From assembly GCA_036002405.1 (NCBI GenBank), contig DASYTK010000041.1, forward strand, positions 1-51,473: DNA of 51,473 bases, read 5' to 3'. Positions within the stretch are counted from its first letter, which is position 1; every line of letters starts with the position of its first letter. The translations under genes and the position numbers were made by a program. The notes beneath the pieces are model-generated. The model saw nothing but the letters and a program-made list of their open reading frames with translations, searched no databases and had not been told where the DNA came from. The stretch is from Candidatus Limnocylindrales bacterium. GTDB lineage: Bacteria > Chloroflexota > Limnocylindria > Limnocylindrales > CSP1-4. This document shows positions 1-51,473 of the stretch, piece by piece.

Positions 1-90
1 AGGTCACGACCGCATTAGCCGCATCCCCTTGTGCCGCATGGTGCTCCGCGCCTACCAGCTGGCAACCCGGCCCCGGCGACACGTGGTCAT

Positions 91-124
91 GCGCGTGGGC
101 TAACGCGGGTAATAGCCCACGCGC
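91..124. terminator. 12-bp perfect inverted repeat with a 10-nt loop, downstream of the integrase stop
   Basis: GCGCGTGGGCTA (91-102) and TAGCCCACGCGC (113-124) are exact reverse complements. It lies 40 nt past the frame-corrected integrase stop. No clear U-tract, so it could instead be a protein-binding site. Confidence 0.45.
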
Positions 125-163
125 GGCTGTTCCGGCGAACTCTGCACCACTCGTCTCGGCCTC

Positions 164-1091
164 CTACCGCTTCGCGCCGGCCAGGTGGTCCGCCGGCGAC
201 GCCACCGCGTGGCGGGCGACGAGATCGACGTCGGCCAGCGCGACATAGCGCTTCACCATGTCGAGCGTGGTGTGGCCGAGGATCCGCTGCAGGCTGAACA
301 CGTCTCCGCCATTGACGAGATAACTGCGGGCGAAGGAGTGGCGCAGCGAGTGCGGGGCTCAGCCGCCCGGCGATGCCGACGCGAGTCTTGAGCCGTCGGA
401 CCAGCTGCTGGATGCCGCGGGCGTCGAGCGATCCCCGCCGGCCCAGGAAGAGCGCCTCATCAGGCGCCCCGACACCGCGCTGTCCCAAGTAGCGGACGAT
501 CGCCGCGCGTGCGGTCGAGCCCACCGGCACGATCCGCTCCTTCGCGCCCTTGCCGTGCACCTTGAGGGTGCCGTCGGGTCGCAGGTCGCGGAGGCGGAGG
601 CTGGCTGCCTCGGAGACGCGGAGGCCGGTGTCGAGCAGCAGAAGCAGGATCGCCCGGTCGCGCACTGAGGCGATCGCAAGCAGCCGGCGCAGCACGTCGT
701 CGCCGACCGGCTCGACGAGCTTGTCCGGGACGCGCGGCTTGCGCAATGACCGCAGGGCGGTAGCCTCGGCGAGCTCTTCGGCCGCCAGCCAATTGCCGAA
801 GACCTTGAGCGTTCGGACGAAGCCCGCGACGCTCACAGGCGCGAGCGTCGCGCGGAGCGCGAGGATCCACTCGCGCAGCTCCGGCCCGCTGAGCCTATCG
901 AGCGGTCGCTCGTGGCCTAGGGAGCGCGCCGCGCGCAGCAGGATCATCCGATACCACTCGAGGGTCTTCGCCGCGGCGCCCTCGGCGGCCTTCGCGGCGA
1001 GAAACAGCTCGACCGCGCGGCCGAGGGTCAGCTGGCCGCCAGAATCAGGTACCCACCGATTCGGCTTGCCCGAATCAGGTGCCCGTCGCAT
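164..1091 (-). pseudogene. Tyrosine recombinase/integrase (XerC/D-like), frameshifted by one extra base
   Basis: DTGLRVSE (R) and HGKGAKER (K) lie in the first frame. After removing one base from GGGG at 354-357 the reading continues SPHSLRHSFARSYLVNGGDVFSLQRILGHTTLDMVKRYV (HxxR, H, Y) to TAG at 164-166. The ATG start at 1091 is probable. Confidence 0.85.
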
Positions 1092-1129
1092 GTCGTTCGC
1101 CTCCCGCGACGGGCCGCGGATCCGGCGTT

Positions 1130-1193
1130 CGACCACGACATCGGGTGCTCCGGCGCCTCAGCGACCACAACATCGTGTGCTTTGGCGCGGAGC
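1130..1193. repeat. Two tandem 32-nt imperfect direct repeats between the integrase start and the tRNA 3' end
   Basis: CGACCACGACATCGGGTGCTCCGGCGC (1130-1156) vs CGACCACAACATCGTGTGCTTTGGCGC (1162-1188), 23/27 identical. The second 32-nt unit ends at 1193, next to the tRNA CCA. Confidence 0.8.
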
Positions 1194-1268
1194 TGGCTGG
1201 CGAGGAAGGATTCGAACCTTCGATCTCCTGATCCAGAGTCAGGCGCCTTACCGCTTGGCCACTCGCCA
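1194..1268 (-). tRNA. trnQ: tRNA-Gln (anticodon CTG), CCA encoded
   Basis: The reverse complement folds into a cloverleaf: acceptor TGGCGAG/CTCGCCA, anticodon arm CCTGA-CTCTGGA-TCAGG, T-loop GGTTCGAATCC, 3' G-CCA. Confidence 0.97.
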
Positions 1269-1280
1269 GTGCCGTTGGAG

Positions 1281-1286
1281 ATGATA
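1281..1286 (-). promoter_or_regulatory. -10 element (TATCAT) of the tRNA-Gln promoter
   Basis: A TANNNT hexamer 12 nt upstream of the mature tRNA 5' end. Confidence 0.55.
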
Positions 1287-1423
1287 GCGGAGGCCTCCGG
1301 GCCCCCGTCGCGAGGGCCTCACCGGGACTGAGCGACGCCCCCGCGAGGGGCGAGGCGATCGGGCGGCGCTCGATTTGGGGTGGCGGCGCGCGTGATACCG
1401 AGTTGCCAGCTCGGTTCAGGCGG

Positions 1424-1606
1424 CTACTTCTTTGACCTCGACCTCGAGCGTGAGGACTTCGTCTCGCCCTTCTCGGAGCGCTCCTTGTTGACCGTTCGGG
1501 CGGCGCGCTCCTTGGCCTCTTCGGTGGAGACCCCGCGGTCCTTGTACGACTCCTTGATGTGCTCGTACTGGCGTTCGCGCTTGTCGCTCCAGGCTTCCTG
1601 CGGCAT
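1424..1606 (-). CDS. Small basic hydrophilic protein of the 'KRERQYEHIK...AARTVNKER' family, function unknown
   Basis: Strong SD (AGGAGGT) upstream of the ATG at 1606. Recognisable conserved motif WSDKRERQYEHIKES...AARTVNKER. Confidence 0.8.
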   Translation of the reverse strand: MPQEAWSDKRERQYEHIKESYKDRGVSTEEAKERAARTVNKERSEKGETKSSRSRSRSKK

Positions 1607-1837
1607 TCGATACACCTCCTGTGGCACGAGCGGCGGACGTCAGCTGCCGTCCGTGCATCCCCGAAGGGTCGACCAGGCCGGCTGCCAGCCAGGCCCCTCC
1701 GCCGGGCGCGTCACGTGTCGAACGTGTTACGGGTGCCACGCGGATGCAAGGCTGCGCGGCAGCCACCGTGCCGGGGCGTGACAGCGGGAGCAGAATCCTC
1801 ACCACGTCGGGGGGCGTAGAGGAAGGGAGGCCGCTTC

Positions 1838-2692
1838 ATGCCCACCGTACCGATCGAGAGCTGGCAGGACGCGCTCCTGGCCGCCTGGGCGTCCTTCGTA
1901 GCTGCCATCCCGGCGGTCATCGCCGCCCTGCTGATCCTCCTGATCGGCTGGGTCATCTCGAACATCCTGGCCAGGATCGCGGAAGAAGTCTTCGAGCGGC
2001 TGGGCGCCGACCGGCTGTACGCCGAGCACGGTGGCCAGCAGATCTACGGCGACGCGGGCTGGCGCTTCACCCCGAGCGACGTCGCCGCCACGGTCGTCAA
2101 GTGGGTGATCCGGATCGTCGCCCTCGTTGCGGCCGCGAACGTCCTGGGCCTGACCCAGGTCAGCCTGCTCCTCAACCAGGTGATCCTCTGGATCCCGAAC
2201 CTCGTCGTCGCGGCGATCATCCTGCTCGTCGCCCCGCTGATCGGGCGCTTCCTTCGTGGCCTGATCGAGGTGGGGGCGGGACAGATGGGCTTCTCCAATG
2301 CCCCGTTTCTCGGGCGGATCGCGGAGATCGCCGTGATCGCCTTCGCCGTCGTGATCGCGATCAACCAGATCGGCATCGCGGCGAACCTCGTGAACATCCT
2401 GTTCATCGGGATCGTGGCGGCGATCTCGCTCGCCTTTGGCCTGGCCTTCGGCCTGGGCGGCCGGGACGTGGCCGCCGAGATCACGAGGGGCTGGTATCAA
2501 ACCTCGCGCCAGGCGGCCGACAGGGTCCGCGTCGCGACGAGCGCGGGTGCGGCCGGGGGCAGGGCAGGGCGCGCTTCGGCGACGGCGCCGCGGACGCGCC
2601 GCACGACGCCGGCCTCGAGCCCGGCCAATCAGCCCACGAGCGTCGTCCGCGCGCCTCGGCGCCGCCTTCCCCGGGCACTCCCGCCCGGCTAG
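1838..2692 (+). CDS. Conserved-TM-helix repeat membrane protein (MscS-associated/CmpX-like)
   Basis: Two copies of the IP.[VL]..A.[LI]ILL[IV] helix pattern, and a C-terminal AFGLAFGLGGRD motif. SD GGGAGG precedes the ATG. Confidence 0.8.
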   Translation: MPTVPIESWQDALLAAWASFVAAIPAVIAALLILLIGWVISNILARIAEEVFERLGADRLYAEHGGQQIYGDAGWRFTPSDVAATVVKWVIRIVALVAAANVLGLTQVSLLLNQVILWIPNLVVAAIILLVAPLIGRFLRGLIEVGAGQMGFSNAPFLGRIAEIAVIAFAVVIAINQIGIAANLVNILFIGIVAAISLAFGLAFGLGGRDVAAEITRGWYQTSRQAADRVRVATSAGAAGGRAGRASATAPRTRRTTPASSPANQPTSVVRAPRRRLPRALPPG

Positions 2693-3699
2693 CGGCGGCC
2701 CAGGTTCGCCAGGTCGGTGATCGCCGCCTGGAGCTTCGAGGCGGCCGCCGTGGCGTCCTTCTTCATCTGGTCGAGGCGCGCGACGACCTGGGGGTCGGCT
2801 CCCGAGCCCCCGAAGAAGCGCTTCGCCGTCGCCTCGAGCTCCGTCGGCGTCTTGTCGCGGACCGCCCCGACCTTGGGGTCCACGTAGCCGATCACAGGCC
2901 TGGGCTTGCCCGTCGGCGAGCGCTGGATCGAGGAGACCTCGACCGCCTCGCGCTTGTCGGCCGGGCCGTACCACTCGGCCTCGGCGTTCTCGGTCATCCT
3001 GGTCAGCACGTCGTCCGAGCCCGAGTCGGCGTAGATGACGGTGCCGACCGGGAGGCGCTTGACCTTCTTCGCTGCGCGGATGTTGCCTGAGCCTTCGATC
3101 ATCGAATCGCCTCCAGAAGGACCTCCAGACGGGGCCACGGGCGGATTGCTCATCGCGATGACGAGAGAGGTCTTCGTGCCCCGAGCCTTGACCGCGAAGC
3201 GCTCGAGGGCGTCCTTGATGAGCGTCTTTGGGTAGCGCTTAAAGTCGCGGCACAGGGGGTCCCAGCCGATCAGGTCGTTGCCGGCGTCCTCGAGGCCCAT
3301 CATCGCGTGCCCGAAGGAGCCGCCTCGCTGGCACGTGTGCGGGCCACCACCGATCGGGGTGTAATCGAGCTGCCAGTTCACGGCGTGACCCGCCCGCAGC
3401 AGGCCCACCATCTCGTCGAAGTCGATCCCCATCGGGATCGCCAGCTCCAGTCCGAAGTGGCGCCAGGCCGTGGAGAGATTGCTGAGATTCGTGCCACCCG
3501 AAGTGTCGCCTGACCAGCGCCGCATCTCGGGCGGCGTCACCGCCACCCGGCCGTTCGTCTGGTCGTCAGCGAGCATCGCGCCCACGGCCAGGTTGCAGTT
3601 GAGCCCGTCGAACAGGGTCCCCCAGCGGGTCGTTCCCACCGAGCCGTCGGCGGCGTTGCGATAGAACTGGTTCCGCCGGAGCGGGCGACGCCTAGCCAC
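2689..3699 (-). CDS. Papain-fold C39-like peptidase with a C-terminal unknown domain (endolysin-like architecture)
   Basis: Candidate catalytic Cys (GLNC), His (FGHAM) and Asp (WDP), plus a GGTNL motif. A Pro/Gly linker (PPVAPSGGPSGGDS) follows. No signal peptide. The GTG start at 3699 overlaps the upstream ORF by 8 nt. Confidence 0.7.
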   Translation of the reverse strand: MARRRPLRRNQFYRNAADGSVGTTRWGTLFDGLNCNLAVGAMLADDQTNGRVAVTPPEMRRWSGDTSGGTNLSNLSTAWRHFGLELAIPMGIDFDEMVGLLRAGHAVNWQLDYTPIGGGPHTCQRGGSFGHAMMGLEDAGNDLIGWDPLCRDFKRYPKTLIKDALERFAVKARGTKTSLVIAMSNPPVAPSGGPSGGDSMIEGSGNIRAAKKVKRLPVGTVIYADSGSDDVLTRMTENAEAEWYGPADKREAVEVSSIQRSPTGKPRPVIGYVDPKVGAVRDKTPTELEATAKRFFGGSGADPQVVARLDQMKKDATAAASKLQAAITDLANLGRR

Positions 3700-3898
3700 C
3701 CTCGGGCTCCGGCAGGGTGTCGCCCGGGGCGGGAGTCGGCAGATCGTCGCCCGGGACCGCGCCGGCGTGGACCTTCCGAGGCGGCTCCTCCCCATTGAAG
3801 GGCGGATGCTCGGAGAGCGGACGCTCGTCCCGGGCACAGAGGGGATCGCTCTCCATCCCGGTGTCGGCGTCCTTCCAGACGAACTCGTGCTCGATCAT
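3692..3898 (-). CDS. 68-aa acidic, Pro-rich peptide translationally coupled to the peptidase
   Basis: SD GGAGGG 6 nt before the ATG. Its stop overlaps the peptidase start (GTGGCTAG). Confidence 0.6.
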   Translation of the reverse strand: MIEHEFVWKDADTGMESDPLCARDERPLSEHPPFNGEEPPRKVHAGAVPGDDLPTPAPGDTLPEPEGG

Positions 3899-4056
3899 CC
3901 GCGACCCTCCCGCGCTCGCTGGCGCCAGGCCTCACTCCGGCCGTCCGGCGCTCCTCGCGACCTCCTCACGCACTAGCGTCCACCGGGTGTCAATAGGGAC
4001 CGGTCACGAGGTCGATCAGAGATTGACCGGGCCGCCCGCCCACCGTTCGCTCGGCG

Positions 4057-6849
4057 TCAGTCGAGCGGCGGTAGCTCCTGGTCGTACTCGAGCGCGCCTC
4101 GGAAGGGATCGCCGGCGCGCTCGACGCGATCGGGCACGTCCCGGATCGTCCAGCGGTCCGAGCGGAGGTCCGGATCGTCGAGCTCTGCCCAGCCGATCGG
4201 GGCCGAGACGGGCGCGCCCGCGGCGGGCCGCACCGCGTACGGCGCGACGAGCGTCTTGATCTGCGCGTTCTGGGTGTAGTCGAGGCGGATCCGCCCGCGC
4301 CGGGCCGACACCGTCCACTCCCAGGAGACGAGCTCCGGTACGAGCTGCCCCACCGCCCGGGAGAGCTGCTCGACCCAGGCGCTCGTCTCGGCGAACGAGT
4401 AGCGGGGCCGGATCGGGATCCACACCTGGATGCCGCGCCGGCCCGTCGTCTTCGGGTAGGCCCGCAGACCCAGATGCTCGAGCGCGGTCCGGTAGAGGCG
4501 GGCCACCGTGAGGACCCCCTCGAAGGTCGAGCGATCACCCGGGTCGATGTCGACGTAGGCGTAGGTGGGCCGGTCGAGCGCTTCGAGTCGGGCGGTCCAG
4601 GGATGGATCTCGAACGCGGCCGAGTTGGCCAGCCAGGCCATCGTCGCCACCCGGTCGGCGATGAGGTGCGTGTTCGCCTTCCGTTCCTCGGTGTCGACGT
4701 CGGTCTCGGTCCAGCGGCGGAGCCAGCTCGGGGTGTGATCGGGCAGGTCCTTCTGCCAGAAACCGGATCCGAAGGCGCCGTTGGGATAGCGATGGAGGTT
4801 GAGCGGTCGCTCCGCGAGGTAGGGGAGGATGACCGGCGAGATCGTCACGAAGTAGCGGATCAGCTCGCGCTTCGTGATGGGGGGCTCTTTCGTGCCCTCG
4901 CGCGGCGGGAAGAGCTCCTTGTCGAGGTTCGTCAGCGCCAGCCGCTCGCCGCCGATCTCCCACGTTCCGTCCTTCTTCATCGTGTCGAGCGCCTCGAGCT
5001 CGGCCTGGGTGGTGCGGTCCGGCGGGCCCGAGCGCCTCGCCCGCGGCGCCGACCGGCCGGCGCGCCGCGGCTTCTTCTCGGGTTCCGCCCCGGGAGGATC
5101 GCTCTCCCCCCGCCGGCGAGCGCTCGCCGCGGCCCGCTCGGCACTCTTGACCGCAGCGGCCGTCGCGACCGCTCTCTCACGCGTCACCGAGGCGGGATCG
5201 CGACCGACCTCGAGACCCTTGTAGGCGCCCTGGCGCAGGAGCCCGTCGGTCGTCCACTCGCTGAACTCGACGCGAACGACGAGCCGCGGCTCCGTCCAGC
5301 GGGCGTCCTTGATCCGGACCGGCTCGTCGAAGGGTGGGTCGTCGCGGCGGATCGAGTCGAGGCTCTTGACGAGCTCGGCGCGCGTCTTCGTGTCGATGCC
5401 GCTGCCCACCTCGCCCGCGAAGACGAACCGCCCGTCCTCGTGGACGCCCAGGATGAGCGAGCCCAGGTCCTTGTGGCTGCCCTTGCCTGGCACGTAGCCG
5501 GCGACGACGAGCTCCTGCTCGCGGCGGATCTTGATCTTCAGCCAGGAGCGCGACCGCTTGCCCGGCTCGTAGTGGCCCTGACGGAGCTTGGCCACGATCC
5601 CCTCGAGGCCACGCTGACGGGCCACGTCGTGGAAGGCCTCGCCGTCGGCCTCGATGTGCGAGGCGTAGCGGACGAGGTCATGGTCTCGCAGGACACTCCG
5701 GAGCAAGCGCTTCCGCCCCTCGAGCGGTACGTCGAGGAGCGAGCGGCCGTCGAGGTAGAGGAGGTCGAAGACCTCGTAGGCGAGCGGGATCTCCGCCGCC
5801 GCGGCCTCCTTCGGGGGCCGACCCGGTTCGGTCCGTCCGTGTTCCCCGGCCCGAATGCCCGTGCGGTCCTGGAGCAGGCTGAAGTCCGGTCGGCCGTCGC
5901 GGTCGAAGGCGACAACTTCCCCGTCCACGATCGCCTCACGTGCGCGGATCCAGGCCGGTGGCCCGGTCAGGTCGGGAAAATAGCGTCCGGCGTCCTGCTG
6001 ATTGCGGGTCCACAGGCGGAGCCGGCCCTCGCTCACCACCGCCTCGACTCGATAGCCGTCCCACTTCAGCTCGAACAGCCAGTCGGGGTCGCTGAAGGGC
6101 CGGTCGGTGAGCGTCGCCTTCATCGGGGGGACGAAGTCGGGCATCGGCGCCTCGACCGCGCCCGAGAGGTCGATCGCCGCCTGGTCGGCCGGGGCGCTGC
6201 TGTCCCAGAGCACATCGGCTCCGACGGCGACCTGGTCGTTCGTCCGGCCCGTCTTCACGGAATGGGGATGGTCGTCGATGTCCCAGTCCGGGTCGGCGGC
6301 CTCGTCGCGCTTCTTGATCAGCAGCCAGTTCTCCTTGTCGCTCCCCTCGAGCGCACCCGGGCGCGTTCGGACGAGCGTAAAGCGGCCGCCGAGCTTCTCC
6401 CCGTTGAGGCGGAACTTCAGCTCACCGTCGCGGACGGCCCTGGCCGGGTCGTCGGTCTCCTCCGGCTCCCACGTGCCCCAGTCCCAGACGACGACGTCGC
6501 CGCCTCCGTACTCGCCCTTGGGGATCACGCCTTCGAAGTCGAAGTAGTCGAGCGGGTGGTCTTCGACGTGGACGGCCATCCGGCGCTGGCCTGGATCGAG
6601 CGAGGGCCCCTTGGGGATCGCCCAGCTCACGAGGACGCCGTCGATCTCGAGCCTGAAGTCGTAGTGGAGCCTGGTCGCGCGGTGGCGCTGGACGACGAAA
6701 CGCCGATCCCCGCTCGGAGGCCGCACGGCACGACCAGCCGGGCCGGTCGCTCGCTTCGTCGGGCGCCGGCGCGTCCTTCCCCGCCCTTCACCCGACGGCT
6801 CGGGGGTCTTCGTGAAATCCCGCTTGCGGCGGTATCGCTCGAGGCTCAT
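4057..6849 (-). CDS. ligD: NHEJ DNA ligase D (phosphoesterase - ATP-dependent ligase - AEP polymerase)
   Basis: PE domain HRATRLHYDFRLE...SWAIPKGP...EDHP. Ligase motifs ELKWDGYR, DGEVV, FDLL, EGIVAK. Polymerase motifs VDIDP, KTTGRRG, RLDYTQN. Confidence 0.96.
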   Translation of the reverse strand: MSLERYRRKRDFTKTPEPSGEGRGRTRRRPTKRATGPAGRAVRPPSGDRRFVVQRHRATRLHYDFRLEIDGVLVSWAIPKGPSLDPGQRRMAVHVEDHPLDYFDFEGVIPKGEYGGGDVVVWDWGTWEPEETDDPARAVRDGELKFRLNGEKLGGRFTLVRTRPGALEGSDKENWLLIKKRDEAADPDWDIDDHPHSVKTGRTNDQVAVGADVLWDSSAPADQAAIDLSGAVEAPMPDFVPPMKATLTDRPFSDPDWLFELKWDGYRVEAVVSEGRLRLWTRNQQDAGRYFPDLTGPPAWIRAREAIVDGEVVAFDRDGRPDFSLLQDRTGIRAGEHGRTEPGRPPKEAAAAEIPLAYEVFDLLYLDGRSLLDVPLEGRKRLLRSVLRDHDLVRYASHIEADGEAFHDVARQRGLEGIVAKLRQGHYEPGKRSRSWLKIKIRREQELVVAGYVPGKGSHKDLGSLILGVHEDGRFVFAGEVGSGIDTKTRAELVKSLDSIRRDDPPFDEPVRIKDARWTEPRLVVRVEFSEWTTDGLLRQGAYKGLEVGRDPASVTRERAVATAAAVKSAERAAASARRRGESDPPGAEPEKKPRRAGRSAPRARRSGPPDRTTQAELEALDTMKKDGTWEIGGERLALTNLDKELFPPREGTKEPPITKRELIRYFVTISPVILPYLAERPLNLHRYPNGAFGSGFWQKDLPDHTPSWLRRWTETDVDTEERKANTHLIADRVATMAWLANSAAFEIHPWTARLEALDRPTYAYVDIDPGDRSTFEGVLTVARLYRTALEHLGLRAYPKTTGRRGIQVWIPIRPRYSFAETSAWVEQLSRAVGQLVPELVSWEWTVSARRGRIRLDYTQNAQIKTLVAPYAVRPAAGAPVSAPIGWAELDDPDLRSDRWTIRDVPDRVERAGDPFRGALEYDQELPPLD

Positions 6850-6895
6850 CGGCAGCTGCTACGGACAGGGAGGCAACGATGGCGCCCCCGCAAGG

Positions 6896-7192
6896 CTAGC
6901 GGTTCTGGCCCGCCTCGCGGACGTCGTCGTCGGTCGCCTTCGGGCCCTCGCGGTGGCCGGACGGTTCCTCACGCCGCTCCACCCGATGCGCCGCGGCGCC
7001 CTCGCCGCTCGACCTCGTGGCCGAGGCGGCGACCCGTTCGTCCTTCGGCCCCACGCCGCCGGGGATCGTGTCGGCGGCCCATTCGGGCTCATGGCCGACG
7101 TAGGCGCCCGGGTCGGCCCGGGGCTCGCCGCCTTCCTCCCCTTCCTCGCGATCCTCTCGGTCCCCCTGCGGTTCGACTCGTTCGTCCGTCAT
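6896..7192 (-). CDS. Small acidic hydrophilic protein, first gene of a probable operon with ligD
   Basis: SD AGGAGG with a short spacer before the ATG at 7192. E/D/G/R-rich with no hydrophobic segment. Ends 46 nt upstream of ligD. Confidence 0.7.
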   Translation of the reverse strand: MTDERVEPQGDREDREEGEEGGEPRADPGAYVGHEPEWAADTIPGGVGPKDERVAASATRSSGEGAAAHRVERREEPSGHREGPKATDDDVREAGQNR

Positions 7193-7262
7193 CGATTCAT
7201 CCTCCTGCGTCACAGCCTGCTGTTCGACCCGATGCCATCACGGTCTCCCTTCCGACGCCCAT

Positions 7263-7319
7263 CTTGCAGCCTGCTTGCGACCGCCACGGTCGCCGACCCG
7301 GGCGTTACGGAGCTGCAAG
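7263..7319. promoter_or_regulatory. Back-to-back TGCAAG direct-repeat boxes in a divergent intergenic region
   Basis: Minus strand GTCGCAAG-cag-GCTGCAAG (7281-7263). Plus strand GGCGTTAC-gga-GCTGCAAG (7301-7319). Related boxes recur at other promoters in the window (see findings). Confidence 0.5.
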
Positions 7320-7372
7320 CGTGGGCGTGGGATATTTGCTGAACAGACCGCAGCGGGGGGCAGGAGGACCGG

Positions 7373-7678
7373 ATGCCGGAGCTCGATGCCAGGGACCGGG
7401 ACAAGCTCAGGAAGAGCCAGTTCGCCTACGTCGACAAGCAGGGCGAGGGTCATCTTCCGATCAACGACGAGTCCCACGTCCGCAATGCGATGGCCCGCTT
7501 CAACCAGACCGAGTTCGAGAGCGCGGCGGCCAAGGAGCGAGCGCGCAAGAAGATCCTCTCGGCAGCGAAGAAGCACGGCATCGAGGTGGATCCGAGCGAC
7601 AAGATCGCCAGGCCGGCCAGGGGTCTTCGGGCCGCGAGCACGAAGGCAGGCCCGCGGGGCGGCCGAAAGACCGGCTGA
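7373..7678 (+). CDS. Small conserved protein (DUF6582-like)
   Basis: The pattern RDKL..SQFAY...HLPINDESHVRNAMARFNQT...A.KKILSAAKKHGIEV resembles that family as I recall it. SD AGGAGG present. Confidence 0.7.
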   Translation: MPELDARDRDKLRKSQFAYVDKQGEGHLPINDESHVRNAMARFNQTEFESAAAKERARKKILSAAKKHGIEVDPSDKIARPARGLRAASTKAGPRGGRKTG

Positions 7679-7690
7679 CCCGGCTCCCCG

Positions 7691-8155
7691 CTACAGCAGC
7701 GAGCGCTCTTCGGGCCAGGTCATCGTCAGGAGGGCCGCGCTCTCCTCCCGCGCCTCGATCGACCAGGCGCGGCCGGAATCCAGGACGGCGAGCTCGCCCG
7801 CCACGAGCTCCATCCCCTCGCCGTCGCGTGAGACCTCCACGGCTCCCTCCACGATCTCGACCGTCAGCCGGCCGTGGGCCATCTCCTCTCCGATCCGCGC
7901 GCCGGGCCGGAGGGCGGCCAGCACGACCCGAAGATCCGGCTCCTTGGCCAGGGTGACGGCGTTCCGATCCCCCGCCCGGTAGGCCGGCTCGTCCCGCAGG
8001 CGCTCCAGCTCGGACGCGATCCCGACCACGACGACCGGGGCGATCAGCTCGCGCGGCTCCCGGTCGTCGCTGCCGCTCGTGTGCTCGGGCGGACGCGGCT
8101 GGGTTGTCGCTTCGCGGTCCATGCGCTCGTCCGCCGCCCCATGTCCCCGGTCCAT
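7691..8155 (-). CDS. Cupin-domain protein
   Basis: LAKEPDLRVVLAALRPGARI...HGRLTVEIVEGAVEV...L.AGELAVL is a cupin barrel pattern. TATCCT lies 6 nt upstream of the ATG at 8155 (leaderless). Confidence 0.8.
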   Translation of the reverse strand: MDRGHGAADERMDREATTQPRPPEHTSGSDDREPRELIAPVVVVGIASELERLRDEPAYRAGDRNAVTLAKEPDLRVVLAALRPGARIGEEMAHGRLTVEIVEGAVEVSRDGEGMELVAGELAVLDSGRAWSIEAREESAALLTMTWPEERSLL

Positions 8156-8262
8156 CGGACGAGGATAGCGCCGGCCACCGGGCTCGGCTCGTTGACGCGT
8201 CCCGTTTGGCGGCGCTAGGCTGCCCCGGCCTCCGCTTCACGGTCACATGCGATGGAGGAGCG

Positions 8263-9018
8263 GTGTACGTCACGCCCACCGAGCTCCGCGTCTTGCGGCG
8301 AGGATCGCTCCTCCTCCGTTTCGCGGTCCTCGATTCGATCGCCGCCGTCCTCGCCGAGTTGCCAGCGAAGGGCTCGCTCGACACGACCCTCGAGCAGCCC
8401 TGCACCGAGCCGCACTGGGGCGTCCTTCTGCGCGGGGACCTGGAGGTCGAACAGGGCGGCCAACGCCGGCAGATCCGGGCTGGCGCGGGCTTCCACGTCC
8501 CGGGTGGCGAGCCCGGTCACCGCTTCTTCGCGACGCGCCGCGCCGTGATCGCCGGCTTCGTGCCCCTCGAGGGCCGCGCCGCCGAGGATGCCCTGCCGGC
8601 GGGCGGCGCGAGCGCCGCCGTCGCCGCTGCCCCGAGCGAAGAGGCGGAGCCCGCGAGGGTTGTCGCGAAGCCACTCGCCCCCGGTGAGATCCGGTGCCAG
8701 CCGATCCCGATGGGCCCCTGGGTCTTCGCCCACGCAACGTTCGGGCCGACGAGCGGATATGGGACGGACTACTGCGATGCTCCGCACTGGGGCGTGGTCA
8801 TCACGGGCAGCGTGGCGATCGAGTTCGAGGACGACGTCGAGGTGCTGAGCGCGGGCGATTTCTATTACACGGCCCACGGGCCGCCGGGACATCGTTTCGA
8901 GGTCGCCGACGGGGCGATCATCGCCGACTTCACGCCGCGAGCCGCGCTCGAGGGATCCGTCCGGCTCGTCGAATGGCGGGAGGTTCTTCGGAGCGCGAGC
9001 CCGGTCCGGAACGGCTGA
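8263..9018 (+). CDS. Bicupin with two C-x2-PHWG cupin repeats
   Basis: CTEPHWGVLLRG...PGH and CDAPHWGVVITG...PPGH. The GTG start at 8263 follows GGAGG. Confidence 0.75.
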   Translation: MYVTPTELRVLRRGSLLLRFAVLDSIAAVLAELPAKGSLDTTLEQPCTEPHWGVLLRGDLEVEQGGQRRQIRAGAGFHVPGGEPGHRFFATRRAVIAGFVPLEGRAAEDALPAGGASAAVAAAPSEEAEPARVVAKPLAPGEIRCQPIPMGPWVFAHATFGPTSGYGTDYCDAPHWGVVITGSVAIEFEDDVEVLSAGDFYYTAHGPPGHRFEVADGAIIADFTPRAALEGSVRLVEWREVLRSASPVRNG

Positions 9019-9079
9019 ATCGCGGCCAGGAACAGAACGGTGTGGCGGGGATCGCCGGGGACGGATCCGCCCGACAGAA

Positions 9080-9109
9080 CGACGCCCGCCGCTTGTGCGG
9101 CGGGCGTCG
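9080..9109. terminator. Bidirectional hairpin terminator candidate between convergent genes
   Basis: Perfect 13-bp stem CGACGCCCGCCGC / GCGGCGGGCGTCG with a TTGT loop. Confidence 0.7.
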
Positions 9110-9183
9110 AATCGTGGTCCGTCGACCCGGCCAGGGATGGGGGTGGGGCGGAGTGCGCCCTTCCCAGTCCTTCTTGCGCGGGC

Positions 9184-9411
9184 CTAGTACTGCTTGTCGG
9201 AGACCTGCGGATCCGGGTATGTCCGGTCGCCGCCCTCGCGCACGTCGTCACCGAGGTTGCCGAGGTCCTTGCGGGCCTCGTCCCCGATGTTCCCGACGTG
9301 GTCGGCGAGGTCCGTGCCGTCAGCCGCGCGGCTCGTCTCGGCGACGCCCTGTTCGGCCTCGCGATAGGTCTTCTTGAGGTCGTCGCGAATGGTGTCCTTG
9401 TCGTCGTCCAT
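9184..9411 (-). CDS. Small acidic hydrophilin-like protein
   Basis: 75 aa and D/E-rich (MDDDKDTIRDDLKK...). A purine-rich SD-like stretch lies upstream. Divergent from the kinase. Confidence 0.7.
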   Translation of the reverse strand: MDDDKDTIRDDLKKTYREAEQGVAETSRAADGTDLADHVGNIGDEARKDLGNLGDDVREGGDRTYPDPQVSDKQY

Positions 9412-9605
9412 CGCGGTTGCGCCTTCCTTCCAGAGGTCGGACCGGCTGGAGCCGGCCCCCCGTCGGACGACGGTACGAGGGCGCGGGCTCACGCGCGATG
9501 GGATGGCCGCTGGGCGGAGGGTTGCAATCGCCTTTCATGCTGGTGGCTCGAGGGCTCGCTCCTCCCCGCCAGCGTATAGTCTGGCCCGTCTCACGGGAGG
9601 ACGAT

Positions 9606-12575
9606 GTGACCGACGGGAGCCCGGCTGCCGGCCGGACGTCGCTCGGCTCGCGCGACGGAACGGCGCCGCCCAGCCCGACCGAGCTCCAGGGCGAATTACT
9701 CGACCAGCTGCCCGTCGCCGTCGTGACGGCGGATGTCGACGGGACGATCACGCGCTGGAATCGCCATGCCGAGGAGCTCTTCGGCTGGCGCGCGACCGAC
9801 GTGCTGGGCCGCGATGGGCGCGAGATGCTCGCCCTCGCCACCGACAGCGACGACGCGGCTGGGATCGTCGACGGGCTCCGGAACGGGATGCGCTGGGAAG
9901 GCGAGATCACCGTTCGGCGCCGCGACCGCCGACGCGTCTCCGTCTACGTGGCGACGTCGCCCCTGCACGATGCCCAGGGCCGCCTGGCGGGGAGCCTCGC
10001 CATCGCCCTCGACATCACGCCGCGGGTCCGCGCCGAGCGCCAGCACGCCGAGGCGCTTCGGCGAGAGCAGGCCGCCCGCGCCGAGGCGGAGCTCCTGCAC
10101 CGGATCGCCACCGCGGCCTCGGGGGAGGAGGACCTGGTGGGGATCCTCTCGGCCGCGCTCGACCGACTCGGCCGGCTGATGCGATTCACGGGTGGATCGA
10201 TCGCCCTCGTCGACGGGGAGGAGCTCGTTCTGCGCGCTGCGGTCGGGCCATTCGCGAGCGACTCGATCGGCCAGCGGCTCCCGCGGGGCAGCGGGCAGAG
10301 CTGGCGGATCATCGAGAGTGGTGAGGCCTGGATGTCCGACGACCTCGTCGAGGCGGGCTTCCACATCCGCGGCATCCCAGCCGAGGAAGGGCCGCGCTCG
10401 TACCTCGCCGTCCCGCTCGTCTGGCACGGCGAGACGGTGGGGCTCCTGCAGGTCGATTCGACTCAGCCGCGTGCCTTCCGGCAGCAGGACCGCTCGCTCC
10501 TGGAGGCCGTCGCCGTCGCCCTGAGCGGGCCGATCGAGATCGCCCGGCGACGCGAGGCCGAGCGCCAGGCGCTGGCCGAGTCGGAGGTCGCGCAGGCACG
10601 CCTCGCCTTCCTTGCCGAGGCCAGTCAGATCCTGGCCTCGTCGCTCGACTATCCCGAGACGCTGGCTGCGGTCGCCCGCTTGGCGATCCCTCGCCTGGCC
10701 GACTACTGCATCGTCGATGTCGTCGAAGGCGACGACGAGCTCCTCCAGGTGGCGGTGGCCCACCGCGATCCGGGCAAGGAAGAGTCGCTCCGCGAGCTCC
10801 GCCGGCGCTACCCGTTCGAAACGGACTCGCCGATCGGCGCGGCCCACGTCCTCGCCACGGGCGAACCGGAAGTCCAGAACGAGATCGACCCGGCCTGGCT
10901 GGAGCGGGCGGCCCGCGACGCCGAGCATCGGCGCCTCATCGAGGAGCTCCGTTTCACGGCCTACATGATTGTCCCCCTCGTGGCACGAGGCCGGACGGTG
11001 GGCGCGTTCTCGTTCGTCTCCACTGAGCCGGGCCGCCAATACGACTGGCGCGACGTCGCCCTGGCCGAGGATCTCGCGCGGCGGGCGGCCGCTGCGATCG
11101 ACACGGCCCGCCTGACGAGCGAGCTCGAGGACTTCCGCTCGACCGTGGACCTCACCCACGAGGGCGTGTTCATGTTCGACCCGGGGACGTTGCGCTATTT
11201 CTACGCCAACGAGGGCGCGGTGGAGCTGACCGGCTACGGCCGGGAGGAGCTGCTCGGGATGACCCCGCTCGACCTGAAGCCCGAGTTCGACGAAGAGCGG
11301 TTGCGGGGCCTGCTGGAGCCGCTCATCGACGGCACGAGCAGCTCGGCGATGGTCACGACGACGCAGCGCCGCAAGGACGGCGGGCTGATCTCGGTGGAGC
11401 TGCTCATGCAGCACGTCCGCCCGGAAGGCGAGCGCGGCCGGGTCGTGACGATCGCCCGCGACATCAGCGACCGGATCGAGGCCCGCGCCCGCCTCCAGCG
11501 GCTCGCGGAATCCGAGCGGGCGCGCAACGCCGAGCTGCGCGCGATCATCCGGGCGATGGGCGACGCGGTCATGGTCGTCCAGCACGACGGGAGCGTGTCC
11601 ATGGCGAATCCGGCCGCGGAGGCGCTCTTCCCCGAGGCGACGATCGCGACGTACGAGGAGCTGCGCGCCCACTTCGACGATCCCGAAGGGCTGGCGCCGG
11701 AGATCGGCCAGGGCGGTCGGTACGGACCGGTCGAGATCCGCCTCGGCGGCGACCTCGAGCGCTGGGTCGAGATCAGCGCCTACCCGGTGTTCACCCCGAG
11801 CGAGGCACTTGCCCAGGAGGAGGACGAGCGGGTGCTCGAGACGATCCTCTTCATGCGGGACGTCACCGAGCAGCGACGGACCCGCCAGATGCGCGACGCC
11901 TTCATCAGCGTCCTCTCGCACGAGCTGCGGACGCCGGTCACGACGATCTACGGCAACAGCAAGCTGCTGGGCCGGAGCGATCGAGACCTCGACCTGCCGA
12001 CGCGACGCGACGTCTTCACCGACATCGAGGTGGAGTCGGAGCGTCTCTACCGGCTCGTGGAGGACCTCCTCGTACTCGCCCGTTTCGGCGAGGGAGAGGC
12101 GCGCCTCGGTCGCGAGCCGCTCCTCCTCCAGCGGGTCGTCCCGATCGTCGCCCGCTCCGAGCGTGCACGCTGGCCGGCGACGACCTTTACGACCGAGATC
12201 GCCCCGGGCATCCCCACCGTCCAGGGGGATCCGACCTACGTCGAGCAGGTCATCCGAAACCTGATCAGCAACGCGGCGAAGTACGGGGGAGATGGAGGGC
12301 GGGTCACGATCGCCCTGGATGCGGAGGCCCGAGACGTGCGGCTGCGAGTGCTCGACGAAGGTCCGGGCTTCACGTCCGAGGAGGCGAGCCAGCTCTTCGA
12401 GCTCTTCTATCGTGCGCCCGGGACGGCGACCAAGGCGAGCGGTGCCGGGATCGGCCTCTTCGTCTGCAAGCGACTGATCGAGGAGATGGGGGGGCGGATC
12501 TGGGCCCGGCCGAGGCCGGAGGGAGGAGCCGAGTTCGGCTTCAGCCTCCCGGTCTTCAGCGAGGAGAGCGAGTGA
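9606..12575 (+). CDS. Cytoplasmic sensor histidine kinase (PAS-GAF-GAF-PAS-PAS-HisKA-HATPase)
   Basis: H-box SHELRTP, N-box NLISNAAKY, G1 DEGPG, G2 GAGIGL. PAS signatures (WNRHAEELFGW, ANEGAVELTGY, ANPAAEAL). No TM segment. GTG start after GGGAGG, with TATAGT upstream. Confidence 0.93.
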   Translation: MTDGSPAAGRTSLGSRDGTAPPSPTELQGELLDQLPVAVVTADVDGTITRWNRHAEELFGWRATDVLGRDGREMLALATDSDDAAGIVDGLRNGMRWEGEITVRRRDRRRVSVYVATSPLHDAQGRLAGSLAIALDITPRVRAERQHAEALRREQAARAEAELLHRIATAASGEEDLVGILSAALDRLGRLMRFTGGSIALVDGEELVLRAAVGPFASDSIGQRLPRGSGQSWRIIESGEAWMSDDLVEAGFHIRGIPAEEGPRSYLAVPLVWHGETVGLLQVDSTQPRAFRQQDRSLLEAVAVALSGPIEIARRREAERQALAESEVAQARLAFLAEASQILASSLDYPETLAAVARLAIPRLADYCIVDVVEGDDELLQVAVAHRDPGKEESLRELRRRYPFETDSPIGAAHVLATGEPEVQNEIDPAWLERAARDAEHRRLIEELRFTAYMIVPLVARGRTVGAFSFVSTEPGRQYDWRDVALAEDLARRAAAAIDTARLTSELEDFRSTVDLTHEGVFMFDPGTLRYFYANEGAVELTGYGREELLGMTPLDLKPEFDEERLRGLLEPLIDGTSSSAMVTTTQRRKDGGLISVELLMQHVRPEGERGRVVTIARDISDRIEARARLQRLAESERARNAELRAIIRAMGDAVMVVQHDGSVSMANPAAEALFPEATIATYEELRAHFDDPEGLAPEIGQGGRYGPVEIRLGGDLERWVEISAYPVFTPSEALAQEEDERVLETILFMRDVTEQRRTRQMRDAFISVLSHELRTPVTTIYGNSKLLGRSDRDLDLPTRRDVFTDIEVESERLYRLVEDLLVLARFGEGEARLGREPLLLQRVVPIVARSERARWPATTFTTEIAPGIPTVQGDPTYVEQVIRNLISNAAKYGGDGGRVTIALDAEARDVRLRVLDEGPGFTSEEASQLFELFYRAPGTATKASGAGIGLFVCKRLIEEMGGRIWARPRPEGGAEFGFSLPVFSEESE

Positions 12576-13321
12576 ACAGTCAACCCCTGGTGCTCGTCGC
12601 GGACGACGAGCCGCGGATCACGAAGCTGGTGGCGCTGACCCTCCACGACGAAGGGTTCCGCGTCGTCACCGCGAACGGCGGCGAGGAGGCACTCCAGAAG
12701 GCGGAGGAGGTTCGGCCCGACATCGTCCTGCTCGACATCGTCATGCCGGACCTCGACGGGATCGAAGTCATGCGCCAGCTCCGCGAGTGGCGTCCCGTGC
12801 CGGTCATCCTCCTCACGGCAAAGGGATCGACGAGCGACAAGGCGAAAGGCCTCGACCTGGGCGCCGACGACTACATCGCCAAGCCCTTCCATCCCGACGA
12901 GCTGGCGGCGCGGGTCCGGGCCGTCCTGCGCCGCTCGAGCGGGGTCGCTCCCGGCGCCGGGATCGTGAAGTTCGACGACATCGAGATCGACCTCGAGCGC
13001 CGGCTCGTGACGAAGGGCGGAGAGCTCGTCTCATTGAGCCGCACGGAATGGCTGCTCCTTCAGCATCTCGCCGCGAACGCGGGGAAGGTCGTGCTGCACA
13101 CCGAGTTGCTGACCAAGGTCTGGGGTCCCGAGTACCGCGACGACCTGCAGTACCTCCGGGTCTGGGTAAGCCGCGTCCGCCGCAAGCTCGGCGCGGCGCC
13201 CGGCGAGCCGGGTCCGATCAAGACGTTCCAGGGGATCGGCTACGTCCTGGACGTCGAGGGCAGCCTCTCGGACGCGGGCCGCTCCGACGAAGGGACCGAA
13301 TCGGCGCGGGCGGGTTCCTAG
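12572..13321 (+). CDS. OmpR/PhoB-family (KdpE-like) response regulator
   Basis: VADDEP, LLDIVMP (phospho-Asp), LTAK, DDYIAKPF, and a winged helix LSRTEWLLL...YLRVWVSRVRRKL...IKTFQGIGY. GTGA overlap with the kinase stop. Confidence 0.95.
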   Translation: MNSQPLVLVADDEPRITKLVALTLHDEGFRVVTANGGEEALQKAEEVRPDIVLLDIVMPDLDGIEVMRQLREWRPVPVILLTAKGSTSDKAKGLDLGADDYIAKPFHPDELAARVRAVLRRSSGVAPGAGIVKFDDIEIDLERRLVTKGGELVSLSRTEWLLLQHLAANAGKVVLHTELLTKVWGPEYRDDLQYLRVWVSRVRRKLGAAPGEPGPIKTFQGIGYVLDVEGSLSDAGRSDEGTESARAGS

Positions 13322-13345
13322 GGAGCGCCTTCCGGGCAACGAAAG

Positions 13346-13378
13346 GGCGCGACCCGGGGAGGGGACCCGGGTCGCGCC
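13346..13378. terminator. 13-bp hairpin between convergent genes
   Basis: GGCGCGACCCGGG / CCCGGGTCGCGCC with a 7-nt loop. A second 8-bp stem follows at 13388-13411. Confidence 0.65.
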
Positions 13379-13428
13379 GGAGGGATCGGGACGCTCCGTC
13401 ACCAGCGTCCCGCTGTGGTGTGTTCGCC

Positions 13429-13551
13429 TTAGCGGACGACCATGAGCACGACGACCGTGGCGAGCGCGCTCAGCGAGACGAGTAGCTCGAGGATCCGCAT
13501 CGATCGGTCGTCGACCGTCGAATCACTGACCGCGATCTTCTGCCGTTCCAT
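13429..13551 (-). CDS. 40-aa single-pass small membrane protein (absent from the ORF track)
   Basis: MERQKIAVSDSTVDDRSMRILELLVSLSALATVVVLMVVR*. GGAG SD upstream, hydrophobic C-terminal helix, followed by terminator hairpins. Confidence 0.6.
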   Translation of the reverse strand: MERQKIAVSDSTVDDRSMRILELLVSLSALATVVVLMVVR

Positions 13552-13701
13552 CGGGGTGGCTCCGTGTGAGACTCCGGGCATCCTGCTCGACGCCGAAACC
13601 GTAACGGCGCCGCTATCTCGCTTGTTCCCCGGTCAGGCGAGCGCGCCCTAACATCCTCGTTGCAGGGGAGCTGGGCGGTGACGGAGCGCACCGCGCCCAG
13701 A

Positions 13702-14082
13702 TCAGACCGTCGGCTCGAGAAGGTCCGACTCGGTCTCGCGGTTGAGGAGCGTCGCGAGCATCGCGGCCGCGGGCACCATCGAGAGCAGCACGACGAGCCG
13801 GTTCGTGCCGGTCAGGAACATCCCGACCCCCACGCCGAGCGAGAACGCCGCGCCCAGCATGAGGGTCTCGTCGGGCAGATCTTCCAGTGTCCGGGCCGTC
13901 TCGTTCATCGCCGTCTGGGCCGTGGAGGCGGCCGCCGGCATCCGCTCGGCGACGTCCGACGCCGCCGTGCGGACGCGCGCCGCGGCCTCCTGGGCACCGG
14001 CCACGATCGTCGCGCCGCGCTCCCGTTCCTGACCGTTTCCCGAGCTGCGCGTCGGACGTCCACCACTCTCCGTCGTCGCCAT
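13702..14082 (-). CDS. Tail-anchored small protein (amphipathic Ala-rich region plus C-terminal TM hairpin, ElaB/YqjD-like architecture)
   Basis: SD GGAGG before the ATG at 14082. Hydrophobic LMLGAAFSLGVGVGMFLTG and LVVLLSMVPAAAMLATLL. An alternative upstream start at 14199 is possible. Confidence 0.65.
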   Translation of the reverse strand: MATTESGGRPTRSSGNGQERERGATIVAGAQEAAARVRTAASDVAERMPAAASTAQTAMNETARTLEDLPDETLMLGAAFSLGVGVGMFLTGTNRLVVLLSMVPAAAMLATLLNRETESDLLEPTV

Positions 14083-14289
14083 CGTCGTCCTCCAGTCCGC
14101 CCTACCGACGGGGGGCGGTCTCGTGGTGCGCCCGGGCCTTCCGCGCCTGGGCGACTCGTTCTCTTCTTCCTCGATCTGGTGCTCGACATTCTCCTTCATG
14201 ACCTTGGCTTTGGGTCCCCAGGTCTCAGCGCCCACCGACAGCCGGGCGGGCGTGCAGGTCCCTAACGACGCGGCCCGAGGGCGGTCGGG

Positions 14290-15648
14290 TCAGTCGGTGC
14301 CATTCACCTCGACGACGCGGCGGTAGAAGTCCGCGGATGCCTTCGGTGTCCTTCGCTGCGTGGGGTAGTCGACGCGGACGATCCCGAAGCGCGGGCGGTA
14401 ACCCTCCGCCCACTCGAAGTTGTCGAGCAGGGACCAGACGAAGTAGCCACGGAGTGGCACTCCCGCCGAGATCGCCTCTCCGGCGGCCTCGATATGCGAC
14501 CGCAGGTAATCGATCCGGCCGTCGTCCTGGACGGCGTCACCGGGCGCGGCCGACTCCTCGAACGCGGCTCCGTTCTCGGTGATGTAGAGCGGCACCTCAC
14601 GCCCGTCCGCCGACGAGTACTCGTCGCGGACCCGGACGAGGAGATCGCGCAACCCCGGCGGGTCGATCAGCCAGCCCATCGCGGTCGTCGGGAGGCCGCG
14701 CTCGGCAGGATCCACGATCGTGTAGCCGAGCGGACGGCTCGGGTCGGCCCGGACCTGGCTGCGCGAGTAGTAGTTCACGCCAAGGAAGTCGAGCGGGGCG
14801 GCGATGGCGGCCATGTCCGTCCCCTGGACGGCGTCGAGCGGGTGGCCCAGGGCGGCGAACCGATCGACCATGTCGGCCGGATAGTCGCGCCCGAACAATG
14901 GGTCGAGGAACCAGCGGATGTTGTACCCATCCGCCGTCCGGGTCGCCTCGACGTCCTCGTCTCGATCGCTCGCCGGCTCGACCGGCCACAGGTTGAGGGT
15001 GATCCCGATCGGAGCCGAGAGTCCCTCCGCGCGATAGGCCTCGAGCGTCCGCCCGTGCGAGAGCAGGAGATGGTGGCCCGCCCGGAGGGCGGCCGAGCGA
15101 TCCGTCAGGCCGGGCGCGTGGATCCCGATCTCATGGCCCAGGAAGGCGGCGACCCAGGGCTCGTTGTGCGTGACCCACAGCCTGACCCGATCGCCCAGGG
15201 CGCGATAGACGATCGCGGCGTAGTCGACGTAGCGCCCGACGGTGTCGCGTGAGGGCCAGCCGCCACGATCCTGGAGCGCCTGTGGAAGGTCCCAGTGGTA
15301 GAGCGTCGCGACGGGCGCGATCCCGCGGGCGAGGAGTCCGTCAACGAGTCGGGCGTAGAAGTCGATCCCCTGCCCATTGGCCGGCCCCGACCCACTCGGC
15401 TGGACGCGTGGCCAGGCGACCGAGAAGCGGTAGGCCGGGATGCCCAGCGAGGCCATCAGATCGACATCCTCGGACCAGCGGTGATAGTGGTCGCAGGCCA
15501 CGTCGCCGTCCTCGCCGTTCCTCGTCCTTCCCGGCGTGTGGCTGAAGCGATCCCAGATCGATTCGCCCCGTCCGCCCTCCTGCACTGCCCCCTCGATCTG
15601 GTAGGCCGCCGTGGCGACGCCCCAGAGGAACCCGTCCGGGAAGCGCAT
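14290..15648 (-). CDS. Glycoside hydrolase family 1 beta-glucosidase
   Basis: FLWGVATAAYQIEG, CDHYHRW, YRFSVAWPR, TLYHWDLP, HNEP (acid/base Glu), ITENG (nucleophile Glu), SLLDNFEWAEG. Confidence 0.96.
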   Translation of the reverse strand: MRFPDGFLWGVATAAYQIEGAVQEGGRGESIWDRFSHTPGRTRNGEDGDVACDHYHRWSEDVDLMASLGIPAYRFSVAWPRVQPSGSGPANGQGIDFYARLVDGLLARGIAPVATLYHWDLPQALQDRGGWPSRDTVGRYVDYAAIVYRALGDRVRLWVTHNEPWVAAFLGHEIGIHAPGLTDRSAALRAGHHLLLSHGRTLEAYRAEGLSAPIGITLNLWPVEPASDRDEDVEATRTADGYNIRWFLDPLFGRDYPADMVDRFAALGHPLDAVQGTDMAAIAAPLDFLGVNYYSRSQVRADPSRPLGYTIVDPAERGLPTTAMGWLIDPPGLRDLLVRVRDEYSSADGREVPLYITENGAAFEESAAPGDAVQDDGRIDYLRSHIEAAGEAISAGVPLRGYFVWSLLDNFEWAEGYRPRFGIVRVDYPTQRRTPKASADFYRRVVEVNGTD

Positions 15649-15676
15649 CAGGGGGCGGCGAAGCAGGCGCCGAGCA

Positions 15677-18316
15677 TCAGGGCCTCCCGCCGCCCCCGCC
15701 GTGGCCGCCGCCCCCGCCTCCAGAGGGGGATGGCTCCCCATCGGGCGAGGGTGAGGGCTTGTCCTTCTTCTTCGGCTTGGGCGGCGGCGGGCACGGCCCG
15801 TAGATCGGGCCGCCCCAGCTCGACAGGCCGAAGAAGTAAGCCGTGGCGCTTCCGTAATGGCCCACCACCCCGGCGCCCCGGCGTGCCCGAGCCGCCCAGT
15901 CGCTCACGGCGTCCCTCCACTGCTCGCGCGGCTCGGCTTTCAACGGGTGGACCTGCCAGGTGCCGCAATTGAAGGTGTAGAGGAGGCCCCCCGGGTCGAC
16001 AGCCCTGCCCCCGCCGGGCTGCGTGCCGGCGATGAACAGCTCGTTGACGACATCGCGCGTCCAGGGGCCCGGAGGACCACCCGACCAGGCGTCGATCCTC
16101 GCCTGGACGAGGCCGTCGGGACGCGGAAAGTCGGCCACGGGCCAGCCCTGGGTGAAATCCCGGAGGAAGGCGTGCCAGACCCGTGCCGGGCCATCGGAGG
16201 CGAAGGTGGGCTCGTCGCCGAGGGGCTGGGTGTAGTCGCTGTTGCCCATCCAGACCCCGACCGCGAGCGCGGGGTGCTGCTGGTCGGCCGGAGGGGCGAT
16301 GTAGCCGTAGGCGGACAGGTCGCGCGTGTCGTTCGTCGTGCCGGTTTTCACGGCCGCCGGGCGGCGCTCGCCGTTCGGGCCGTTGTCGAGTTTGAACAGG
16401 GGACCCCAGATGAGGTTCTCGGCGGGATTCGTGTTGCCCTTCAGGATGTCGGTGACGAGGTAGGCGGACTGGGCGCCGATCGCTCGGGTGGCGGCCGGTT
16501 GGCCCGCCTGGTAGACGAGGTTCCCGTGCGTGTCCCGGACCTCGAGGATCATCCGCGGCGGGACGCGCATCCCGCCGTTGCCGAGCGTCCCGTATGCCGA
16601 GACGAGGTCGAGCAGCCGCACCTCGACGGTGCCGATCGCCCCCGCCAGGCCCGAACGGAGGAACTGGAGCTCGCCACCCCGGAAGGTGATCCCGAGCGCC
16701 TCGGCCTGCCGCGCGACCGCCTCGTTGCCGACCCGGTCGATGGCCCGGATGGCCGGGATGTTCAGCGAATACTGGAGCGCCTTGCGGACCCGCACCGGGC
16801 CGCGCTCGCGCAGGTCGGCGTCGCGAGGCGCCCAGGCTCGCCCCGTCCGTGAGTCGCGCCCGAACTGGGTCGTGACGTCGAGGAGGAGGCTGCCCGGAGT
16901 CAGGCGCTGGGTCTCGAAGGCGGTGGCATAGACGATCGGCTTCCAGGCCGAGCCGGGCTGGCGGAAGCCCACCCCGGCGACGTCGTATTTCGGGTCGAGC
17001 TTGCGGCTGTCGGTGCGCCGGTAATAGCCGGCGCTGCCGGCATAGGCGACGACGTCTCCGGTGCGGTAATCGACGGCGGCCATCGCGGCGTTGTGGACGT
17101 CCCGGCCGCGGAGCCGCGTCAGCCAGTCGCGATCACGCTCGATCCCGAATCGACGGATGGCAGCCTGCATCTCGTCGCCCGACAGGTTGGGCAGGACGGC
17201 CGCCGCGTAGACGTAGCGCTCGGCCAGCTTCTGGGCCTCGTAGTCGAGCGTGGTGATCACCCGGTAGCCGCCCGTCTCGACCGGTTCGCGATCGGCCACG
17301 ATCCCGTCGAGCTGCCGCTTCACTTGCCAGGTGAAGTGCGGGGCCCGGAAGATCAGCGGCCGCTCACCGGCCAGGACGATCGGCTCCTCGAGGGCCGCCC
17401 TGAGCTCGGAGGCCGAAAGCTTCGTCCAGCGTTCGCCCTGGCGGAGGCCGCTCAGGACGTAGTCCCGCCGGAGGACCGGCGGAGCGTCGCGCGGGACGAC
17501 GAGCCGGGTCACGGTCTCCCCGTCCACGACCTCCGTTTCCTCGACGGCGTAGCGATAGGGATCCAGGGTGCTGGGCGACTTCGGCAGCCCGGCCAGGAGG
17601 GCGGCCTGGGAGACGCTCAACTTCGACAGGTCCGAGATCCCGAAATAGACCGAGGCGGCCGCAGCGACGCCGTAGGCCTGATGTCCGTAATAAATCTGGT
17701 TGAGGTAGGCGGTGACGATCCGGACCTTTCCCGGCTCGCCCGGGAACTTCTCGGTCAGGCGGGCTGCCTGGAGGAGCTCCTTCGCCTTGCGCAGGTAGCG
17801 GTCCGCGCCCGGCTCGAGATACTTCCCGGGGAGGAGCCGGGCCCGGACGAGCTGCTGGGTGATCGTCGATGCCCCGCGCTCCCCTTCGCCCGCCGCCCCC
17901 TCGAGGATGGCCGAGCCGATCGCCGCCGGGTCGAAACCCTCGTTCTGCCAGAAGGTCCGGTCCTCGGCCGCGGTCGTGGCGTCGATCACGAGCTTGGGGA
18001 CGTCCTCGAAGGAGACGACCCGGCGTTCCTCGCGCTGGAAGCGTCCCAGCTCCACCGTGCCGGTGCGGTCGTAGACGATCGTCGGCTCGGCGAAGTCGAG
18101 ATCCTCGAGGATCGCGGGATCGGGAAGGTCTGCCTGGAGCTCGTCGAGGGCATGGAGCGCCGCGCTCGAGAGCACCGTCCCGCTCACCAGGAAAAGCGCG
18201 ACGACCCCGACGATCGTCGTCGTGGCGACCATCGGGAGCAGTCCGTGACCGTTCTTGGGCTTCGGGCGGAGCAGCCGGCCCCGCGCGAGGGCCACCCGCC
18301 GGAGATTGGCGCTCAT
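15677..18316 (-). CDS. Class A penicillin-binding protein (transglycosylase + transpeptidase)
   Basis: GT51 motifs AEDRTF, GASTITQQL, RKAKE, YLNQIYYG. Transpeptidase motifs SAWK, SLN, KTGT. N-terminal TM. Exact start uncertain. Confidence 0.94.
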   Translation of the reverse strand: MSANLRRVALARGRLLRPKPKNGHGLLPMVATTTIVGVVALFLVSGTVLSSAALHALDELQADLPDPAILEDLDFAEPTIVYDRTGTVELGRFQREERRVVSFEDVPKLVIDATTAAEDRTFWQNEGFDPAAIGSAILEGAAGEGERGASTITQQLVRARLLPGKYLEPGADRYLRKAKELLQAARLTEKFPGEPGKVRIVTAYLNQIYYGHQAYGVAAAASVYFGISDLSKLSVSQAALLAGLPKSPSTLDPYRYAVEETEVVDGETVTRLVVPRDAPPVLRRDYVLSGLRQGERWTKLSASELRAALEEPIVLAGERPLIFRAPHFTWQVKRQLDGIVADREPVETGGYRVITTLDYEAQKLAERYVYAAAVLPNLSGDEMQAAIRRFGIERDRDWLTRLRGRDVHNAAMAAVDYRTGDVVAYAGSAGYYRRTDSRKLDPKYDVAGVGFRQPGSAWKPIVYATAFETQRLTPGSLLLDVTTQFGRDSRTGRAWAPRDADLRERGPVRVRKALQYSLNIPAIRAIDRVGNEAVARQAEALGITFRGGELQFLRSGLAGAIGTVEVRLLDLVSAYGTLGNGGMRVPPRMILEVRDTHGNLVYQAGQPAATRAIGAQSAYLVTDILKGNTNPAENLIWGPLFKLDNGPNGERRPAAVKTGTTNDTRDLSAYGYIAPPADQQHPALAVGVWMGNSDYTQPLGDEPTFASDGPARVWHAFLRDFTQGWPVADFPRPDGLVQARIDAWSGGPPGPWTRDVVNELFIAGTQPGGGRAVDPGGLLYTFNCGTWQVHPLKAEPREQWRDAVSDWAARARRGAGVVGHYGSATAYFFGLSSWGGPIYGPCPPPPKPKKKDKPSPSPDGEPSPSGGGGGGHGGGGGRP

Positions 18317-18811
18317 CCGCGGGGGCGCCGATGAGAGGCGGTGGCGGCGCGCGACGGGCCGATAGCTCACGACGAGATGGTGCACCAAGCCCGGGATGAC
18401 CGCATCAGCGCCCTGCCGGTCTCCGCCGAGGCGTCCCTTTACTGGAAGCGGGCAGGGTCAGGCTAGGGGCGCCTCCCCAGCCTCCGATGAGCACCGGGGG
18501 TGACCTCCGCTTGCAAGCGTCTTGCAGCCCTGTCCCGGGTCGATGGGACCGATGGGCCACCGGCCGTGGTCAATCCGTCGGGTTTGCCGCTCGGGCCGGC
18601 TGGCATACTGTCCCTTGGCCGACAGGACCTGACGAGCAGAAGGACGACAACCGAACACACCGCCGTCGCCGGCAGGCTCGTGCCTGTCGCTCCGATGCGT
18701 CGCGTCGTTCGTCGTGTCGCGTCTCTCCTCTCTCCGCGCTGCCGGGCGGCCGGTGCCATCCAGCGTCGTCGCGCCCTTGGGCGCGGCGTCTGGCAGGAAG
18801 GAGGTCGGCTG

Positions 18812-19663
18812 TTGCCGGTGTCCCTGTCCGGCGCCCAGCGGGCGTCTCGTCGGCTCCGTCACCTGGGACTCATCGCTCTCGTCGTGAACCTCGTGCTTGT
18901 GGGGCTCGCCGCGCAGCCAGGCGTGGTGCGCGCAGCCGCGCCGAAGGTCGTCCTCATCGTCGGCCCCGTCGAGTCGCAGACCTCTGCCTACATCGACGCC
19001 GCCAACCGGCTTGCCAGCCGGGCCGCGAAATATGGCGCGACCGTGGTGAAGATCTACAGCCCGTATGCCACGTGGGGCACCGTCCTCAACAAGGCGCAGG
19101 GCGCGAACCTGCTGATCTACCTGGGCCACGGCAACGGCTGGCCGAGCCCTTACGCGCCCTATCAGCCCTACACGAAGGACGGCCTGGGCCTGAACGCGTC
19201 ATGGGGCGACGGCAATTCGAACACGAAGTACTGGGGCGAGTATTACGTCGCCCGTGATCTCCACCTCGCGCCGAACGCCGTCGTCCTCCTCCACCGGCTC
19301 TGCTATGCGAGCGGCAACTCGGAGTGGGGCTCCGCGGCGCCGACGAAGAGCGTCGGGATGGAGCGCGTCGACAACTTCGGGGCGGGCTTCCTCCGGACCG
19401 GGGCCCGTGCCGTCTTCGCCGAGGGGATCACCGATATGGCACCGCTGATCGACGGGCTCTTCACCACGAAGAGCTACATGAAGGACATCTTCCTGTCTTC
19501 GCCGTCGGCGCATCCCGAGTCCACGAACATCTGGTTCGGGAGCGAGCGTACGCCCGGGAAGCGGGCGGTCATGGACCCCGACTACTCCAAGCCGGGCAAG
19601 TACTACCGCTCGCTCGTGGGCGACACGCTGATGCGTGCCTCGGAGTGGCGCGCGGGCGGCTGA
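18812..19663 (+). CDS. Secreted protein with a caspase/gingipain-like (clan CD) His-Gly/Cys dyad pattern
   Basis: SD AGGAAGGAGGT before the TTG at 18812. Signal peptide (RRLRHLGLIALVVNLVLVGLAAQPGVVRA). LIYLGHG, and VVLLHRLC with Cys 58 residues after His. Confidence 0.7.
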   Translation: MPVSLSGAQRASRRLRHLGLIALVVNLVLVGLAAQPGVVRAAAPKVVLIVGPVESQTSAYIDAANRLASRAAKYGATVVKIYSPYATWGTVLNKAQGANLLIYLGHGNGWPSPYAPYQPYTKDGLGLNASWGDGNSNTKYWGEYYVARDLHLAPNAVVLLHRLCYASGNSEWGSAAPTKSVGMERVDNFGAGFLRTGARAVFAEGITDMAPLIDGLFTTKSYMKDIFLSSPSAHPESTNIWFGSERTPGKRAVMDPDYSKPGKYYRSLVGDTLMRASEWRAGG

Positions 19664-19702
19664 GGGCGACGTCCCAGCGGGGACGGACAGCACGACGCAA
19701 CG

Positions 19703-19739
19703 GCGAGGCCCGGGCGATGCCCGGGCCTCGCTTCCTGTT
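19703..19739 (+). terminator. Intrinsic terminator
   Basis: Perfect 13-bp stem GCGAGGCCCGGGC-GAT-GCCCGGGCCTCGC followed by TTCCTGTT, 40 nt after the stop. Confidence 0.8.
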
Positions 19740-19840
19740 CGCAACGGCTTCGCAAGTGCCCCCTCGATGCGCCTCGCTGCCGCTGCAAGCGTCGCGCGCC
19801 CACCCTTCGGCGCAGCCCGTCCGCAGCCCCGGAGGTCCCG

Positions 19841-20866
19841 GTGACCGACTCGAAACGCTCGTCGCCACCTCCGGCACCGATGAGCATTCGCCCGATCCCG
19901 ACCGACTCGCCGATCGTCCTCCAGGAGGTGACGCGCGCGTTCGCCCAGGTTCGAGCGATCGATGCGATCTCGCTCGCGGTGCCCAGGGGGACGATCCTGG
20001 GTCTCATCGGGCCAAGCGGCTCGGGTAAGACGACGACGATCCGGACGCTGACCGGCGCGCTCGCGCCGACGAGCGGGATCGTCCGCGTCCTGGGGGAGGA
20101 TCCGCGCCGCTTCCATCGGCGGACCCGCGAGCGGATCGGTTACTCACCGCAGGACTTCGTCCTCTACCAGGACCTGACCGCGCGCGAGAACGTCGATTTC
20201 ATGGGCTCGCTCTTCGGGATGCTCTGGCGGCGCAGGCGGCGGCGGGTCCGCGAGGCGCTCGAGCTGGTCGGCCTCTGGGAGGCGCGGGATCGGCGGGCCT
20301 CCCAGCTTTCGGGAGGGATGCGCCGGCGGCTGGAGCTGGCCTGCGCACTCGTCCACGATCCGGAGGTCCTCTTCCTCGACGAGCCCACCGCCGGGATCGA
20401 TCCGATCCTCCGCCAGACGGTCTGGCAGGAGCTGCGCCGGCTGCGGGACGAGGGCCGCACTCTCCTCGTGACGACCCAGTACGTCGCGGAGGCCGAACAC
20501 TGCGACGCCGTTGCGCTGCTCTCCCACGGGCGGCTCATCGCGCTTGCCCGACCGGAGGACCTGCGACGCCAGGCGCTCGGCGGCGACGTCATCGAGGTCG
20601 AGGTCGATCGCCCCTTCGACGCCCGGTCGCTGGCCGGCGTGGAGGGCGTCACCGCCGTCCGCCAGCGCGACCCTCGGAGCGTTCTCGTCGTGGCCGAGAA
20701 TGCGGGCATGGTGACGCCGCGGGTCGTCGACGCGATCGATTCGCTCGGTGCCGACGTGGTCTCGAGCCGCGAGTACCGCCCGACCTTCGACGAGGTCTTC
20801 GCCGAGCTCGTGAGCCGGGATCGGCTGGCTCGAGGACTCGCCCCGGACGACGCCGAGGCCGCCTGA
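19841..20866 (+). CDS. ABC-2-type exporter ATP-binding subunit
   Basis: Walker A GPSGSGKT, signature LSGGM, Walker B LFLDEP, C-terminal regulatory domain. Confidence 0.95.
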   Translation: MTDSKRSSPPPAPMSIRPIPTDSPIVLQEVTRAFAQVRAIDAISLAVPRGTILGLIGPSGSGKTTTIRTLTGALAPTSGIVRVLGEDPRRFHRRTRERIGYSPQDFVLYQDLTARENVDFMGSLFGMLWRRRRRRVREALELVGLWEARDRRASQLSGGMRRRLELACALVHDPEVLFLDEPTAGIDPILRQTVWQELRRLRDEGRTLLVTTQYVAEAEHCDAVALLSHGRLIALARPEDLRRQALGGDVIEVEVDRPFDARSLAGVEGVTAVRQRDPRSVLVVAENAGMVTPRVVDAIDSLGADVVSSREYRPTFDEVFAELVSRDRLARGLAPDDAEAA

Positions 20867-20869
20867 GGG

Positions 20870-22069
20870 ATGCTCTTCGGCCCACTGAAGAGCTTCACCC
20901 GGGTCCTCTCGTTTACGCGGAAGGAGCTCCTCGAGGTCGTCCGGCGGCCAGGCGCCTTCTTCGGGCTTGTGCTCGGACCGTTCCTGATCATGGCGATCTT
21001 CGGGATCGGCTACAGCGGCCTGCGTCGGCCGCTCGAGACCGTGCTCGTCTTGCCGCCCGAATCGGGCCTCAGCCAGGAGGCGAGCGCCTACCAGGAGCTG
21101 GCCGGTCCGGCGGTCCACGTGCGCGAGGTCACCGCCGACGCGGACCTCGCCGAGGAGCAGCTCCAGCGCGAAGAGGTCGACCTCGTCGTCATCGCCCCAG
21201 CGGACGTGCGGCAGCGCTTCGTGAATGGCCGGCAGGCCGAGATCCGCGTCCTGTACAACGAGATCGATCCGCTGCTCTCGAACTACGCGGCCTTCGTCGC
21301 CTACCGTCTCCAGCAGGAGGTCAACCGGGCGATCCTCACGCGCGCCGTCGAGGCAGGGCAGGAATACGTCGTCCGTGCGACTGGGAGTGACAAGGCCCGG
21401 GCGATCCCGGCCGAGGTCGTCGCCCAGCCGACCCGGGCCGATACGGTCAACATCGCCCAGACGCCCCCCGCCGTGGTGACCTTCTTCATGCCCGCGGTGC
21501 TTGCGCTCGTCCTCCAGCACATGGCCGTGACGCTCACCTCGCTGTCTCTCGTTCGCGAGCGGTTGAGCGGGGCGATGGAGCTCTTCCGCGTCTCGCCGGT
21601 CGGGGTGGTCGAGATCCTGCTGGGCAAGTACCTCGCGTTCGGGATCCTGACCGCCCTGCTCGGTGGGTTGGTCACCGCGGTCGGGGTGCTGCTGCTCCAG
21701 GTGCCTCTCCTGAGCTCGCCCTGGTTCCTCGTGGCGGTCTCTGGGCTCCTGGTGCTGGCCTCGCTCGGCCTCGGGCTACTGATCTCGGCCGTCGCCGACT
21801 CGGAACGGCAGGCCGTGCAGCTCTCGCTGCTCGTCCTCCTCGCCTCCGTCTTCTTCAGCGGCCTCGTCCTCCCGATCGGCGAGTTCCACGAGCTCGTCCG
21901 GGCGGCGGCCCACCTGCTTCCCGTCACGGCCGGGATCCGGCTCCTCCAGGATGCGATGCTGCGCGGCGGCACCTACGCCGGCTATCTCATCGGAGTGCTC
22001 CTCGTGATCACCCTCGTGTACTTCCTGCTGACGGCGATCCTCCTCCGGCGACAGATGGCCCGGGCCTGA
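20870..22069 (+). CDS. ABC-2-type exporter permease
   Basis: One N-terminal TM, an extracytoplasmic loop and five C-terminal TMs. Motifs RKELLEVVRRP, RERLSGAMELFRVSP, LPVTAGIRLLQDAMLRG. Confidence 0.92.
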   Translation: MLFGPLKSFTRVLSFTRKELLEVVRRPGAFFGLVLGPFLIMAIFGIGYSGLRRPLETVLVLPPESGLSQEASAYQELAGPAVHVREVTADADLAEEQLQREEVDLVVIAPADVRQRFVNGRQAEIRVLYNEIDPLLSNYAAFVAYRLQQEVNRAILTRAVEAGQEYVVRATGSDKARAIPAEVVAQPTRADTVNIAQTPPAVVTFFMPAVLALVLQHMAVTLTSLSLVRERLSGAMELFRVSPVGVVEILLGKYLAFGILTALLGGLVTAVGVLLLQVPLLSSPWFLVAVSGLLVLASLGLGLLISAVADSERQAVQLSLLVLLASVFFSGLVLPIGEFHELVRAAAHLLPVTAGIRLLQDAMLRGGTYAGYLIGVLLVITLVYFLLTAILLRRQMARA

Positions 22070-22074
22070 CCGCG

Positions 22075-22812
22075 ATGTCCTTCGACGAGCCACGCATCGT
22101 CCTGCCCGACGTGCCCGGGGCGGAAGCGATCATCGAGGGACGCCGCCCGGGCCGGGCGAGCCGCCGGATCCTGGGCCTGCTGCTGACCGCCTACGGGATC
22201 CTCGGCTTCGTCGTCTTCGTCGCCGGCGCGATCCTCGTCGCCGAGCCGCTCGACCGCCTGGCCCACGCGACCACGGAGCTGGAGGACCAGCGGGTGCTGC
22301 TCGCCGACTCGCTCCGGACGACCTCGACCGCGCTCGACGACGCGGCACAGGGCCTGACGGGCTTCGACGAGAGCATCGACCTGGCACGTGGTTCGTCCGA
22401 GCGGGCGGCCGGTCTCTCCCGCGATGTGGCGGCGACGATGGCCGAGGTCGCCCGCTCGATGCGGCAGATCCAGATCTTCGGTCAGACCCCGCTGGCCCAG
22501 CTGGCGGCCGGGTTCGAGCGCGCGGACGGCCAGCTTCGCCAGCTCGGGGACGACCTCGACGGGATCGGCTCATCGCTGAACCAGAACGCCTCCGACGCGC
22601 GGACGACCCGCGACGGGATCGTCCGGCTCCAGGCCCAGATCGACCTGCTCGCCGAGGCGGTCGAGTCGACGAGCCTGGGGGGGATCGGCGGCGCGGCGAT
22701 CGAGCAGCTTCGCCTGGCGATCATCCTCATCTCGAGCTGGCTCGCGCTGCTCGCCCTGGGAAGCTTCCTGACCGGGCTCTATCTCCTCCGGCCGCGCCGC
22801 GGCGCGCTGTAA
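22075..22812 (+). CDS. Membrane protein with two terminal TMs flanking a long helical region, third gene of the ABC operon
   Basis: Hydrophobic segments at both ends and a heptad-like Ala/Leu/Asp-rich middle. 5-nt gap to the permease. Confidence 0.75.
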   Translation: MSFDEPRIVLPDVPGAEAIIEGRRPGRASRRILGLLLTAYGILGFVVFVAGAILVAEPLDRLAHATTELEDQRVLLADSLRTTSTALDDAAQGLTGFDESIDLARGSSERAAGLSRDVAATMAEVARSMRQIQIFGQTPLAQLAAGFERADGQLRQLGDDLDGIGSSLNQNASDARTTRDGIVRLQAQIDLLAEAVESTSLGGIGGAAIEQLRLAIILISSWLALLALGSFLTGLYLLRPRRGAL

Positions 22813-22836
22813 GCCGCTCTCCCCGATCCCGGCCGA

Positions 22837-23706
22837 TCAGGCCGCGGAGCGGCGTGCGCTCCGGCGATCGCGGCTGCGACCCCCGGAGGTCGCCGCCTTC
22901 CGGCGCCGGCTCGAGCGCCCTGATGGCGCGGCGCCCCCCTTCGACGACTTCAGGCTCGCCTCGAGCGCCTCCATCAGGTCGACGACCTTGGGCTGGGGCC
23001 GGCGACGCTTCAGGTTCTTCAGCTCGCCCTTCATCTTTCGCTCGATCAGCTCCTGGAGCGCGACCCGGTAGCGGTCCGTGTACTCCTCGGGACGGAAGCG
23101 GTCGGAGAGGTTCTCGACGAGTGAGCGGGCCATCCGGACCTCCTTCTCGGACGGTCGGGCGGTCCGGCTCTGGGGCAGATCGAGCGAGTCGGTGGGGCGG
23201 ATCTCGTCCGGCCAGTACATCGTCTCGAGGAGGAGCGTCCCATCGAAGACACGGACCGTGGCCAGGCGTTCCTTGGTCCGGATCGCGACCTTGGCAAGCG
23301 CCACGCGGCCGGTCTCCTCGAGTGCCTGGCGAAGCAGGTTGAAGGGCTTCGCCCCGACCTCGACAGGCTCGAGGAAGTAGCTCTTCTCGAAGTAGATCGG
23401 ATCGATCTCGTTGAGCTCGACGAAGTCGCCGATGTCGATCGTGTGGGTCGTCTCGGGCCCGAACTCCTCGATCTCCTCCGGGTCGAGCACGACGTACTCT
23501 CCCTTCGCAACCTCGTAGCCCCGGGCGAGATCCTCCCAGGCGACCTCCTTGTCCTCGGCCGAGCAGAAGCGCTTCTCCACGATCGGCGCGCCGTCTTTCT
23601 TGTGGAGAAGCCGGAAGCGGACGTCCTTCTGCTCGGTCGCCGCATAGAGCTTCACCGGGATGGTGACCATCCCGAAGCTGATCGCGCCGCGCCAGATCGC
23701 CCTCAT
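22837..23706 (-). CDS. ku: NHEJ Ku protein
   Basis: MRAIWRGAISFGMVTIPVKLYAA, YEVAKGEYV, IDPIYFEKSYFL, DRYR, VVDLMEALEASL, basic C-terminal tail. Confidence 0.97.
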   Translation of the reverse strand: MRAIWRGAISFGMVTIPVKLYAATEQKDVRFRLLHKKDGAPIVEKRFCSAEDKEVAWEDLARGYEVAKGEYVVLDPEEIEEFGPETTHTIDIGDFVELNEIDPIYFEKSYFLEPVEVGAKPFNLLRQALEETGRVALAKVAIRTKERLATVRVFDGTLLLETMYWPDEIRPTDSLDLPQSRTARPSEKEVRMARSLVENLSDRFRPEEYTDRYRVALQELIERKMKGELKNLKRRRPQPKVVDLMEALEASLKSSKGGAAPSGRSSRRRKAATSGGRSRDRRSARRSAA

Positions 23707-23758
23707 CGAGCGGTGCTCCGGCTCAGCCTCGCGGTGTGGGACAGGCGGGACCCGTGCG

Positions 23759-24067
23759 TCACGCCCAGTCGTCTTCGGCGCGCCGCGTCGTGGCCGAGCG
23801 AGCGCCACCGGCAACGATGGCCACCACGGCGACGACCGCCAGGACGAGCAGGAGGAGGATCGGCCGGTTGTCCCGCCGCTGGCCCGGGCGGAGCCGACGG
23901 ATCTCGTTGCCGAGGTCCTTGCTGAGCTCGCTCAGGGTCTCCGTGATCGCCTCGCTGAGGTCCTCGGCCATGCGGCCGGCGTCCTTCGCCGCCTCCTTCG
24001 CGGCCTCCTTTGCGGTGCGCCCGGCGTCCTTGGCGGCGTCCTTTGCGATCTCCTTCACGTCGGTCAT
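23759..24067 (-). CDS. Small protein with AKDAA/AKEAA repeats and a C-terminal TM, first gene of a probable operon with ku
   Basis: SD AAGGAGG. KEIAKDAAKDAGRTAKEAAKEAAKDAGR is LEA-like. Hydrophobic ILLLLVLAVVAVVAIVAG. Confidence 0.75.
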   Translation of the reverse strand: MTDVKEIAKDAAKDAGRTAKEAAKEAAKDAGRMAEDLSEAITETLSELSKDLGNEIRRLRPGQRRDNRPILLLLVLAVVAVVAIVAGGARSATTRRAEDDWA

Positions 24068-24618
24068 GCCGATGAGCCTCCTTCGGATGTCGTTGGGTGA
24101 GTATCCCTGCCCGCCGCTCGCAGGCCATGCCCGCGGCCGCCCGGGCGGCTTGCAGCGTCGTGACGGTGCGTGCTCCTCCGGCCGTCGCCTGCCCGGAGCG
24201 GAGCGGGATCGACCGGAGGCGTGGGGCAGGCCGGGTCGTGTGGCTCGCGCGCTCCGACCAGGCGCGCCAGGCGGTCGCGCTGAGCGGCGAGGACGTCGTA
24301 GCCGATCTCGGCCAGGCCGGTCGCCTCGGCGAGCCGGAACCACGGTCCCAGGAGGTGCCCACCGGGCAGAGCCTCGAGCGCCGCGAGCATCGCCCGGCCG
24401 CCGGCGACGACCTCGCCCCCATTCGTCACGGCATGGATCCGTTCGACGAGCGGATATCCCGCGGCGACCGCCGCCAGATCCGGGCGGACCCCGCCGCGTC
24501 GCGCCTCCTGGAGGGGCACGAGCGCGATCCGTCGGCGTCGGTCGAGGGACCGCAGCTGGAGGGCCGTCCAGGTGCAGAAGGCGCAGTCGCGATCGTAAAG
24601 GAGCGTCAGCGCTGCCAT
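24064..24618 (-). CDS. DCC1-like thiol-disulfide oxidoreductase (DUF393) with a long C-terminal extension
   Basis: LLYDRDCAFC (DxxCxxC), IHAVT...GGRAMLAAL, GYDVLAAQRDRL. The last ~60 aa are low-complexity. Confidence 0.8.
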   Translation of the reverse strand: MAALTLLYDRDCAFCTWTALQLRSLDRRRRIALVPLQEARRGGVRPDLAAVAAGYPLVERIHAVTNGGEVVAGGRAMLAALEALPGGHLLGPWFRLAEATGLAEIGYDVLAAQRDRLARLVGAREPHDPACPTPPVDPAPLRAGDGRRSTHRHDAASRPGGRGHGLRAAGRDTHPTTSEGGSSA

Positions 24619-24652
24619 CGCCGCGCTATCGTGACAGGCCCAGGAGGAAGGG

Positions 24653-25645
24653 ATGATGAGCGCAGCGGTCGGGCCCGTCCGCTGGGGGATCCTGGGCACG
24701 GGTCGGATCAACCGAAAGCTCCTCGAGGGAGCGCGGCAGTCGGGGCAGCTGGAGGTCGTCGCCGTGGCCAGCCGCGGGCCGGACCGGGCCGCGGCGTTCG
24801 CCTCCGAGCACGCCATCCCGCGAGCCCACGGCTCGTACGAAGCCCTCCTCGATGACCCGGGCGTAGAGGCGGTCTACATCTCGCTCCCGAATTCGCTCCA
24901 CCACCCCTGGACGATGCGAGCGCTCGCGGCGGGAAAGCACGTCCTTTGCGAGAAGCCGTACACCCGCCGCTCGGCCGAGGTCGTCGAGGCCTTCGATGCG
25001 GCCGAGCGGGCCGGTCTCGTCCTGTCCGAGGCTTTCATGTGGCGACACACGCCCCAGGTCGGACGACTGCTCGAGCTTCTGCCGCGGATCGGCCCGCTCG
25101 AGCAGGTCCGGGCGACGTTCTGCTACCGGCTCGACGACGCAACAGATATTCGCCTGCTGCCCGTGCTCGACGGCGGCTCCCTGATGGACGTCGGCTGCTA
25201 CTGCGTGAGCGGCGCGCGCCTGCTCGCCGCACGCGAGCCGGAGCGGGTCTGGGGCGAACAGGTCGTCGGTCCGAGCGGGGTGGATGTCGCGTTCGCCGCG
25301 ACGCTGCGCTTCCCCGGTGGCCTCCTGGCCTCGTTGAGCTGCTCCTTCGGGTCCCACCACATGGGCCTCGAGGCGATCGGCAGGGAGGGGACGATCCTGT
25401 TGCCCGATCCGTGGCATTCGGTGACTGGCCTGGTCATCCTGGACGGGGATGAGGCCCTTGTGGAGCCGACGAACCCGTACCGCCTGGAGCTGGAGAACCT
25501 CGGGGCGGCGATCCGCGGCCGGGCCGACCCGCTCCTGGGCCGTGCCGACGCGCTCGGCCAGGCACGCACGATCGAGGCGCTGTACCGCTCGGCGGAGACC
25601 GGAACGGCCGTGGATCCGGGTTCCCTCGGGACGACCGCCCCCTGA
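24653..25645 (+). CDS. Gfo/Idh/MocA-family oxidoreductase
   Basis: WGILGTGRI, HVLCEKP, GGSLMDVGCY. SD AGGAGG, with TATCGT upstream. Confidence 0.93.
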   Translation: MMSAAVGPVRWGILGTGRINRKLLEGARQSGQLEVVAVASRGPDRAAAFASEHAIPRAHGSYEALLDDPGVEAVYISLPNSLHHPWTMRALAAGKHVLCEKPYTRRSAEVVEAFDAAERAGLVLSEAFMWRHTPQVGRLLELLPRIGPLEQVRATFCYRLDDATDIRLLPVLDGGSLMDVGCYCVSGARLLAAREPERVWGEQVVGPSGVDVAFAATLRFPGGLLASLSCSFGSHHMGLEAIGREGTILLPDPWHSVTGLVILDGDEALVEPTNPYRLELENLGAAIRGRADPLLGRADALGQARTIEALYRSAETGTAVDPGSLGTTAP

Positions 25646-25649
25646 GCCC

Positions 25650-26609
25650 GTGACGGTCGCGGCAACGGAGGTCCGGCCGGCATTTCGACCGGCACAGCGG
25701 CGACGGATCCGAATGGCGCTGGCGGCCTGGCACGAGGGCCGGCGCCGGAGCCTCGCCTTCCGCGAAACCTCCGATCCCTACTCCGTCCTCGTCGCCGAGA
25801 CGATGGCCCAGCAGACCCAGGTCGGACGGGTCGACCCCGCCTGGCGGGCATTCCTGGCGCGCTTCCCGACGCCGGCCCGCCTCGCCGCGGCCTCGCCCGG
25901 AGACGTCCTCCGCGCCTGGGCCGGGCTTGGCTACAACCGTCGCGCGGTCCACCTCTGGCGGGCGGCTCGCGAGATCGTGGAGCAGCACGGAGGGTCTGTT
26001 CCGACCGATCGTGAGGCGCTCGAGGCGCTGCCCGGCGTCGGGCCATACACGTCGCGGGCCGTGTCGGCGGTGTGCTTCGGGATCGCGGTCGCGCCGCTCG
26101 ACACGAACATCCGGCGGCTGGTCGGGCGGCTGCTCGCGGGCTACGGCCGCCCGGGTGATCCGGGGACGCCGATCCCCCCGTTCGAGCTGCAGCGGGTCGC
26201 CGACTCGCTCGTCGATCGGGCCGCCCCGGCGGAGTGGGTACACGCGGCGATGGACCTGGGCGCGGCGGTCTGCCGAGCGCGACCCTCGTGTCCCGGCTGC
26301 CCCCTGCGCCGTTCGTGCGTCTACCCGCGGCTGCTCGCCGAGAACGGGGCGGTGGCGGGACGGGTCGCCGGAGGCACGGCCGCCCGAACGAGGAGCGCGC
26401 GGCCCTTCGCCGCCACGCGACGGTGGCTGCGCGGCCGGATCGTGGAGCGGCTCCGGGACGCGCCCGATGGCGCCTGGCTCGTTCTCGAAGGACCGATCGG
26501 CGGGCACGAGGAGCGCGCGGTGGGAGAGGCGGTCGAAGGGCTCGCGCGGGACGGGCTCCTGGAGCGCGACCGGCGAGGCAGGGTCAGGCTCCCGACGAGC
26601 GCCGGGTGA
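25650..26609 (+). CDS. mutY: A/G-specific adenine glycosylase (short C-terminus form)
   Basis: ETMAQQT, WAGLGYNRRA, HhH LPGVGPYT, LDTNIRR (Asp), and the Fe-S motif C-X6-C-X2-C-X5-C. Confidence 0.9.
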   Translation: MTVAATEVRPAFRPAQRRRIRMALAAWHEGRRRSLAFRETSDPYSVLVAETMAQQTQVGRVDPAWRAFLARFPTPARLAAASPGDVLRAWAGLGYNRRAVHLWRAAREIVEQHGGSVPTDREALEALPGVGPYTSRAVSAVCFGIAVAPLDTNIRRLVGRLLAGYGRPGDPGTPIPPFELQRVADSLVDRAAPAEWVHAAMDLGAAVCRARPSCPGCPLRRSCVYPRLLAENGAVAGRVAGGTAARTRSARPFAATRRWLRGRIVERLRDAPDGAWLVLEGPIGGHEERAVGEAVEGLARDGLLERDRRGRVRLPTSAG

Positions 26610-26651
26610 GATCGGGGAAGGCCCGGATCGGGGCGCTGCTATCGTCGGCGC

Positions 26652-29453
26652 ATGGCGCGCCCCCGTCGCGCGAACCCGGCCGTCCGCGCCGAGCCACGCA
26701 GCATCGGCTCGGCCAGGGCGCGCGATCCTCTCGCGCGCGAGGTCAAGCTCCTGGGCGCGCTGCTCGGCCAGGTCATCGTCGAGCAGGGCGGCACGGAGCT
26801 CCTCGACCTCGTCGAGCGCGTCCGCCGCCGGACGATCGCGCTCCGCCGGGGGAGCGCGCCGCCCGCCGAGCGGCGGCGCCTGATCGAGGAGCTCGACGCG
26901 CTCGAGCCGGATCGAGCCGGGCTGCTCGCCCGCGCCTTCACGCTCTACTTCCAGCTCGCGAACCTGGCCGAGGAGAAGCACCGGGTGCGAACGCTCCGCC
27001 GGCGCGAGCGAGCTGCGCCCACCGGAGTGATCGACGAAAGCGTCGCGGAGGCGATCCGGGGCCTCGTCCGCGACGGCGCGCGCCCCGCCGACCTCGACGA
27101 GATGGTCGGGCGGCTCCTGATCTGCCCGGTGCTGACGGCGCATCCCACCGAGGCCCGCCGGCGGACCGTTCTCGTGGCCCTGCGACGGATCGCCGCCTTG
27201 CTCGACCCGCTCGACGATCCCCGGCTCACGCCACGGCAGGACATGGAGCTCCGCCGCCGGCTGCGCGAGGAGATCACGACGCTCTGGCTGACGGCCGGCC
27301 TTCGGGCCGAGACGCCGAGCCCGCTCGACGAGGTCCGATCGGCGATGGTCTTCTTCGACGAGACGCTCTTCCTGGTCGCCCCCCGGCTCTACCGCGCGCT
27401 CGACGCCGCGCTCGATCAGCCCGGCGCGTCCTCCCGAATGGACCCGGCGCTCCTGCCCGCGACCGACGCGGGCGGCTCGGGCACGCGGCCGCCGCGCGTC
27501 CACGCCTTCCTGCGCTGGGGGAGCTGGATTGGCGGGGACCGGGACGGGAATCCGTCGGTGACCGCCGACATCACCCTTCGGACGGTCGAGATCCAGGCCG
27601 ACCACGTGCTCCGCGGCTACGAGCGCGTCGCCGAGCGCCTGATGCAGACGGTCGCGATCTCGGACCGGCAGGCGGGCGTGCCGGCCGGGCTCCTCGAGCG
27701 GATCGGTTCCGACGCCGCTCGGCTGCCCGGACCGGCCCGGATGCTTCGGCGCCGTTTCCCCGATGAACCCTTCCGCCAGGCGCTGGGGTTCTGCGCCGAG
27801 CGGTTGCGCCGCACGAGGGCGAGCCTCGTTGGCCGGGAGGAATCCGTCGAGCACGCCTACGCCGCCCCGGAGGAGCTCCGGAGCGAGCTCGCCGACCTCC
27901 AGCGCTGGCTCACGGAGAGCGGGGCACCGCGCGTCGCCTGGGGCGGCGTACAGGAGTTCGCCTGGCAGGTCGAGACGTTCGGGTTCCATGTCTGCTCCCT
28001 CGAGGTCCGCCAGCACAGCGCCGTGCACCGCGCGGCGCTCGCCGTCCTGCGTGAAGCGGGCGACAGGGAAGCCGAGCTGCCGGTGGGGCGGCTGAGCGCG
28101 GCCGAGGTGCTGGGGGCCTTCGGCGCGATCCGGGCGATCCAGGAGCGGTTCGGCCCCGCGGCCTGCCACCGGTATGTGATCAGCTTCACGACCGGTCCGC
28201 GAGACGTCGCCGACGTCCTGGAGCTGGCCCGGGAAGCGGGGCTCGACACGGACGCTCTCGACGTCGTCCCGCTCTTCGAAACGCTCGACGACCTCGAAGC
28301 GGCCGGGCGGATCCTGGAGACGCTTCTTGGCGATCCCGCCTATGACGCCCACGTCACCCGGCGGGGACGGCGCCAGGAGGTGATGCTGGGCTACTCCGAC
28401 TCGAACAAGGAGTCCGGCTTCCTGGCCGCGAACTGGGCGCTCTACCGGGCGCAGGCCGAACTCGTCGCTTCGGCGCGGCGTTGCGGGGTCGAGCTGACGC
28501 TCTTCCACGGCCGCGGCGGGGCGATCGGCCGAGGCGGCGGGCCCACGAATCGGGCGATCCTCGCCCAGGCCGCCGGATCGGTGGATGGACGCCTCAAGGT
28601 GACCGAGCAGGGCGAGGTGATCGCCGCCCACTACGGCGACCCCCAGATCGCCCTCCGCCAGCTCGAGCAGGCCACCCACGCCGTCCTCCTGGCGAGCACG
28701 CCCCTCCACGAGCGCCACGTCCGGGGGGCCGGGGAACGCTGGCGCTCCGTGATCGAGCGGCTCGCGGAGACCGCCCGCGCCGCCTACCGCACGCTCGTCT
28801 GGGACGACCCCGCCTTCGAGGCCTTCTTTCGCGCCGCGACGCCGATCGGGGAGATCAGCCGCCTGACGCTCGGCTCGCGTCCGGCGGGCCGAGACCGCGG
28901 GCCCGACGAGCTCCCTGCCCTGGTGGACCTGCGGGCCATCCCCTGGGTCTTTGCCTGGTCGCAGAGCCGGGCCAGCATCCCCGGCTGGTACGGCCTCGGG
29001 ACCGCCCTGGCCGAGTATCGCCGCGGGCACCGTCGGGCCGCGGACGAGCTTGCCCGGATGTACCGCGAGTGGCCCTTCTTCGCCTCCCTGCTCGACACCG
29101 CGGAGCTCATCCTCGCCCGCACGGACATGCCGATCGCCCGGGCGTACGCGGAGCTGGCCAGGGAGGAAGGCGAGTCCCGGCGGATCCGGCGGGACATCGA
29201 GCGCGAGTACCGCCGGAGCGTCGACGAGCTCCTGGCGGTCACCGGGCGCACCCGGCTTCTCGACGCGTCGCCCGTGCTCCAGCGGAGCATCGAGCTGCGC
29301 AACCCATACGTCGATTCGCTGTCCGAGCTCCAGGTCCGGCTTCTCCATCGGCTCCGCTCGCTGGCGCCCGACGACCCCTCGCGCGAGGCGCTCGAGTCGG
29401 TCGTCCATCTCACCGTCAGCGGCGTGGCGGCCGGTCTCCAGACGACTGGCTGA
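26652..29453 (+). CDS. ppc: Phosphoenolpyruvate carboxylase
   Basis: VLTAHPTE, SWIGGDRDGNP, MLGYSDSNKESG, FHGRGGAIGRGGG, LRAIPWVF.WSQSR, LRNPY. Confidence 0.97.
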   Translation: MARPRRANPAVRAEPRSIGSARARDPLAREVKLLGALLGQVIVEQGGTELLDLVERVRRRTIALRRGSAPPAERRRLIEELDALEPDRAGLLARAFTLYFQLANLAEEKHRVRTLRRRERAAPTGVIDESVAEAIRGLVRDGARPADLDEMVGRLLICPVLTAHPTEARRRTVLVALRRIAALLDPLDDPRLTPRQDMELRRRLREEITTLWLTAGLRAETPSPLDEVRSAMVFFDETLFLVAPRLYRALDAALDQPGASSRMDPALLPATDAGGSGTRPPRVHAFLRWGSWIGGDRDGNPSVTADITLRTVEIQADHVLRGYERVAERLMQTVAISDRQAGVPAGLLERIGSDAARLPGPARMLRRRFPDEPFRQALGFCAERLRRTRASLVGREESVEHAYAAPEELRSELADLQRWLTESGAPRVAWGGVQEFAWQVETFGFHVCSLEVRQHSAVHRAALAVLREAGDREAELPVGRLSAAEVLGAFGAIRAIQERFGPAACHRYVISFTTGPRDVADVLELAREAGLDTDALDVVPLFETLDDLEAAGRILETLLGDPAYDAHVTRRGRRQEVMLGYSDSNKESGFLAANWALYRAQAELVASARRCGVELTLFHGRGGAIGRGGGPTNRAILAQAAGSVDGRLKVTEQGEVIAAHYGDPQIALRQLEQATHAVLLASTPLHERHVRGAGERWRSVIERLAETARAAYRTLVWDDPAFEAFFRAATPIGEISRLTLGSRPAGRDRGPDELPALVDLRAIPWVFAWSQSRASIPGWYGLGTALAEYRRGHRRAADELARMYREWPFFASLLDTAELILARTDMPIARAYAELAREEGESRRIRRDIEREYRRSVDELLAVTGRTRLLDASPVLQRSIELRNPYVDSLSELQVRLLHRLRSLAPDDPSREALESVVHLTVSGVAAGLQTTG

Positions 29454-30286
29454 TGGCCCCTCGACGACCGCCGTTCCCGATGCGCCCGAGCGCTGGAGCG
29501 GTTCGCGAATCCCCGCTCCCGGCCGAGGACGCCTTCCTGGCCGCCGGGGGCTACGACCTCGACGCGCTCGCCGAGCGCTGGGCGAGCGCGGCCCGGCGGA
29601 CGCCGATCACCGCGGAGCGGATGCGCGGTGCCGACCGCCGGGCCCAGGGCCTGGGCATCGCCGGGGAGCGGCTGATGGAGCACGCCGGAGCCGCCGTGGC
29701 GGCGGCGGTGCGGGCACTCCTCGCCGAGACGGAGCGGACCGGAAAGGCAGCCGTGCTCGTGCTCGCCGGACCGGGCAACAACGGCGGGGACGGGTCCGTC
29801 GCCGCGCGCCACCTCGCCGCGGCGGGGCTGCGGGTCGTCGTCGTCCTCGTCGCGAGCGAAACGAGGCCGCAGACGGCGGACGCCGCGCGGAACTGGGACC
29901 GGCTCGCCGGCGCTGAGGGAGTCGACCGCCTCCAGGCCGGCAACGCCCGGGATGTCGCGGTCCTCGGTCAGGGCGTCGAACGTGCCTCGCTCGTCGTCGA
30001 CGCCCTTCTCGGGACGGGCGTCCGGGGCGCCCTGCGGGAACCGATCCGGAGCGCGGTCGAGGTCTGCCACCGCGCTCGGCGGGCGCTCGTCCCGGTCGTC
30101 TCCGTGGACACCCCGACCGCGCTCGACCTGACGAGCGGCATCCCCTCCGATCCCGTCGTCCGGGCCGACGTCACGGTCACCTTCCACCGACCGAAGGAGG
30201 GGCTTCTCACGCGCGACGGCCGTCTCCTGGCCGGGCGCGTGCTCGTGGCCCCCATCGGGATCCCGAGCGAGGCCGACCCGACGTGA
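29453..30286 (+). CDS. nnrE: NAD(P)H-hydrate epimerase (stand-alone YjeF_N)
   Basis: LMEHAG, GPGNNGGDG, VVDALLGTG, SVDTPT, ADVTVTF. TGATG overlap with ppc. Confidence 0.88.
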   Translation: MAPRRPPFPMRPSAGAVRESPLPAEDAFLAAGGYDLDALAERWASAARRTPITAERMRGADRRAQGLGIAGERLMEHAGAAVAAAVRALLAETERTGKAAVLVLAGPGNNGGDGSVAARHLAAAGLRVVVVLVASETRPQTADAARNWDRLAGAEGVDRLQAGNARDVAVLGQGVERASLVVDALLGTGVRGALREPIRSAVEVCHRARRALVPVVSVDTPTALDLTSGIPSDPVVRADVTVTFHRPKEGLLTRDGRLLAGRVLVAPIGIPSEADPT

Positions 30287-30504
30287 CCGGCCCGCCGGGC
30301 GGACCGCGACCGGTCCGCGAGGTGGGCCTGCCCCAGGTCCTCCTGGTCGCAGCCACGCTGACGGTCCTCACGCTCGCCGTCTCGCTCCTGACCGGCTCGC
30401 TGCCTGCGCTCGCCCGGCTGGTCGCCGGGCTCCCGCTCGTGGCGATCCTCCTCGTGCTGGCCACGGTCGCGATCCTCGCTGGGACGATCCGTCGCCGAGG
30501 CTGA
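30283..30504 (+). CDS. Small two-TM membrane protein
   Basis: GTGA overlap with the upstream gene, two hydrophobic helices, basic C-terminus. Confidence 0.65.
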   Translation: MTGPPGGPRPVREVGLPQVLLVAATLTVLTLAVSLLTGSLPALARLVAGLPLVAILLVLATVAILAGTIRRRG

Positions 30505-30527
30505 GGCGCCACCGGCCCGCCCGATCC

Positions 30528-32213
30528 TCAGCCGCCGCCCATCCGAACGGCCTCGGAACCCTCGCCGCCGGTGGGCACGAGCTGTCGGGCCTCGGCCGCC
30601 TGGCCGACCGGGGCAACGACGATCCTGGCGACCTCCTCCAGCTCGCCCTCGGCGAGCGGCGCGAAGCCGAGCGGCTCGTCCCTGCCACGGGCCAGGATGG
30701 CCAGCCAGATGCTGCTCCCCCGACCCAGGCCCGGTAACCTGCCCCAGCCGCCTGCCTCCTCGACGTCGGCCGCGTCGAGGACCCGGCCCGGCGGGATGAG
30801 CGACTGGCCCCGGTAGAACGGTTCCCGGCCGGAGTCCCAGTCGAAGACGGGCGCGGGCAGGGGTTCGCCCGCTTCGGCGAGCCGGTGCGCGGCGTAGGCC
30901 AGCGGAAAGTAGCTCCGGGCGTCGAGGCTGATCACGACGTCGCCGGGACCCAGGCGCGGTCGGAGGGCGACGACGAACCCCTGGGTCGGGGCGAGTCCAC
31001 GCTCGCTACGCCACTCGTCGAGCCAGAGGCCCAGCGCGATCCCCATCGGCCCCGCGAGCAGCAGCCCGATCGCGAGCAGCGCGGCCGCGCCGACGGCGAC
31101 CTCTTCGCCGGCGAATCGTCGCCCGGGGGGCAGCCTCCGTCGTCCGGCGGGCACCCTCCGGCCCGCGGCGCGAGCGCGGAGGATCGCGAAGGCCAGCTGG
31201 AACCCTGCCGCGATGGCCAGGGCGAGCGGGGCGACCACCGGGCCCAGGTAACGCGTGTCATAGATCGATCGGAATTGCGAGATCGCCCACAGCGCGAGGG
31301 GCACCGCCAGCCCCGCGAGGAGGCACCAGCCGAGCGTTCGACGCGCCCGGTCGCGCTCGAAGACGAGAGCCACCGCGCCGGAGGCAACGATGGCGAGGAG
31401 GAGGACGCGCAGCGAGAGGAAGAGGGGCAGCTCCTCTCGCCACCCCAGGAGGGCGGTCCCGAGACTGACGGTCCAGTCGAGCACGCCCGGGGTCGGGGTC
31501 CAGTAGGCCTGTCCGTTCGTGGCCACGGCGAAGAGGGCGGGCAGCCAGGGCAGGAAGGCGAGGCCGCCGAGGCAGATCGCAAGAAGGGCGGCGGCCGCGC
31601 CGGACCGCCTCCGGTCGGCCAGCAGGGCACCGAGCGCGACGACGCCCTGCAGGCAGGCGAGGGCCAGCCCCAGCGCCATCGTCCAGAGCTCTCCCGCGAC
31701 GGCAAGGGCGAGGAACAGGCCGTGGACCGCGAGCGGGCCCCTCGCGGCGACGCGACCGGAGAGGAGTCGCCAGGTGAGCCACCAGGCAGCTGCCGACAGG
31801 GCCGACTCGAGCGCGTACATCCGGGCCTCGCGGGCGTTCGCCACGGCGAGCGGGGAAAGGGCCAGCACGATCGCGGCGACGAGGCCAGGCCAAGGCCCAA
31901 GCGCCTCGTGGGCCCAGCGCCAGCCGATCGCCACGAGTGCGAGCCCCGCAATCGCCGCGGGCAGGCGCAGCGCGAGCTCCGCGTCGCCGGCGAACGAGGT
32001 CCAGGCGTGAAGCAGGAGCGCATGGAGGGGCGGGTAGGGTTGCCCGGCCGCGACCTCGAGAAGGCGGGGCAGGGGATAGCTCGATTCGAGCCAGGAGGCC
32101 GCCTCGTCGCGGAAGAGCTGCCGCTCCCCGAGGAAGAGAAGCCGGACGGCAACGGCGGTCAGTGCGATCGCGACGGCCGGCGCCGTCCACGCCAGCCGGG
32201 CGCGAGCGGTCAG
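30528..32213 (-). CDS. GT-C fold glycosyltransferase (GT39/ArnT/PMT-like), start codon non-canonical or uncertain
   Basis: First TM followed by LFRDEAASW (DE motif), PYPPL, LRLP, REARMYAL, RYLGP, many TMs. No in-frame ATG/GTG/TTG near the start. A CTG at 32213 overlaps the plsY stop as CTGA. Confidence 0.8.
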   Translation of the reverse strand: MTARARLAWTAPAVAIALTAVAVRLLFLGERQLFRDEAASWLESSYPLPRLLEVAAGQPYPPLHALLLHAWTSFAGDAELALRLPAAIAGLALVAIGWRWAHEALGPWPGLVAAIVLALSPLAVANAREARMYALESALSAAAWWLTWRLLSGRVAARGPLAVHGLFLALAVAGELWTMALGLALACLQGVVALGALLADRRRSGAAAALLAICLGGLAFLPWLPALFAVATNGQAYWTPTPGVLDWTVSLGTALLGWREELPLFLSLRVLLLAIVASGAVALVFERDRARRTLGWCLLAGLAVPLALWAISQFRSIYDTRYLGPVVAPLALAIAAGFQLAFAILRARAAGRRVPAGRRRLPPGRRFAGEEVAVGAAALLAIGLLLAGPMGIALGLWLDEWRSERGLAPTQGFVVALRPRLGPGDVVISLDARSYFPLAYAAHRLAEAGEPLPAPVFDWDSGREPFYRGQSLIPPGRVLDAADVEEAGGWGRLPGLGRGSSIWLAILARGRDEPLGFAPLAEGELEEVARIVVAPVGQAAEARQLVPTGGEGSEAVRMGGG

Positions 32214-32839
32214 CGCGGCCGCTCTTCGGCGAACGACAGCTTTCGCTCCTCGCCCCGCAGGAGGCGCGCGATGTTGTCCGCGTGTGCCAGCCAGATGAGG
32301 CCCGCCGCGGCGACCCCGTAGACGAGGGTCACGGGCGGGCTGAGGCCGGCTACGACGAGGAGCGCCAGGACTGCGACCGCCCCGGCGGTGCCCACGAGCG
32401 AGCCGAGCGAGACGTAGCGGCTCAGACCGATGACGAGGAAGAAGATCGGGGCGCTGATGAGGACCACGAGCGGCGAGATCACGAGCATCGCCCCGATGCC
32501 CGTCGCCACGCCCCGGCCGCCGTGGAAGCGCAGGTAGATCGAGCGGCTCGCGCCCAGGACCGCGGCGACACCCACGAGCGCCTCCACGAGCGCCCCGGCA
32601 TCGAGGAGCCGCGCCAGCAGGACCGGGAGGCAGCCCTTCGCGATGTCGAGCACCCCGACGACGACTCCCCAGAGCGGACCCATCGCCCGCAGCGCGTTCG
32701 TGCCGCCGGTCCGTCCGCTTCCGACCGTCCGCGGGTCGCGTCCCCCCGTCAGGCGCGCGACGACGACGCCGAACGGGATCGAGCCGACGAGGTAGCCGGC
32801 GAGGACGAGCCCCGCCGCCCGGATGGTCTCCCCGTCCAT
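32210..32839 (-). CDS. plsY: Glycerol-3-phosphate acyltransferase
   Basis: GYLVGSIPFG, DPRTVGSGRTGGTNALR, DIAKG, FHGGRGVATG, HADNIARLLRGEE. TATACT 9 nt upstream of the ATG. Confidence 0.95.
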   Translation of the reverse strand: MDGETIRAAGLVLAGYLVGSIPFGVVVARLTGGRDPRTVGSGRTGGTNALRAMGPLWGVVVGVLDIAKGCLPVLLARLLDAGALVEALVGVAAVLGASRSIYLRFHGGRGVATGIGAMLVISPLVVLISAPIFFLVIGLSRYVSLGSLVGTAGAVAVLALLVVAGLSPPVTLVYGVAAAGLIWLAHADNIARLLRGEERKLSFAEERPR

Positions 32840-32953
32840 CGCGCGGCGAGTATACGCAGGCGGGCCGCCCCAGCCATCCTCGGCGCGGTTGCGTGACCCC
32901 CTGCTCCCGCATACGCTAGGCCGGTGATCCCACTGCGGCGCGAGGCTTCCTGA

Positions 32954-34384
32954 GTGGCCGTCGGGTCGTCGAACAGCTTCGACCTCGTGGTCCTCGGGGC
33001 CGGCACCGGCGGCTATTCGGCAGCCTTCCGAGCCGCCCAGCTGGGCCTCCGCGTCGCCCTCGTCGACGAGGCGAAGATCGGCGGCACCTGCCTCCACACC
33101 GGGTGCATCCCGACCAAGGCGATGCTCGAGTCGGCCGCACTCGCGGAGCGCATCCGCCAGGCCGCGGACTTCGGCGTCGAGGCCGGAGAGCCGCGGGTCG
33201 ACTACGTCCGCGTGGCCCGACGCCGCCAGGAGGTCGTGGATCGGCTCCACAAGGGCCTCCAGGGCCTGGCGAAGCGGAACAAGGTGGAGTGGATCGCCGG
33301 TCGCGGCCGTCTTCAGGGCGGCAAGAAGGTCCGCGTCGAGATCGCCGGCGAGGATGGCAAGGCGGCGGGCTCGCGGACGCTCGACGCGACCGACGTGATC
33401 CTCGCCACGGGGAGCCGGGTACGCAGCCTGCCCGGCCTGGAGCCCGACGGCGAGCGTGTCATCACGAGCGACGAGGCCACGACCACCGACCGGCTGCCCG
33501 AGAGCATCATCGTCGTGGGGGCCGGTGCGGTTGGCGTCGAGTTCGCGAGCTTCTACCACGACGTGGGCGTCACGGTGACGCTCATCGAGTACCTGCCATC
33601 CATCGTTCCGCTCGAGGATGCGGAGGTCTCGAAGGAGCTGGAGCGCTCGTTCTCGCGCCGGGGGCTGACCGTCCTGACGAACGCCCGCTTCGACCCGGGC
33701 TCGGTCGTCGTCGACGAGGGCGGCGTCTGCGTCATGGTCGGTCCGGAGGGCAAGCAGCCCACCGAGCTCCGTGCGGAGCAGATGCTCGTGGCCACGGGAC
33801 GCGCGGCGAACACCGACGACGTCGGTCTCGAGACGACCCGCGCGAAGGTCGAGAAGGGGATCGTCCAGGTCGACGGCCGGATGCGAACCGCCGAGCCGCA
33901 TCTCTATGCGATCGGCGACATCGTCGGCGGGCTCTGGCTGGCCCACGTGGCTGCCCACGAGGGGTTCGCGGCCGTCCACGCGATCGCGAATGCCCACGCC
34001 GAGACCGTCGACTACCTGAAGATGCCCCGGGCGACATACTGCCGACCCGAGATCGCCTCGATCGGACGGAGCGAGCAGGAGTGCGAGCGCGAGGGGATCC
34101 CCGTGCGGACCGGGAAGTTCCCCTTCGCGGCCAGCGGCAAGGCGCTCATCGAGGGCGAGCCGCACGGCTTCGTGAAGGTCGTCGCGCACAGGGAGACGGA
34201 CGAGCTCCTCGGCGTGCACATGATCGGCCCAGGGGTAACGGACCTCATCTCGGAGGCGAGCGCTGCGATGCTCCTCGAGGCCACCGCCTGGGAGGTCGGT
34301 GCGGCCGTCCATCCCCATCCGACGCTGGCCGAGGCGCTGGGCGAGGCTGCCCTCGCGGTCGACGGCAAGGCCATCAACGTCTAG
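32954..34384 (+). CDS. lpdA: Dihydrolipoamide dehydrogenase (E3)
   Basis: GAGTGG, GGTCLHTGCIPTK (redox disulfide), GAGAVGVE, HPHPTLAE. Confidence 0.97.
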   Translation: MAVGSSNSFDLVVLGAGTGGYSAAFRAAQLGLRVALVDEAKIGGTCLHTGCIPTKAMLESAALAERIRQAADFGVEAGEPRVDYVRVARRRQEVVDRLHKGLQGLAKRNKVEWIAGRGRLQGGKKVRVEIAGEDGKAAGSRTLDATDVILATGSRVRSLPGLEPDGERVITSDEATTTDRLPESIIVVGAGAVGVEFASFYHDVGVTVTLIEYLPSIVPLEDAEVSKELERSFSRRGLTVLTNARFDPGSVVVDEGGVCVMVGPEGKQPTELRAEQMLVATGRAANTDDVGLETTRAKVEKGIVQVDGRMRTAEPHLYAIGDIVGGLWLAHVAAHEGFAAVHAIANAHAETVDYLKMPRATYCRPEIASIGRSEQECEREGIPVRTGKFPFAASGKALIEGEPHGFVKVVAHRETDELLGVHMIGPGVTDLISEASAAMLLEATAWEVGAAVHPHPTLAEALGEAALAVDGKAINV

Positions 34385-34412
34385 CGGGTCGGACAGGAGC
34401 GCGGGGAGCGAG

Positions 34413-35543
34413 ATGGCGACGACGCGGGAAACCGAGCCCAGGACGGTCGCCGCCCCGGCCCCCGATCGCCTCGGCGCCGAGCTCGGCCTTTCGGACGAGC
34501 AGCTCCGCGAGATGTACACGCTCGTGGCCATGGCCCGGGCGATCGACGAGCGGATGTGGGTGCTCAACCGGGCCGGCAAGGTCCCATTCGTGATCAGCGG
34601 CCAGGGCCACGAGGGGGCGCAGGTCGGGATCGCCTATGACCTGCGACGTCGCTCTGACTGGCTCGTGCCGTTCTACCGCTCCGTCGCGATGGTCATGACC
34701 TTCGGAATGTCGCCCCGCGAGATCATGCTCGCCCAGTTCGCCCGCGCGGTCGACCCCAGCTCGGGCGGTCGCCAGATGCCCGGCCACTACGGCGCAGCGC
34801 GGCACAACATCCTCTCGACCAGCTCGCCTGTCGCGACCCAGGTCCTCCATGCGGTCGGGATCGCCTACGCCGCGAAGGTCCGCGGCACAGGCCAGGTGGC
34901 GATGACCGCACTGGGCGAGGGGGCCAGCAACCAGGGCGACTTCCACGAGGCGCTGAACTTCGCCGGCATCCACCGGCTGCCGGTCGTCTTCGTCGTCGAG
35001 AACAACGGCTACGCGATCAGCGTTCCCGCCCGCTTCGAGACGGCTGTGCCGGACATCGCGATCCGTGCCCAGGGTTACGCCATGCCCGGGGTGATCGTCG
35101 ATGGCGCCGACGTGCTCGGCTGCTACGCGGCAGGCCGGGAGGCGATCGCCCGGGCGCGCCGTGGAGACGGCGCGACGCTCATCGAGGCGAAGGTCACCCG
35201 CCTGACCGCCCATTCCTCGGACGATCAGCAGACGAAGTACCGGAGCGCCGACGAGCTCGAGCGCGAGCGCGGCCGCGACCCCCTGCCGCTGTTCCGCCAG
35301 CAGCTCGCCGGAGCGGGAGTGCTCGACGACGAGCGTGAGGCGGCGATCGCCCGGGAGATCGCGGCGGCGGTCGACGACGCGACCGATTGGGCGGAGGCGC
35401 AACCCGAACCCGACCCCCAGACCGCGACCCGCCACGTCTACGCCGGAGAGCCGCTCGACGCCGTCGACGAGCCCTCTCTCGGCGGCCCCTGGGGGGCACG
35501 ACCCTCGCCGCGCGATGGCGGCCGGTCCGCGCGGGAGGGCTGA
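34413..35543 (+). CDS. 2-oxoacid (probably branched-chain) dehydrogenase E1 alpha
   Basis: TPP motif GEGASNQGDFHEALNFA...ENN, DPSSGGRQMPGH, RLTAHSSDD. The operon order lpd-E1a-E1b-E2 matches the Bacillus bkd operon. Confidence 0.93.
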   Translation: MATTRETEPRTVAAPAPDRLGAELGLSDEQLREMYTLVAMARAIDERMWVLNRAGKVPFVISGQGHEGAQVGIAYDLRRRSDWLVPFYRSVAMVMTFGMSPREIMLAQFARAVDPSSGGRQMPGHYGAARHNILSTSSPVATQVLHAVGIAYAAKVRGTGQVAMTALGEGASNQGDFHEALNFAGIHRLPVVFVVENNGYAISVPARFETAVPDIAIRAQGYAMPGVIVDGADVLGCYAAGREAIARARRGDGATLIEAKVTRLTAHSSDDQQTKYRSADELERERGRDPLPLFRQQLAGAGVLDDEREAAIAREIAAAVDDATDWAEAQPEPDPQTATRHVYAGEPLDAVDEPSLGGPWGARPSPRDGGRSAREG

Positions 35544-35546
35544 GGC

Positions 35547-36530
35547 ATGGCCGTCATGACCCTCCTCGAGTCGATCCGCGAGACGCTCCGGGAGGAGATG
35601 CGGCGGGACGAATCGATCGTCATCCTGGGCGAGGACGTGGGCAAGAAGGGCGGCGTCTTCCTCACGACGGACGGCCTCTTCGACGAGTTCGGTGGCGACC
35701 GGGTCCTCGACACGCCGCTGACCGAATCGATGATCGTGGGTGCCTCGATCGGCGCTTCCGTGAACGGACTTCGGCCGGTGCCCGAGATCCAGTTCGCGGA
35801 CTTCATCCACCCGGCCTTCAACCAGATCGTCAGCGAGGCAGCGCGGATGCGCTACCGCTCGAACGGGCACTTCAGCTGCCCGATCACGATCCGGGCGCCC
35901 TACGGCGGCGGCGTCCACGGCGCGCTCTACCACAGCCAATCGGTGGAGGCCTTCTTCGCCCACGTCCCCGGCCTGAAGGTGGTCGTGCCGTCGACGCCCT
36001 ACGACGCACGAGGCCTCCTCCGCAGCGCGATCCGGGATGACGACCCGGTGCTCTTCTTCGAGCACAAGAAGCTGTACCGCTCGGTCCGTGGCGAGGTCCC
36101 CGAGGGCGACTACACGATCCCCCTCGCCCGCGCGAACGTGACCCGGGAAGGGCGCCAGGTCTCGATCGTCGCCTACGGGCTGATGGCGCATTACGCGCTC
36201 GAGGCCGCCGAGCTTGTCGAGGGCGAGGGCGTGAGCGCCGAGGTCATCGACGTGCGCACCCTGCGGCCGCTCGATGCCGAGACGATCGTCGACTCGGTGA
36301 AGAAGACCGGCAAGTGCGTGATCGCCTACGAGGACAACCGCTTCGGGGGCTACGGGGCGGAGATCGCGGCGATCCTCGCCGAGGAGGCCTTCGACTACCT
36401 CGATGGGCCGATCGTCCGCGTGACCGGGCCCGAGGTGCCGGGGGTCCCCTACAGCCACACCCTGGAGGACTGGTTCATGCCCGACCCGGAGCGGATCGCC
36501 CAGGCGGTCCGCGATCTGGCGGCCTACTGA
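35547..36530 (+). CDS. 2-oxoacid dehydrogenase E1 beta
   Basis: GEDVGKKGGVF, DTPLTES, EIQFADF, GALYHSQS, FFEHKKLYR. Confidence 0.96.
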   Translation: MAVMTLLESIRETLREEMRRDESIVILGEDVGKKGGVFLTTDGLFDEFGGDRVLDTPLTESMIVGASIGASVNGLRPVPEIQFADFIHPAFNQIVSEAARMRYRSNGHFSCPITIRAPYGGGVHGALYHSQSVEAFFAHVPGLKVVVPSTPYDARGLLRSAIRDDDPVLFFEHKKLYRSVRGEVPEGDYTIPLARANVTREGRQVSIVAYGLMAHYALEAAELVEGEGVSAEVIDVRTLRPLDAETIVDSVKKTGKCVIAYEDNRFGGYGAEIAAILAEEAFDYLDGPIVRVTGPEVPGVPYSHTLEDWFMPDPERIAQAVRDLAAY

Positions 36531-36756
36531 GCCATGGGCATGAGCGGAGGCGGCAGGTCGTGGTCGCGACGGGCCGATGGGCCTCCGTGCTCGCGGCGGG
36601 CGGATGCGGCCGTCGTGCGTCGGCTCGTGCCGTCCCCGCGGACGCCATCCATGTCGGAGCCGATGATGTATACGTACATCGCCGACCTCCCGCGCGAAGC
36701 CACCAGATGCGGCTGCACGAGTACACGGCCTCCCGGCCCGGGGTGAGGAGCGATCG

Positions 36757-38349
36757 ATGGCGAAAGTGACGATGCCCCAGCTCGGCGAGTCGGTTGCCGA
36801 AGGGACGATCGGAAAGTGGCTGAAGCAGCCCGGCGACCATGTCGCCAAGTACGAGCCGCTCGTCGAGGTCATCACCGACAAGGTCAATGCGGAGGTGCCC
36901 TCGCCCATCGAAGGCACGCTCCGTGAGATCCTGGTCCAGGAGGGCCAGACGGTCCCGAACAACGCCGAGATCGCGGTCATCGAGACGGCCGACGAGGGCG
37001 CAGGTGCCGGCGACGGCGGCGCCGCGGAGGGCGGCCAGGCGACCGTTCAGGCGACGGCCGAAGCGCCCGGCGCGACCGCGGATGCCGCCGAGGAGCCTGC
37101 CGAGGGATCGGCTTCCGCCCCCGCGACCGCGGCGCCGGTAACTGCTGGCGGTAACGGTCGCGAACCCGAGCGGACCGTCCTCGGCACGGGTCAGGGTCCG
37201 GCGGGGTCGGACGAGCGCTCGGTCGAGGAGGTGCAGCGGAGCGCGCCGGCTGCCACCGCCACACCGCCGACAGCAGCGGCAGCTCCGCCGTCGGCGCCGG
37301 GCCGCGAATACACGGGACCGGTCACCCCCGCCGTTCGCCGTCTGGCGCGCGAGCATGGCATCGATCTTTCGCTCGTCGCGGGAACGGGGCACAGTGGCCG
37401 CATCACCCGCGAGGACGTCCTCGGCTTCGTCGAGGCACAGCGGGCAGGCGCCGCGGCGCCGGCTCCGCCCGCACCGACCGCACCGGTCGCAACGGCGCAA
37501 CCCTCTGTCGCCCCTGCCGCAGCCGCGGCGCAACCCTCCGCCGCCCCTGCCGCAGCCGCGCCGACGCCGACAGGTGCCCCGGCCGTCGTGGCACCGGCTC
37601 CCGCCGCAGCGGCAGCCGCGCCGGTCGAGTCGGCCCCCCAGCGGGACGAGCTCAAGCCGATCACGCCGATGCGCAAGGCCATCGCGGCGCACATGGTCAA
37701 GGCGAAGCAGGAGGCGCCGCACGCCTACACGACCGTCGAGGTCGACATGTCCGGCGTCGTCGCCCTGCGCGACGCGGCGAAGGCCCGCTACCAGGCCCAG
37801 GAAGGAATCGCGCTGTCGTTCGTGGCGATCGTGGCCAAGGGGGTCGTCGAGGCGCTCGAGCGCCACCGGGAGCTGAATGCCCACTGGACAGAAGAGGGTC
37901 TTCTGCGCAAGGCCGACATCAACCTGGGGATCGCCGTCGCCGTCGACGACGGGCTGGTCGTCCCGGTGATCAAGAAGGCGGACGAGTACTCGATCCACGG
38001 CCTGAACCTGTTCCTCCAGGACTTCGCGGCGCGCGCGCGTGCGAACCGCCTGCGGCTCGAGGACGTCCAGGGCGGGACGTTCACGCTGAACAACACCGGC
38101 TGGTTCGGCTCGGTCGCCAGCCAGCCCATCGTGAACGTGCCAGAGGTCGCGATCCTGTCGATGGAGGCGATCGTCAAGCGGCCGGTCGTGATCGAGACGC
38201 CGGGCGGCGACACGATCGGAATCCACCCGGTGATGAACCTCTGCGTGAGCTTCGACCATCGCGCCACCGACGGCGCCCAGATCGGCCGCTTCGTCCAGGA
38301 CGTCCGCGCCTGGCTCGAGTCGGTCTCGCCCGACACTCCGATCTGGTAG
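36757..38349 (+). CDS. Dihydrolipoamide acyltransferase (E2)
   Basis: Lipoyl domain MPQLGES...ITDKVNAEVPSP, PSBD TPAVRRLAREHGIDL...GTGHSGRITRED, catalytic FDHRATDG. Confidence 0.96.
   Translation: MAKVTMPQLGESVAEGTIGKWLKQPGDHVAKYEPLVEVITDKVNAEVPSPIEGTLREILVQEGQTVPNNAEIAVIETADEGAGAGDGGAAEGGQATVQATAEAPGATADAAEEPAEGSASAPATAAPVTAGGNGREPERTVLGTGQGPAGSDERSVEEVQRSAPAATATPPTAAAAPPSAPGREYTGPVTPAVRRLAREHGIDLSLVAGTGHSGRITREDVLGFVEAQRAGAAAPAPPAPTAPVATAQPSVAPAAAAAQPSAAPAAAAPTPTGAPAVVAPAPAAAAAAPVESAPQRDELKPITPMRKAIAAHMVKAKQEAPHAYTTVEVDMSGVVALRDAAKARYQAQEGIALSFVAIVAKGVVEALERHRELNAHWTEEGLLRKADINLGIAVAVDDGLVVPVIKKADEYSIHGLNLFLQDFAARARANRLRLEDVQGGTFTLNNTGWFGSVASQPIVNVPEVAILSMEAIVKRPVVIETPGGDTIGIHPVMNLCVSFDHRATDGAQIGRFVQDVRAWLESVSPDTPIW
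37495..37560 (+). repeat. 33-nt tandem duplication in the E2 Ala/Pro linker
   Basis: AQPSVAPAAAA / AQPSAAPAAAA, encoded by near-identical 33-mers. Confidence 0.8.
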
Positions 38350-38633
38350 GTCAGCTCGACCGCGGTCCGCCGTGACCGGCGGGCGAGATCGCGGTCGGTG
38401 GCCTGGCCGTTCCTGTCAGATGCTCGCCAGACGGGCGCTCCCCCGCGCAACCGAGCGAATCCCTCTCGAACGCCCACCCGTGGAGCGCAAACGAGCCATC
38501 ACGCCTGCTACCGGGCTGTCGAAGATGGCGCCTGCCCGACGCTGAGCGCGGGATGAGAGGCTCGAGACCTCTTCGCGGCCGCGAGCCTGGGCTCTGACGG
38601 CGAGACGGCGCCGGTCGTAGACTCGACTTCCTG

Positions 38634-39725
38634 ATGGCCGACCTCCCCGCCTTCCAACCCCGACCCGGCCGGGAGCTGCCCCTGCTCCAGGCGGCAGGCC
38701 CAGAGCACGGCCATGGCGCTCACCTCCCAACCACGATCGCGATGGGCGGAGGCGCCGTGACGGGCGAGTTGGCCGCCAGCGCGGACGGGTCGGCTCCCCT
38801 CCGGCGGCACCCCGACTGGATCAAGGCGCGCCTTCCCTCGGGCGAGAACTACCACGACCTGAAGCGGATCCTGCGCGACCTGTCGCTGAACACCGTCTGC
38901 GAGGAGGCCCACTGCCCGAACATCGGGGAGTGCTGGGAGCAGCGCACCGCCACGATCATGATCCTCGGCGACGTGTGCACGCGCGCCTGCGGCTTCTGCG
39001 CCGTGAAGACAGGCCGGCCGACCTGGAACGACGAGGACGAGCCACGCCGGGTGGCGGAGGCGATCCGGGAGATGCGTCTCGAGCACGTCGTCGTCACCTC
39101 GGTGGCCCGCGACGACCTGGGCGACGGGGGAGCCCACGTCTTCGCCGAGACGATCCGTGCCCTCCGCCGGCAGTGCCCGGGGATGGGAGTGGAGGTTCTC
39201 ATCCCCGACTTCAACGGCGCGGACGAGCCACTCCGGCTCGTGATGGAGGCCGGGCCGGACATCCTGAACCACAACCTGGAGACGGTCGACCGTCTCCAGA
39301 AGCCCGTGCGCAAGCGCGCCCGCTACGAGCGCTCACTCGGCGTCCTCCGGCGGGCGAAGGAGCTCTCGCGCGAGCTGACCGCCCGAGCCGACGCGGTCCA
39401 CACGAAGTCCAGCCTGATGGTCGGGCTGGGCGAGACGCGGCCGGAGTTGAGCCAGGCCTTCCGCGACCTGCGGGCGGTCGATTGCGACATCCTCACGATC
39501 GGCCAGTACCTGCGGCCGTCTGAGCAGCACCTGCCGGTCGTCCGCTACGTGCACCCGGACGAGTTCGCCCAGATGAAGGCCGAAGCCCTCGCCCTCGGCT
39601 TCAAGCACGTCGAGTCGGGCCCCCTCGTCCGCTCTTCCTACCACGCTCGCGACCAGGTCCCGGAGGCTGCGAAGCGTGCCCGCACCACGCACCAGCCCGC
39701 TCTCGCCGCGAACGAGCTGGCCTGA
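38634..39725 (+). CDS. lipA: Lipoyl synthase
   Basis: [28 protein letters not shown]. Confidence 0.97.
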
Positions 39726-39759
39726 GCCGCGCCGGGCGGATCGGCAGGGCCGGGGCCGC

Positions 39760-39986
39760 ATGCGCCGGGCACGCCTGGTCGTCATCGTCATCCTAGCGGG
39801 ATCGATGCCGACGGCAGCTTCTGGGATCCGGTGGGCCGGATCGATCCCGAGAATCCCGACACGATCAACAGCGCGCCCGGGACCATGCTCATCGCCTCCA
39901 ACGACACGGCGGTCTTCCAGACGGTGCGCCTCCGGCTCGAGCTCGTGCGCCACGAAGGCCTGAAGTACCTGCCGCTCTGCGAATGA
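39760..39986 (+). pseudogene. Probable internally deleted or frameshifted exported-protein gene
   Basis: A signal-like MRRARLVVIVILAG from the ATG at 39760 is out of frame with a protein-like C-terminus (IDADGSFWDPVGRID...RHEGLKYLPLCE*). That stop overlaps the next ATG (ATGA). Confidence 0.4.
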
Positions 39987-40471
39987 GCGACAAGCCGCTC
40001 CGGCGTCAGCTCGTGTTGCTGCTTCGGGGGACCGAGGCGCACATGGCCTTCGAGGAGGCCGTCGAGCACTTCCCGGACGGTGCGATCAACACCCGGCCGC
40101 CGAACGTCCCGTACACCCCCTGGCACCTCGTGGAGCACCTCCGGATCACGCAGCGCGACATCCTCGACTACATCCGCGACTCCGAAGGCTACGTCTCCCG
40201 CGACTGGCCGGACGATTACTGGCCTGCACCCGATGCCGAGACGACGCCGGAGGGCTTTCGGACCTCGGTCTCCCAGTACCTCGACGACCGCCGCGCCCTC
40301 GAGGACATCGCCCTCGACCCCGCCGTCGACCTGCTGGCCGTCCTGCCCGGCACCCCCGGCCACACGGTCTTCCGCGAGATGTGCGTCGTCGGCAACCATG
40401 ACTCGTACCACGTCGGGGAGCTTGCGATCCTGCGCCAGGTGACGGGCACGTGGCCGGAGGACCGTGGTTGA
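39983..40471 (+). CDS. DinB/YfiT-superfamily protein (thiol S-transferase-like)
   Basis: PYTPWHLVEHLRITQRDILDYIR and NHDSYHVGEL...LRQ, the three-His DinB pattern. Confidence 0.85.
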   Translation: MSDKPLRRQLVLLLRGTEAHMAFEEAVEHFPDGAINTRPPNVPYTPWHLVEHLRITQRDILDYIRDSEGYVSRDWPDDYWPAPDAETTPEGFRTSVSQYLDDRRALEDIALDPAVDLLAVLPGTPGHTVFREMCVVGNHDSYHVGELAILRQVTGTWPEDRG

Positions 40472-40496
40472 CCGACTAGAACAGGCGTTCTATTCT
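40468..40496 (+). promoter_or_regulatory. sigma70-type promoter giving a leaderless transcript
   Basis: TTGACC (40468-40473), 17 nt, TATTCT (40491-40496), 6 nt, ATG (40503). Confidence 0.75.
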
Positions 40497-40502
40497 GGCC
40501 CG

Positions 40503-41405
40503 ATGCCGGCCGTCGAATATGCCGAGGAGCCCTGCCGGAGCGCACTCAACCGCGTCTCCGGGATGCCGTTCAAGTGGTCGCTCAACCCCTACATGGGTTG
40601 CGTCCATCGCTGCACGTTCTGCTACGTGCGCGGCTTCGAGCGGCGGGCGGAGCGGCCCTGGGACGAGCGCTACGGCCAGCGCGTGCGCGTGAAGGTCAAC
40701 GTCGTCGAACACCTTCGAGTGGAGCTCGCCCGGCGTTCCTGGCGGCGCGAGCAGGTCGTCATCGGTGCGGCGACCGATCCGTACCAGCCAGCCGAGGGCC
40801 GCCATCGATTGACGCGAGGTTGCATCGAAGCGCTGGCCCAGGCGCGGACCCCGCTCTCCCTGATCACGCGCGGCACGCTCGTCGTTCGCGACGTCGACGT
40901 CCTCGCCGAGGCCGCCCGCCGGGGCGGCGCGACGGTCAACCTGTCCGTGCCCACGCTCGACGAGCGGATCTGGCGCACGACCGAGCCATTCACGGCCCCG
41001 CCCCGCCAGCGGCTCCGCGCGGTCCGGATCCTCGTCGACGCCGGGATCCGGGCAGGCGTCGCGATCGCGCCCGTCCTTCCCGGCCTTTCCGATCGACCGG
41101 AGCTGCTGGGCCAGGTCGTCCGTGCCGCGCGGGAGGCCGGCGCCACCCACCTCTGGACGAACGTGCTGAACCTGCGTCCCGGAACGCGCGAGTACTTCCT
41201 CGATCACCTCGCGCGTGACTGGCCCGAGCTCCTTCCCCGCTACGAGCGGCTTTACGCCCACCGGTCCTACCTCTCGGAGTCGGATGTGCGCCCGATCCGC
41301 CAGCGGATCGGCGAGCTGCGCGACCGCTACGGGATCGCCGACCGGCGCGCGCGGCCGATCGATCCACTCCCAGAGCCGGAACAGCTCACCCTCCGGGCGG
41401 GCTGA
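40503..41405 (+). CDS. Radical SAM protein (Rv2578c/SplB-like family)
   Basis: SLNPYMGCVHRCTFCY (CX3CX2C), GAATDPYQPAE, EPFTAPPRQRL, APVLPGLSD. Confidence 0.9.
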   Translation: MPAVEYAEEPCRSALNRVSGMPFKWSLNPYMGCVHRCTFCYVRGFERRAERPWDERYGQRVRVKVNVVEHLRVELARRSWRREQVVIGAATDPYQPAEGRHRLTRGCIEALAQARTPLSLITRGTLVVRDVDVLAEAARRGGATVNLSVPTLDERIWRTTEPFTAPPRQRLRAVRILVDAGIRAGVAIAPVLPGLSDRPELLGQVVRAAREAGATHLWTNVLNLRPGTREYFLDHLARDWPELLPRYERLYAHRSYLSESDVRPIRQRIGELRDRYGIADRRARPIDPLPEPEQLTLRAG

Positions 41406-41478
41406 CGCCCAACCCTGCGTCGCGCTGGTCGGTCGGTGGACGGCGCCGCGCGGACGGAGGACACTCGGGGCGCCAGCG

Positions 41479-43425
41479 ATGAGTGCCGACCGCCAGCCGC
41501 GCCAGGACGGGGTCGTGCCCGTCACGCCGCTCCGCCGTCGCGACCGCGGCCCGGATCCGGCTGCGATCGTCGCCTTCCTGCTCGTCACGTTCGTTGCGCT
41601 CGGCCTGCTGAAGCCCTGGCAGCCGAGCCGGGGCGGCACCGCGGAGGCGCCGCCCGTCGCGCCGGCTCGGCCGGCCGAGGCCGCTCCGTCGGCGGTCGGC
41701 GGGGGCGGTGACGCGCTGCGGGTGGCCTCGGAGGATCTGGGCCTGGGACCGCCGCGCTCCCTGGGCGCATTCCGCCTGGGCCTCCCCACGCTCCGCTGGG
41801 ACGACGTACGCGCCCTCGAGCCGGAGCCCGACGAATGGGGCGTCCATGCCCTGATCGCGAGGCCGGATCGCCGACCCGCCGACCGTCCGCCGGCGGCCGA
41901 CGAGGTGCTGGTCGATTCCTCCTGGTTCGTCGCCAGCCGGTGGGCGCCCGCCACGCCGCTCTCCCCCGGGCTTCTCTCCTACAGCGCGGATCCCGGCCGG
42001 ATCGTGAGCGATGCTGTCATCGTCCCGACGGGGGAGGAGGCGGTCGCTGCGCTGGGCGTGACAAGCCCGCTCGACGAGATCCCGCTCGATATCCGGATCT
42101 GGCGGCTCCGACGCGGCGCCGTCCCCGAGCGACTGATCCTTCGCGAAATGCCCGGCCGGGAACCGGGCGGCCGGCGCCTCTTCCTCGCCCCGCCGGCGAA
42201 GGCCGTGGCGCGCGACCACTGGGCGCCCGGCCTCTACCGCGTCGACATGTTGCTTGGCGACCGGATCTCCCGGCTGACGGTCCTCCTGCCAGGACGGCCG
42301 CAGACCGGGCCCGAGCGCGAGGAGCCCGAGATCATCGACATCGCCGAGCTCAGCCGGCGTTTCGGGGACCTGCCGCCGGGCCCCTTCGTCGTCGACATCG
42401 CTCACGGCCCCGTCCACCTCACGGCCGCGCCGTCCCCGCCGCTCGACGAGCGCCAGGCCTGGCTGAGCGAGGGGCGCCCGGGCTCGGAGCGCTCGAACGT
42501 CCTGGCCCGAGTGGAGGACAGCGGGATCCTCGCCATGGGCTATTCCCTGGGCCCGGACAGGCGCTTCGCGAGCGCTCTCCTCTACCGGCTCGCACCTGAC
42601 GGTGGTCGCGTTCCGGCGGCACCGATGGTGGGCCGGCCGACGCGCTGGCCGGAGCCGCCCGCGAACACCCGGATCGCCTGGGCCGTCTTTCAGCCGGAGG
42701 GTGGAGGGCTGAGCTGGGTGCCGGGGATCTACCGCATGGACGTCGAGTGGCTCGACGCCGCCGGTCGGCACCGCGCGTCCTGGCATATCGATCTCGTTCC
42801 GCTCGGGGCGCCGGCGCTCGAGCCGCCCTTCCTTGCCGCGGTCCGGGACTGGGCCGGATATGCCGGCCGACCGGGTGTCGTCGTCGGCACGGCGCGCCAG
42901 GACGAGGGCGGGCCTCGCTCCGCCCGGATGCGGGCATTCCCGCAGCCACCCGGCAGGGCCGATCCGGAGCCGGAGCGGCTCGGGCAGGAGTGCGGCGGCG
43001 GCGCGCTCATCGATGCCGGCCAGCACCTGGTTGGGATCGGCTACCAGGCGGTAGGCGCGGTGAGCGTCGCGGTCCGCCGTCGGTTCGTCGACGGGCAGGT
43101 CCTCGAGGTGCCCGTGGCTTCGGTGACCTCGGCCGTGCCCGGACTGGCGGTGCTCGGACTGGCGGAGGGTGGCCCCTGGCGGCCGGGCGTCTACGAAGTC
43201 GACCTTGCTCGGGGGGCCCTCTTCCCGCCCAACGGCGGCGCGCCGTCCCTGAGGGAGCAGCGATTTGTCGTCTGCGTCGGGCGAGCCGGGGCGGCCGGAC
43301 TGCGAGTGCCATACTCCGCCGTCTCGGCCGAGGCCTACGCCGCCGCGTCCCGGGGACTGAGCAACCTGGGCGCGATCTGGCCACTCTTCGGGCCAGGCGA
43401 AACGCGCACGCTTCAACCCAGGTGA
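41479..43425 (+). CDS. Membrane-anchored hypothetical protein with three W-x-P-G-x-Y modules
   Basis: N-terminal TM ending LLKPW. Motifs WAPGLYRVD, WVPGIYRMD, WRPGVYEVD. Its stop overlaps the next GTG. Confidence 0.7.
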   Translation: MSADRQPRQDGVVPVTPLRRRDRGPDPAAIVAFLLVTFVALGLLKPWQPSRGGTAEAPPVAPARPAEAAPSAVGGGGDALRVASEDLGLGPPRSLGAFRLGLPTLRWDDVRALEPEPDEWGVHALIARPDRRPADRPPAADEVLVDSSWFVASRWAPATPLSPGLLSYSADPGRIVSDAVIVPTGEEAVAALGVTSPLDEIPLDIRIWRLRRGAVPERLILREMPGREPGGRRLFLAPPAKAVARDHWAPGLYRVDMLLGDRISRLTVLLPGRPQTGPEREEPEIIDIAELSRRFGDLPPGPFVVDIAHGPVHLTAAPSPPLDERQAWLSEGRPGSERSNVLARVEDSGILAMGYSLGPDRRFASALLYRLAPDGGRVPAAPMVGRPTRWPEPPANTRIAWAVFQPEGGGLSWVPGIYRMDVEWLDAAGRHRASWHIDLVPLGAPALEPPFLAAVRDWAGYAGRPGVVVGTARQDEGGPRSARMRAFPQPPGRADPEPERLGQECGGGALIDAGQHLVGIGYQAVGAVSVAVRRRFVDGQVLEVPVASVTSAVPGLAVLGLAEGGPWRPGVYEVDLARGALFPPNGGAPSLREQRFVVCVGRAGAAGLRVPYSAVSAEAYAAASRGLSNLGAIWPLFGPGETRTLQPR

Positions 43426-43961
43426 GAACGCCGCCCACGCTCGTCCTGGGGCATGGCGCTTCTGGCGACGCGACCTCGATGGGGCCTTACGTCGATGGGT
43501 TGGCGGAGCGGGGGATCGCCGCCGTCGCGATCGACCTTCCTCGTCGCGGTCGGTCGGTCGTGCCCGCCGAAGGCGCCGTCGACGCGTTCGCGGCGCAGGT
43601 CGCGGCGGGGGACGCGGTGGGCGGCCACTCGTACGGCGGCCGCGTGGCCTCTCTCGTCGCGGCTGCGCAACCCAACTCGATCGCGGCGCTCGTCCTGTAC
43701 AGCTATCCCCTCCATGCGCCCGGCAGGCCCGAGGGCTGGGACGCGCGGACCGCCCACTGGTCATCGATCCGCTGCCCCGTGCTCCTGCTCGTGGGGGACG
43801 CAGACCCCTTCGTCCGCCTCGACCTGCTCGAGCAGGCGAGCGCCCGCCTGGCGCGCGCCGAGCTCGCCGTGATCCCCGGCGGTCGGCACGGGCTCCATCG
43901 CTCGGCCGCCTTCGGCGAGGTCCTCGACAGGAGCGCGGCGTTCCTCCGCTCGCTGGGCTGA
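43422..43961 (+). CDS. Small alpha/beta-hydrolase (KANL3/Tex30-like)
   Basis: LGHGASG, nucleophile elbow GGHSYGGR, YPLHAPG, GDADPF, GGRHGL. Confidence 0.85.
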   Translation: MRTPPTLVLGHGASGDATSMGPYVDGLAERGIAAVAIDLPRRGRSVVPAEGAVDAFAAQVAAGDAVGGHSYGGRVASLVAAAQPNSIAALVLYSYPLHAPGRPEGWDARTAHWSSIRCPVLLLVGDADPFVRLDLLEQASARLARAELAVIPGGRHGLHRSAAFGEVLDRSAAFLRSLG

Positions 43962-44018
43962 CGCGCGGACCGCGCCGCGATCGGCCGCGGGGCCGCCGTC
44001 ACCCGCTAGCATCGCCTC

Positions 44019-45074
44019 GTGGCGATCACACTGTCGCGCAAGATCCCGCTCGTCGAGCTGCACTGCCATCTGGGCGGGGCCGTGGCGCCCGCGATCATGT
44101 GGGGGATCGCCCACGCCCAGGGGATCCGCCTGCCGACGAAGGATTACTGGGAGTTCCGGCGGCTGATCACCGTCTCGGCCCGGCACGGGCGCTCGTTCGA
44201 CGGGTACCTCGAGCTCTTCCATTGGACTGAGCTCATCCAGTCGTCGCCGCTGGCGGTTGAGCGCTCGGTGTACGAGGTGATCGGCGGCGCCTATCGCAAG
44301 AACAACATCACGACGATCGAGCTGCGCTTCAATCCGATGAAGCGGAACCGGGGCGGCGAGCAGGACCTCGACCACATCATCAGCGCCGCGATTCGGGGCA
44401 TGGATCGGGCGATGCTCGAGTACCCCGTCCGGCCAGGCCTGATCTTCTGCCTGGACCGGGCGTTCCCCTATGCGCTCAACGAGATCATCGCCGAGAAGGC
44501 GATCGCCTACTCTGGGCGAGGCGTCGTGGGCATCGACATCGCCGGCCCGGAGACCAAGGCCTTCCGGCCGCGGGAATACCGGCGGCTGTTCGATCGGGCC
44601 CGACGGAAGGGGCTGGGCATCACCGTCCACACCGGGGAGGTCGGGGAGCTCGAGGAGATCGGTCAGGTGATCGAGGCGCTCGAGCCGGCGCGGATCGGCC
44701 ACGGCGTGAAGAGCGCCTTCGATCCGCGGACGATGGAGATGATCCGGGATCGCGACATCACCCTCGAGATCTGCCCAACCAGCAATATCAATACACGGGT
44801 GGTGTCCGGCTGGGACGAGTTCCGCTGGATCTTCGATACGTTCCGGCGAAACGGCATCCGCTTCACCGTCAACACCGACGGCCCCGAGATGCTGCGGACC
44901 TACATGCGCGACGAGCTCGCCGCGCTGGGCAGGCTGGGGATCCTCTCAGTCGACGAGCAGGCCCAGTCGATCGAGTGGGCTCGCCAGGCCTCCTTCGTGT
45001 CCGAGGTCAACGAGGTCCCGCCGCCCAGCCGCCCGCCGGCGGCCCGCCGCGCCCTCGAGAAAGAGGAGGCCTGA
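44019..45074 (+). CDS. Adenosine/adenine deaminase family amidohydrolase
   Basis: ELHCHLGG, GIDIAGPE, TVHTGE, RIGHG, EICPTSN, NTDGP. TAGCAT 6 nt upstream of the GTG. Confidence 0.9.
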   Translation: MAITLSRKIPLVELHCHLGGAVAPAIMWGIAHAQGIRLPTKDYWEFRRLITVSARHGRSFDGYLELFHWTELIQSSPLAVERSVYEVIGGAYRKNNITTIELRFNPMKRNRGGEQDLDHIISAAIRGMDRAMLEYPVRPGLIFCLDRAFPYALNEIIAEKAIAYSGRGVVGIDIAGPETKAFRPREYRRLFDRARRKGLGITVHTGEVGELEEIGQVIEALEPARIGHGVKSAFDPRTMEMIRDRDITLEICPTSNINTRVVSGWDEFRWIFDTFRRNGIRFTVNTDGPEMLRTYMRDELAALGRLGILSVDEQAQSIEWARQASFVSEVNEVPPPSRPPAARRALEKEEA

Positions 45075-45075
45075 T

Positions 45076-45825
45076 TCAGGCCCGGGCCGGTCGCTCCTCG
45101 ATCCGGTACGTGCACGAGCGATCGCCCGACGCGATGTGCGACTCGCGCACGACGCGTGCCCCGAGCACCTCGCTGAACAGGCGGGCCTCCTCGCGGCAGG
45201 GCATCGGGTCGTGTCGAGCCACGTCGTAGATCGCACAGTTGTGCTCGCGCAGCCGGATGACGCCGCGTCCGTCGATGACGAGGGGATCGTCGGAGGCCGG
45301 TCCGTCGTGTCCGTTCGCCACGCCTGACGGTCCTCCGCGCCGGGACTCGCGCCGGCACTCGCAGAGATAGCCCTGATCGTCCTGGAAGCGCGCCAGCTCG
45401 AGCGCCCGGACCTCGAGCGGCGCCTCGAGCACGCCTCGCTCTGCGAAGCGCCTGAGGATCGCCTCGCGCAGACGAGCCCGTCGAAGCCGGAAGGCTCGCT
45501 CCGCGAGCTCACGACCCCCGAGATCCTCGAGCGCCCCTAGGAGGTCGCCCACGAGCGCCTCGTAGCCGTTCGGGAAGAGCGCCTGGGCCGAGCTGGTCAG
45601 GTCGTAGAGGTGTCGGGGCCGGCCGACGCCGTGACGGACGGCCCTGCGCGACACGAGGCCCTTCAGGGCCAGCCCGCGGAGTTGCTGAACCGCAGAGGTG
45701 CGGCTGATACCCAGGCGCTGGGCCAGCGCGTCGGGAGACAGTGGACCCGCGCGTCGGAGGGCGACCAGCACGGCCTCCCTCGTGACGTGGCCTGCCGGTG
45801 CGCCCGCGGATCGGACGCTGTGCAT
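45076..45825 (-). CDS. SufR-like HTH transcriptional regulator with C-terminal Cys cluster
   Basis: N-terminal wHTH ending VGRPRHLYDLT. C-terminal GYLCEC, EHNCAI, PCREE, GDRSCTY. Confidence 0.82.
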   Translation of the reverse strand: MHSVRSAGAPAGHVTREAVLVALRRAGPLSPDALAQRLGISRTSAVQQLRGLALKGLVSRRAVRHGVGRPRHLYDLTSSAQALFPNGYEALVGDLLGALEDLGGRELAERAFRLRRARLREAILRRFAERGVLEAPLEVRALELARFQDDQGYLCECRRESRRGGPSGVANGHDGPASDDPLVIDGRGVIRLREHNCAIYDVARHDPMPCREEARLFSEVLGARVVRESHIASGDRSCTYRIEERPARA

Positions 45826-45936
45826 GAGGCGGGCAGGGTATCACCGGATTCCCGGCCCTGCCGTCCGCCGACGCCTCGGCGAATGCCTGTGGGGTCCGTC
45901 CGTCTGGCCGTGCGTGCGTGCTAGGCTGAGCCCTCC

Positions 45937-47103
45937 GTGGACTTCGATCTGCCGCCCGAGCACGAGCTGCTCCGCCAGACGATCCGCGACTTCGCCGCTC
46001 GAGAGATCGAGCCGGTCGTCGACGATCACGAGCGGCGGCGGCGCTTCCCGAACGAGGTCGTCGCGATGCTCGGGCCGATGGGCCTTCTCGGCGTCCCGTA
46101 CCCGGAGGAGGAGGGCGGGGCAGGTCTCGACACGCTGGCCTACGCGATCGCCGTCGAGGAGCTTGCCCGCGTCTGGGGCTCGCTCGCCCTGATCGTGGCG
46201 GCCCATACCTCCCTTGGCTGCGGCCCGCTCCACCTCGCGGGCAGCCCGGAACAGAAGGAGCGTTTCCTCGTGCCCATGGCCCAGGGCCGCGTCCTGGGCG
46301 CCTACGGCCTGACCGAGCCGGAGGCCGGCTCCGACTCTGGTGGCACGCGCACGACGGCCCGGTACGAGGACGGACCGGAAGGGGGCAGCTGGGTCATCGA
46401 CGGGCGGAAGCGCTTCATCACGAACGCGGGCCAGGCCGGGACCTACATCGTCACCGCCCGGACGGGCAGCCGCGACGACGGTTCGCCGGAGATCAGCGCC
46501 TTCATCGTCCAGGCGGACGCAGCCGGCTTCAGCGTCGGGCGGCTGGAGGAGAAAATGGGCCTCCACGCGAGCGCAACCGGGGAGCTGATCTTCGAGGATT
46601 GTCGGGTGTCCGCGGGGCAGATGCTGGGTGAGCGGGGCAGTGGCTGGAAGACGTTCCTTGCCATCCTCGACGGAGGGCGGATCTCGATCGGCGCGATGGC
46701 CGTCGGTCTCGCCCAGGCGGCGCTCGACGCGTCGGTCGACTACGCCCGCGAACGGAAGCAGTTCGGTCGCCCGATCGGCACCTTCGAGGGAGTCGCCTTC
46801 ATGGTCGCCGACATGGCGACCGAGATCGAGGCGGCGCGCCAGCTGGTCTATCGCGCGGCCTGGCTCAAGGACCAGGGGCGCGATTACGCACTCGCTGCGG
46901 CGGAGGCGAAGCTCTTTGCGAGCGAGGCGTCGCAACGTGCGACGAACAACGGGGTCCAGATCCACGGCGGCTACGGCTACGTCGAGGAGTACCGCGTCGA
47001 GCGCTACCTGCGCGACGCGAAGCTGACCGAGATCGACGAGGGGACCAGCCAGATCCAGCGACTCGTCATCGGCCGCCGGATCCTCGGCCTGAAGGTCGAA
47101 TGA
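45937..47103 (+). CDS. Acyl-CoA dehydrogenase
   Basis: YGLTEPEAGSD, GRKRFITN, EKMGLHAS, RKQFGRPI, QIHGGYGY, EGTSQIQR. Confidence 0.95.
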   Translation: MDFDLPPEHELLRQTIRDFAAREIEPVVDDHERRRRFPNEVVAMLGPMGLLGVPYPEEEGGAGLDTLAYAIAVEELARVWGSLALIVAAHTSLGCGPLHLAGSPEQKERFLVPMAQGRVLGAYGLTEPEAGSDSGGTRTTARYEDGPEGGSWVIDGRKRFITNAGQAGTYIVTARTGSRDDGSPEISAFIVQADAAGFSVGRLEEKMGLHASATGELIFEDCRVSAGQMLGERGSGWKTFLAILDGGRISIGAMAVGLAQAALDASVDYARERKQFGRPIGTFEGVAFMVADMATEIEAARQLVYRAAWLKDQGRDYALAAAEAKLFASEASQRATNNGVQIHGGYGYVEEYRVERYLRDAKLTEIDEGTSQIQRLVIGRRILGLKVE

Positions 47104-47663
47104 GCTACCTCCGCTTCCTCCGACCGGGCGCCCGCGAAGGCTCGGCCCCGACCGGTCAGGAAACTGCCGCCATCCGGGCGATCTCGGCCCGACTCGAGCA
47201 GATGGACCCCCATCGGGCCGCCTTCCTGGCCGGCTTCGCCTACCTGCTCGGCCGGGTCGCCTATGCCGACCTCCACATCAGCGCCGACGAGACGGTGGAG
47301 ATGGAGCGGATCGTCCGCGACTTCGGCGGGCTCGACGAGCCCACGGCGGTCCTGATCGTCGAGATCGCCAAGTCCCAGGCCCGCCTCGAGGGAGCGACCG
47401 AGGACTTCCTCGTCGCGCGACGCTTCGCCGAGATCTCGACCGACGACGAGCGCGAGCGATTGATGCACTGCCTGTTCGCCGTCGCGTCAGCGGCCGGCGA
47501 CGTGATCACGGCCGATGAGAGCCACGAGATCCGCCAGATCGCCGAGACGCTTGGCTACACCCTGGCCGAGCTGAACGTCTTCCGTCGTCGATACGCCGAC
47601 CGGCTCGCCGCGCTGCGGCGGCCCTCGGGAGAGGTATCCCGGGCCAGCGATCCGCCCGGCTAG
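47100..47663 (+). CDS. TerB-family (DjlA N-terminal-like) protein
   Basis: LLGRVAYADLHISADE, LMHCLFAVA...ITADESHEIRQIAETLG. Confidence 0.82.
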   Translation: MSYLRFLRPGAREGSAPTGQETAAIRAISARLEQMDPHRAAFLAGFAYLLGRVAYADLHISADETVEMERIVRDFGGLDEPTAVLIVEIAKSQARLEGATEDFLVARRFAEISTDDERERLMHCLFAVASAAGDVITADESHEIRQIAETLGYTLAELNVFRRRYADRLAALRRPSGEVSRASDPPG

Positions 47664-47683
47664 CAGACAGGAGGAGGCCGCCC

Positions 47684-47887
47684 ATGTCCGTCGCCCGCAT
47701 CACAGAGATCAGCGCGACTTCGCCGAAGAGCTTCGAGGACGCGATCTCCCAGGGCATCTCGCGCGCCACGAAGACGCTCCGCAATGTTCGCAGCGCCTGG
47801 ATCAAGGAGCAGGAGGTCCTCGTCGAGAACGATCGCGTGTCGGGCTACAAGGTGAACCTGCTCATCACCTTCGTCCTGGACGACTAG
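47684..47887 (+). CDS. Dodecin-family protein
   Basis: MSVARITEISATSPKSFEDAI..GI.RA.KTLRNVRSAWIKEQ...YKVNLLITF. Strong SD. Confidence 0.9.
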   Translation: MSVARITEISATSPKSFEDAISQGISRATKTLRNVRSAWIKEQEVLVENDRVSGYKVNLLITFVLDD

Positions 47888-47906
47888 GGCGGCGCCCCGG
47901 GAGTCT

Positions 47907-49904
47907 TCAACCGCGGACGAGCGGGGAGATTGCTCGGATCGCCTCGAGCGTGAGCGGGTCGTCGAGCGCAGAGAGGTCGCCCGGATCGAGGCCCAGGTAG
48001 GCTGCCCGCGCGAGGCGGCGCATCACCTTGCCCGAGCGGGTCTTGGGGAGCGCCGGCAGGACCTCGACTCGCTCCGGCCGGAGCGGCTTGCCCAGATCCT
48101 GGGCGACGCGTGACGCGATCGAGGCCCGGAGGCCCGGGTCGTCCGACTCGGCCGGCCGCAGGACGCAAAAGAGGACGATCGCCTCGCCCTTGATCTCGTG
48201 CGGGACGCCGATCGCGGCCGCCTCGAGGACCGCCGGATGGGCCGTCGCCGCGCTCTCGACCTCGGCCGGCCCGACGCGTTTTCCGGCGATCTTCAGCGTG
48301 TCATCCGAGCGACCCTGGATGAACCAGTAGCCGTCCTCGTCGACGAGCGCCCAGTCGCCGTGGACCCAGACGTCGGGCACGCGGGACCAGTACGTTTCCA
48401 GGTACCGCTCGGGGTCGTTCCAGAAGCCGCGGGTCATCCCCGGCAGGGGCTGGCGGATGGCGAGCTCGCCGACCTGGCCACGGAGGCTCGACCCGTCCGG
48501 CCCGATGACGTCGGCGGCGGTCCCGATCGCCGGGCCGCCGAAGGAGCAGGGCTTGATCGGCGTCATCGGGTTGCACACGACGATCCCGCCCGAGACTTCC
48601 GTGCCGCCCGAGTAGTTGACGATCGGGAGACGCCCCCTCCCGACCTCCCGGAAGAGCCACCACCAGGGTTCGGGGTTCCAGGGCTCGCCCGTGGAGCCGA
48701 GGACCCGGAGCGAGGACAGGTCGTGCCCGCGGACCGGCCCCTCGCCGTGCGCCATGAGCGCCCGGATGACCGTGGGCGACAGCCCCAGGTGGGTGACCCG
48801 GTGCCGCTGGACGAGCGACCAGAGCCGGTCGGGGCCGGGATGGTCCGGCACGCCTTCGTACAGGAGGAGGCTCGCGCCCAGGAGGAGGGCCCCGGAGATG
48901 GCCCAGGGCCCCATCATCCAGCCCAGGTCGGTGAACCAGAACAGCCGGTCGCCCGGCTGCAGATCGAAGCCGTGGGCGAGATCCTGGGCGCCCTTGATCG
49001 GGAAGCCGCCGTGGACGTGGACCGCGCCCTTCGGTCGCCCCGTCGTCCCGGAGGTGTAGATGATCATGTAGGGGGTCTCCGGGTCGGTGGGCTCGGACGG
49101 CGGCAGGCTCCCCGGCTCCGCCGACTCGATCGACTCGTGCCACCAGCGGTCACGTTGGGGGTTCCAGCGGACCGTCCCGGCCGCCTCGCCCAGCCGCCGC
49201 ACGACGATCAGGCGCCGGATGCTCGGGACGTCGGCCACGGCCGCATCGGCGGTCTGTTTCAGTGGCACGACGCTGCCGCGCCGCCTGAAGCCGTCGGCCG
49301 TGACGAGCACCGACGCCCCGCAGTCGCGCAGCCGGCTCGCCACGGCTGGAGCGCCGTAGCCCGAGAAGATCGGCGTGTAGATCGCGCCCAGGCGTCCGAG
49401 GGCCAGGACGGCGATCGCCGTCTCGGGCAGCATCGGCAGGAAGATCCCCACCCGGTCGCCTGCCTGGACACCCTGGGCCGCGAACATCGCCGCCGCCCCG
49501 GCGACGGCTGTCTTCAGCTCGGCGTTCGTCAGCGAGCGGACCTCTGCGTCCTCACCTTCCCAGGCGATCGCCGCCTCGTCGGGTCTGCCCGCCGCTCGCG
49601 GCTCCACTGCCGCCGCGGCGTAGTTGAACGCCCCGCCGCTCCACCAAAGCGCCCAGGGGATCCCGGCCGAGACGTCCAGGACCCTCTGAAACGGCCGCTC
49701 CCAGGAGAGCCCCAGGTCATCGGCGGCCGCACCCCAGAACCAGGCCGGATCGGCCTCGGCTCGCGCCTGGAGGGCTTCGAGATCGCGTTCCCCGGTCGCC
49801 CGCACAAAGCGCGCCAGCCGGCTCGCCTCCGCCCGCTCCGGATCTGGGCGCCAGGCCGCACCGGGGACGTCGCGGCCGAAGCGCGGCCAGTCGCTCCTCG
49901 CCAC
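47907..49904 (-). CDS. Acetate/short-chain acyl-CoA ligase (AMP-forming)
   Basis: YTSGTTGRPKG, LGSTGEPW, YSGGTE, GRSDDTLKIAGKR, PKTRSGKVMRR. TACGAT 6 nt upstream of the GTG. Confidence 0.93.
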   Translation of the reverse strand: MARSDWPRFGRDVPGAAWRPDPERAEASRLARFVRATGERDLEALQARAEADPAWFWGAAADDLGLSWERPFQRVLDVSAGIPWALWWSGGAFNYAAAAVEPRAAGRPDEAAIAWEGEDAEVRSLTNAELKTAVAGAAAMFAAQGVQAGDRVGIFLPMLPETAIAVLALGRLGAIYTPIFSGYGAPAVASRLRDCGASVLVTADGFRRRGSVVPLKQTADAAVADVPSIRRLIVVRRLGEAAGTVRWNPQRDRWWHESIESAEPGSLPPSEPTDPETPYMIIYTSGTTGRPKGAVHVHGGFPIKGAQDLAHGFDLQPGDRLFWFTDLGWMMGPWAISGALLLGASLLLYEGVPDHPGPDRLWSLVQRHRVTHLGLSPTVIRALMAHGEGPVRGHDLSSLRVLGSTGEPWNPEPWWWLFREVGRGRLPIVNYSGGTEVSGGIVVCNPMTPIKPCSFGGPAIGTAADVIGPDGSSLRGQVGELAIRQPLPGMTRGFWNDPERYLETYWSRVPDVWVHGDWALVDEDGYWFIQGRSDDTLKIAGKRVGPAEVESAATAHPAVLEAAAIGVPHEIKGEAIVLFCVLRPAESDDPGLRASIASRVAQDLGKPLRPERVEVLPALPKTRSGKVMRRLARAAYLGLDPGDLSALDDPLTLEAIRAISPLVRG

Positions 49905-49949
49905 GCCGGCATCGTAGCGCCGGCCGCCGAGGGCGGCGGGGTCGTCGGT

Positions 49950-50840
49950 CTAGGGCGCGGCGACCTCGTGGAAGCGGACGAAGAGTCGCAGCTCACTGTT
50001 GGCGCCGACGCAGGTCTGAAGCGTCAGCGAGCTGCGCGACTGCGAGGCCCAGGCCCAGCGGGCTGAGGGGAGCGGCCGCCACGTCTTCCACCAGTCCAAG
50101 CGGTAGAAGTGTGTGCGGCCGTTGCCGTCCGCATAGGCCACGACCTGCCCGGCGGCCAGCGTTCCCGCGTAATAGGCGCGGTTCAGCGGCTTGAACCAGC
50201 TCCAGGCGTGGGCCAGGAGGTAGACGTTGTTCGAGCCCGCGCAGCCCCAGCGGTAGACGGGTGAGTCCGGCGGCCGGGAGCGGGAGCAGGAGAACCAGTC
50301 CACCGGACGATCGATCCCCAGCGCTGGATACCAGAAGTGGTTCCGACCGGAGTACCGGGCGGCTTCGCGGCGCGCCCTTTCCTCCGCGGCCGCCTTCGCC
50401 CGCGCCTCCGCTTCCGCTCGCCGCCGCTCGGCCTCCGCTCGGGCCCGCGCCTCCGCCTCGGCGCGCTCGCGGCGCTCCTGTACCTGGAGGGCCCGCGAAC
50501 GGAGGGCGGGCATCGAGTCGAGCCAGCCGCGCTCTGCGCGCTCCGCCCTCCGCGACGCCGCCTGGCCGGCTTCGAGGGCGAGCGCGACTCGGCCCAGGGC
50601 TCCGGCCGACGCTGACGCGGTGGCTGCCGCCGAGGTCAGCCGATCGGCCGGCAGGCGAAAGGCGCCTTCGGCTGCCCGGGTGCCGGTCGTGGGCTGGCGC
50701 GCGGCCAGGGTGAGCTGGGCCGCGGGGGTCGAGCGGTGGAGGCCGGTGACCCCGCCGGGCATCGCGGCGAGGAGGAGGGCCGCGAGCACGAGGAGGGTGA
50801 GACGAACGATCGAAGCGCGGCCGGGGCGCGTGCGATCCAT
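49950..50840 (-). CDS. Sortase-fold protein with a signal/TM, a long helical stalk and a C-terminal catalytic domain
   Basis: YPALGID, YLLAHA (His), LTLQTC (Cys), RLFVR (Arg). EARARAEAE-rich coiled stalk. Confidence 0.8.
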   Translation of the reverse strand: MDRTRPGRASIVRLTLLVLAALLLAAMPGGVTGLHRSTPAAQLTLAARQPTTGTRAAEGAFRLPADRLTSAAATASASAGALGRVALALEAGQAASRRAERAERGWLDSMPALRSRALQVQERRERAEAEARARAEAERRRAEAEARAKAAAEERARREAARYSGRNHFWYPALGIDRPVDWFSCSRSRPPDSPVYRWGCAGSNNVYLLAHAWSWFKPLNRAYYAGTLAAGQVVAYADGNGRTHFYRLDWWKTWRPLPSARWAWASQSRSSLTLQTCVGANSELRLFVRFHEVAAP

Positions 50841-51046
50841 GACGGGAGCGTCCCGTGGGCCCCCCGTCGAATCCCTGCCCCGGAGGTCCCCCGGGCCTCA
50901 GTCTCTCGGGCTGGCCCGGACGGGTGCGGACCGATGGGACGGGGTCGGCGCACGTACGGCGCAGAGCGGGCCGCGCCGGGGCGGAGCGGGTGGGTCGGGT
51001 CCGGTCAGGTGGGGAGGCGGCCGGTCGAGGAGTCCTAGGACCTCTC

Positions 51047-51472
51047 CTAACGAGCCGTCAGGATCTCCCGCAGAAGGCGCAGGTCTTCGTCGGAGAGTCC
51101 TCGAGCGAGGAGTCGATACGGGCTCGACTCGAAGGAGTCGACGCGCTCTCCCGCGCCTGCCAACACGGTCGCGAGGCAGCGCCGGAAGCTCGTCGCTGCC
51201 GCCTCGAAGGCCATGCGGTCACGGAAGGTGAAGAGGTGGACCGTCCGCGGCACCGTCTCGTTCCGGCCACGGAGCTCGAAACGGATCGCGTTGTCGACGA
51301 GATCGGCCTCGTCGCAGCCCGGGTCACCGCCCACGATCCCGGTGACCGTGGCCCCGCGACTGGCGAGCGCCTCGAAAATCGTCTCCGCACCGGCCGGTGT
51401 CGGCGATGGTGCGGGACCGGCACAAGCGGCGACGAGCGCGATCAGGGCGAGCAGGCCGCCGCGGGACGTGAG
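51047..51472 (-). CDS. Putative lipoprotein, 5' end truncated by the window edge
   Basis: The open frame reads ...GGLLALIALVAAC-AGPAPSPT... (lipobox VAAC) through to TAG at 51047. Confidence 0.7.
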   Translation of the reverse strand, partial: LTSRGGLLALIALVAACAGPAPSPTPAGAETIFEALASRGATVTGIVGGDPGCDEADLVDNAIRFELRGRNETVPRTVHLFTFRDRMAFEAAATSFRRCLATVLAGAGERVDSFESSPYRLLARGLSDEDLRLLREILTAR

Positions 51473-51473
51473 A

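Follow-up and report, generated by a model that had tools for sequence, protein, structure and literature searches.

A 19-bp direct-repeat box marks a candidate stress regulon around a PAS/GAF kinase and a KdpE-like response regulator in a Limnocylindrales bacterium

The window analysed here is a stretch of DNA of 51,473 nucleotides from an uncultured Candidatus Limnocylindrales (Chloroflexota) soil MAG, and the sequence was detected in DNA soil metagenomes only. Soils are rich in Limnocylindria and their relatives; we know of no cultured, genetically tractable member, and to our knowledge nothing has been reported on how Limnocylindria regulate survival of drying or starvation. The genes at the locus, the boxes that precede them and the assigned -10 elements are listed in Table 1. 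A preliminary description had named NHEJ, hydrophilin, membrane and export genes, which is correct for the source genome; NHEJ extends a broader stress set in a lineage-specific way.

The operon of the OmpR/PhoB-family response regulator includes its cognate kinase (HisKA and HATPase_c), and the regulator start overlaps the kinase stop at 12572-12575. The gene order was conserved in genome G002, in which the syntenic kinase orthologue was 54% identical. The regulator contains an N-terminal receiver (Pfam Response_reg, E 1.3e-31) and a C-terminal winged-helix domain (Trans_reg_C, E 2.9e-19), and the phospho-acceptor pocket read from the translation was intact (D11, D12, D55, T82, K104). The closest solved structures, all full-length matches, were KdpE, PhoP, RegX3 and MtrA; the best sequence match among them was KdpE of E. 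coli (4KFC, 4KNY; E 3e-51), and the recognition-helix region was KdpE-like (WGPEYRDDLQYLRVWVSRVRRKL).

Table 1. Boxes (written 8-3-8 on their own strand), -10 elements assigned by position and pattern, and predicted target genes; offsets run from box end to hexamer
Feature	Position	Strand	Detail
Box 1	1732..1750	+	GGTGCCAC-gcg-GATGCAAG
-10-like AATCCT	1794-1799		43 nt downstream of box 1
Mechanosensitive-channel-like gene	1838-2692		box 1 target; Pfam MS_channel_1st_1
Acidic peptide and peptidase genes	down to 2689		possibly part of the box 2 transcription unit
LigD	4057-6849		box 2 target, second gene; domains by Pfam
Acidic 98-aa protein	6896-7192		box 2 target, first gene
-10-like CAGGCT	7214-7219		box 2, offset 43
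Box 2	7263..7281	-	GTCGCAAG-cag-GCTGCAAG
Box 3	7301..7319	+	GGCGTTAC-gga-GCTGCAAG
-10 GATATT	7331-7336		11 nt downstream of box 3, pho-box-like geometry
DUF6582 gene	7373-7678		box 3 target
Cupin gene	7691-8155		perhaps box 4 target
ORF	8215-8892		perhaps box 4 target
GxAGD-type hydrophilin	9184-9414		box 4 target
-10 TACCGT	9470-9475		box 4, offset 45
Box 4	9521..9539	-	CATGAAAG-gcg-ATTGCAAC
TATAGT	9575..9580	+	likely -10 of kinase-regulator operon
PAS/GAF histidine kinase, soluble	9606..12575	+	Pfam HisKA, HATPase_c; ORF 9417-12575
OmpR/PhoB-family (KdpE-like) response regulator	12572..13321	+	proposed box-binding protein
Strong hairpin	13346-13378		follows 40-aa ORF
40-aa ORF	13429-13551		box 5 target
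-10 TACGGT	13598-13603		box 5, offset 44
Box 5	13648..13666	-	CCTGCAAC-gag-GATGTTAG; weakest site
ORF	13702-14235		perhaps box 6 target
GH1 gene	14290-15741		perhaps box 6 target
Class A penicillin-binding protein	15677-18388		box 6 target
-10 TAGCCT	18460-18465		box 6, offset 44
Box 6	18510..18528	-	GCTGCAAG-acg-CTTGCAAG; best site
Box 7a	19738..19756	+	TTCGCAAC-ggc-TTCGCAAG; ends 44 nt upstream of CACCCT
Box 7b	19771..19789	+	GCCTCGCT-gcc-GCTGCAAG; ends 11 nt upstream of CACCCT
-10-like CACCCT	19801-19806		shared by boxes 7a and 7b
ABC-2 exporter ATPase	19841-20866		box 7a/7b target operon
ABC-2 exporter permease	20870-22069		box 7a/7b target operon
DUF948-like gene	22075-22812		box 7a/7b target operon
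Ku	22837-23706		box 8 target
LEA-like tail-anchored protein	23759-24066		box 8 target
-10 GATACT	24100-24105		box 8, offset 43
Box 8	24149..24167	-	ACCGTCAC-gac-GCTGCAAG

The box spans 19 bp and consists of a degenerate distal yGmmAs, 5 nt, and a strong, promoter-proximal cTGCAAG, with a period of 11 bp. All eight sites of the preliminary description were recovered with their positions and strands, together with its additional GCTGCAAG at 19782, and an exhaustive scan of the window yielded exactly the five copies of GCTGCAAG that had been counted (0.92 expected); at least five were reached in 0 of 100 shuffles of the window. The whole assembly (1,015,961 bp, 1.0 Mb) contained 11 copies, five of them within 17 kb (binomial P ~6e-7). 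When a matrix was built from the sites of other genomes alone, its six top matches in the assembly all fell in non-coding DNA at 1.7-24.2 kb of the window, box 1 being the second best; by these counts and matches the motif is enriched and clustered. A relaxed matrix, with the window left out of training, placed the weaker sites 9521, 13648 and 19756 among its top 12, and box 4 ranked second.

The bare hexamer TGCAAG was not numerically over-represented in the window (nine copies vs 6.5 expected; seven intergenic, one in the tail of a DCC1-like ORF and one clearly coding), and its excess in crude non-coding DNA was just 2.3-fold under a mononucleotide model. These figures would suit a pattern produced by chance, by a compositional artefact or by a dispersed REP- or MITE-like repeat, but such an origin is vanishingly improbable and was effectively refuted by the independent matrix, the coupling to a -10 and the single peak at -11 described below; clustering and cross-genome conservation also argue against it. 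The sites shared no similarity beyond 19 bp and were covered by no repeat family.

Among 31 promoter-associated sites from 27 genomes, likeness to TGCAAG peaked at offset -11 (z = 7.4 vs all other offsets), and no half-site peak was seen at -22, +11, +22 or +33. Because -11 was the only periodic peak, the box has exactly two units, and the proposed 11-bp spacing is statistically clear as a dimer structure. The distal unit had G at -10 in 37 of 58 sites (P ~9e-6) and A at -7 in 27 of 58 (P ~6e-8). Perfect TGCAAG-N5-TGCAAG tandems were present in genomes G002, G005, G016 and G023, and a TGCAAG-N5-TGCAAT tandem in L061. The box is thus a tandem direct repeat within the 10-11 bp range of centre-to-centre spacing.

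OmpR/PhoB regulators bind two 11-nt direct repeat units head-to-tail (PMC4415409), and the box resembles the pho box in its two direct units, its 11-nt period and the head-to-tail binding, which is predicted here. As in the PhoB-PhoR system of E. coli and at the PhoP direct repeat units of Streptomyces, an OmpR/PhoB winged-helix regulator is accompanied by an adjacent kinase. The system differs from Pho in its half-site, which reads TGCAAG in place of CTGTCAT or GTTCACC, in the location of most sites, which are single dimer sites 33 bp farther upstream, and in its sensor, where a soluble PAS/GAF kinase takes the part of PhoR and the Pst system. Its targets comprise NHEJ, hydrophilin, PBP and ABC-2 genes, and phosphate genes such as pst or phoA are missing from the regulon, which is therefore not a Pho regulon. 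KdpE also binds two direct half-sites. The present site is GC-rich instead of AT-rich, however, the cluster has a PAS/GAF kinase in place of a KdpD-type kinase and no kdp genes (kdpFABC), and its targets are stress and repair genes, so a Kdp system (KdpDE) was rejected. An OmpR-family regulator with an 8-3-8 direct-repeat site also recalls MprAB of Mycobacterium tuberculosis, whose regulator reportedly recognises a pair of 8-bp direct repeats, loosely conserved and 3 nt apart, and which is said to control its own expression and to be tied to stress and persistence; MprB, however, is a membrane envelope-stress sensor, the MprAB regulon is built around sigma factors and chaperones, and its sequences bear no relation to the present ones.

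The distance from box end to a -10-like nAnnnT hexamer was 43-44 nt, sometimes 54-55 nt, or 11 nt (pho-box-like) in 27 related genomes. Of 99 TGCAAG sites (540 kb, 27 genomes), 14 had a TANNNT starting at offset 43 or 44 and eight had one at 54 or 55, against a mean of 0.37 per offset, and SANNNT started at offset 43 in 15 (vs 1.9). An nAnnnT hexamer at offset 43-45 or 11 was found in all eight window promoters. The distances 11, 43-44 and 54-55 nt differ by multiples of 11, and with these putative -10s the box lies where contact with RNA polymerase is expected, in the place of the -35 or farther upstream in phase with it. No conserved -35 was seen at box promoters, nor did those of the window show a complete sigma-70 consensus promoter. 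At three promoters, 11 nt separate the end of the TGCAAG box from the -10 and the box stands in the place of a -35; the pho box likewise reportedly replaces the -35 and lies 10 nt upstream of the -10. Window sites lay 50-122 nt from the start codon, in line with the roughly 50-110 nt given before for most of them.

A fixed distance to a -10-like hexamer would also be expected if TGCAAG were a promoter element (an unusual -35 or upstream element) of an alternative general-stress sigma factor, and the gene content resembles the sigma-B, RpoS and EcfG regulons. This reading is very unlikely, given that the distances are 43-44, 54-55 or 11 nt instead of the 16-18 nt expected for a sigma-bound -35, the element is a tandem direct repeat, and the -10 is of the ordinary TAnnnT type; the sites do not form a sigma-factor-type stress promoter, with its element 16-18 nt above a specialised -10. 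OmpR-family proteins can both activate and repress, and the class-II-like sites 7301-7319 and 19771-19789 overlap the -35/spacer, where bound proteins can repress, so the resident regulator might bind the box and act mainly as a repressor or roadblock. We consider this improbable: at most sites the box end is 43-44 nt above the -10, which puts it on a constant face of the helix beyond the core promoter, and the box promoters are without a -35. An activator is favoured because upstream fixed-face sites and a missing -35 typify activator-dependent promoters.

Boxes preceded orthologous genes in the syntenic genome G002 and in G054, so that the motif is conserved in orthologous promoters. With its enrichment, its clustering and its 11-bp dimer structure, none of the computational outcomes that would have refuted the preliminary description was seen. 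In G002, the site orthologous to box 2 was CCCGAAAG-acc-CCTGCAAG with GAGCCT at offset 43, and its counterpart on the box 3 side was CGCAAG-N5-CGCAAG; for box 6, near-identical tandems preceded TopIB and another box preceded PBP, and AACGAAAG-gcc-CCTGCAAG stood before a BON-domain gene upstream of Ku. The orthologous ABC genes of G002 and G054 had CCTGCAAG 10-11 nt before GATAGT and GACCCT, and the 40-aa ORF downstream of box 5 was conserved in G002. A box with TACGGT was kept before the hydrophilin orthologues in most regulator-positive genomes. Across Limnocylindrales, the box-preceded genes included Dps, BON, GlsB/YeaQ, TopIB, SDR, YGGT-like and the regulator gene itself. The target set is one of general stress or desiccation, comprising Ku, LigD, hydrophilins, LEA-like, GlsB/YeaQ, Dps, BON, TopIB and the ABC exporter.

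A search of 40 other family genomes gave orthologues of the regulator (79-95% identical) in 24, and the regulator gene was directly preceded by tandem boxes in at least 10 other genomes. The kinase-regulator operon of the window has no clearly oriented box, only the nearly palindromic proximal half of box 4 (GTTGCAAT), 46 nt upstream of the opposite-strand kinase -10, which is non-canonical. In regulator-positive genomes, 14 of 44 strict box-plus--10 matches lay at most 20 kb from the regulator gene (~0.6 expected, P ~4e-15). Two target families were almost confined to regulator-positive genomes: hydrophilins occurred in 17 of 25 of these and in one of 16 regulator-negative genomes (P ~1e-4), the lone copy there being without a box, and the HAD-like family in 9 of 25 and 0 of 16, respectively. 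Shared ancestry of the regulator-positive genomes may partly account for this co-occurrence. In some regulator-positive genomes (G021, G014 and G008), exact TGCAAG copies were scarce or missing around the regulator, and genome-wide octamer counts showed no difference between regulator-positive and regulator-negative genomes. Taken as association, the link between the box and the resident PAS/GAF kinase and OmpR-type regulator is strong, and proximity, tandems and co-occurrence support this pair as the probable controller, as proposed in the preliminary description.

The box might still be real and be read by another factor, such as an OmpR-type paralogue encoded elsewhere, with the resident pair merely a member of the regulon. 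OmpR-type paralogues are numerous in the family (about 20-40 in each complete genome), G016 has a second regulator, 50% identical, adjoining the orthologue, and the boxes before the regulator gene equally fit its control by another factor. We regard this as unlikely, if less so than repression, since the regulator orthologue is the constant neighbour of the boxes despite variable gene content across genomes, the target families are lost together with the regulator, the 11-bp direct repeats suit the protein family of the resident regulator, and no recognised DNA-binding domain besides its own was detected in the window cluster.

The data suggest that the 19-bp box is probably the site for one head-to-tail dimer of the KdpE-like regulator 12572-13321, which would activate a stress or desiccation regulon. 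The soluble PAS/GAF kinase (9606-12575) would phosphorylate the regulator on a presumed intracellular signal, and the dimer would dock with its proximal half-site ending 43-44 nt above the -10 (roughly -75 to -57, class-I-like) or, alternatively, 11 nt above it (roughly -42 to -24), with the -35 replaced as by PhoB. Bound in this way, it would activate promoters with a TAnnnT-type -10 and no recognisable -35, and eight such promoters would drive nearly every gene at 1.7-24.2 kb, including a second NHEJ set (LigD, Ku), hydrophilins, a LEA-like protein, DUF6582, a mechanosensitive-channel-like protein, a class A PBP and an ABC-2 exporter. Together they would make up an autoregulated regulon for general stress or desiccation under two-component control. 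As a mechanism, the binding of direct repeats by an OmpR-type dimer is nothing unusual. More tentatively, the stress/desiccation response of Limnocylindria could at large depend on one soluble PAS/GAF kinase and a KdpE-like activator, not an alternative sigma factor, with a single dimer site at a rigid distance of 43-44 or 11 nt from -10-only promoters, and some genera might have recruited a second Ku-LigD set and a type IB topoisomerase.

The gene content of the regulon overlaps with those of sigma-B (Bacillus), RpoS (E. coli) and EcfG-PhyR (Alphaproteobacteria) in Dps, GlsB/YeaQ/YmgE, BON/OsmY-like, YdaD-type SDR and small hydrophilins, and DNA repair genes for non-growing cells are likewise under a sigma factor in Bacillus (ykoUV under sigma-G). 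In contrast to these responses, control here appears to act via an upstream-bound activator at ordinary -10 promoters, not via a replacement sigma factor. DosRST (DevRST) of mycobacteria also combines GAF-domain kinases with a compact dormancy/stress regulon partly clustered around its regulator. The likeness is functional only because the defining protein family is not shared: DosR is of the NarL/LuxR type and binds a palindrome, whereas the present regulator is OmpR-type with a direct-repeat site, so a DosR-type dormancy regulon was rejected.

No description of such a box or regulon was found in a literature search. The finding provides a cis-element together with a candidate regulator-kinase pair and a definite list of targets (hydrophilins, LEA-like, Dps, BON and GlsB, with NHEJ in some genera), and would be a clean example of Ku/LigD control by a two-component system; if true, a two-component signal would turn on DNA-break repair in cells that are not growing. 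The rigid promoter geometry is useful to annotate promoters in high-GC Chloroflexota MAGs. At least one gene outside the cluster, a HAD-like gene on contig C40, is a further predicted target, and boxes also preceded HAD-like orthologues on other contigs.

Every box string listed in the preliminary description was found at the position and on the strand reported there. That description had also claimed five copies of GCTGCAAG from a non-exhaustive scan, and an exhaustive search of the 51.5-kb window returned exactly five (0.92 expected; 0 of 100 shuffles reached five), all located at 7.2-24.2 kb. The searched assembly (46 contigs, 1.016 Mb, ~54% complete) contained 11 copies, 5 of them within 17 kb (P ~ 6e-7). 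The bare hexamer TGCAAG was not over-represented in the window (9 versus 6.5 expected), and seven of these nine copies were intergenic. GTCATGAC, a different motif, occurred in the assembly only in apparent coding contexts, as read by eye in unmasked sequence. In 24 relatives, genomes with and without the regulator could not be told apart by how often GCTGCAAG occurs genome-wide; the string is rare throughout the family, and its raw counts therefore carry no information.

An assembly-wide scan was performed using a position matrix trained only on sites from other genomes. The six top matches were all non-coding and all in the window at 1.7-24.2 kb, a clustering expected by chance at ~6e-9. The weaker sites proposed earlier at 9521, 13648, and 19756 were among the top 12 matches of a relaxed matrix trained without the window. 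Iteration of the relaxed matrix caused drift, with the training set growing to 273 sites, and at low thresholds the reversed sequence yielded as many matches as the real sequence; therefore, only top-ranked matches were used. In crudely masked non-coding DNA, hexamer enrichment was weak (2.3-fold) and came mostly from uncalled coding sequence.

The structure of the box was examined by aligning 58 TGCAAG sites located near the regulator in 17 genomes. G was enriched at -10 (37/58) and A at -7 (27/58), indicating that a second, degenerate unit resembling TGCAAG lies 11 bp upstream. Across 31 sites associated with promoters, the mean similarity to the half-site was 7.4 SD higher at offset -11 than at all other offsets, and no further repeat units were present at -22, +11, +22, or +33. 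With this sole peak, the element comprises two direct repeats and no more, the distal one weak and the proximal one strong, and the 8-3-8 layout first drawn for the box is right. Proteins of the OmpR/PhoB type occupy two direct repeat units of 11 nt each in head-to-tail orientation (PMC4415409). A search of the stretch from box to -10 for extra degenerate repeats, which would point to oligomerisation, found none. Perfect TGCAAG-N5-TGCAAG tandems were present in the family genomes G002 (two), G005, G016, and G023; the G005 tandem has palindromic CTTGCAAG units and serves divergent promoters, the G023 tandem has a third unit, TGCAAT, and a further locus (L061) reads TGCAAG-N5-TGCAAT.

A fixed geometry between the box and the -10 element, absent from the preliminary description, is a new result of this analysis. 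Within 540 kb around regulator orthologues in 27 genomes (99 TGCAAG sites), TANNNT started 43/44 nt past the box in 14 cases and 54/55 nt past it in 8, the average per offset being 0.37, and SANNNT was found 15 times at offset 43 versus 1.9 expected (P ~ 1e-13 and 2e-9 for TANNNT and SANNNT, respectively). In all eight promoters of the window, an nAnnnT hexamer followed the box by 43-45 or 11 nt, and the ABC promoter had two boxes, 44 and 11 nt from one shared hexamer. Because these distances are separated by whole multiples of 11, the protein would always lie on the same helix face. Both the -10 hexamers and the mode of activation are putative; with the -10 elements so placed, the 43-44 class would have one dimer bound between about -75 and -57, and the 11-nt class matches the geometry of the pho box. 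At two sites the box overlaps the -35 region, where the bound protein may repress rather than activate.

No conserved -35 element was seen when promoters were aligned on the putative -10, and a sigma-70 consensus scan of the intergenic regions of the window detected no full promoter. The box itself is not a sigma-factor element, which its spacings to the -10 exclude. An alignment of class-I promoters from 27 genomes, anchored on the -10, showed weak conservation of a G at -16 (23/31) and an A at -13 (13/31), counted from the first base of the hexamer; these may represent an additional polymerase or activator contact. A weakly conserved purine-rich position 8 nt after the hexamer in the same promoters may be the start site. 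The strict pattern TGCAAG-N43/44-TANNNT was no commoner than a reversed-pattern control because GAACGT is the commoner hexamer; only the position of a match relative to the regulator gene was informative. Chance as the source of the boxes is ruled out by the independent matrix, the fixed -10 offsets, and the repeat peak at offset -11. A dispersed repeat element is likewise excluded, since similarity stops at 19 bp; none was found in a repeat search.

The regulon had been assigned to the resident PAS/GAF kinase and OmpR regulator. These genomes encode many paralogues, and one of them could read the box in place of the resident regulator. The positional data favour the resident regulator: its orthologues (79-95% identity) were present in 25 of 41 family genomes, this genome included, and 14 of the 44 strict box-plus-TANNNT matches in these 25 genomes lay 20 kb or less from the regulator gene, versus ~0.6 expected. 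The hydrophilin family was found in 17/25 regulator-positive versus 1/16 regulator-negative genomes and the HAD-like family in 9/25 versus 0/16, with statistics that ignore phylogenetic dependence. Tandem boxes stood directly upstream of the regulator gene in at least 10 genomes in which that gene has a promoter of its own, an arrangement that is the usual signature of autoregulation. No box clusters were found near distant regulator homologues (≤67% identity) in Dehalococcoidia and Anaerolineae. An argument for specificity from the recognition-helix alignment was dropped, as the alignment was too conserved. The 249-aa regulator is KdpE-like by sequence with an intact phospho-acceptor pocket. 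The kinase, a soluble protein containing PAS and GAF domains, probably responds to a signal from inside the cell.

Conservation in orthologous promoters was observed in contig C58 of G002, whose LigD-to-Ku segment is syntenic with the window and where boxes precede the LigD operon and the DUF6582, hydrophilin, PBP, ABC, and Ku units at the same offsets. On this contig (L052, ~23.4-24.7 kb), a near-identical tandem box, GCTGCAAG-acg-GCTGCAAG, precedes a bacterial type IB topoisomerase gene not present in the window; the G002 PBP gene has its own box. In almost every genome with a member of the hydrophilin family, the box and a TACGGT-type -10 were retained before the gene, and the single copy in a regulator-negative genome (G056) was without a box. 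The regulon also reaches past the cluster: on another contig of this assembly (C40), a box at 49997-50017 (GTGGTGGAATACCGCTGCAAC) with CATCAT at offset 44 precedes a gene (50104-50640) for a 179-aa HAD-like (GmhB-type) protein; tandem boxes also stand before the orthologous genes of G016, G002, and G015 (offsets 43, 44, and 12). A weaker candidate box on contig C18 (18342-18362, TGACCGCAAGCCCCCTGAGAT), with TAGACT 44 nt downstream, is followed by a gene for a 238-aa Ala/Gly-rich LEA- or apolipoprotein-like protein.

In other genomes, boxed genes encoded Dps/ferritin, a BON-domain protein, GlsB/YeaQ/YmgE, topoisomerase IB, a YdaD-type SDR, DUF1684, LEA-like tail-anchored proteins, GxAGD-type hydrophilins, and, directly downstream of the regulator, a YGGT-like protein. 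This content is typical of general stress responses, and "general stress or desiccation" fits it better than the earlier "dormancy", which is a label. A box before Ku and LigD was confined to this genus, G002, and perhaps G054. The Ku of the window is a second copy, for which only G002 and G054 have close orthologues (~70% identity); the family-wide copy (C40, 26920-27696) is ~40-45% identical to it. Our literature search returned nothing on Limnocylindria regulators or on general stress responses of Chloroflexota controlled by a two-component system. The mechanism belongs to a known type; the regulon, the box, and its rigid promoter geometry appear undescribed.

Genes and other features of the window, from Pfam scans and ORF reading
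Feature	Position	Strand
Integrase, tyrosine-recombinase (phage integrase family)	87-1136	-
tRNA-Gln(CTG)	1194-1268	-
Mechanosensitive-channel-like protein	1838-2692	+
ORF without Pfam match	2689-3837	-
LigD	4057-6849	-
Acidic 98-aa protein	6896-7192	-
DUF6582	7373-7678	+
Cupin	7691-8155	-
76-aa hydrophilin	9184-9414	-
PAS/GAF histidine kinase	9606-12575	+
OmpR-type regulator	12572-13321	+
40-aa ORF	13429-13551	-
GH1	14290-15741	-
Class A PBP	15677-18388	-
ABC-2 exporter and DUF948-like protein	19841-22812	+
Ku	22837-23706	-
LEA-like tail-anchored protein	23759-24066	-
DCC1-like protein	24064-24615	-

Two boxes have palindromic or nearly palindromic halves. The proximal half of the box before the hydrophilin gene is nearly palindromic (GTTGCAAT, region 9521-9580). 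TACCGT is 45 nt away from it on the minus strand, and on the plus strand TATAGT, the putative -10 of the kinase operon, is 46 nt away; by analogy with the G005 tandem, this box may serve both divergent promoters. The palindromic CTTGCAAG at 18510-18517, before the PBP gene, also reads towards a divergent secreted-protein gene (18812-19663), on which side no -10-like hexamer occurs at any canonical offset and CATACT is 86 nt away.

No RNA runs containing the window sequence were found, and among sequencing runs it was present only in soil DNA metagenomes. The integrase gene adjoins the 3' end of the tRNA-Gln gene, with the stress cluster on the opposite side of the tRNA, and an integrated element running leftwards beyond the window is possible. 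A 13-bp GC-rich hairpin followed by CTTTCGTT (13346-13378), between the regulator stop and the end of the 40-aa ORF, is likely a bidirectional terminator.

Follow-up and report, generated by a model that had tools for sequence, protein, structure and literature searches.

A gene on the reverse strand of the window (the whole stretch of DNA analysed, 51,473 nucleotides) probably belongs to an unannotated phage endolysin family, as a copy that sits in the chromosome and is maintained by selection; it is most likely translated from two starts on a single mRNA and most likely has a dedicated acidic partner. The lysin-like gene, P0001, spans 2689..3699 (-), stop codon included, and encodes 336 amino acids from a GTG start. 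Immediately upstream lies a small ORF, P0002 (3692..3898 (-), 68 aa), which has its own Shine-Dalgarno (SD) sequence, GGGAGGG, 6 nt 5' of its ATG. Its TAG stop codon runs over the GTG start of the lysin within an 8-nt overlap, GTGGCTAG (3692..3699 (-)). An alternative lysin start at 3837, which would give 382 aa, was rejected: the lysin frame is not conserved there, and the overlapping small-ORF frame shows a dN/dS of ~0.15. A scan for promoters and terminators at the locus found none.

Domain structure and relatives of the predicted lysin

We modelled the protein with AlphaFold2 and compared the model with known structures by Foldseek. Residues 1-190 (3130..3699 (-)) were predicted with confidence (pLDDT 85) and matched Alr0975 (phytochelatin-synthase-like), the pseudomurein endoisopeptidase PeiR, the C39 domains of ComA and PCAT1, staphopain and the C39-like structure 3erv; a CdiA-CT toxin was also among the fold neighbours. 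The viral structural neighbours were phage lysins and peptidases, tape-measure or virion hydrolases, and a Gordonia phage endolysin. In the predicted model, the putative catalytic Cys35 (motif GLNC; codon 3595..3597 (-)) opens the helix of residues 35-47, while the putative catalytic His131 (FGHAM; 3307..3309 (-)), on strand 130-139, and the putative third catalytic residue Asp147 (WDP; 3259..3261 (-)) sit on adjacent strands, a papain-like arrangement. Cys35 is kept in every aligned homologue that covers its region, the His131 column is invariant in an alignment of homologues (A2), and position 147 is either Asp or Asn, followed by an invariant Pro148. The papain-like N-terminal domain proposed in the preliminary description is thereby supported, both by the model and by the Foldseek matches to clan-CA peptidases and phage lysins. 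At the sequence level, P0001 matched no Pfam family at E<=1, and so gave no PF13529 match above the gathering score; weak matches to Peptidase_C39_2 (PF13529) were seen in 4 of 18 relatives, with a best E of 1.4e-4. Going by the model, the domain is a papain/C39-like Cys-His-Asp peptidase; it presumably acts on peptidoglycan, the substrate that we infer for it, by cleaving a peptide or an amide bond.

The domain can be set beside several known enzymes. It shares the clan-CA fold and the Cys...His...Asp order with Peptidase_C39_2 (PF13529), the C39 double-glycine peptidases and PeiW/PeiR, and PeiR is itself a virus-derived enzyme that cuts the cell wall. Unlike the C39 peptidases, however, P0001 has no Pfam match, no ABC-transporter context and no leader-peptide substrate. 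In mycobacteriophage Lysin A, of which Bxz2 gp11 (PMC3314691) is an example, the papain-like cysteine protease domain N5 is likewise a papain-family N-terminal endolysin peptidase, and 3erv (B. anthracis, C39-like) and the staphopains are structural relatives of both. As P0001 gave no tblastn match in 50,697 phage records, any relationship between it and N5 would be at the superfamily level only.

The C-terminal part had been called an unrecognised binding domain. It indeed has no match among the sequence models of Pfam (SH3_3, SH3_5 and others), but its predicted fold resembles an SH3b barrel followed by a long helix. The barrel, residues 207-284 (2848..3081 (-)), had as its best specific Foldseek matches the bacterial SH3 structures 2kt8 and 2krs and the SH3b domains of NlpC/P60 endopeptidases, with probabilities of 0.97-0.99 and TM scores of 0.56-0.62 but a weak E of ~0.1; a distant relative in L002 gave an SH3_3 match at E 0.03, below the cut-off. 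The barrel is presumed to be the wall-binding domain. A phage lysin, P0140, combines the same C-terminal module with an Amidase_2 domain, which fits a modular wall-binding domain. The remaining residues, 285-336 (2692..2847 (-)), form a helical tail whose long helix (303-335) has a heptad-like hydrophobic spacing and may act as an oligomerisation element. Phage homologues in L010, L011 and L013 also carry helical tails.

Searches with P0001 and the small ORF found no match in Pfam, PHROGs, PADLOC, NCBIfam or the sequences of the PDB. A tblastn search of the 50,697 phage records with P0001, P0002 and a homologue, P0006, gave no real match; no relatives of P0001 came up when IMG/VR and GTDB genomes were scanned for its patterns; and a PDB profile search matched only a designed propeller, which is irrelevant. 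For proteins of 600-2450 aa that have this peptidase domain at the C-terminal end, Pfam and PHROGs returned almost nothing. Remote homologues were nevertheless found in phage contigs, beside holin-like ORFs and tail, terminase, portal and capsid genes. P0140 adjoins a 60-aa ORF with two transmembrane (TM) segments on a contig with integrase, HNH, terminase, portal and capsid genes; P0006 lies directly 3' of tape-measure and tail genes; P0079 is preceded by TM-rich, holin-like ORFs; and the starts of P0095 and P0156, on small phage contigs with a portal gene, are overlapped by a 57-aa ORF with two TM segments. These surroundings support a cell-wall hydrolase of phage origin, as had been suggested. 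The P0001 family is an unannotated family of predicted endolysins that occurs in metagenomes only and has no match in cultured phages. Its alignments can seed two domain families that are absent from Pfam, PHROGs and NCBIfam.

A candidate internal start in the interdomain linker

The two domains are joined by a linker, residues 191-206 (3082..3129 (-)), that reads PPVAPSGGPSGGDS-M and is modelled as disordered. Within it, an SD-like GGAGG (3110..3114 (-)), made up of a rare GGA glycine codon and the beginning of a GGC codon, is followed by a 7-nt spacer, cgattcg, and by the in-frame ATG of Met200 (3100..3102 (-)), the proposed second translation start. The embedded in-frame ORF (2689..3102 (-)) begins MIEGSG and would yield a C-terminal product of 137 aa. 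Coordinates, catalytic motifs, linker, GGAGG-7 nt-ATG and the 137-aa frame were all confirmed as first described. Met200 falls in a segment with pLDDT <50 both in the full-length model (residues 191-206) and in that of the short product (residues 1-8), and the site, at residue 200 of 336, separates the catalytic from the binding domain at a distance from both ends of the gene. Predicted anti-SD pairing at this ATG (-9.7 kcal/mol) is the strongest among the gene's 21 in-frame ATG, GTG and TTG codons. In this genome, the SD is used 6-10 nt upstream of starts.

We then asked how often such a site occurs. In 550 frames from this genome that are probably coding, GGAGG stands 4-10 nt 5' of 20 of the 1926 internal in-frame ATGs (1.0%, or about one per 27 genes), and ~9% of the genome's internal ATGs carry some 4-mer SD core. 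The GGAGG-ATG on its own is not beyond chance. What lifts the site above chance is the combination of the best anti-SD pairing in the gene, its position in the linker and its conservation in homologues. SD-like words are in part a by-product of Gly, Glu and Asp codons, which are frequent in linkers.

The check on homologues proposed in the preliminary description showed the internal SD and start to be conserved. All 10 homologues with readable DNA have an SD-like motif followed by ATG or GTG at the corresponding place in the linker, a set that includes phage proteins of 25-40% identity and one with an Amidase_2 catalytic domain. In three close relatives (78-79% identical), GGAGGCG-N5-ATG is invariant despite a pS of ~0.47 and a variable surrounding linker, and the rare GGA (9% of Gly codons genome-wide) is retained; with three sequences only, this invariance is weak on its own. 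Five distant phage homologues carry AAGGAG, AGGAGA, GGGAG, AAGGGG or AGAGG 5-8 nt 5' of the homologous ATG, and two related members with Val at the site encode it by GTG and have AGAGG or AGGGG 8 nt before this codon. At the protein level, Met occupies the site in 15 of 18 distinct proteins that have the C-terminal domain, about half of one phage subfamily does not have it, and the M-I/V-x-G motif that follows Met is conserved as well. The candidate start thus accompanies the binding module even where another catalytic domain has been swapped in, which argues that the short product matters to the function of this module. A conserved mRNA hairpin that would mask the internal SD was considered and rejected: the pairing partner, CGCCUCC, is not conserved, and the region folds worse than shuffled controls (z = +1.7).

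The internal-start mechanism of endolysins is already well documented: CTP1L, CD27L, CS74L, Lys170, LysIME-EF1, LysP7951 and phi2638A are two-polypeptide endolysins made through an in-frame internal start (PMC4777826, PMC9430671, PMC7098653, PMC12203907). P0001 resembles them in its order of catalytic domain, linker with SD and start, and wall-binding domain, in a proposed short product that would consist of the wall-binding part alone, and in the conservation of the site among related lysins. It differs from them in that its catalytic and binding domains fall outside Pfam and PHROGs families, in a Chloroflexota-like host lineage as opposed to Firmicutes or Actinobacteria, in its chromosomal location without a holin, in its extra coiled-coil-like tail, and in that its two products and their assembly are predicted. 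The one-gene, two-polypeptide design would extend past the phages of Firmicutes and actinobacteria to an unannotated, metagenome-only family with Chloroflexota-like hosts.

Chromosomal setting and the upstream ORF

The host of the gene is an uncultured soil bacterium, probably of the Chloroflexota, class Limnocylindria, and the gene is chromosomal. The cassette lies between LigD and tRNA-Gln, with a mechanosensitive-channel gene as a further neighbour, and its order with LigD and the channel gene is kept in the metagenomic relatives L008 and L015. In two other genera examined, the LigD-tRNA interval holds an MFS transporter, and the cassette is absent from 80 LigD loci in other Limnocylindria. 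We found no holin or phage structural genes near P0001 and no portal or capsid gene in 1.0 Mb of the genome, confirming the preliminary description of a gene stranded without holin or phage genes. Holin-like ORFs beside the lysin, as in a phage lysis cassette, occur with the remote homologues and not with P0001; because P0001 stands outside such a cassette, we file it as phage-derived and not as a working phage endolysin. A frameshifted integrase is located 1.5 kb from the cassette, beyond tRNA-Gln on the 3' side. An origin of the cassette as part of a tRNA-Gln/integrase element was considered and rejected, since the cassette sits 5' of the tRNA and the integrase is frameshifted. The locus also lacks the layout of a prophage or integrated element, that is, an integrase, att repeats and phage genes 3' of the tRNA.

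The lysin gene shows a dN/dS of 0.16-0.20 (both genes: 0.15-0.2, at a dS of 0.7-1.0), with the lowest values (0.09-0.14) in the SH3b region. By these substitution rates, the gene is under purifying selection and selectively maintained. With a GC3 of 0.90, where the genome median is 0.87, it ranks at the 71st percentile, and its codon-adaptation index is at the 64th percentile. The more frequent third-position A/T reported earlier does not hold against these values, codon use being typical. Recent horizontal transfer, which had been argued from codon usage, was rejected on the same figures; that argument was wrong, as the composition matches that of the host and the gene is under purifying selection.

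P0002 encodes an acidic protein (pI 4.3) with 12 prolines and no TM segment that ends ...PEPEGG. It is conserved in L007, L008 and L015, with a dN/dS of 0.06-0.19 at a dS of ~1, and its 8-nt overlap with the lysin gene is invariant in all three sequenced relatives. The TAG/GTG overlap suggests translational coupling of the lysin to P0002. The C-terminal GG is kept in all four copies; it overlaps the lysin start codon, and the overlap could account for its conservation. P0002 showed no similarity to the ORFs upstream of the phage homologues or to other parts of its own genome, no detectable similarity to any known chaperone, and no DNA-binding domain; tblastn against the 50,697 phage records gave one chance-level match (E 0.8), in a collection that may not include Ms6-type phages.

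By analogy with Ms6 Gp1, P0002 is most likely a dedicated cofactor of the lysin, acting as its chaperone or as its inhibitor. In the gp1-lysA pair of Ms6, Gp1 binds the N-terminus of the lysin and allows holin-independent export (PMC3111421, PMC6116114). In both systems, a gene for a small non-membrane protein lies directly 5' of a lysin gene whose product has no signal peptide and which embeds an in-frame second gene behind an SD. However, P0002 is not similar in sequence to anything in the phage collection (which may lack Ms6-type phages), the short Ms6 product keeps the amidase domain whereas that of P0001 would hold only the binding and helical parts, and Ms6 still has holin-like genes, unlike the P0001 locus.

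Proposed mechanism and alternative readings

We propose that translation of the lysin would begin at two places. The first start, the GTG at 3699, would be coupled to termination of P0002 and give the 336-aa enzyme. From the second, the ATG at 3102 in the linker, which the gene's strongest SD precedes, would come a 137-aa product comprising the wall-binding and helical parts. If the system works like CTP1L, Lys170 and LysP7951, the 137-aa product would join the full-length enzyme, with the barrel and the helical tail as the probable contacts, and the assembled chains would form or regulate the active enzyme. P0002 would take the position that the holin has in the phage relatives, and as a cofactor it could explain how a lysin without a signal peptide (none was found in P0001) and without a holin is handled. 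We infer, then, that the internal start is used, that its product joins the full-length chain and that P0002 acts as partner to the lysin.

Use of the second start has to be weighed against the simpler reading that this phage-derived lysin makes the 336-aa protein only, the linker SD-ATG being incidental to Gly/Glu/Asp-rich codons and a useful Met, for which we see a minor but real chance. The genomic background speaks for it, with GGAGG at such a spacing before 1% of internal ATGs and any SD core before 9%, as do the absence of Met from the site in half of one subfamily and the conserved M-I/V-x-G, which hints at a role at the protein level. The prediction of Pinto et al., who take conservation of a site within a sequence cluster as a criterion of confidence, picked out 15% of portal genes as well, and this type of analysis must therefore be expected to give false positives. 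Several points speak against a single product: the model places Met200 in a disordered stretch, the uncommon GGA codon has been kept, and the site is the best SD in the gene; SD-like motif and start, moreover, occur together in 10 of 10 DNA-known homologues in varied amino-acid contexts, even behind another catalytic domain.

Two further readings concern what the gene does at all. The enzyme might not be directed at the wall: it could be a cytoplasmic cysteine protease or toxin-like enzyme restrained by P0002, in the manner of a toxin-antitoxin or staphopain/staphostatin pair, or a C39-type enzyme acting on or with a P0002 that ends in Gly-Gly. We regard this as improbable. It would account for the lack of both signal peptide and holin, and a small acidic gene overlapping the start from upstream is the usual layout of type II toxin-antitoxin pairs; yet P0002 has no DNA-binding domain and PADLOC gave no match. 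Likewise, double-glycine C39 peptidases, staphopain and a CdiA-CT toxin are among the enzyme's neighbours in fold, and P0002 ends in GG in 4 of 4 copies, but GG conservation could stem from the overlap with the lysin start codon, and a GG at the extreme C-terminus leaves a C39 peptidase nothing to remove. The relatives in phage lysis cassettes and the SH3b-like C-domain held in common with an Amidase_2 lysin also tell against this reading. Still more improbable, and largely refuted by dN/dS, is a decaying remnant, now without function, of a prophage that has been lost. Such a remnant might be suggested by the lack of phage genes in the vicinity, by the frameshifted integrase 1.5 kb off, past tRNA-Gln, and by the absence of the cassette from the 80 LigD loci of other Limnocylindria. 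However, neither reading frame is broken, dN/dS is 0.15-0.2 at dS 0.7-1.0, gene order is shared with diverged relatives, codon use is host-like, and the gene sits 5' of the tRNA, outside the site of a tRNA-integrated element.

The preferred reading, of a maintained lysin with two starts and a partner, can be taken a step further, although we consider the extension doubtful. P0002 and the lysin might form a domesticated, holin-independent module for wall remodelling or autolysis in this Limnocylindria lineage; the acidic, proline-rich partner would then be a new type of dedicated lysin chaperone or inhibitor that has replaced the holin at the same coupled position, and how much free binding subunit is made per enzyme would be set by the internal start, in the service of the host and not of phage release. 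The chromosomal copy, together with an orphan acidic ORF at the position of the holin in the phage relatives, offers a tractable case of lysin domestication and a candidate new lysin partner.

The lysin gene and its predicted fold

Re-reading of the DNA gave the same coordinates and motifs for the lysin gene, GGAGG and ATG as the preliminary description. This minus-strand ORF opens with GTG at 3699 and closes with TAG at 2691-2689, specifying 336 amino acids. A start at GTG 3837 was not credible: in relatives this stretch is unconserved in the lysin frame and conserved in the frame of the small upstream ORF. The linker before the internal Met reads PPVAPSGGPSGGDS-M, and its DNA is tct GGA GGt cct tct GGA GGc gat tcg ATG. 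A Shine-Dalgarno (SD)-like GGAGG (3114-3110, minus strand) is thus followed by a 7-nt spacer and ATG (3102-3100), which opens an embedded in-frame ORF of 137 amino acids beginning MIEGSG.

We found no match for the lysin protein in Pfam, PHROG, NCBIfam, PADLOC or PDB sequences. Searching 1.84 billion representative proteins exhaustively, we recovered 225 relatives, in which the N-domain (~residues 25-190) occurs in two settings, at the N-terminus of 220-400-aa proteins and at the C-terminus of proteins ~450-2450 aa long. Proteins of the latter kind (P0013, P0014, P0017, P0029, P0035 and others, up to 2450 aa) were essentially free of Pfam or PHROG annotation; judging from their structural neighbours, they may be virion-associated lysins or tape-measure proteins. 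Related Limnocylindrales genomes (L004-L006) encode membrane-anchored versions of 610-670 aa.

We modeled the full-length protein with AlphaFold2 from an 18-sequence alignment (mean pLDDT 85). PDB neighbors of the modeled N-domain were clan-CA enzymes (Alr0975, PeiR, the C39 domains of ComA and PCAT1, staphopains and 3erv), and its viral neighbors were phage lysins, tape-measure or virion hydrolases and a Gordonia phage endolysin. In the model and alignment, Cys35 lies at the start of helix 35-47, and the invariant His131 and Asp147-Pro148 lie on or after adjacent strands, so that Cys35, His131 and Asp147 are predicted to follow the papain order. A weak Peptidase_C39_2 match was seen in 4 of 18 relatives. 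The N-domain also resembles the papain-like N5 domain of mycobacteriophage Lysin A, for which the same structural matches are described (PMC3314691). Residues 207-284 were modeled as a small beta-barrel, whose best specific neighbors were the bacterial SH3 domains 2kt8 and 2krs and the SH3b domains of NlpC/P60 endopeptidases (probability 0.97-0.99, TM 0.56-0.62, with weak E-values). Residues 285-335 were modeled as helical, and helix 303-335, with heptad-like hydrophobic spacing, is a possible assembly element.

Chance and conservation at the proposed internal start

Taken alone, the linker SD-ATG is no more than chance. In the 1.0-Mb assembly that contains the window, 550 probable coding frames were scanned: GGAGG preceded 20 of 1926 internal in-frame ATGs by 4-10 nt (1.0%), and a 4-mer SD core preceded a further 150, giving 8.8% in all. 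What raises the site above chance is SD use, pairing strength, position and conservation in relatives. In the host genome, GGAG/GAGG is enriched 6-10 nt ahead of early candidate starts. In an anti-SD scan that assumed a generic 16S tail, the linker ATG had the strongest predicted pairing (-9.7 kcal/mol) among the 21 in-frame ATG/GTG/TTG codons of the lysin gene, and the coupled annotated start scored -5.8. The minimum-energy fold pairs the internal SD, GGAGGCG (3108-3114), with CGCCUCC (3051-3057, minus strand) ~55 nt downstream; this partner is unconserved in the close relatives L007 and L008, and the region folds worse than shuffled controls (z = +1.7).

The preliminary description had proposed checking whether homologues conserve the internal SD-ATG, and this was borne out in both close and distant relatives. 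GGAGGCG-N5-ATG is invariant in three sequences at 78-79% amino acid identity (the window, L007 and L008), among which the remaining linker varies and pS is ~0.47; GGA accounts for only 9% of the genome's Gly codons. Five homologues with 26-41% identity over the C-terminal part carry an SD-like word 5-8 nt before the homologous ATG, in differing amino acid contexts: AAGGGG in L009, AGGAGA in L010, AAGGAG in L011, GGGAG in L013 and AGAGG in L014. Two members have Val at this site, encoded by GTG, with AGGGG or AGAGG 8 nt upstream. The junction Met is present in 15 of 18 distinct C-domain proteins; in one further subfamily about half have Met and the others Val or Ile. Since Met200 falls within the sole long low-confidence segment of the AlphaFold2 model (residues 191-206 in the full-length model, 1-8 in that of the short product), core packing does not explain why the Met is conserved.

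Phage relatives and the small upstream ORF

The lysin family is an endolysin family known from metagenomes only, as the phage lysis-cassette contexts of its homologues indicate; searches of phage records returned no cultured-phage match. P0006 (L011, L012) lies directly after tape-measure and large tail genes. Two TM-rich holin-like ORFs (134-770) precede P0079 (L013), and P0095 and P0156 (L096, L097; contigs of ~17 kb with a portal gene) follow a 57-aa, 2-TM ORF that overlaps their start (8831-9004). P0140 (L009) joins an Amidase_2 domain to the same C-domain with the same Met and is followed by a 60-aa, 2-TM ORF (6432-6614), on a contig with integrase, HNH, terminase, portal, protease and capsid genes. 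Small holin-like ORFs with one, two or more TM segments thus adjoin the lysin in L096, L097, L009 and L013. The C-domain appears to be a modular binding unit, retaining a start codon of its own even where the catalytic domain has been swapped.

The position held by the holin-like ORF in L096 and L097, overlapping the lysin start, is taken in the window by an acidic 68-aa ORF (3898-3692, minus strand), whose TAG overlaps the lysin start as GTGGCTAG. It has a pI of 4.3, 12 prolines, its own SD and a terminal GG, and is devoid of a hydrophobic segment. Phage records, its own genome and family databases yielded no relatives outside the clade and no family matches. The closest documented arrangement is gp1-lysA of phage Ms6, where the gene just before lysA encodes a small chaperone-like protein that binds the N-terminus of the lysin and permits holin-independent export, and lysA contains an embedded in-frame second gene (PMC3111421, PMC6116114); the likeness is one of layout alone, and no homology was found. 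The terminal GG is suggestive next to a C39-like fold, yet action of the lysin on it is unlikely, because the GG codons run into the start codon of the lysin and nothing lies beyond a C-terminal GG to be removed.

Going beyond sequence, fold prediction, context, conservation and selection, we infer that one mRNA would give two products of the lysin gene: the full-length enzyme from the coupled start with its weak SD, and a binding and helical subunit, possibly in excess, from the strong internal SD. The two chains would then assemble by analogy with CTP1L, Lys170 and LysP7951, and the acidic partner would target the N-domain, as its chaperone or its inhibitor. Predictions place internal starts in about half of Gram-positive phage endolysins, and several have been verified; the mechanism is therefore already known. 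What is new is the lysin family itself, with both domains unannotated, the phylum of its likely host, a start that persists through a catalytic-domain swap, and a maintained chromosomal copy with an orphan partner instead of a holin.

The chromosomal copy and its neighborhood

The cassette of small ORF and lysin lies between LigD (6849-4057) and a convergent mechanosensitive-channel-like gene (1838-2692, plus strand; PF05552; its NCBIfam msc score of 99 bits falls slightly below the cut-off), followed by tRNA-Gln (1194-1268). L008 has the same order of LigD, small ORF, lysin and convergent channel gene, and L015 has LigD and then the small ORF. LigD relatives bear the names Candidatus Limnocylindrales, Limnocylindria or Chloroflexota, which is thus the likely lineage, and none of 80 such loci contained the cassette. 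Of five relatives scanned, three have tRNA-Gln 1.3-2.3 kb downstream of LigD, and in L017 and L019, the two whose interval contents were read, a convergent MFS transporter replaces the small ORF, lysin and channel genes. Given this absence and replacement, the cassette is a lineage-restricted acquisition in a variable spot.

It is also maintained by selection, with dN/dS values of 0.14-0.15 for the N-domain, 0.09-0.14 for the barrel and 0.06-0.19 for the small ORF, at dS 0.5-1.0. Codon use proved host-typical (GC3 0.90 versus a median of 0.87), contrary to the earlier description of third-position A/T in the lysin gene as visibly commoner than in flanking genes.

The only phage-type gene nearby is a frameshifted tyrosine recombinase (87-1136, minus strand) on the 3' side of tRNA-Gln; the cassette is on the 5' side. 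The Pfam match of the recombinase ends at profile position 129 of 172, and the catalytic tail HSLRHSFA...GHTTLDMVKRYV runs on in a different frame (~165-360, minus strand), so that the gene is either a pseudogene or was misassembled. The assembly, only 54% complete, contained neither a portal nor an HK97-type capsid gene.

The channel-like and lysin ORFs overlap by 4 nt (2689-2692); the Arg/Pro-rich C-terminal 60 residues of the former look non-coding, so this ORF may really end sooner. A highly charged 67-aa ORF (1424-1627, minus strand), rich in Lys, Glu, Arg and Ser, separates the channel gene from tRNA-Gln; it has no family match and is absent from the 80 LigD loci. Farther neighbors include DUF6582, cupins, a PAS/GAF histidine kinase, GH1 and PBP. 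The interval from LigD to tRNA-Gln(CTG) varies in Limnocylindria (1194-4057 in the window; L017, L019 and L021), and L017 carries glnS between two tRNA-Gln copies.
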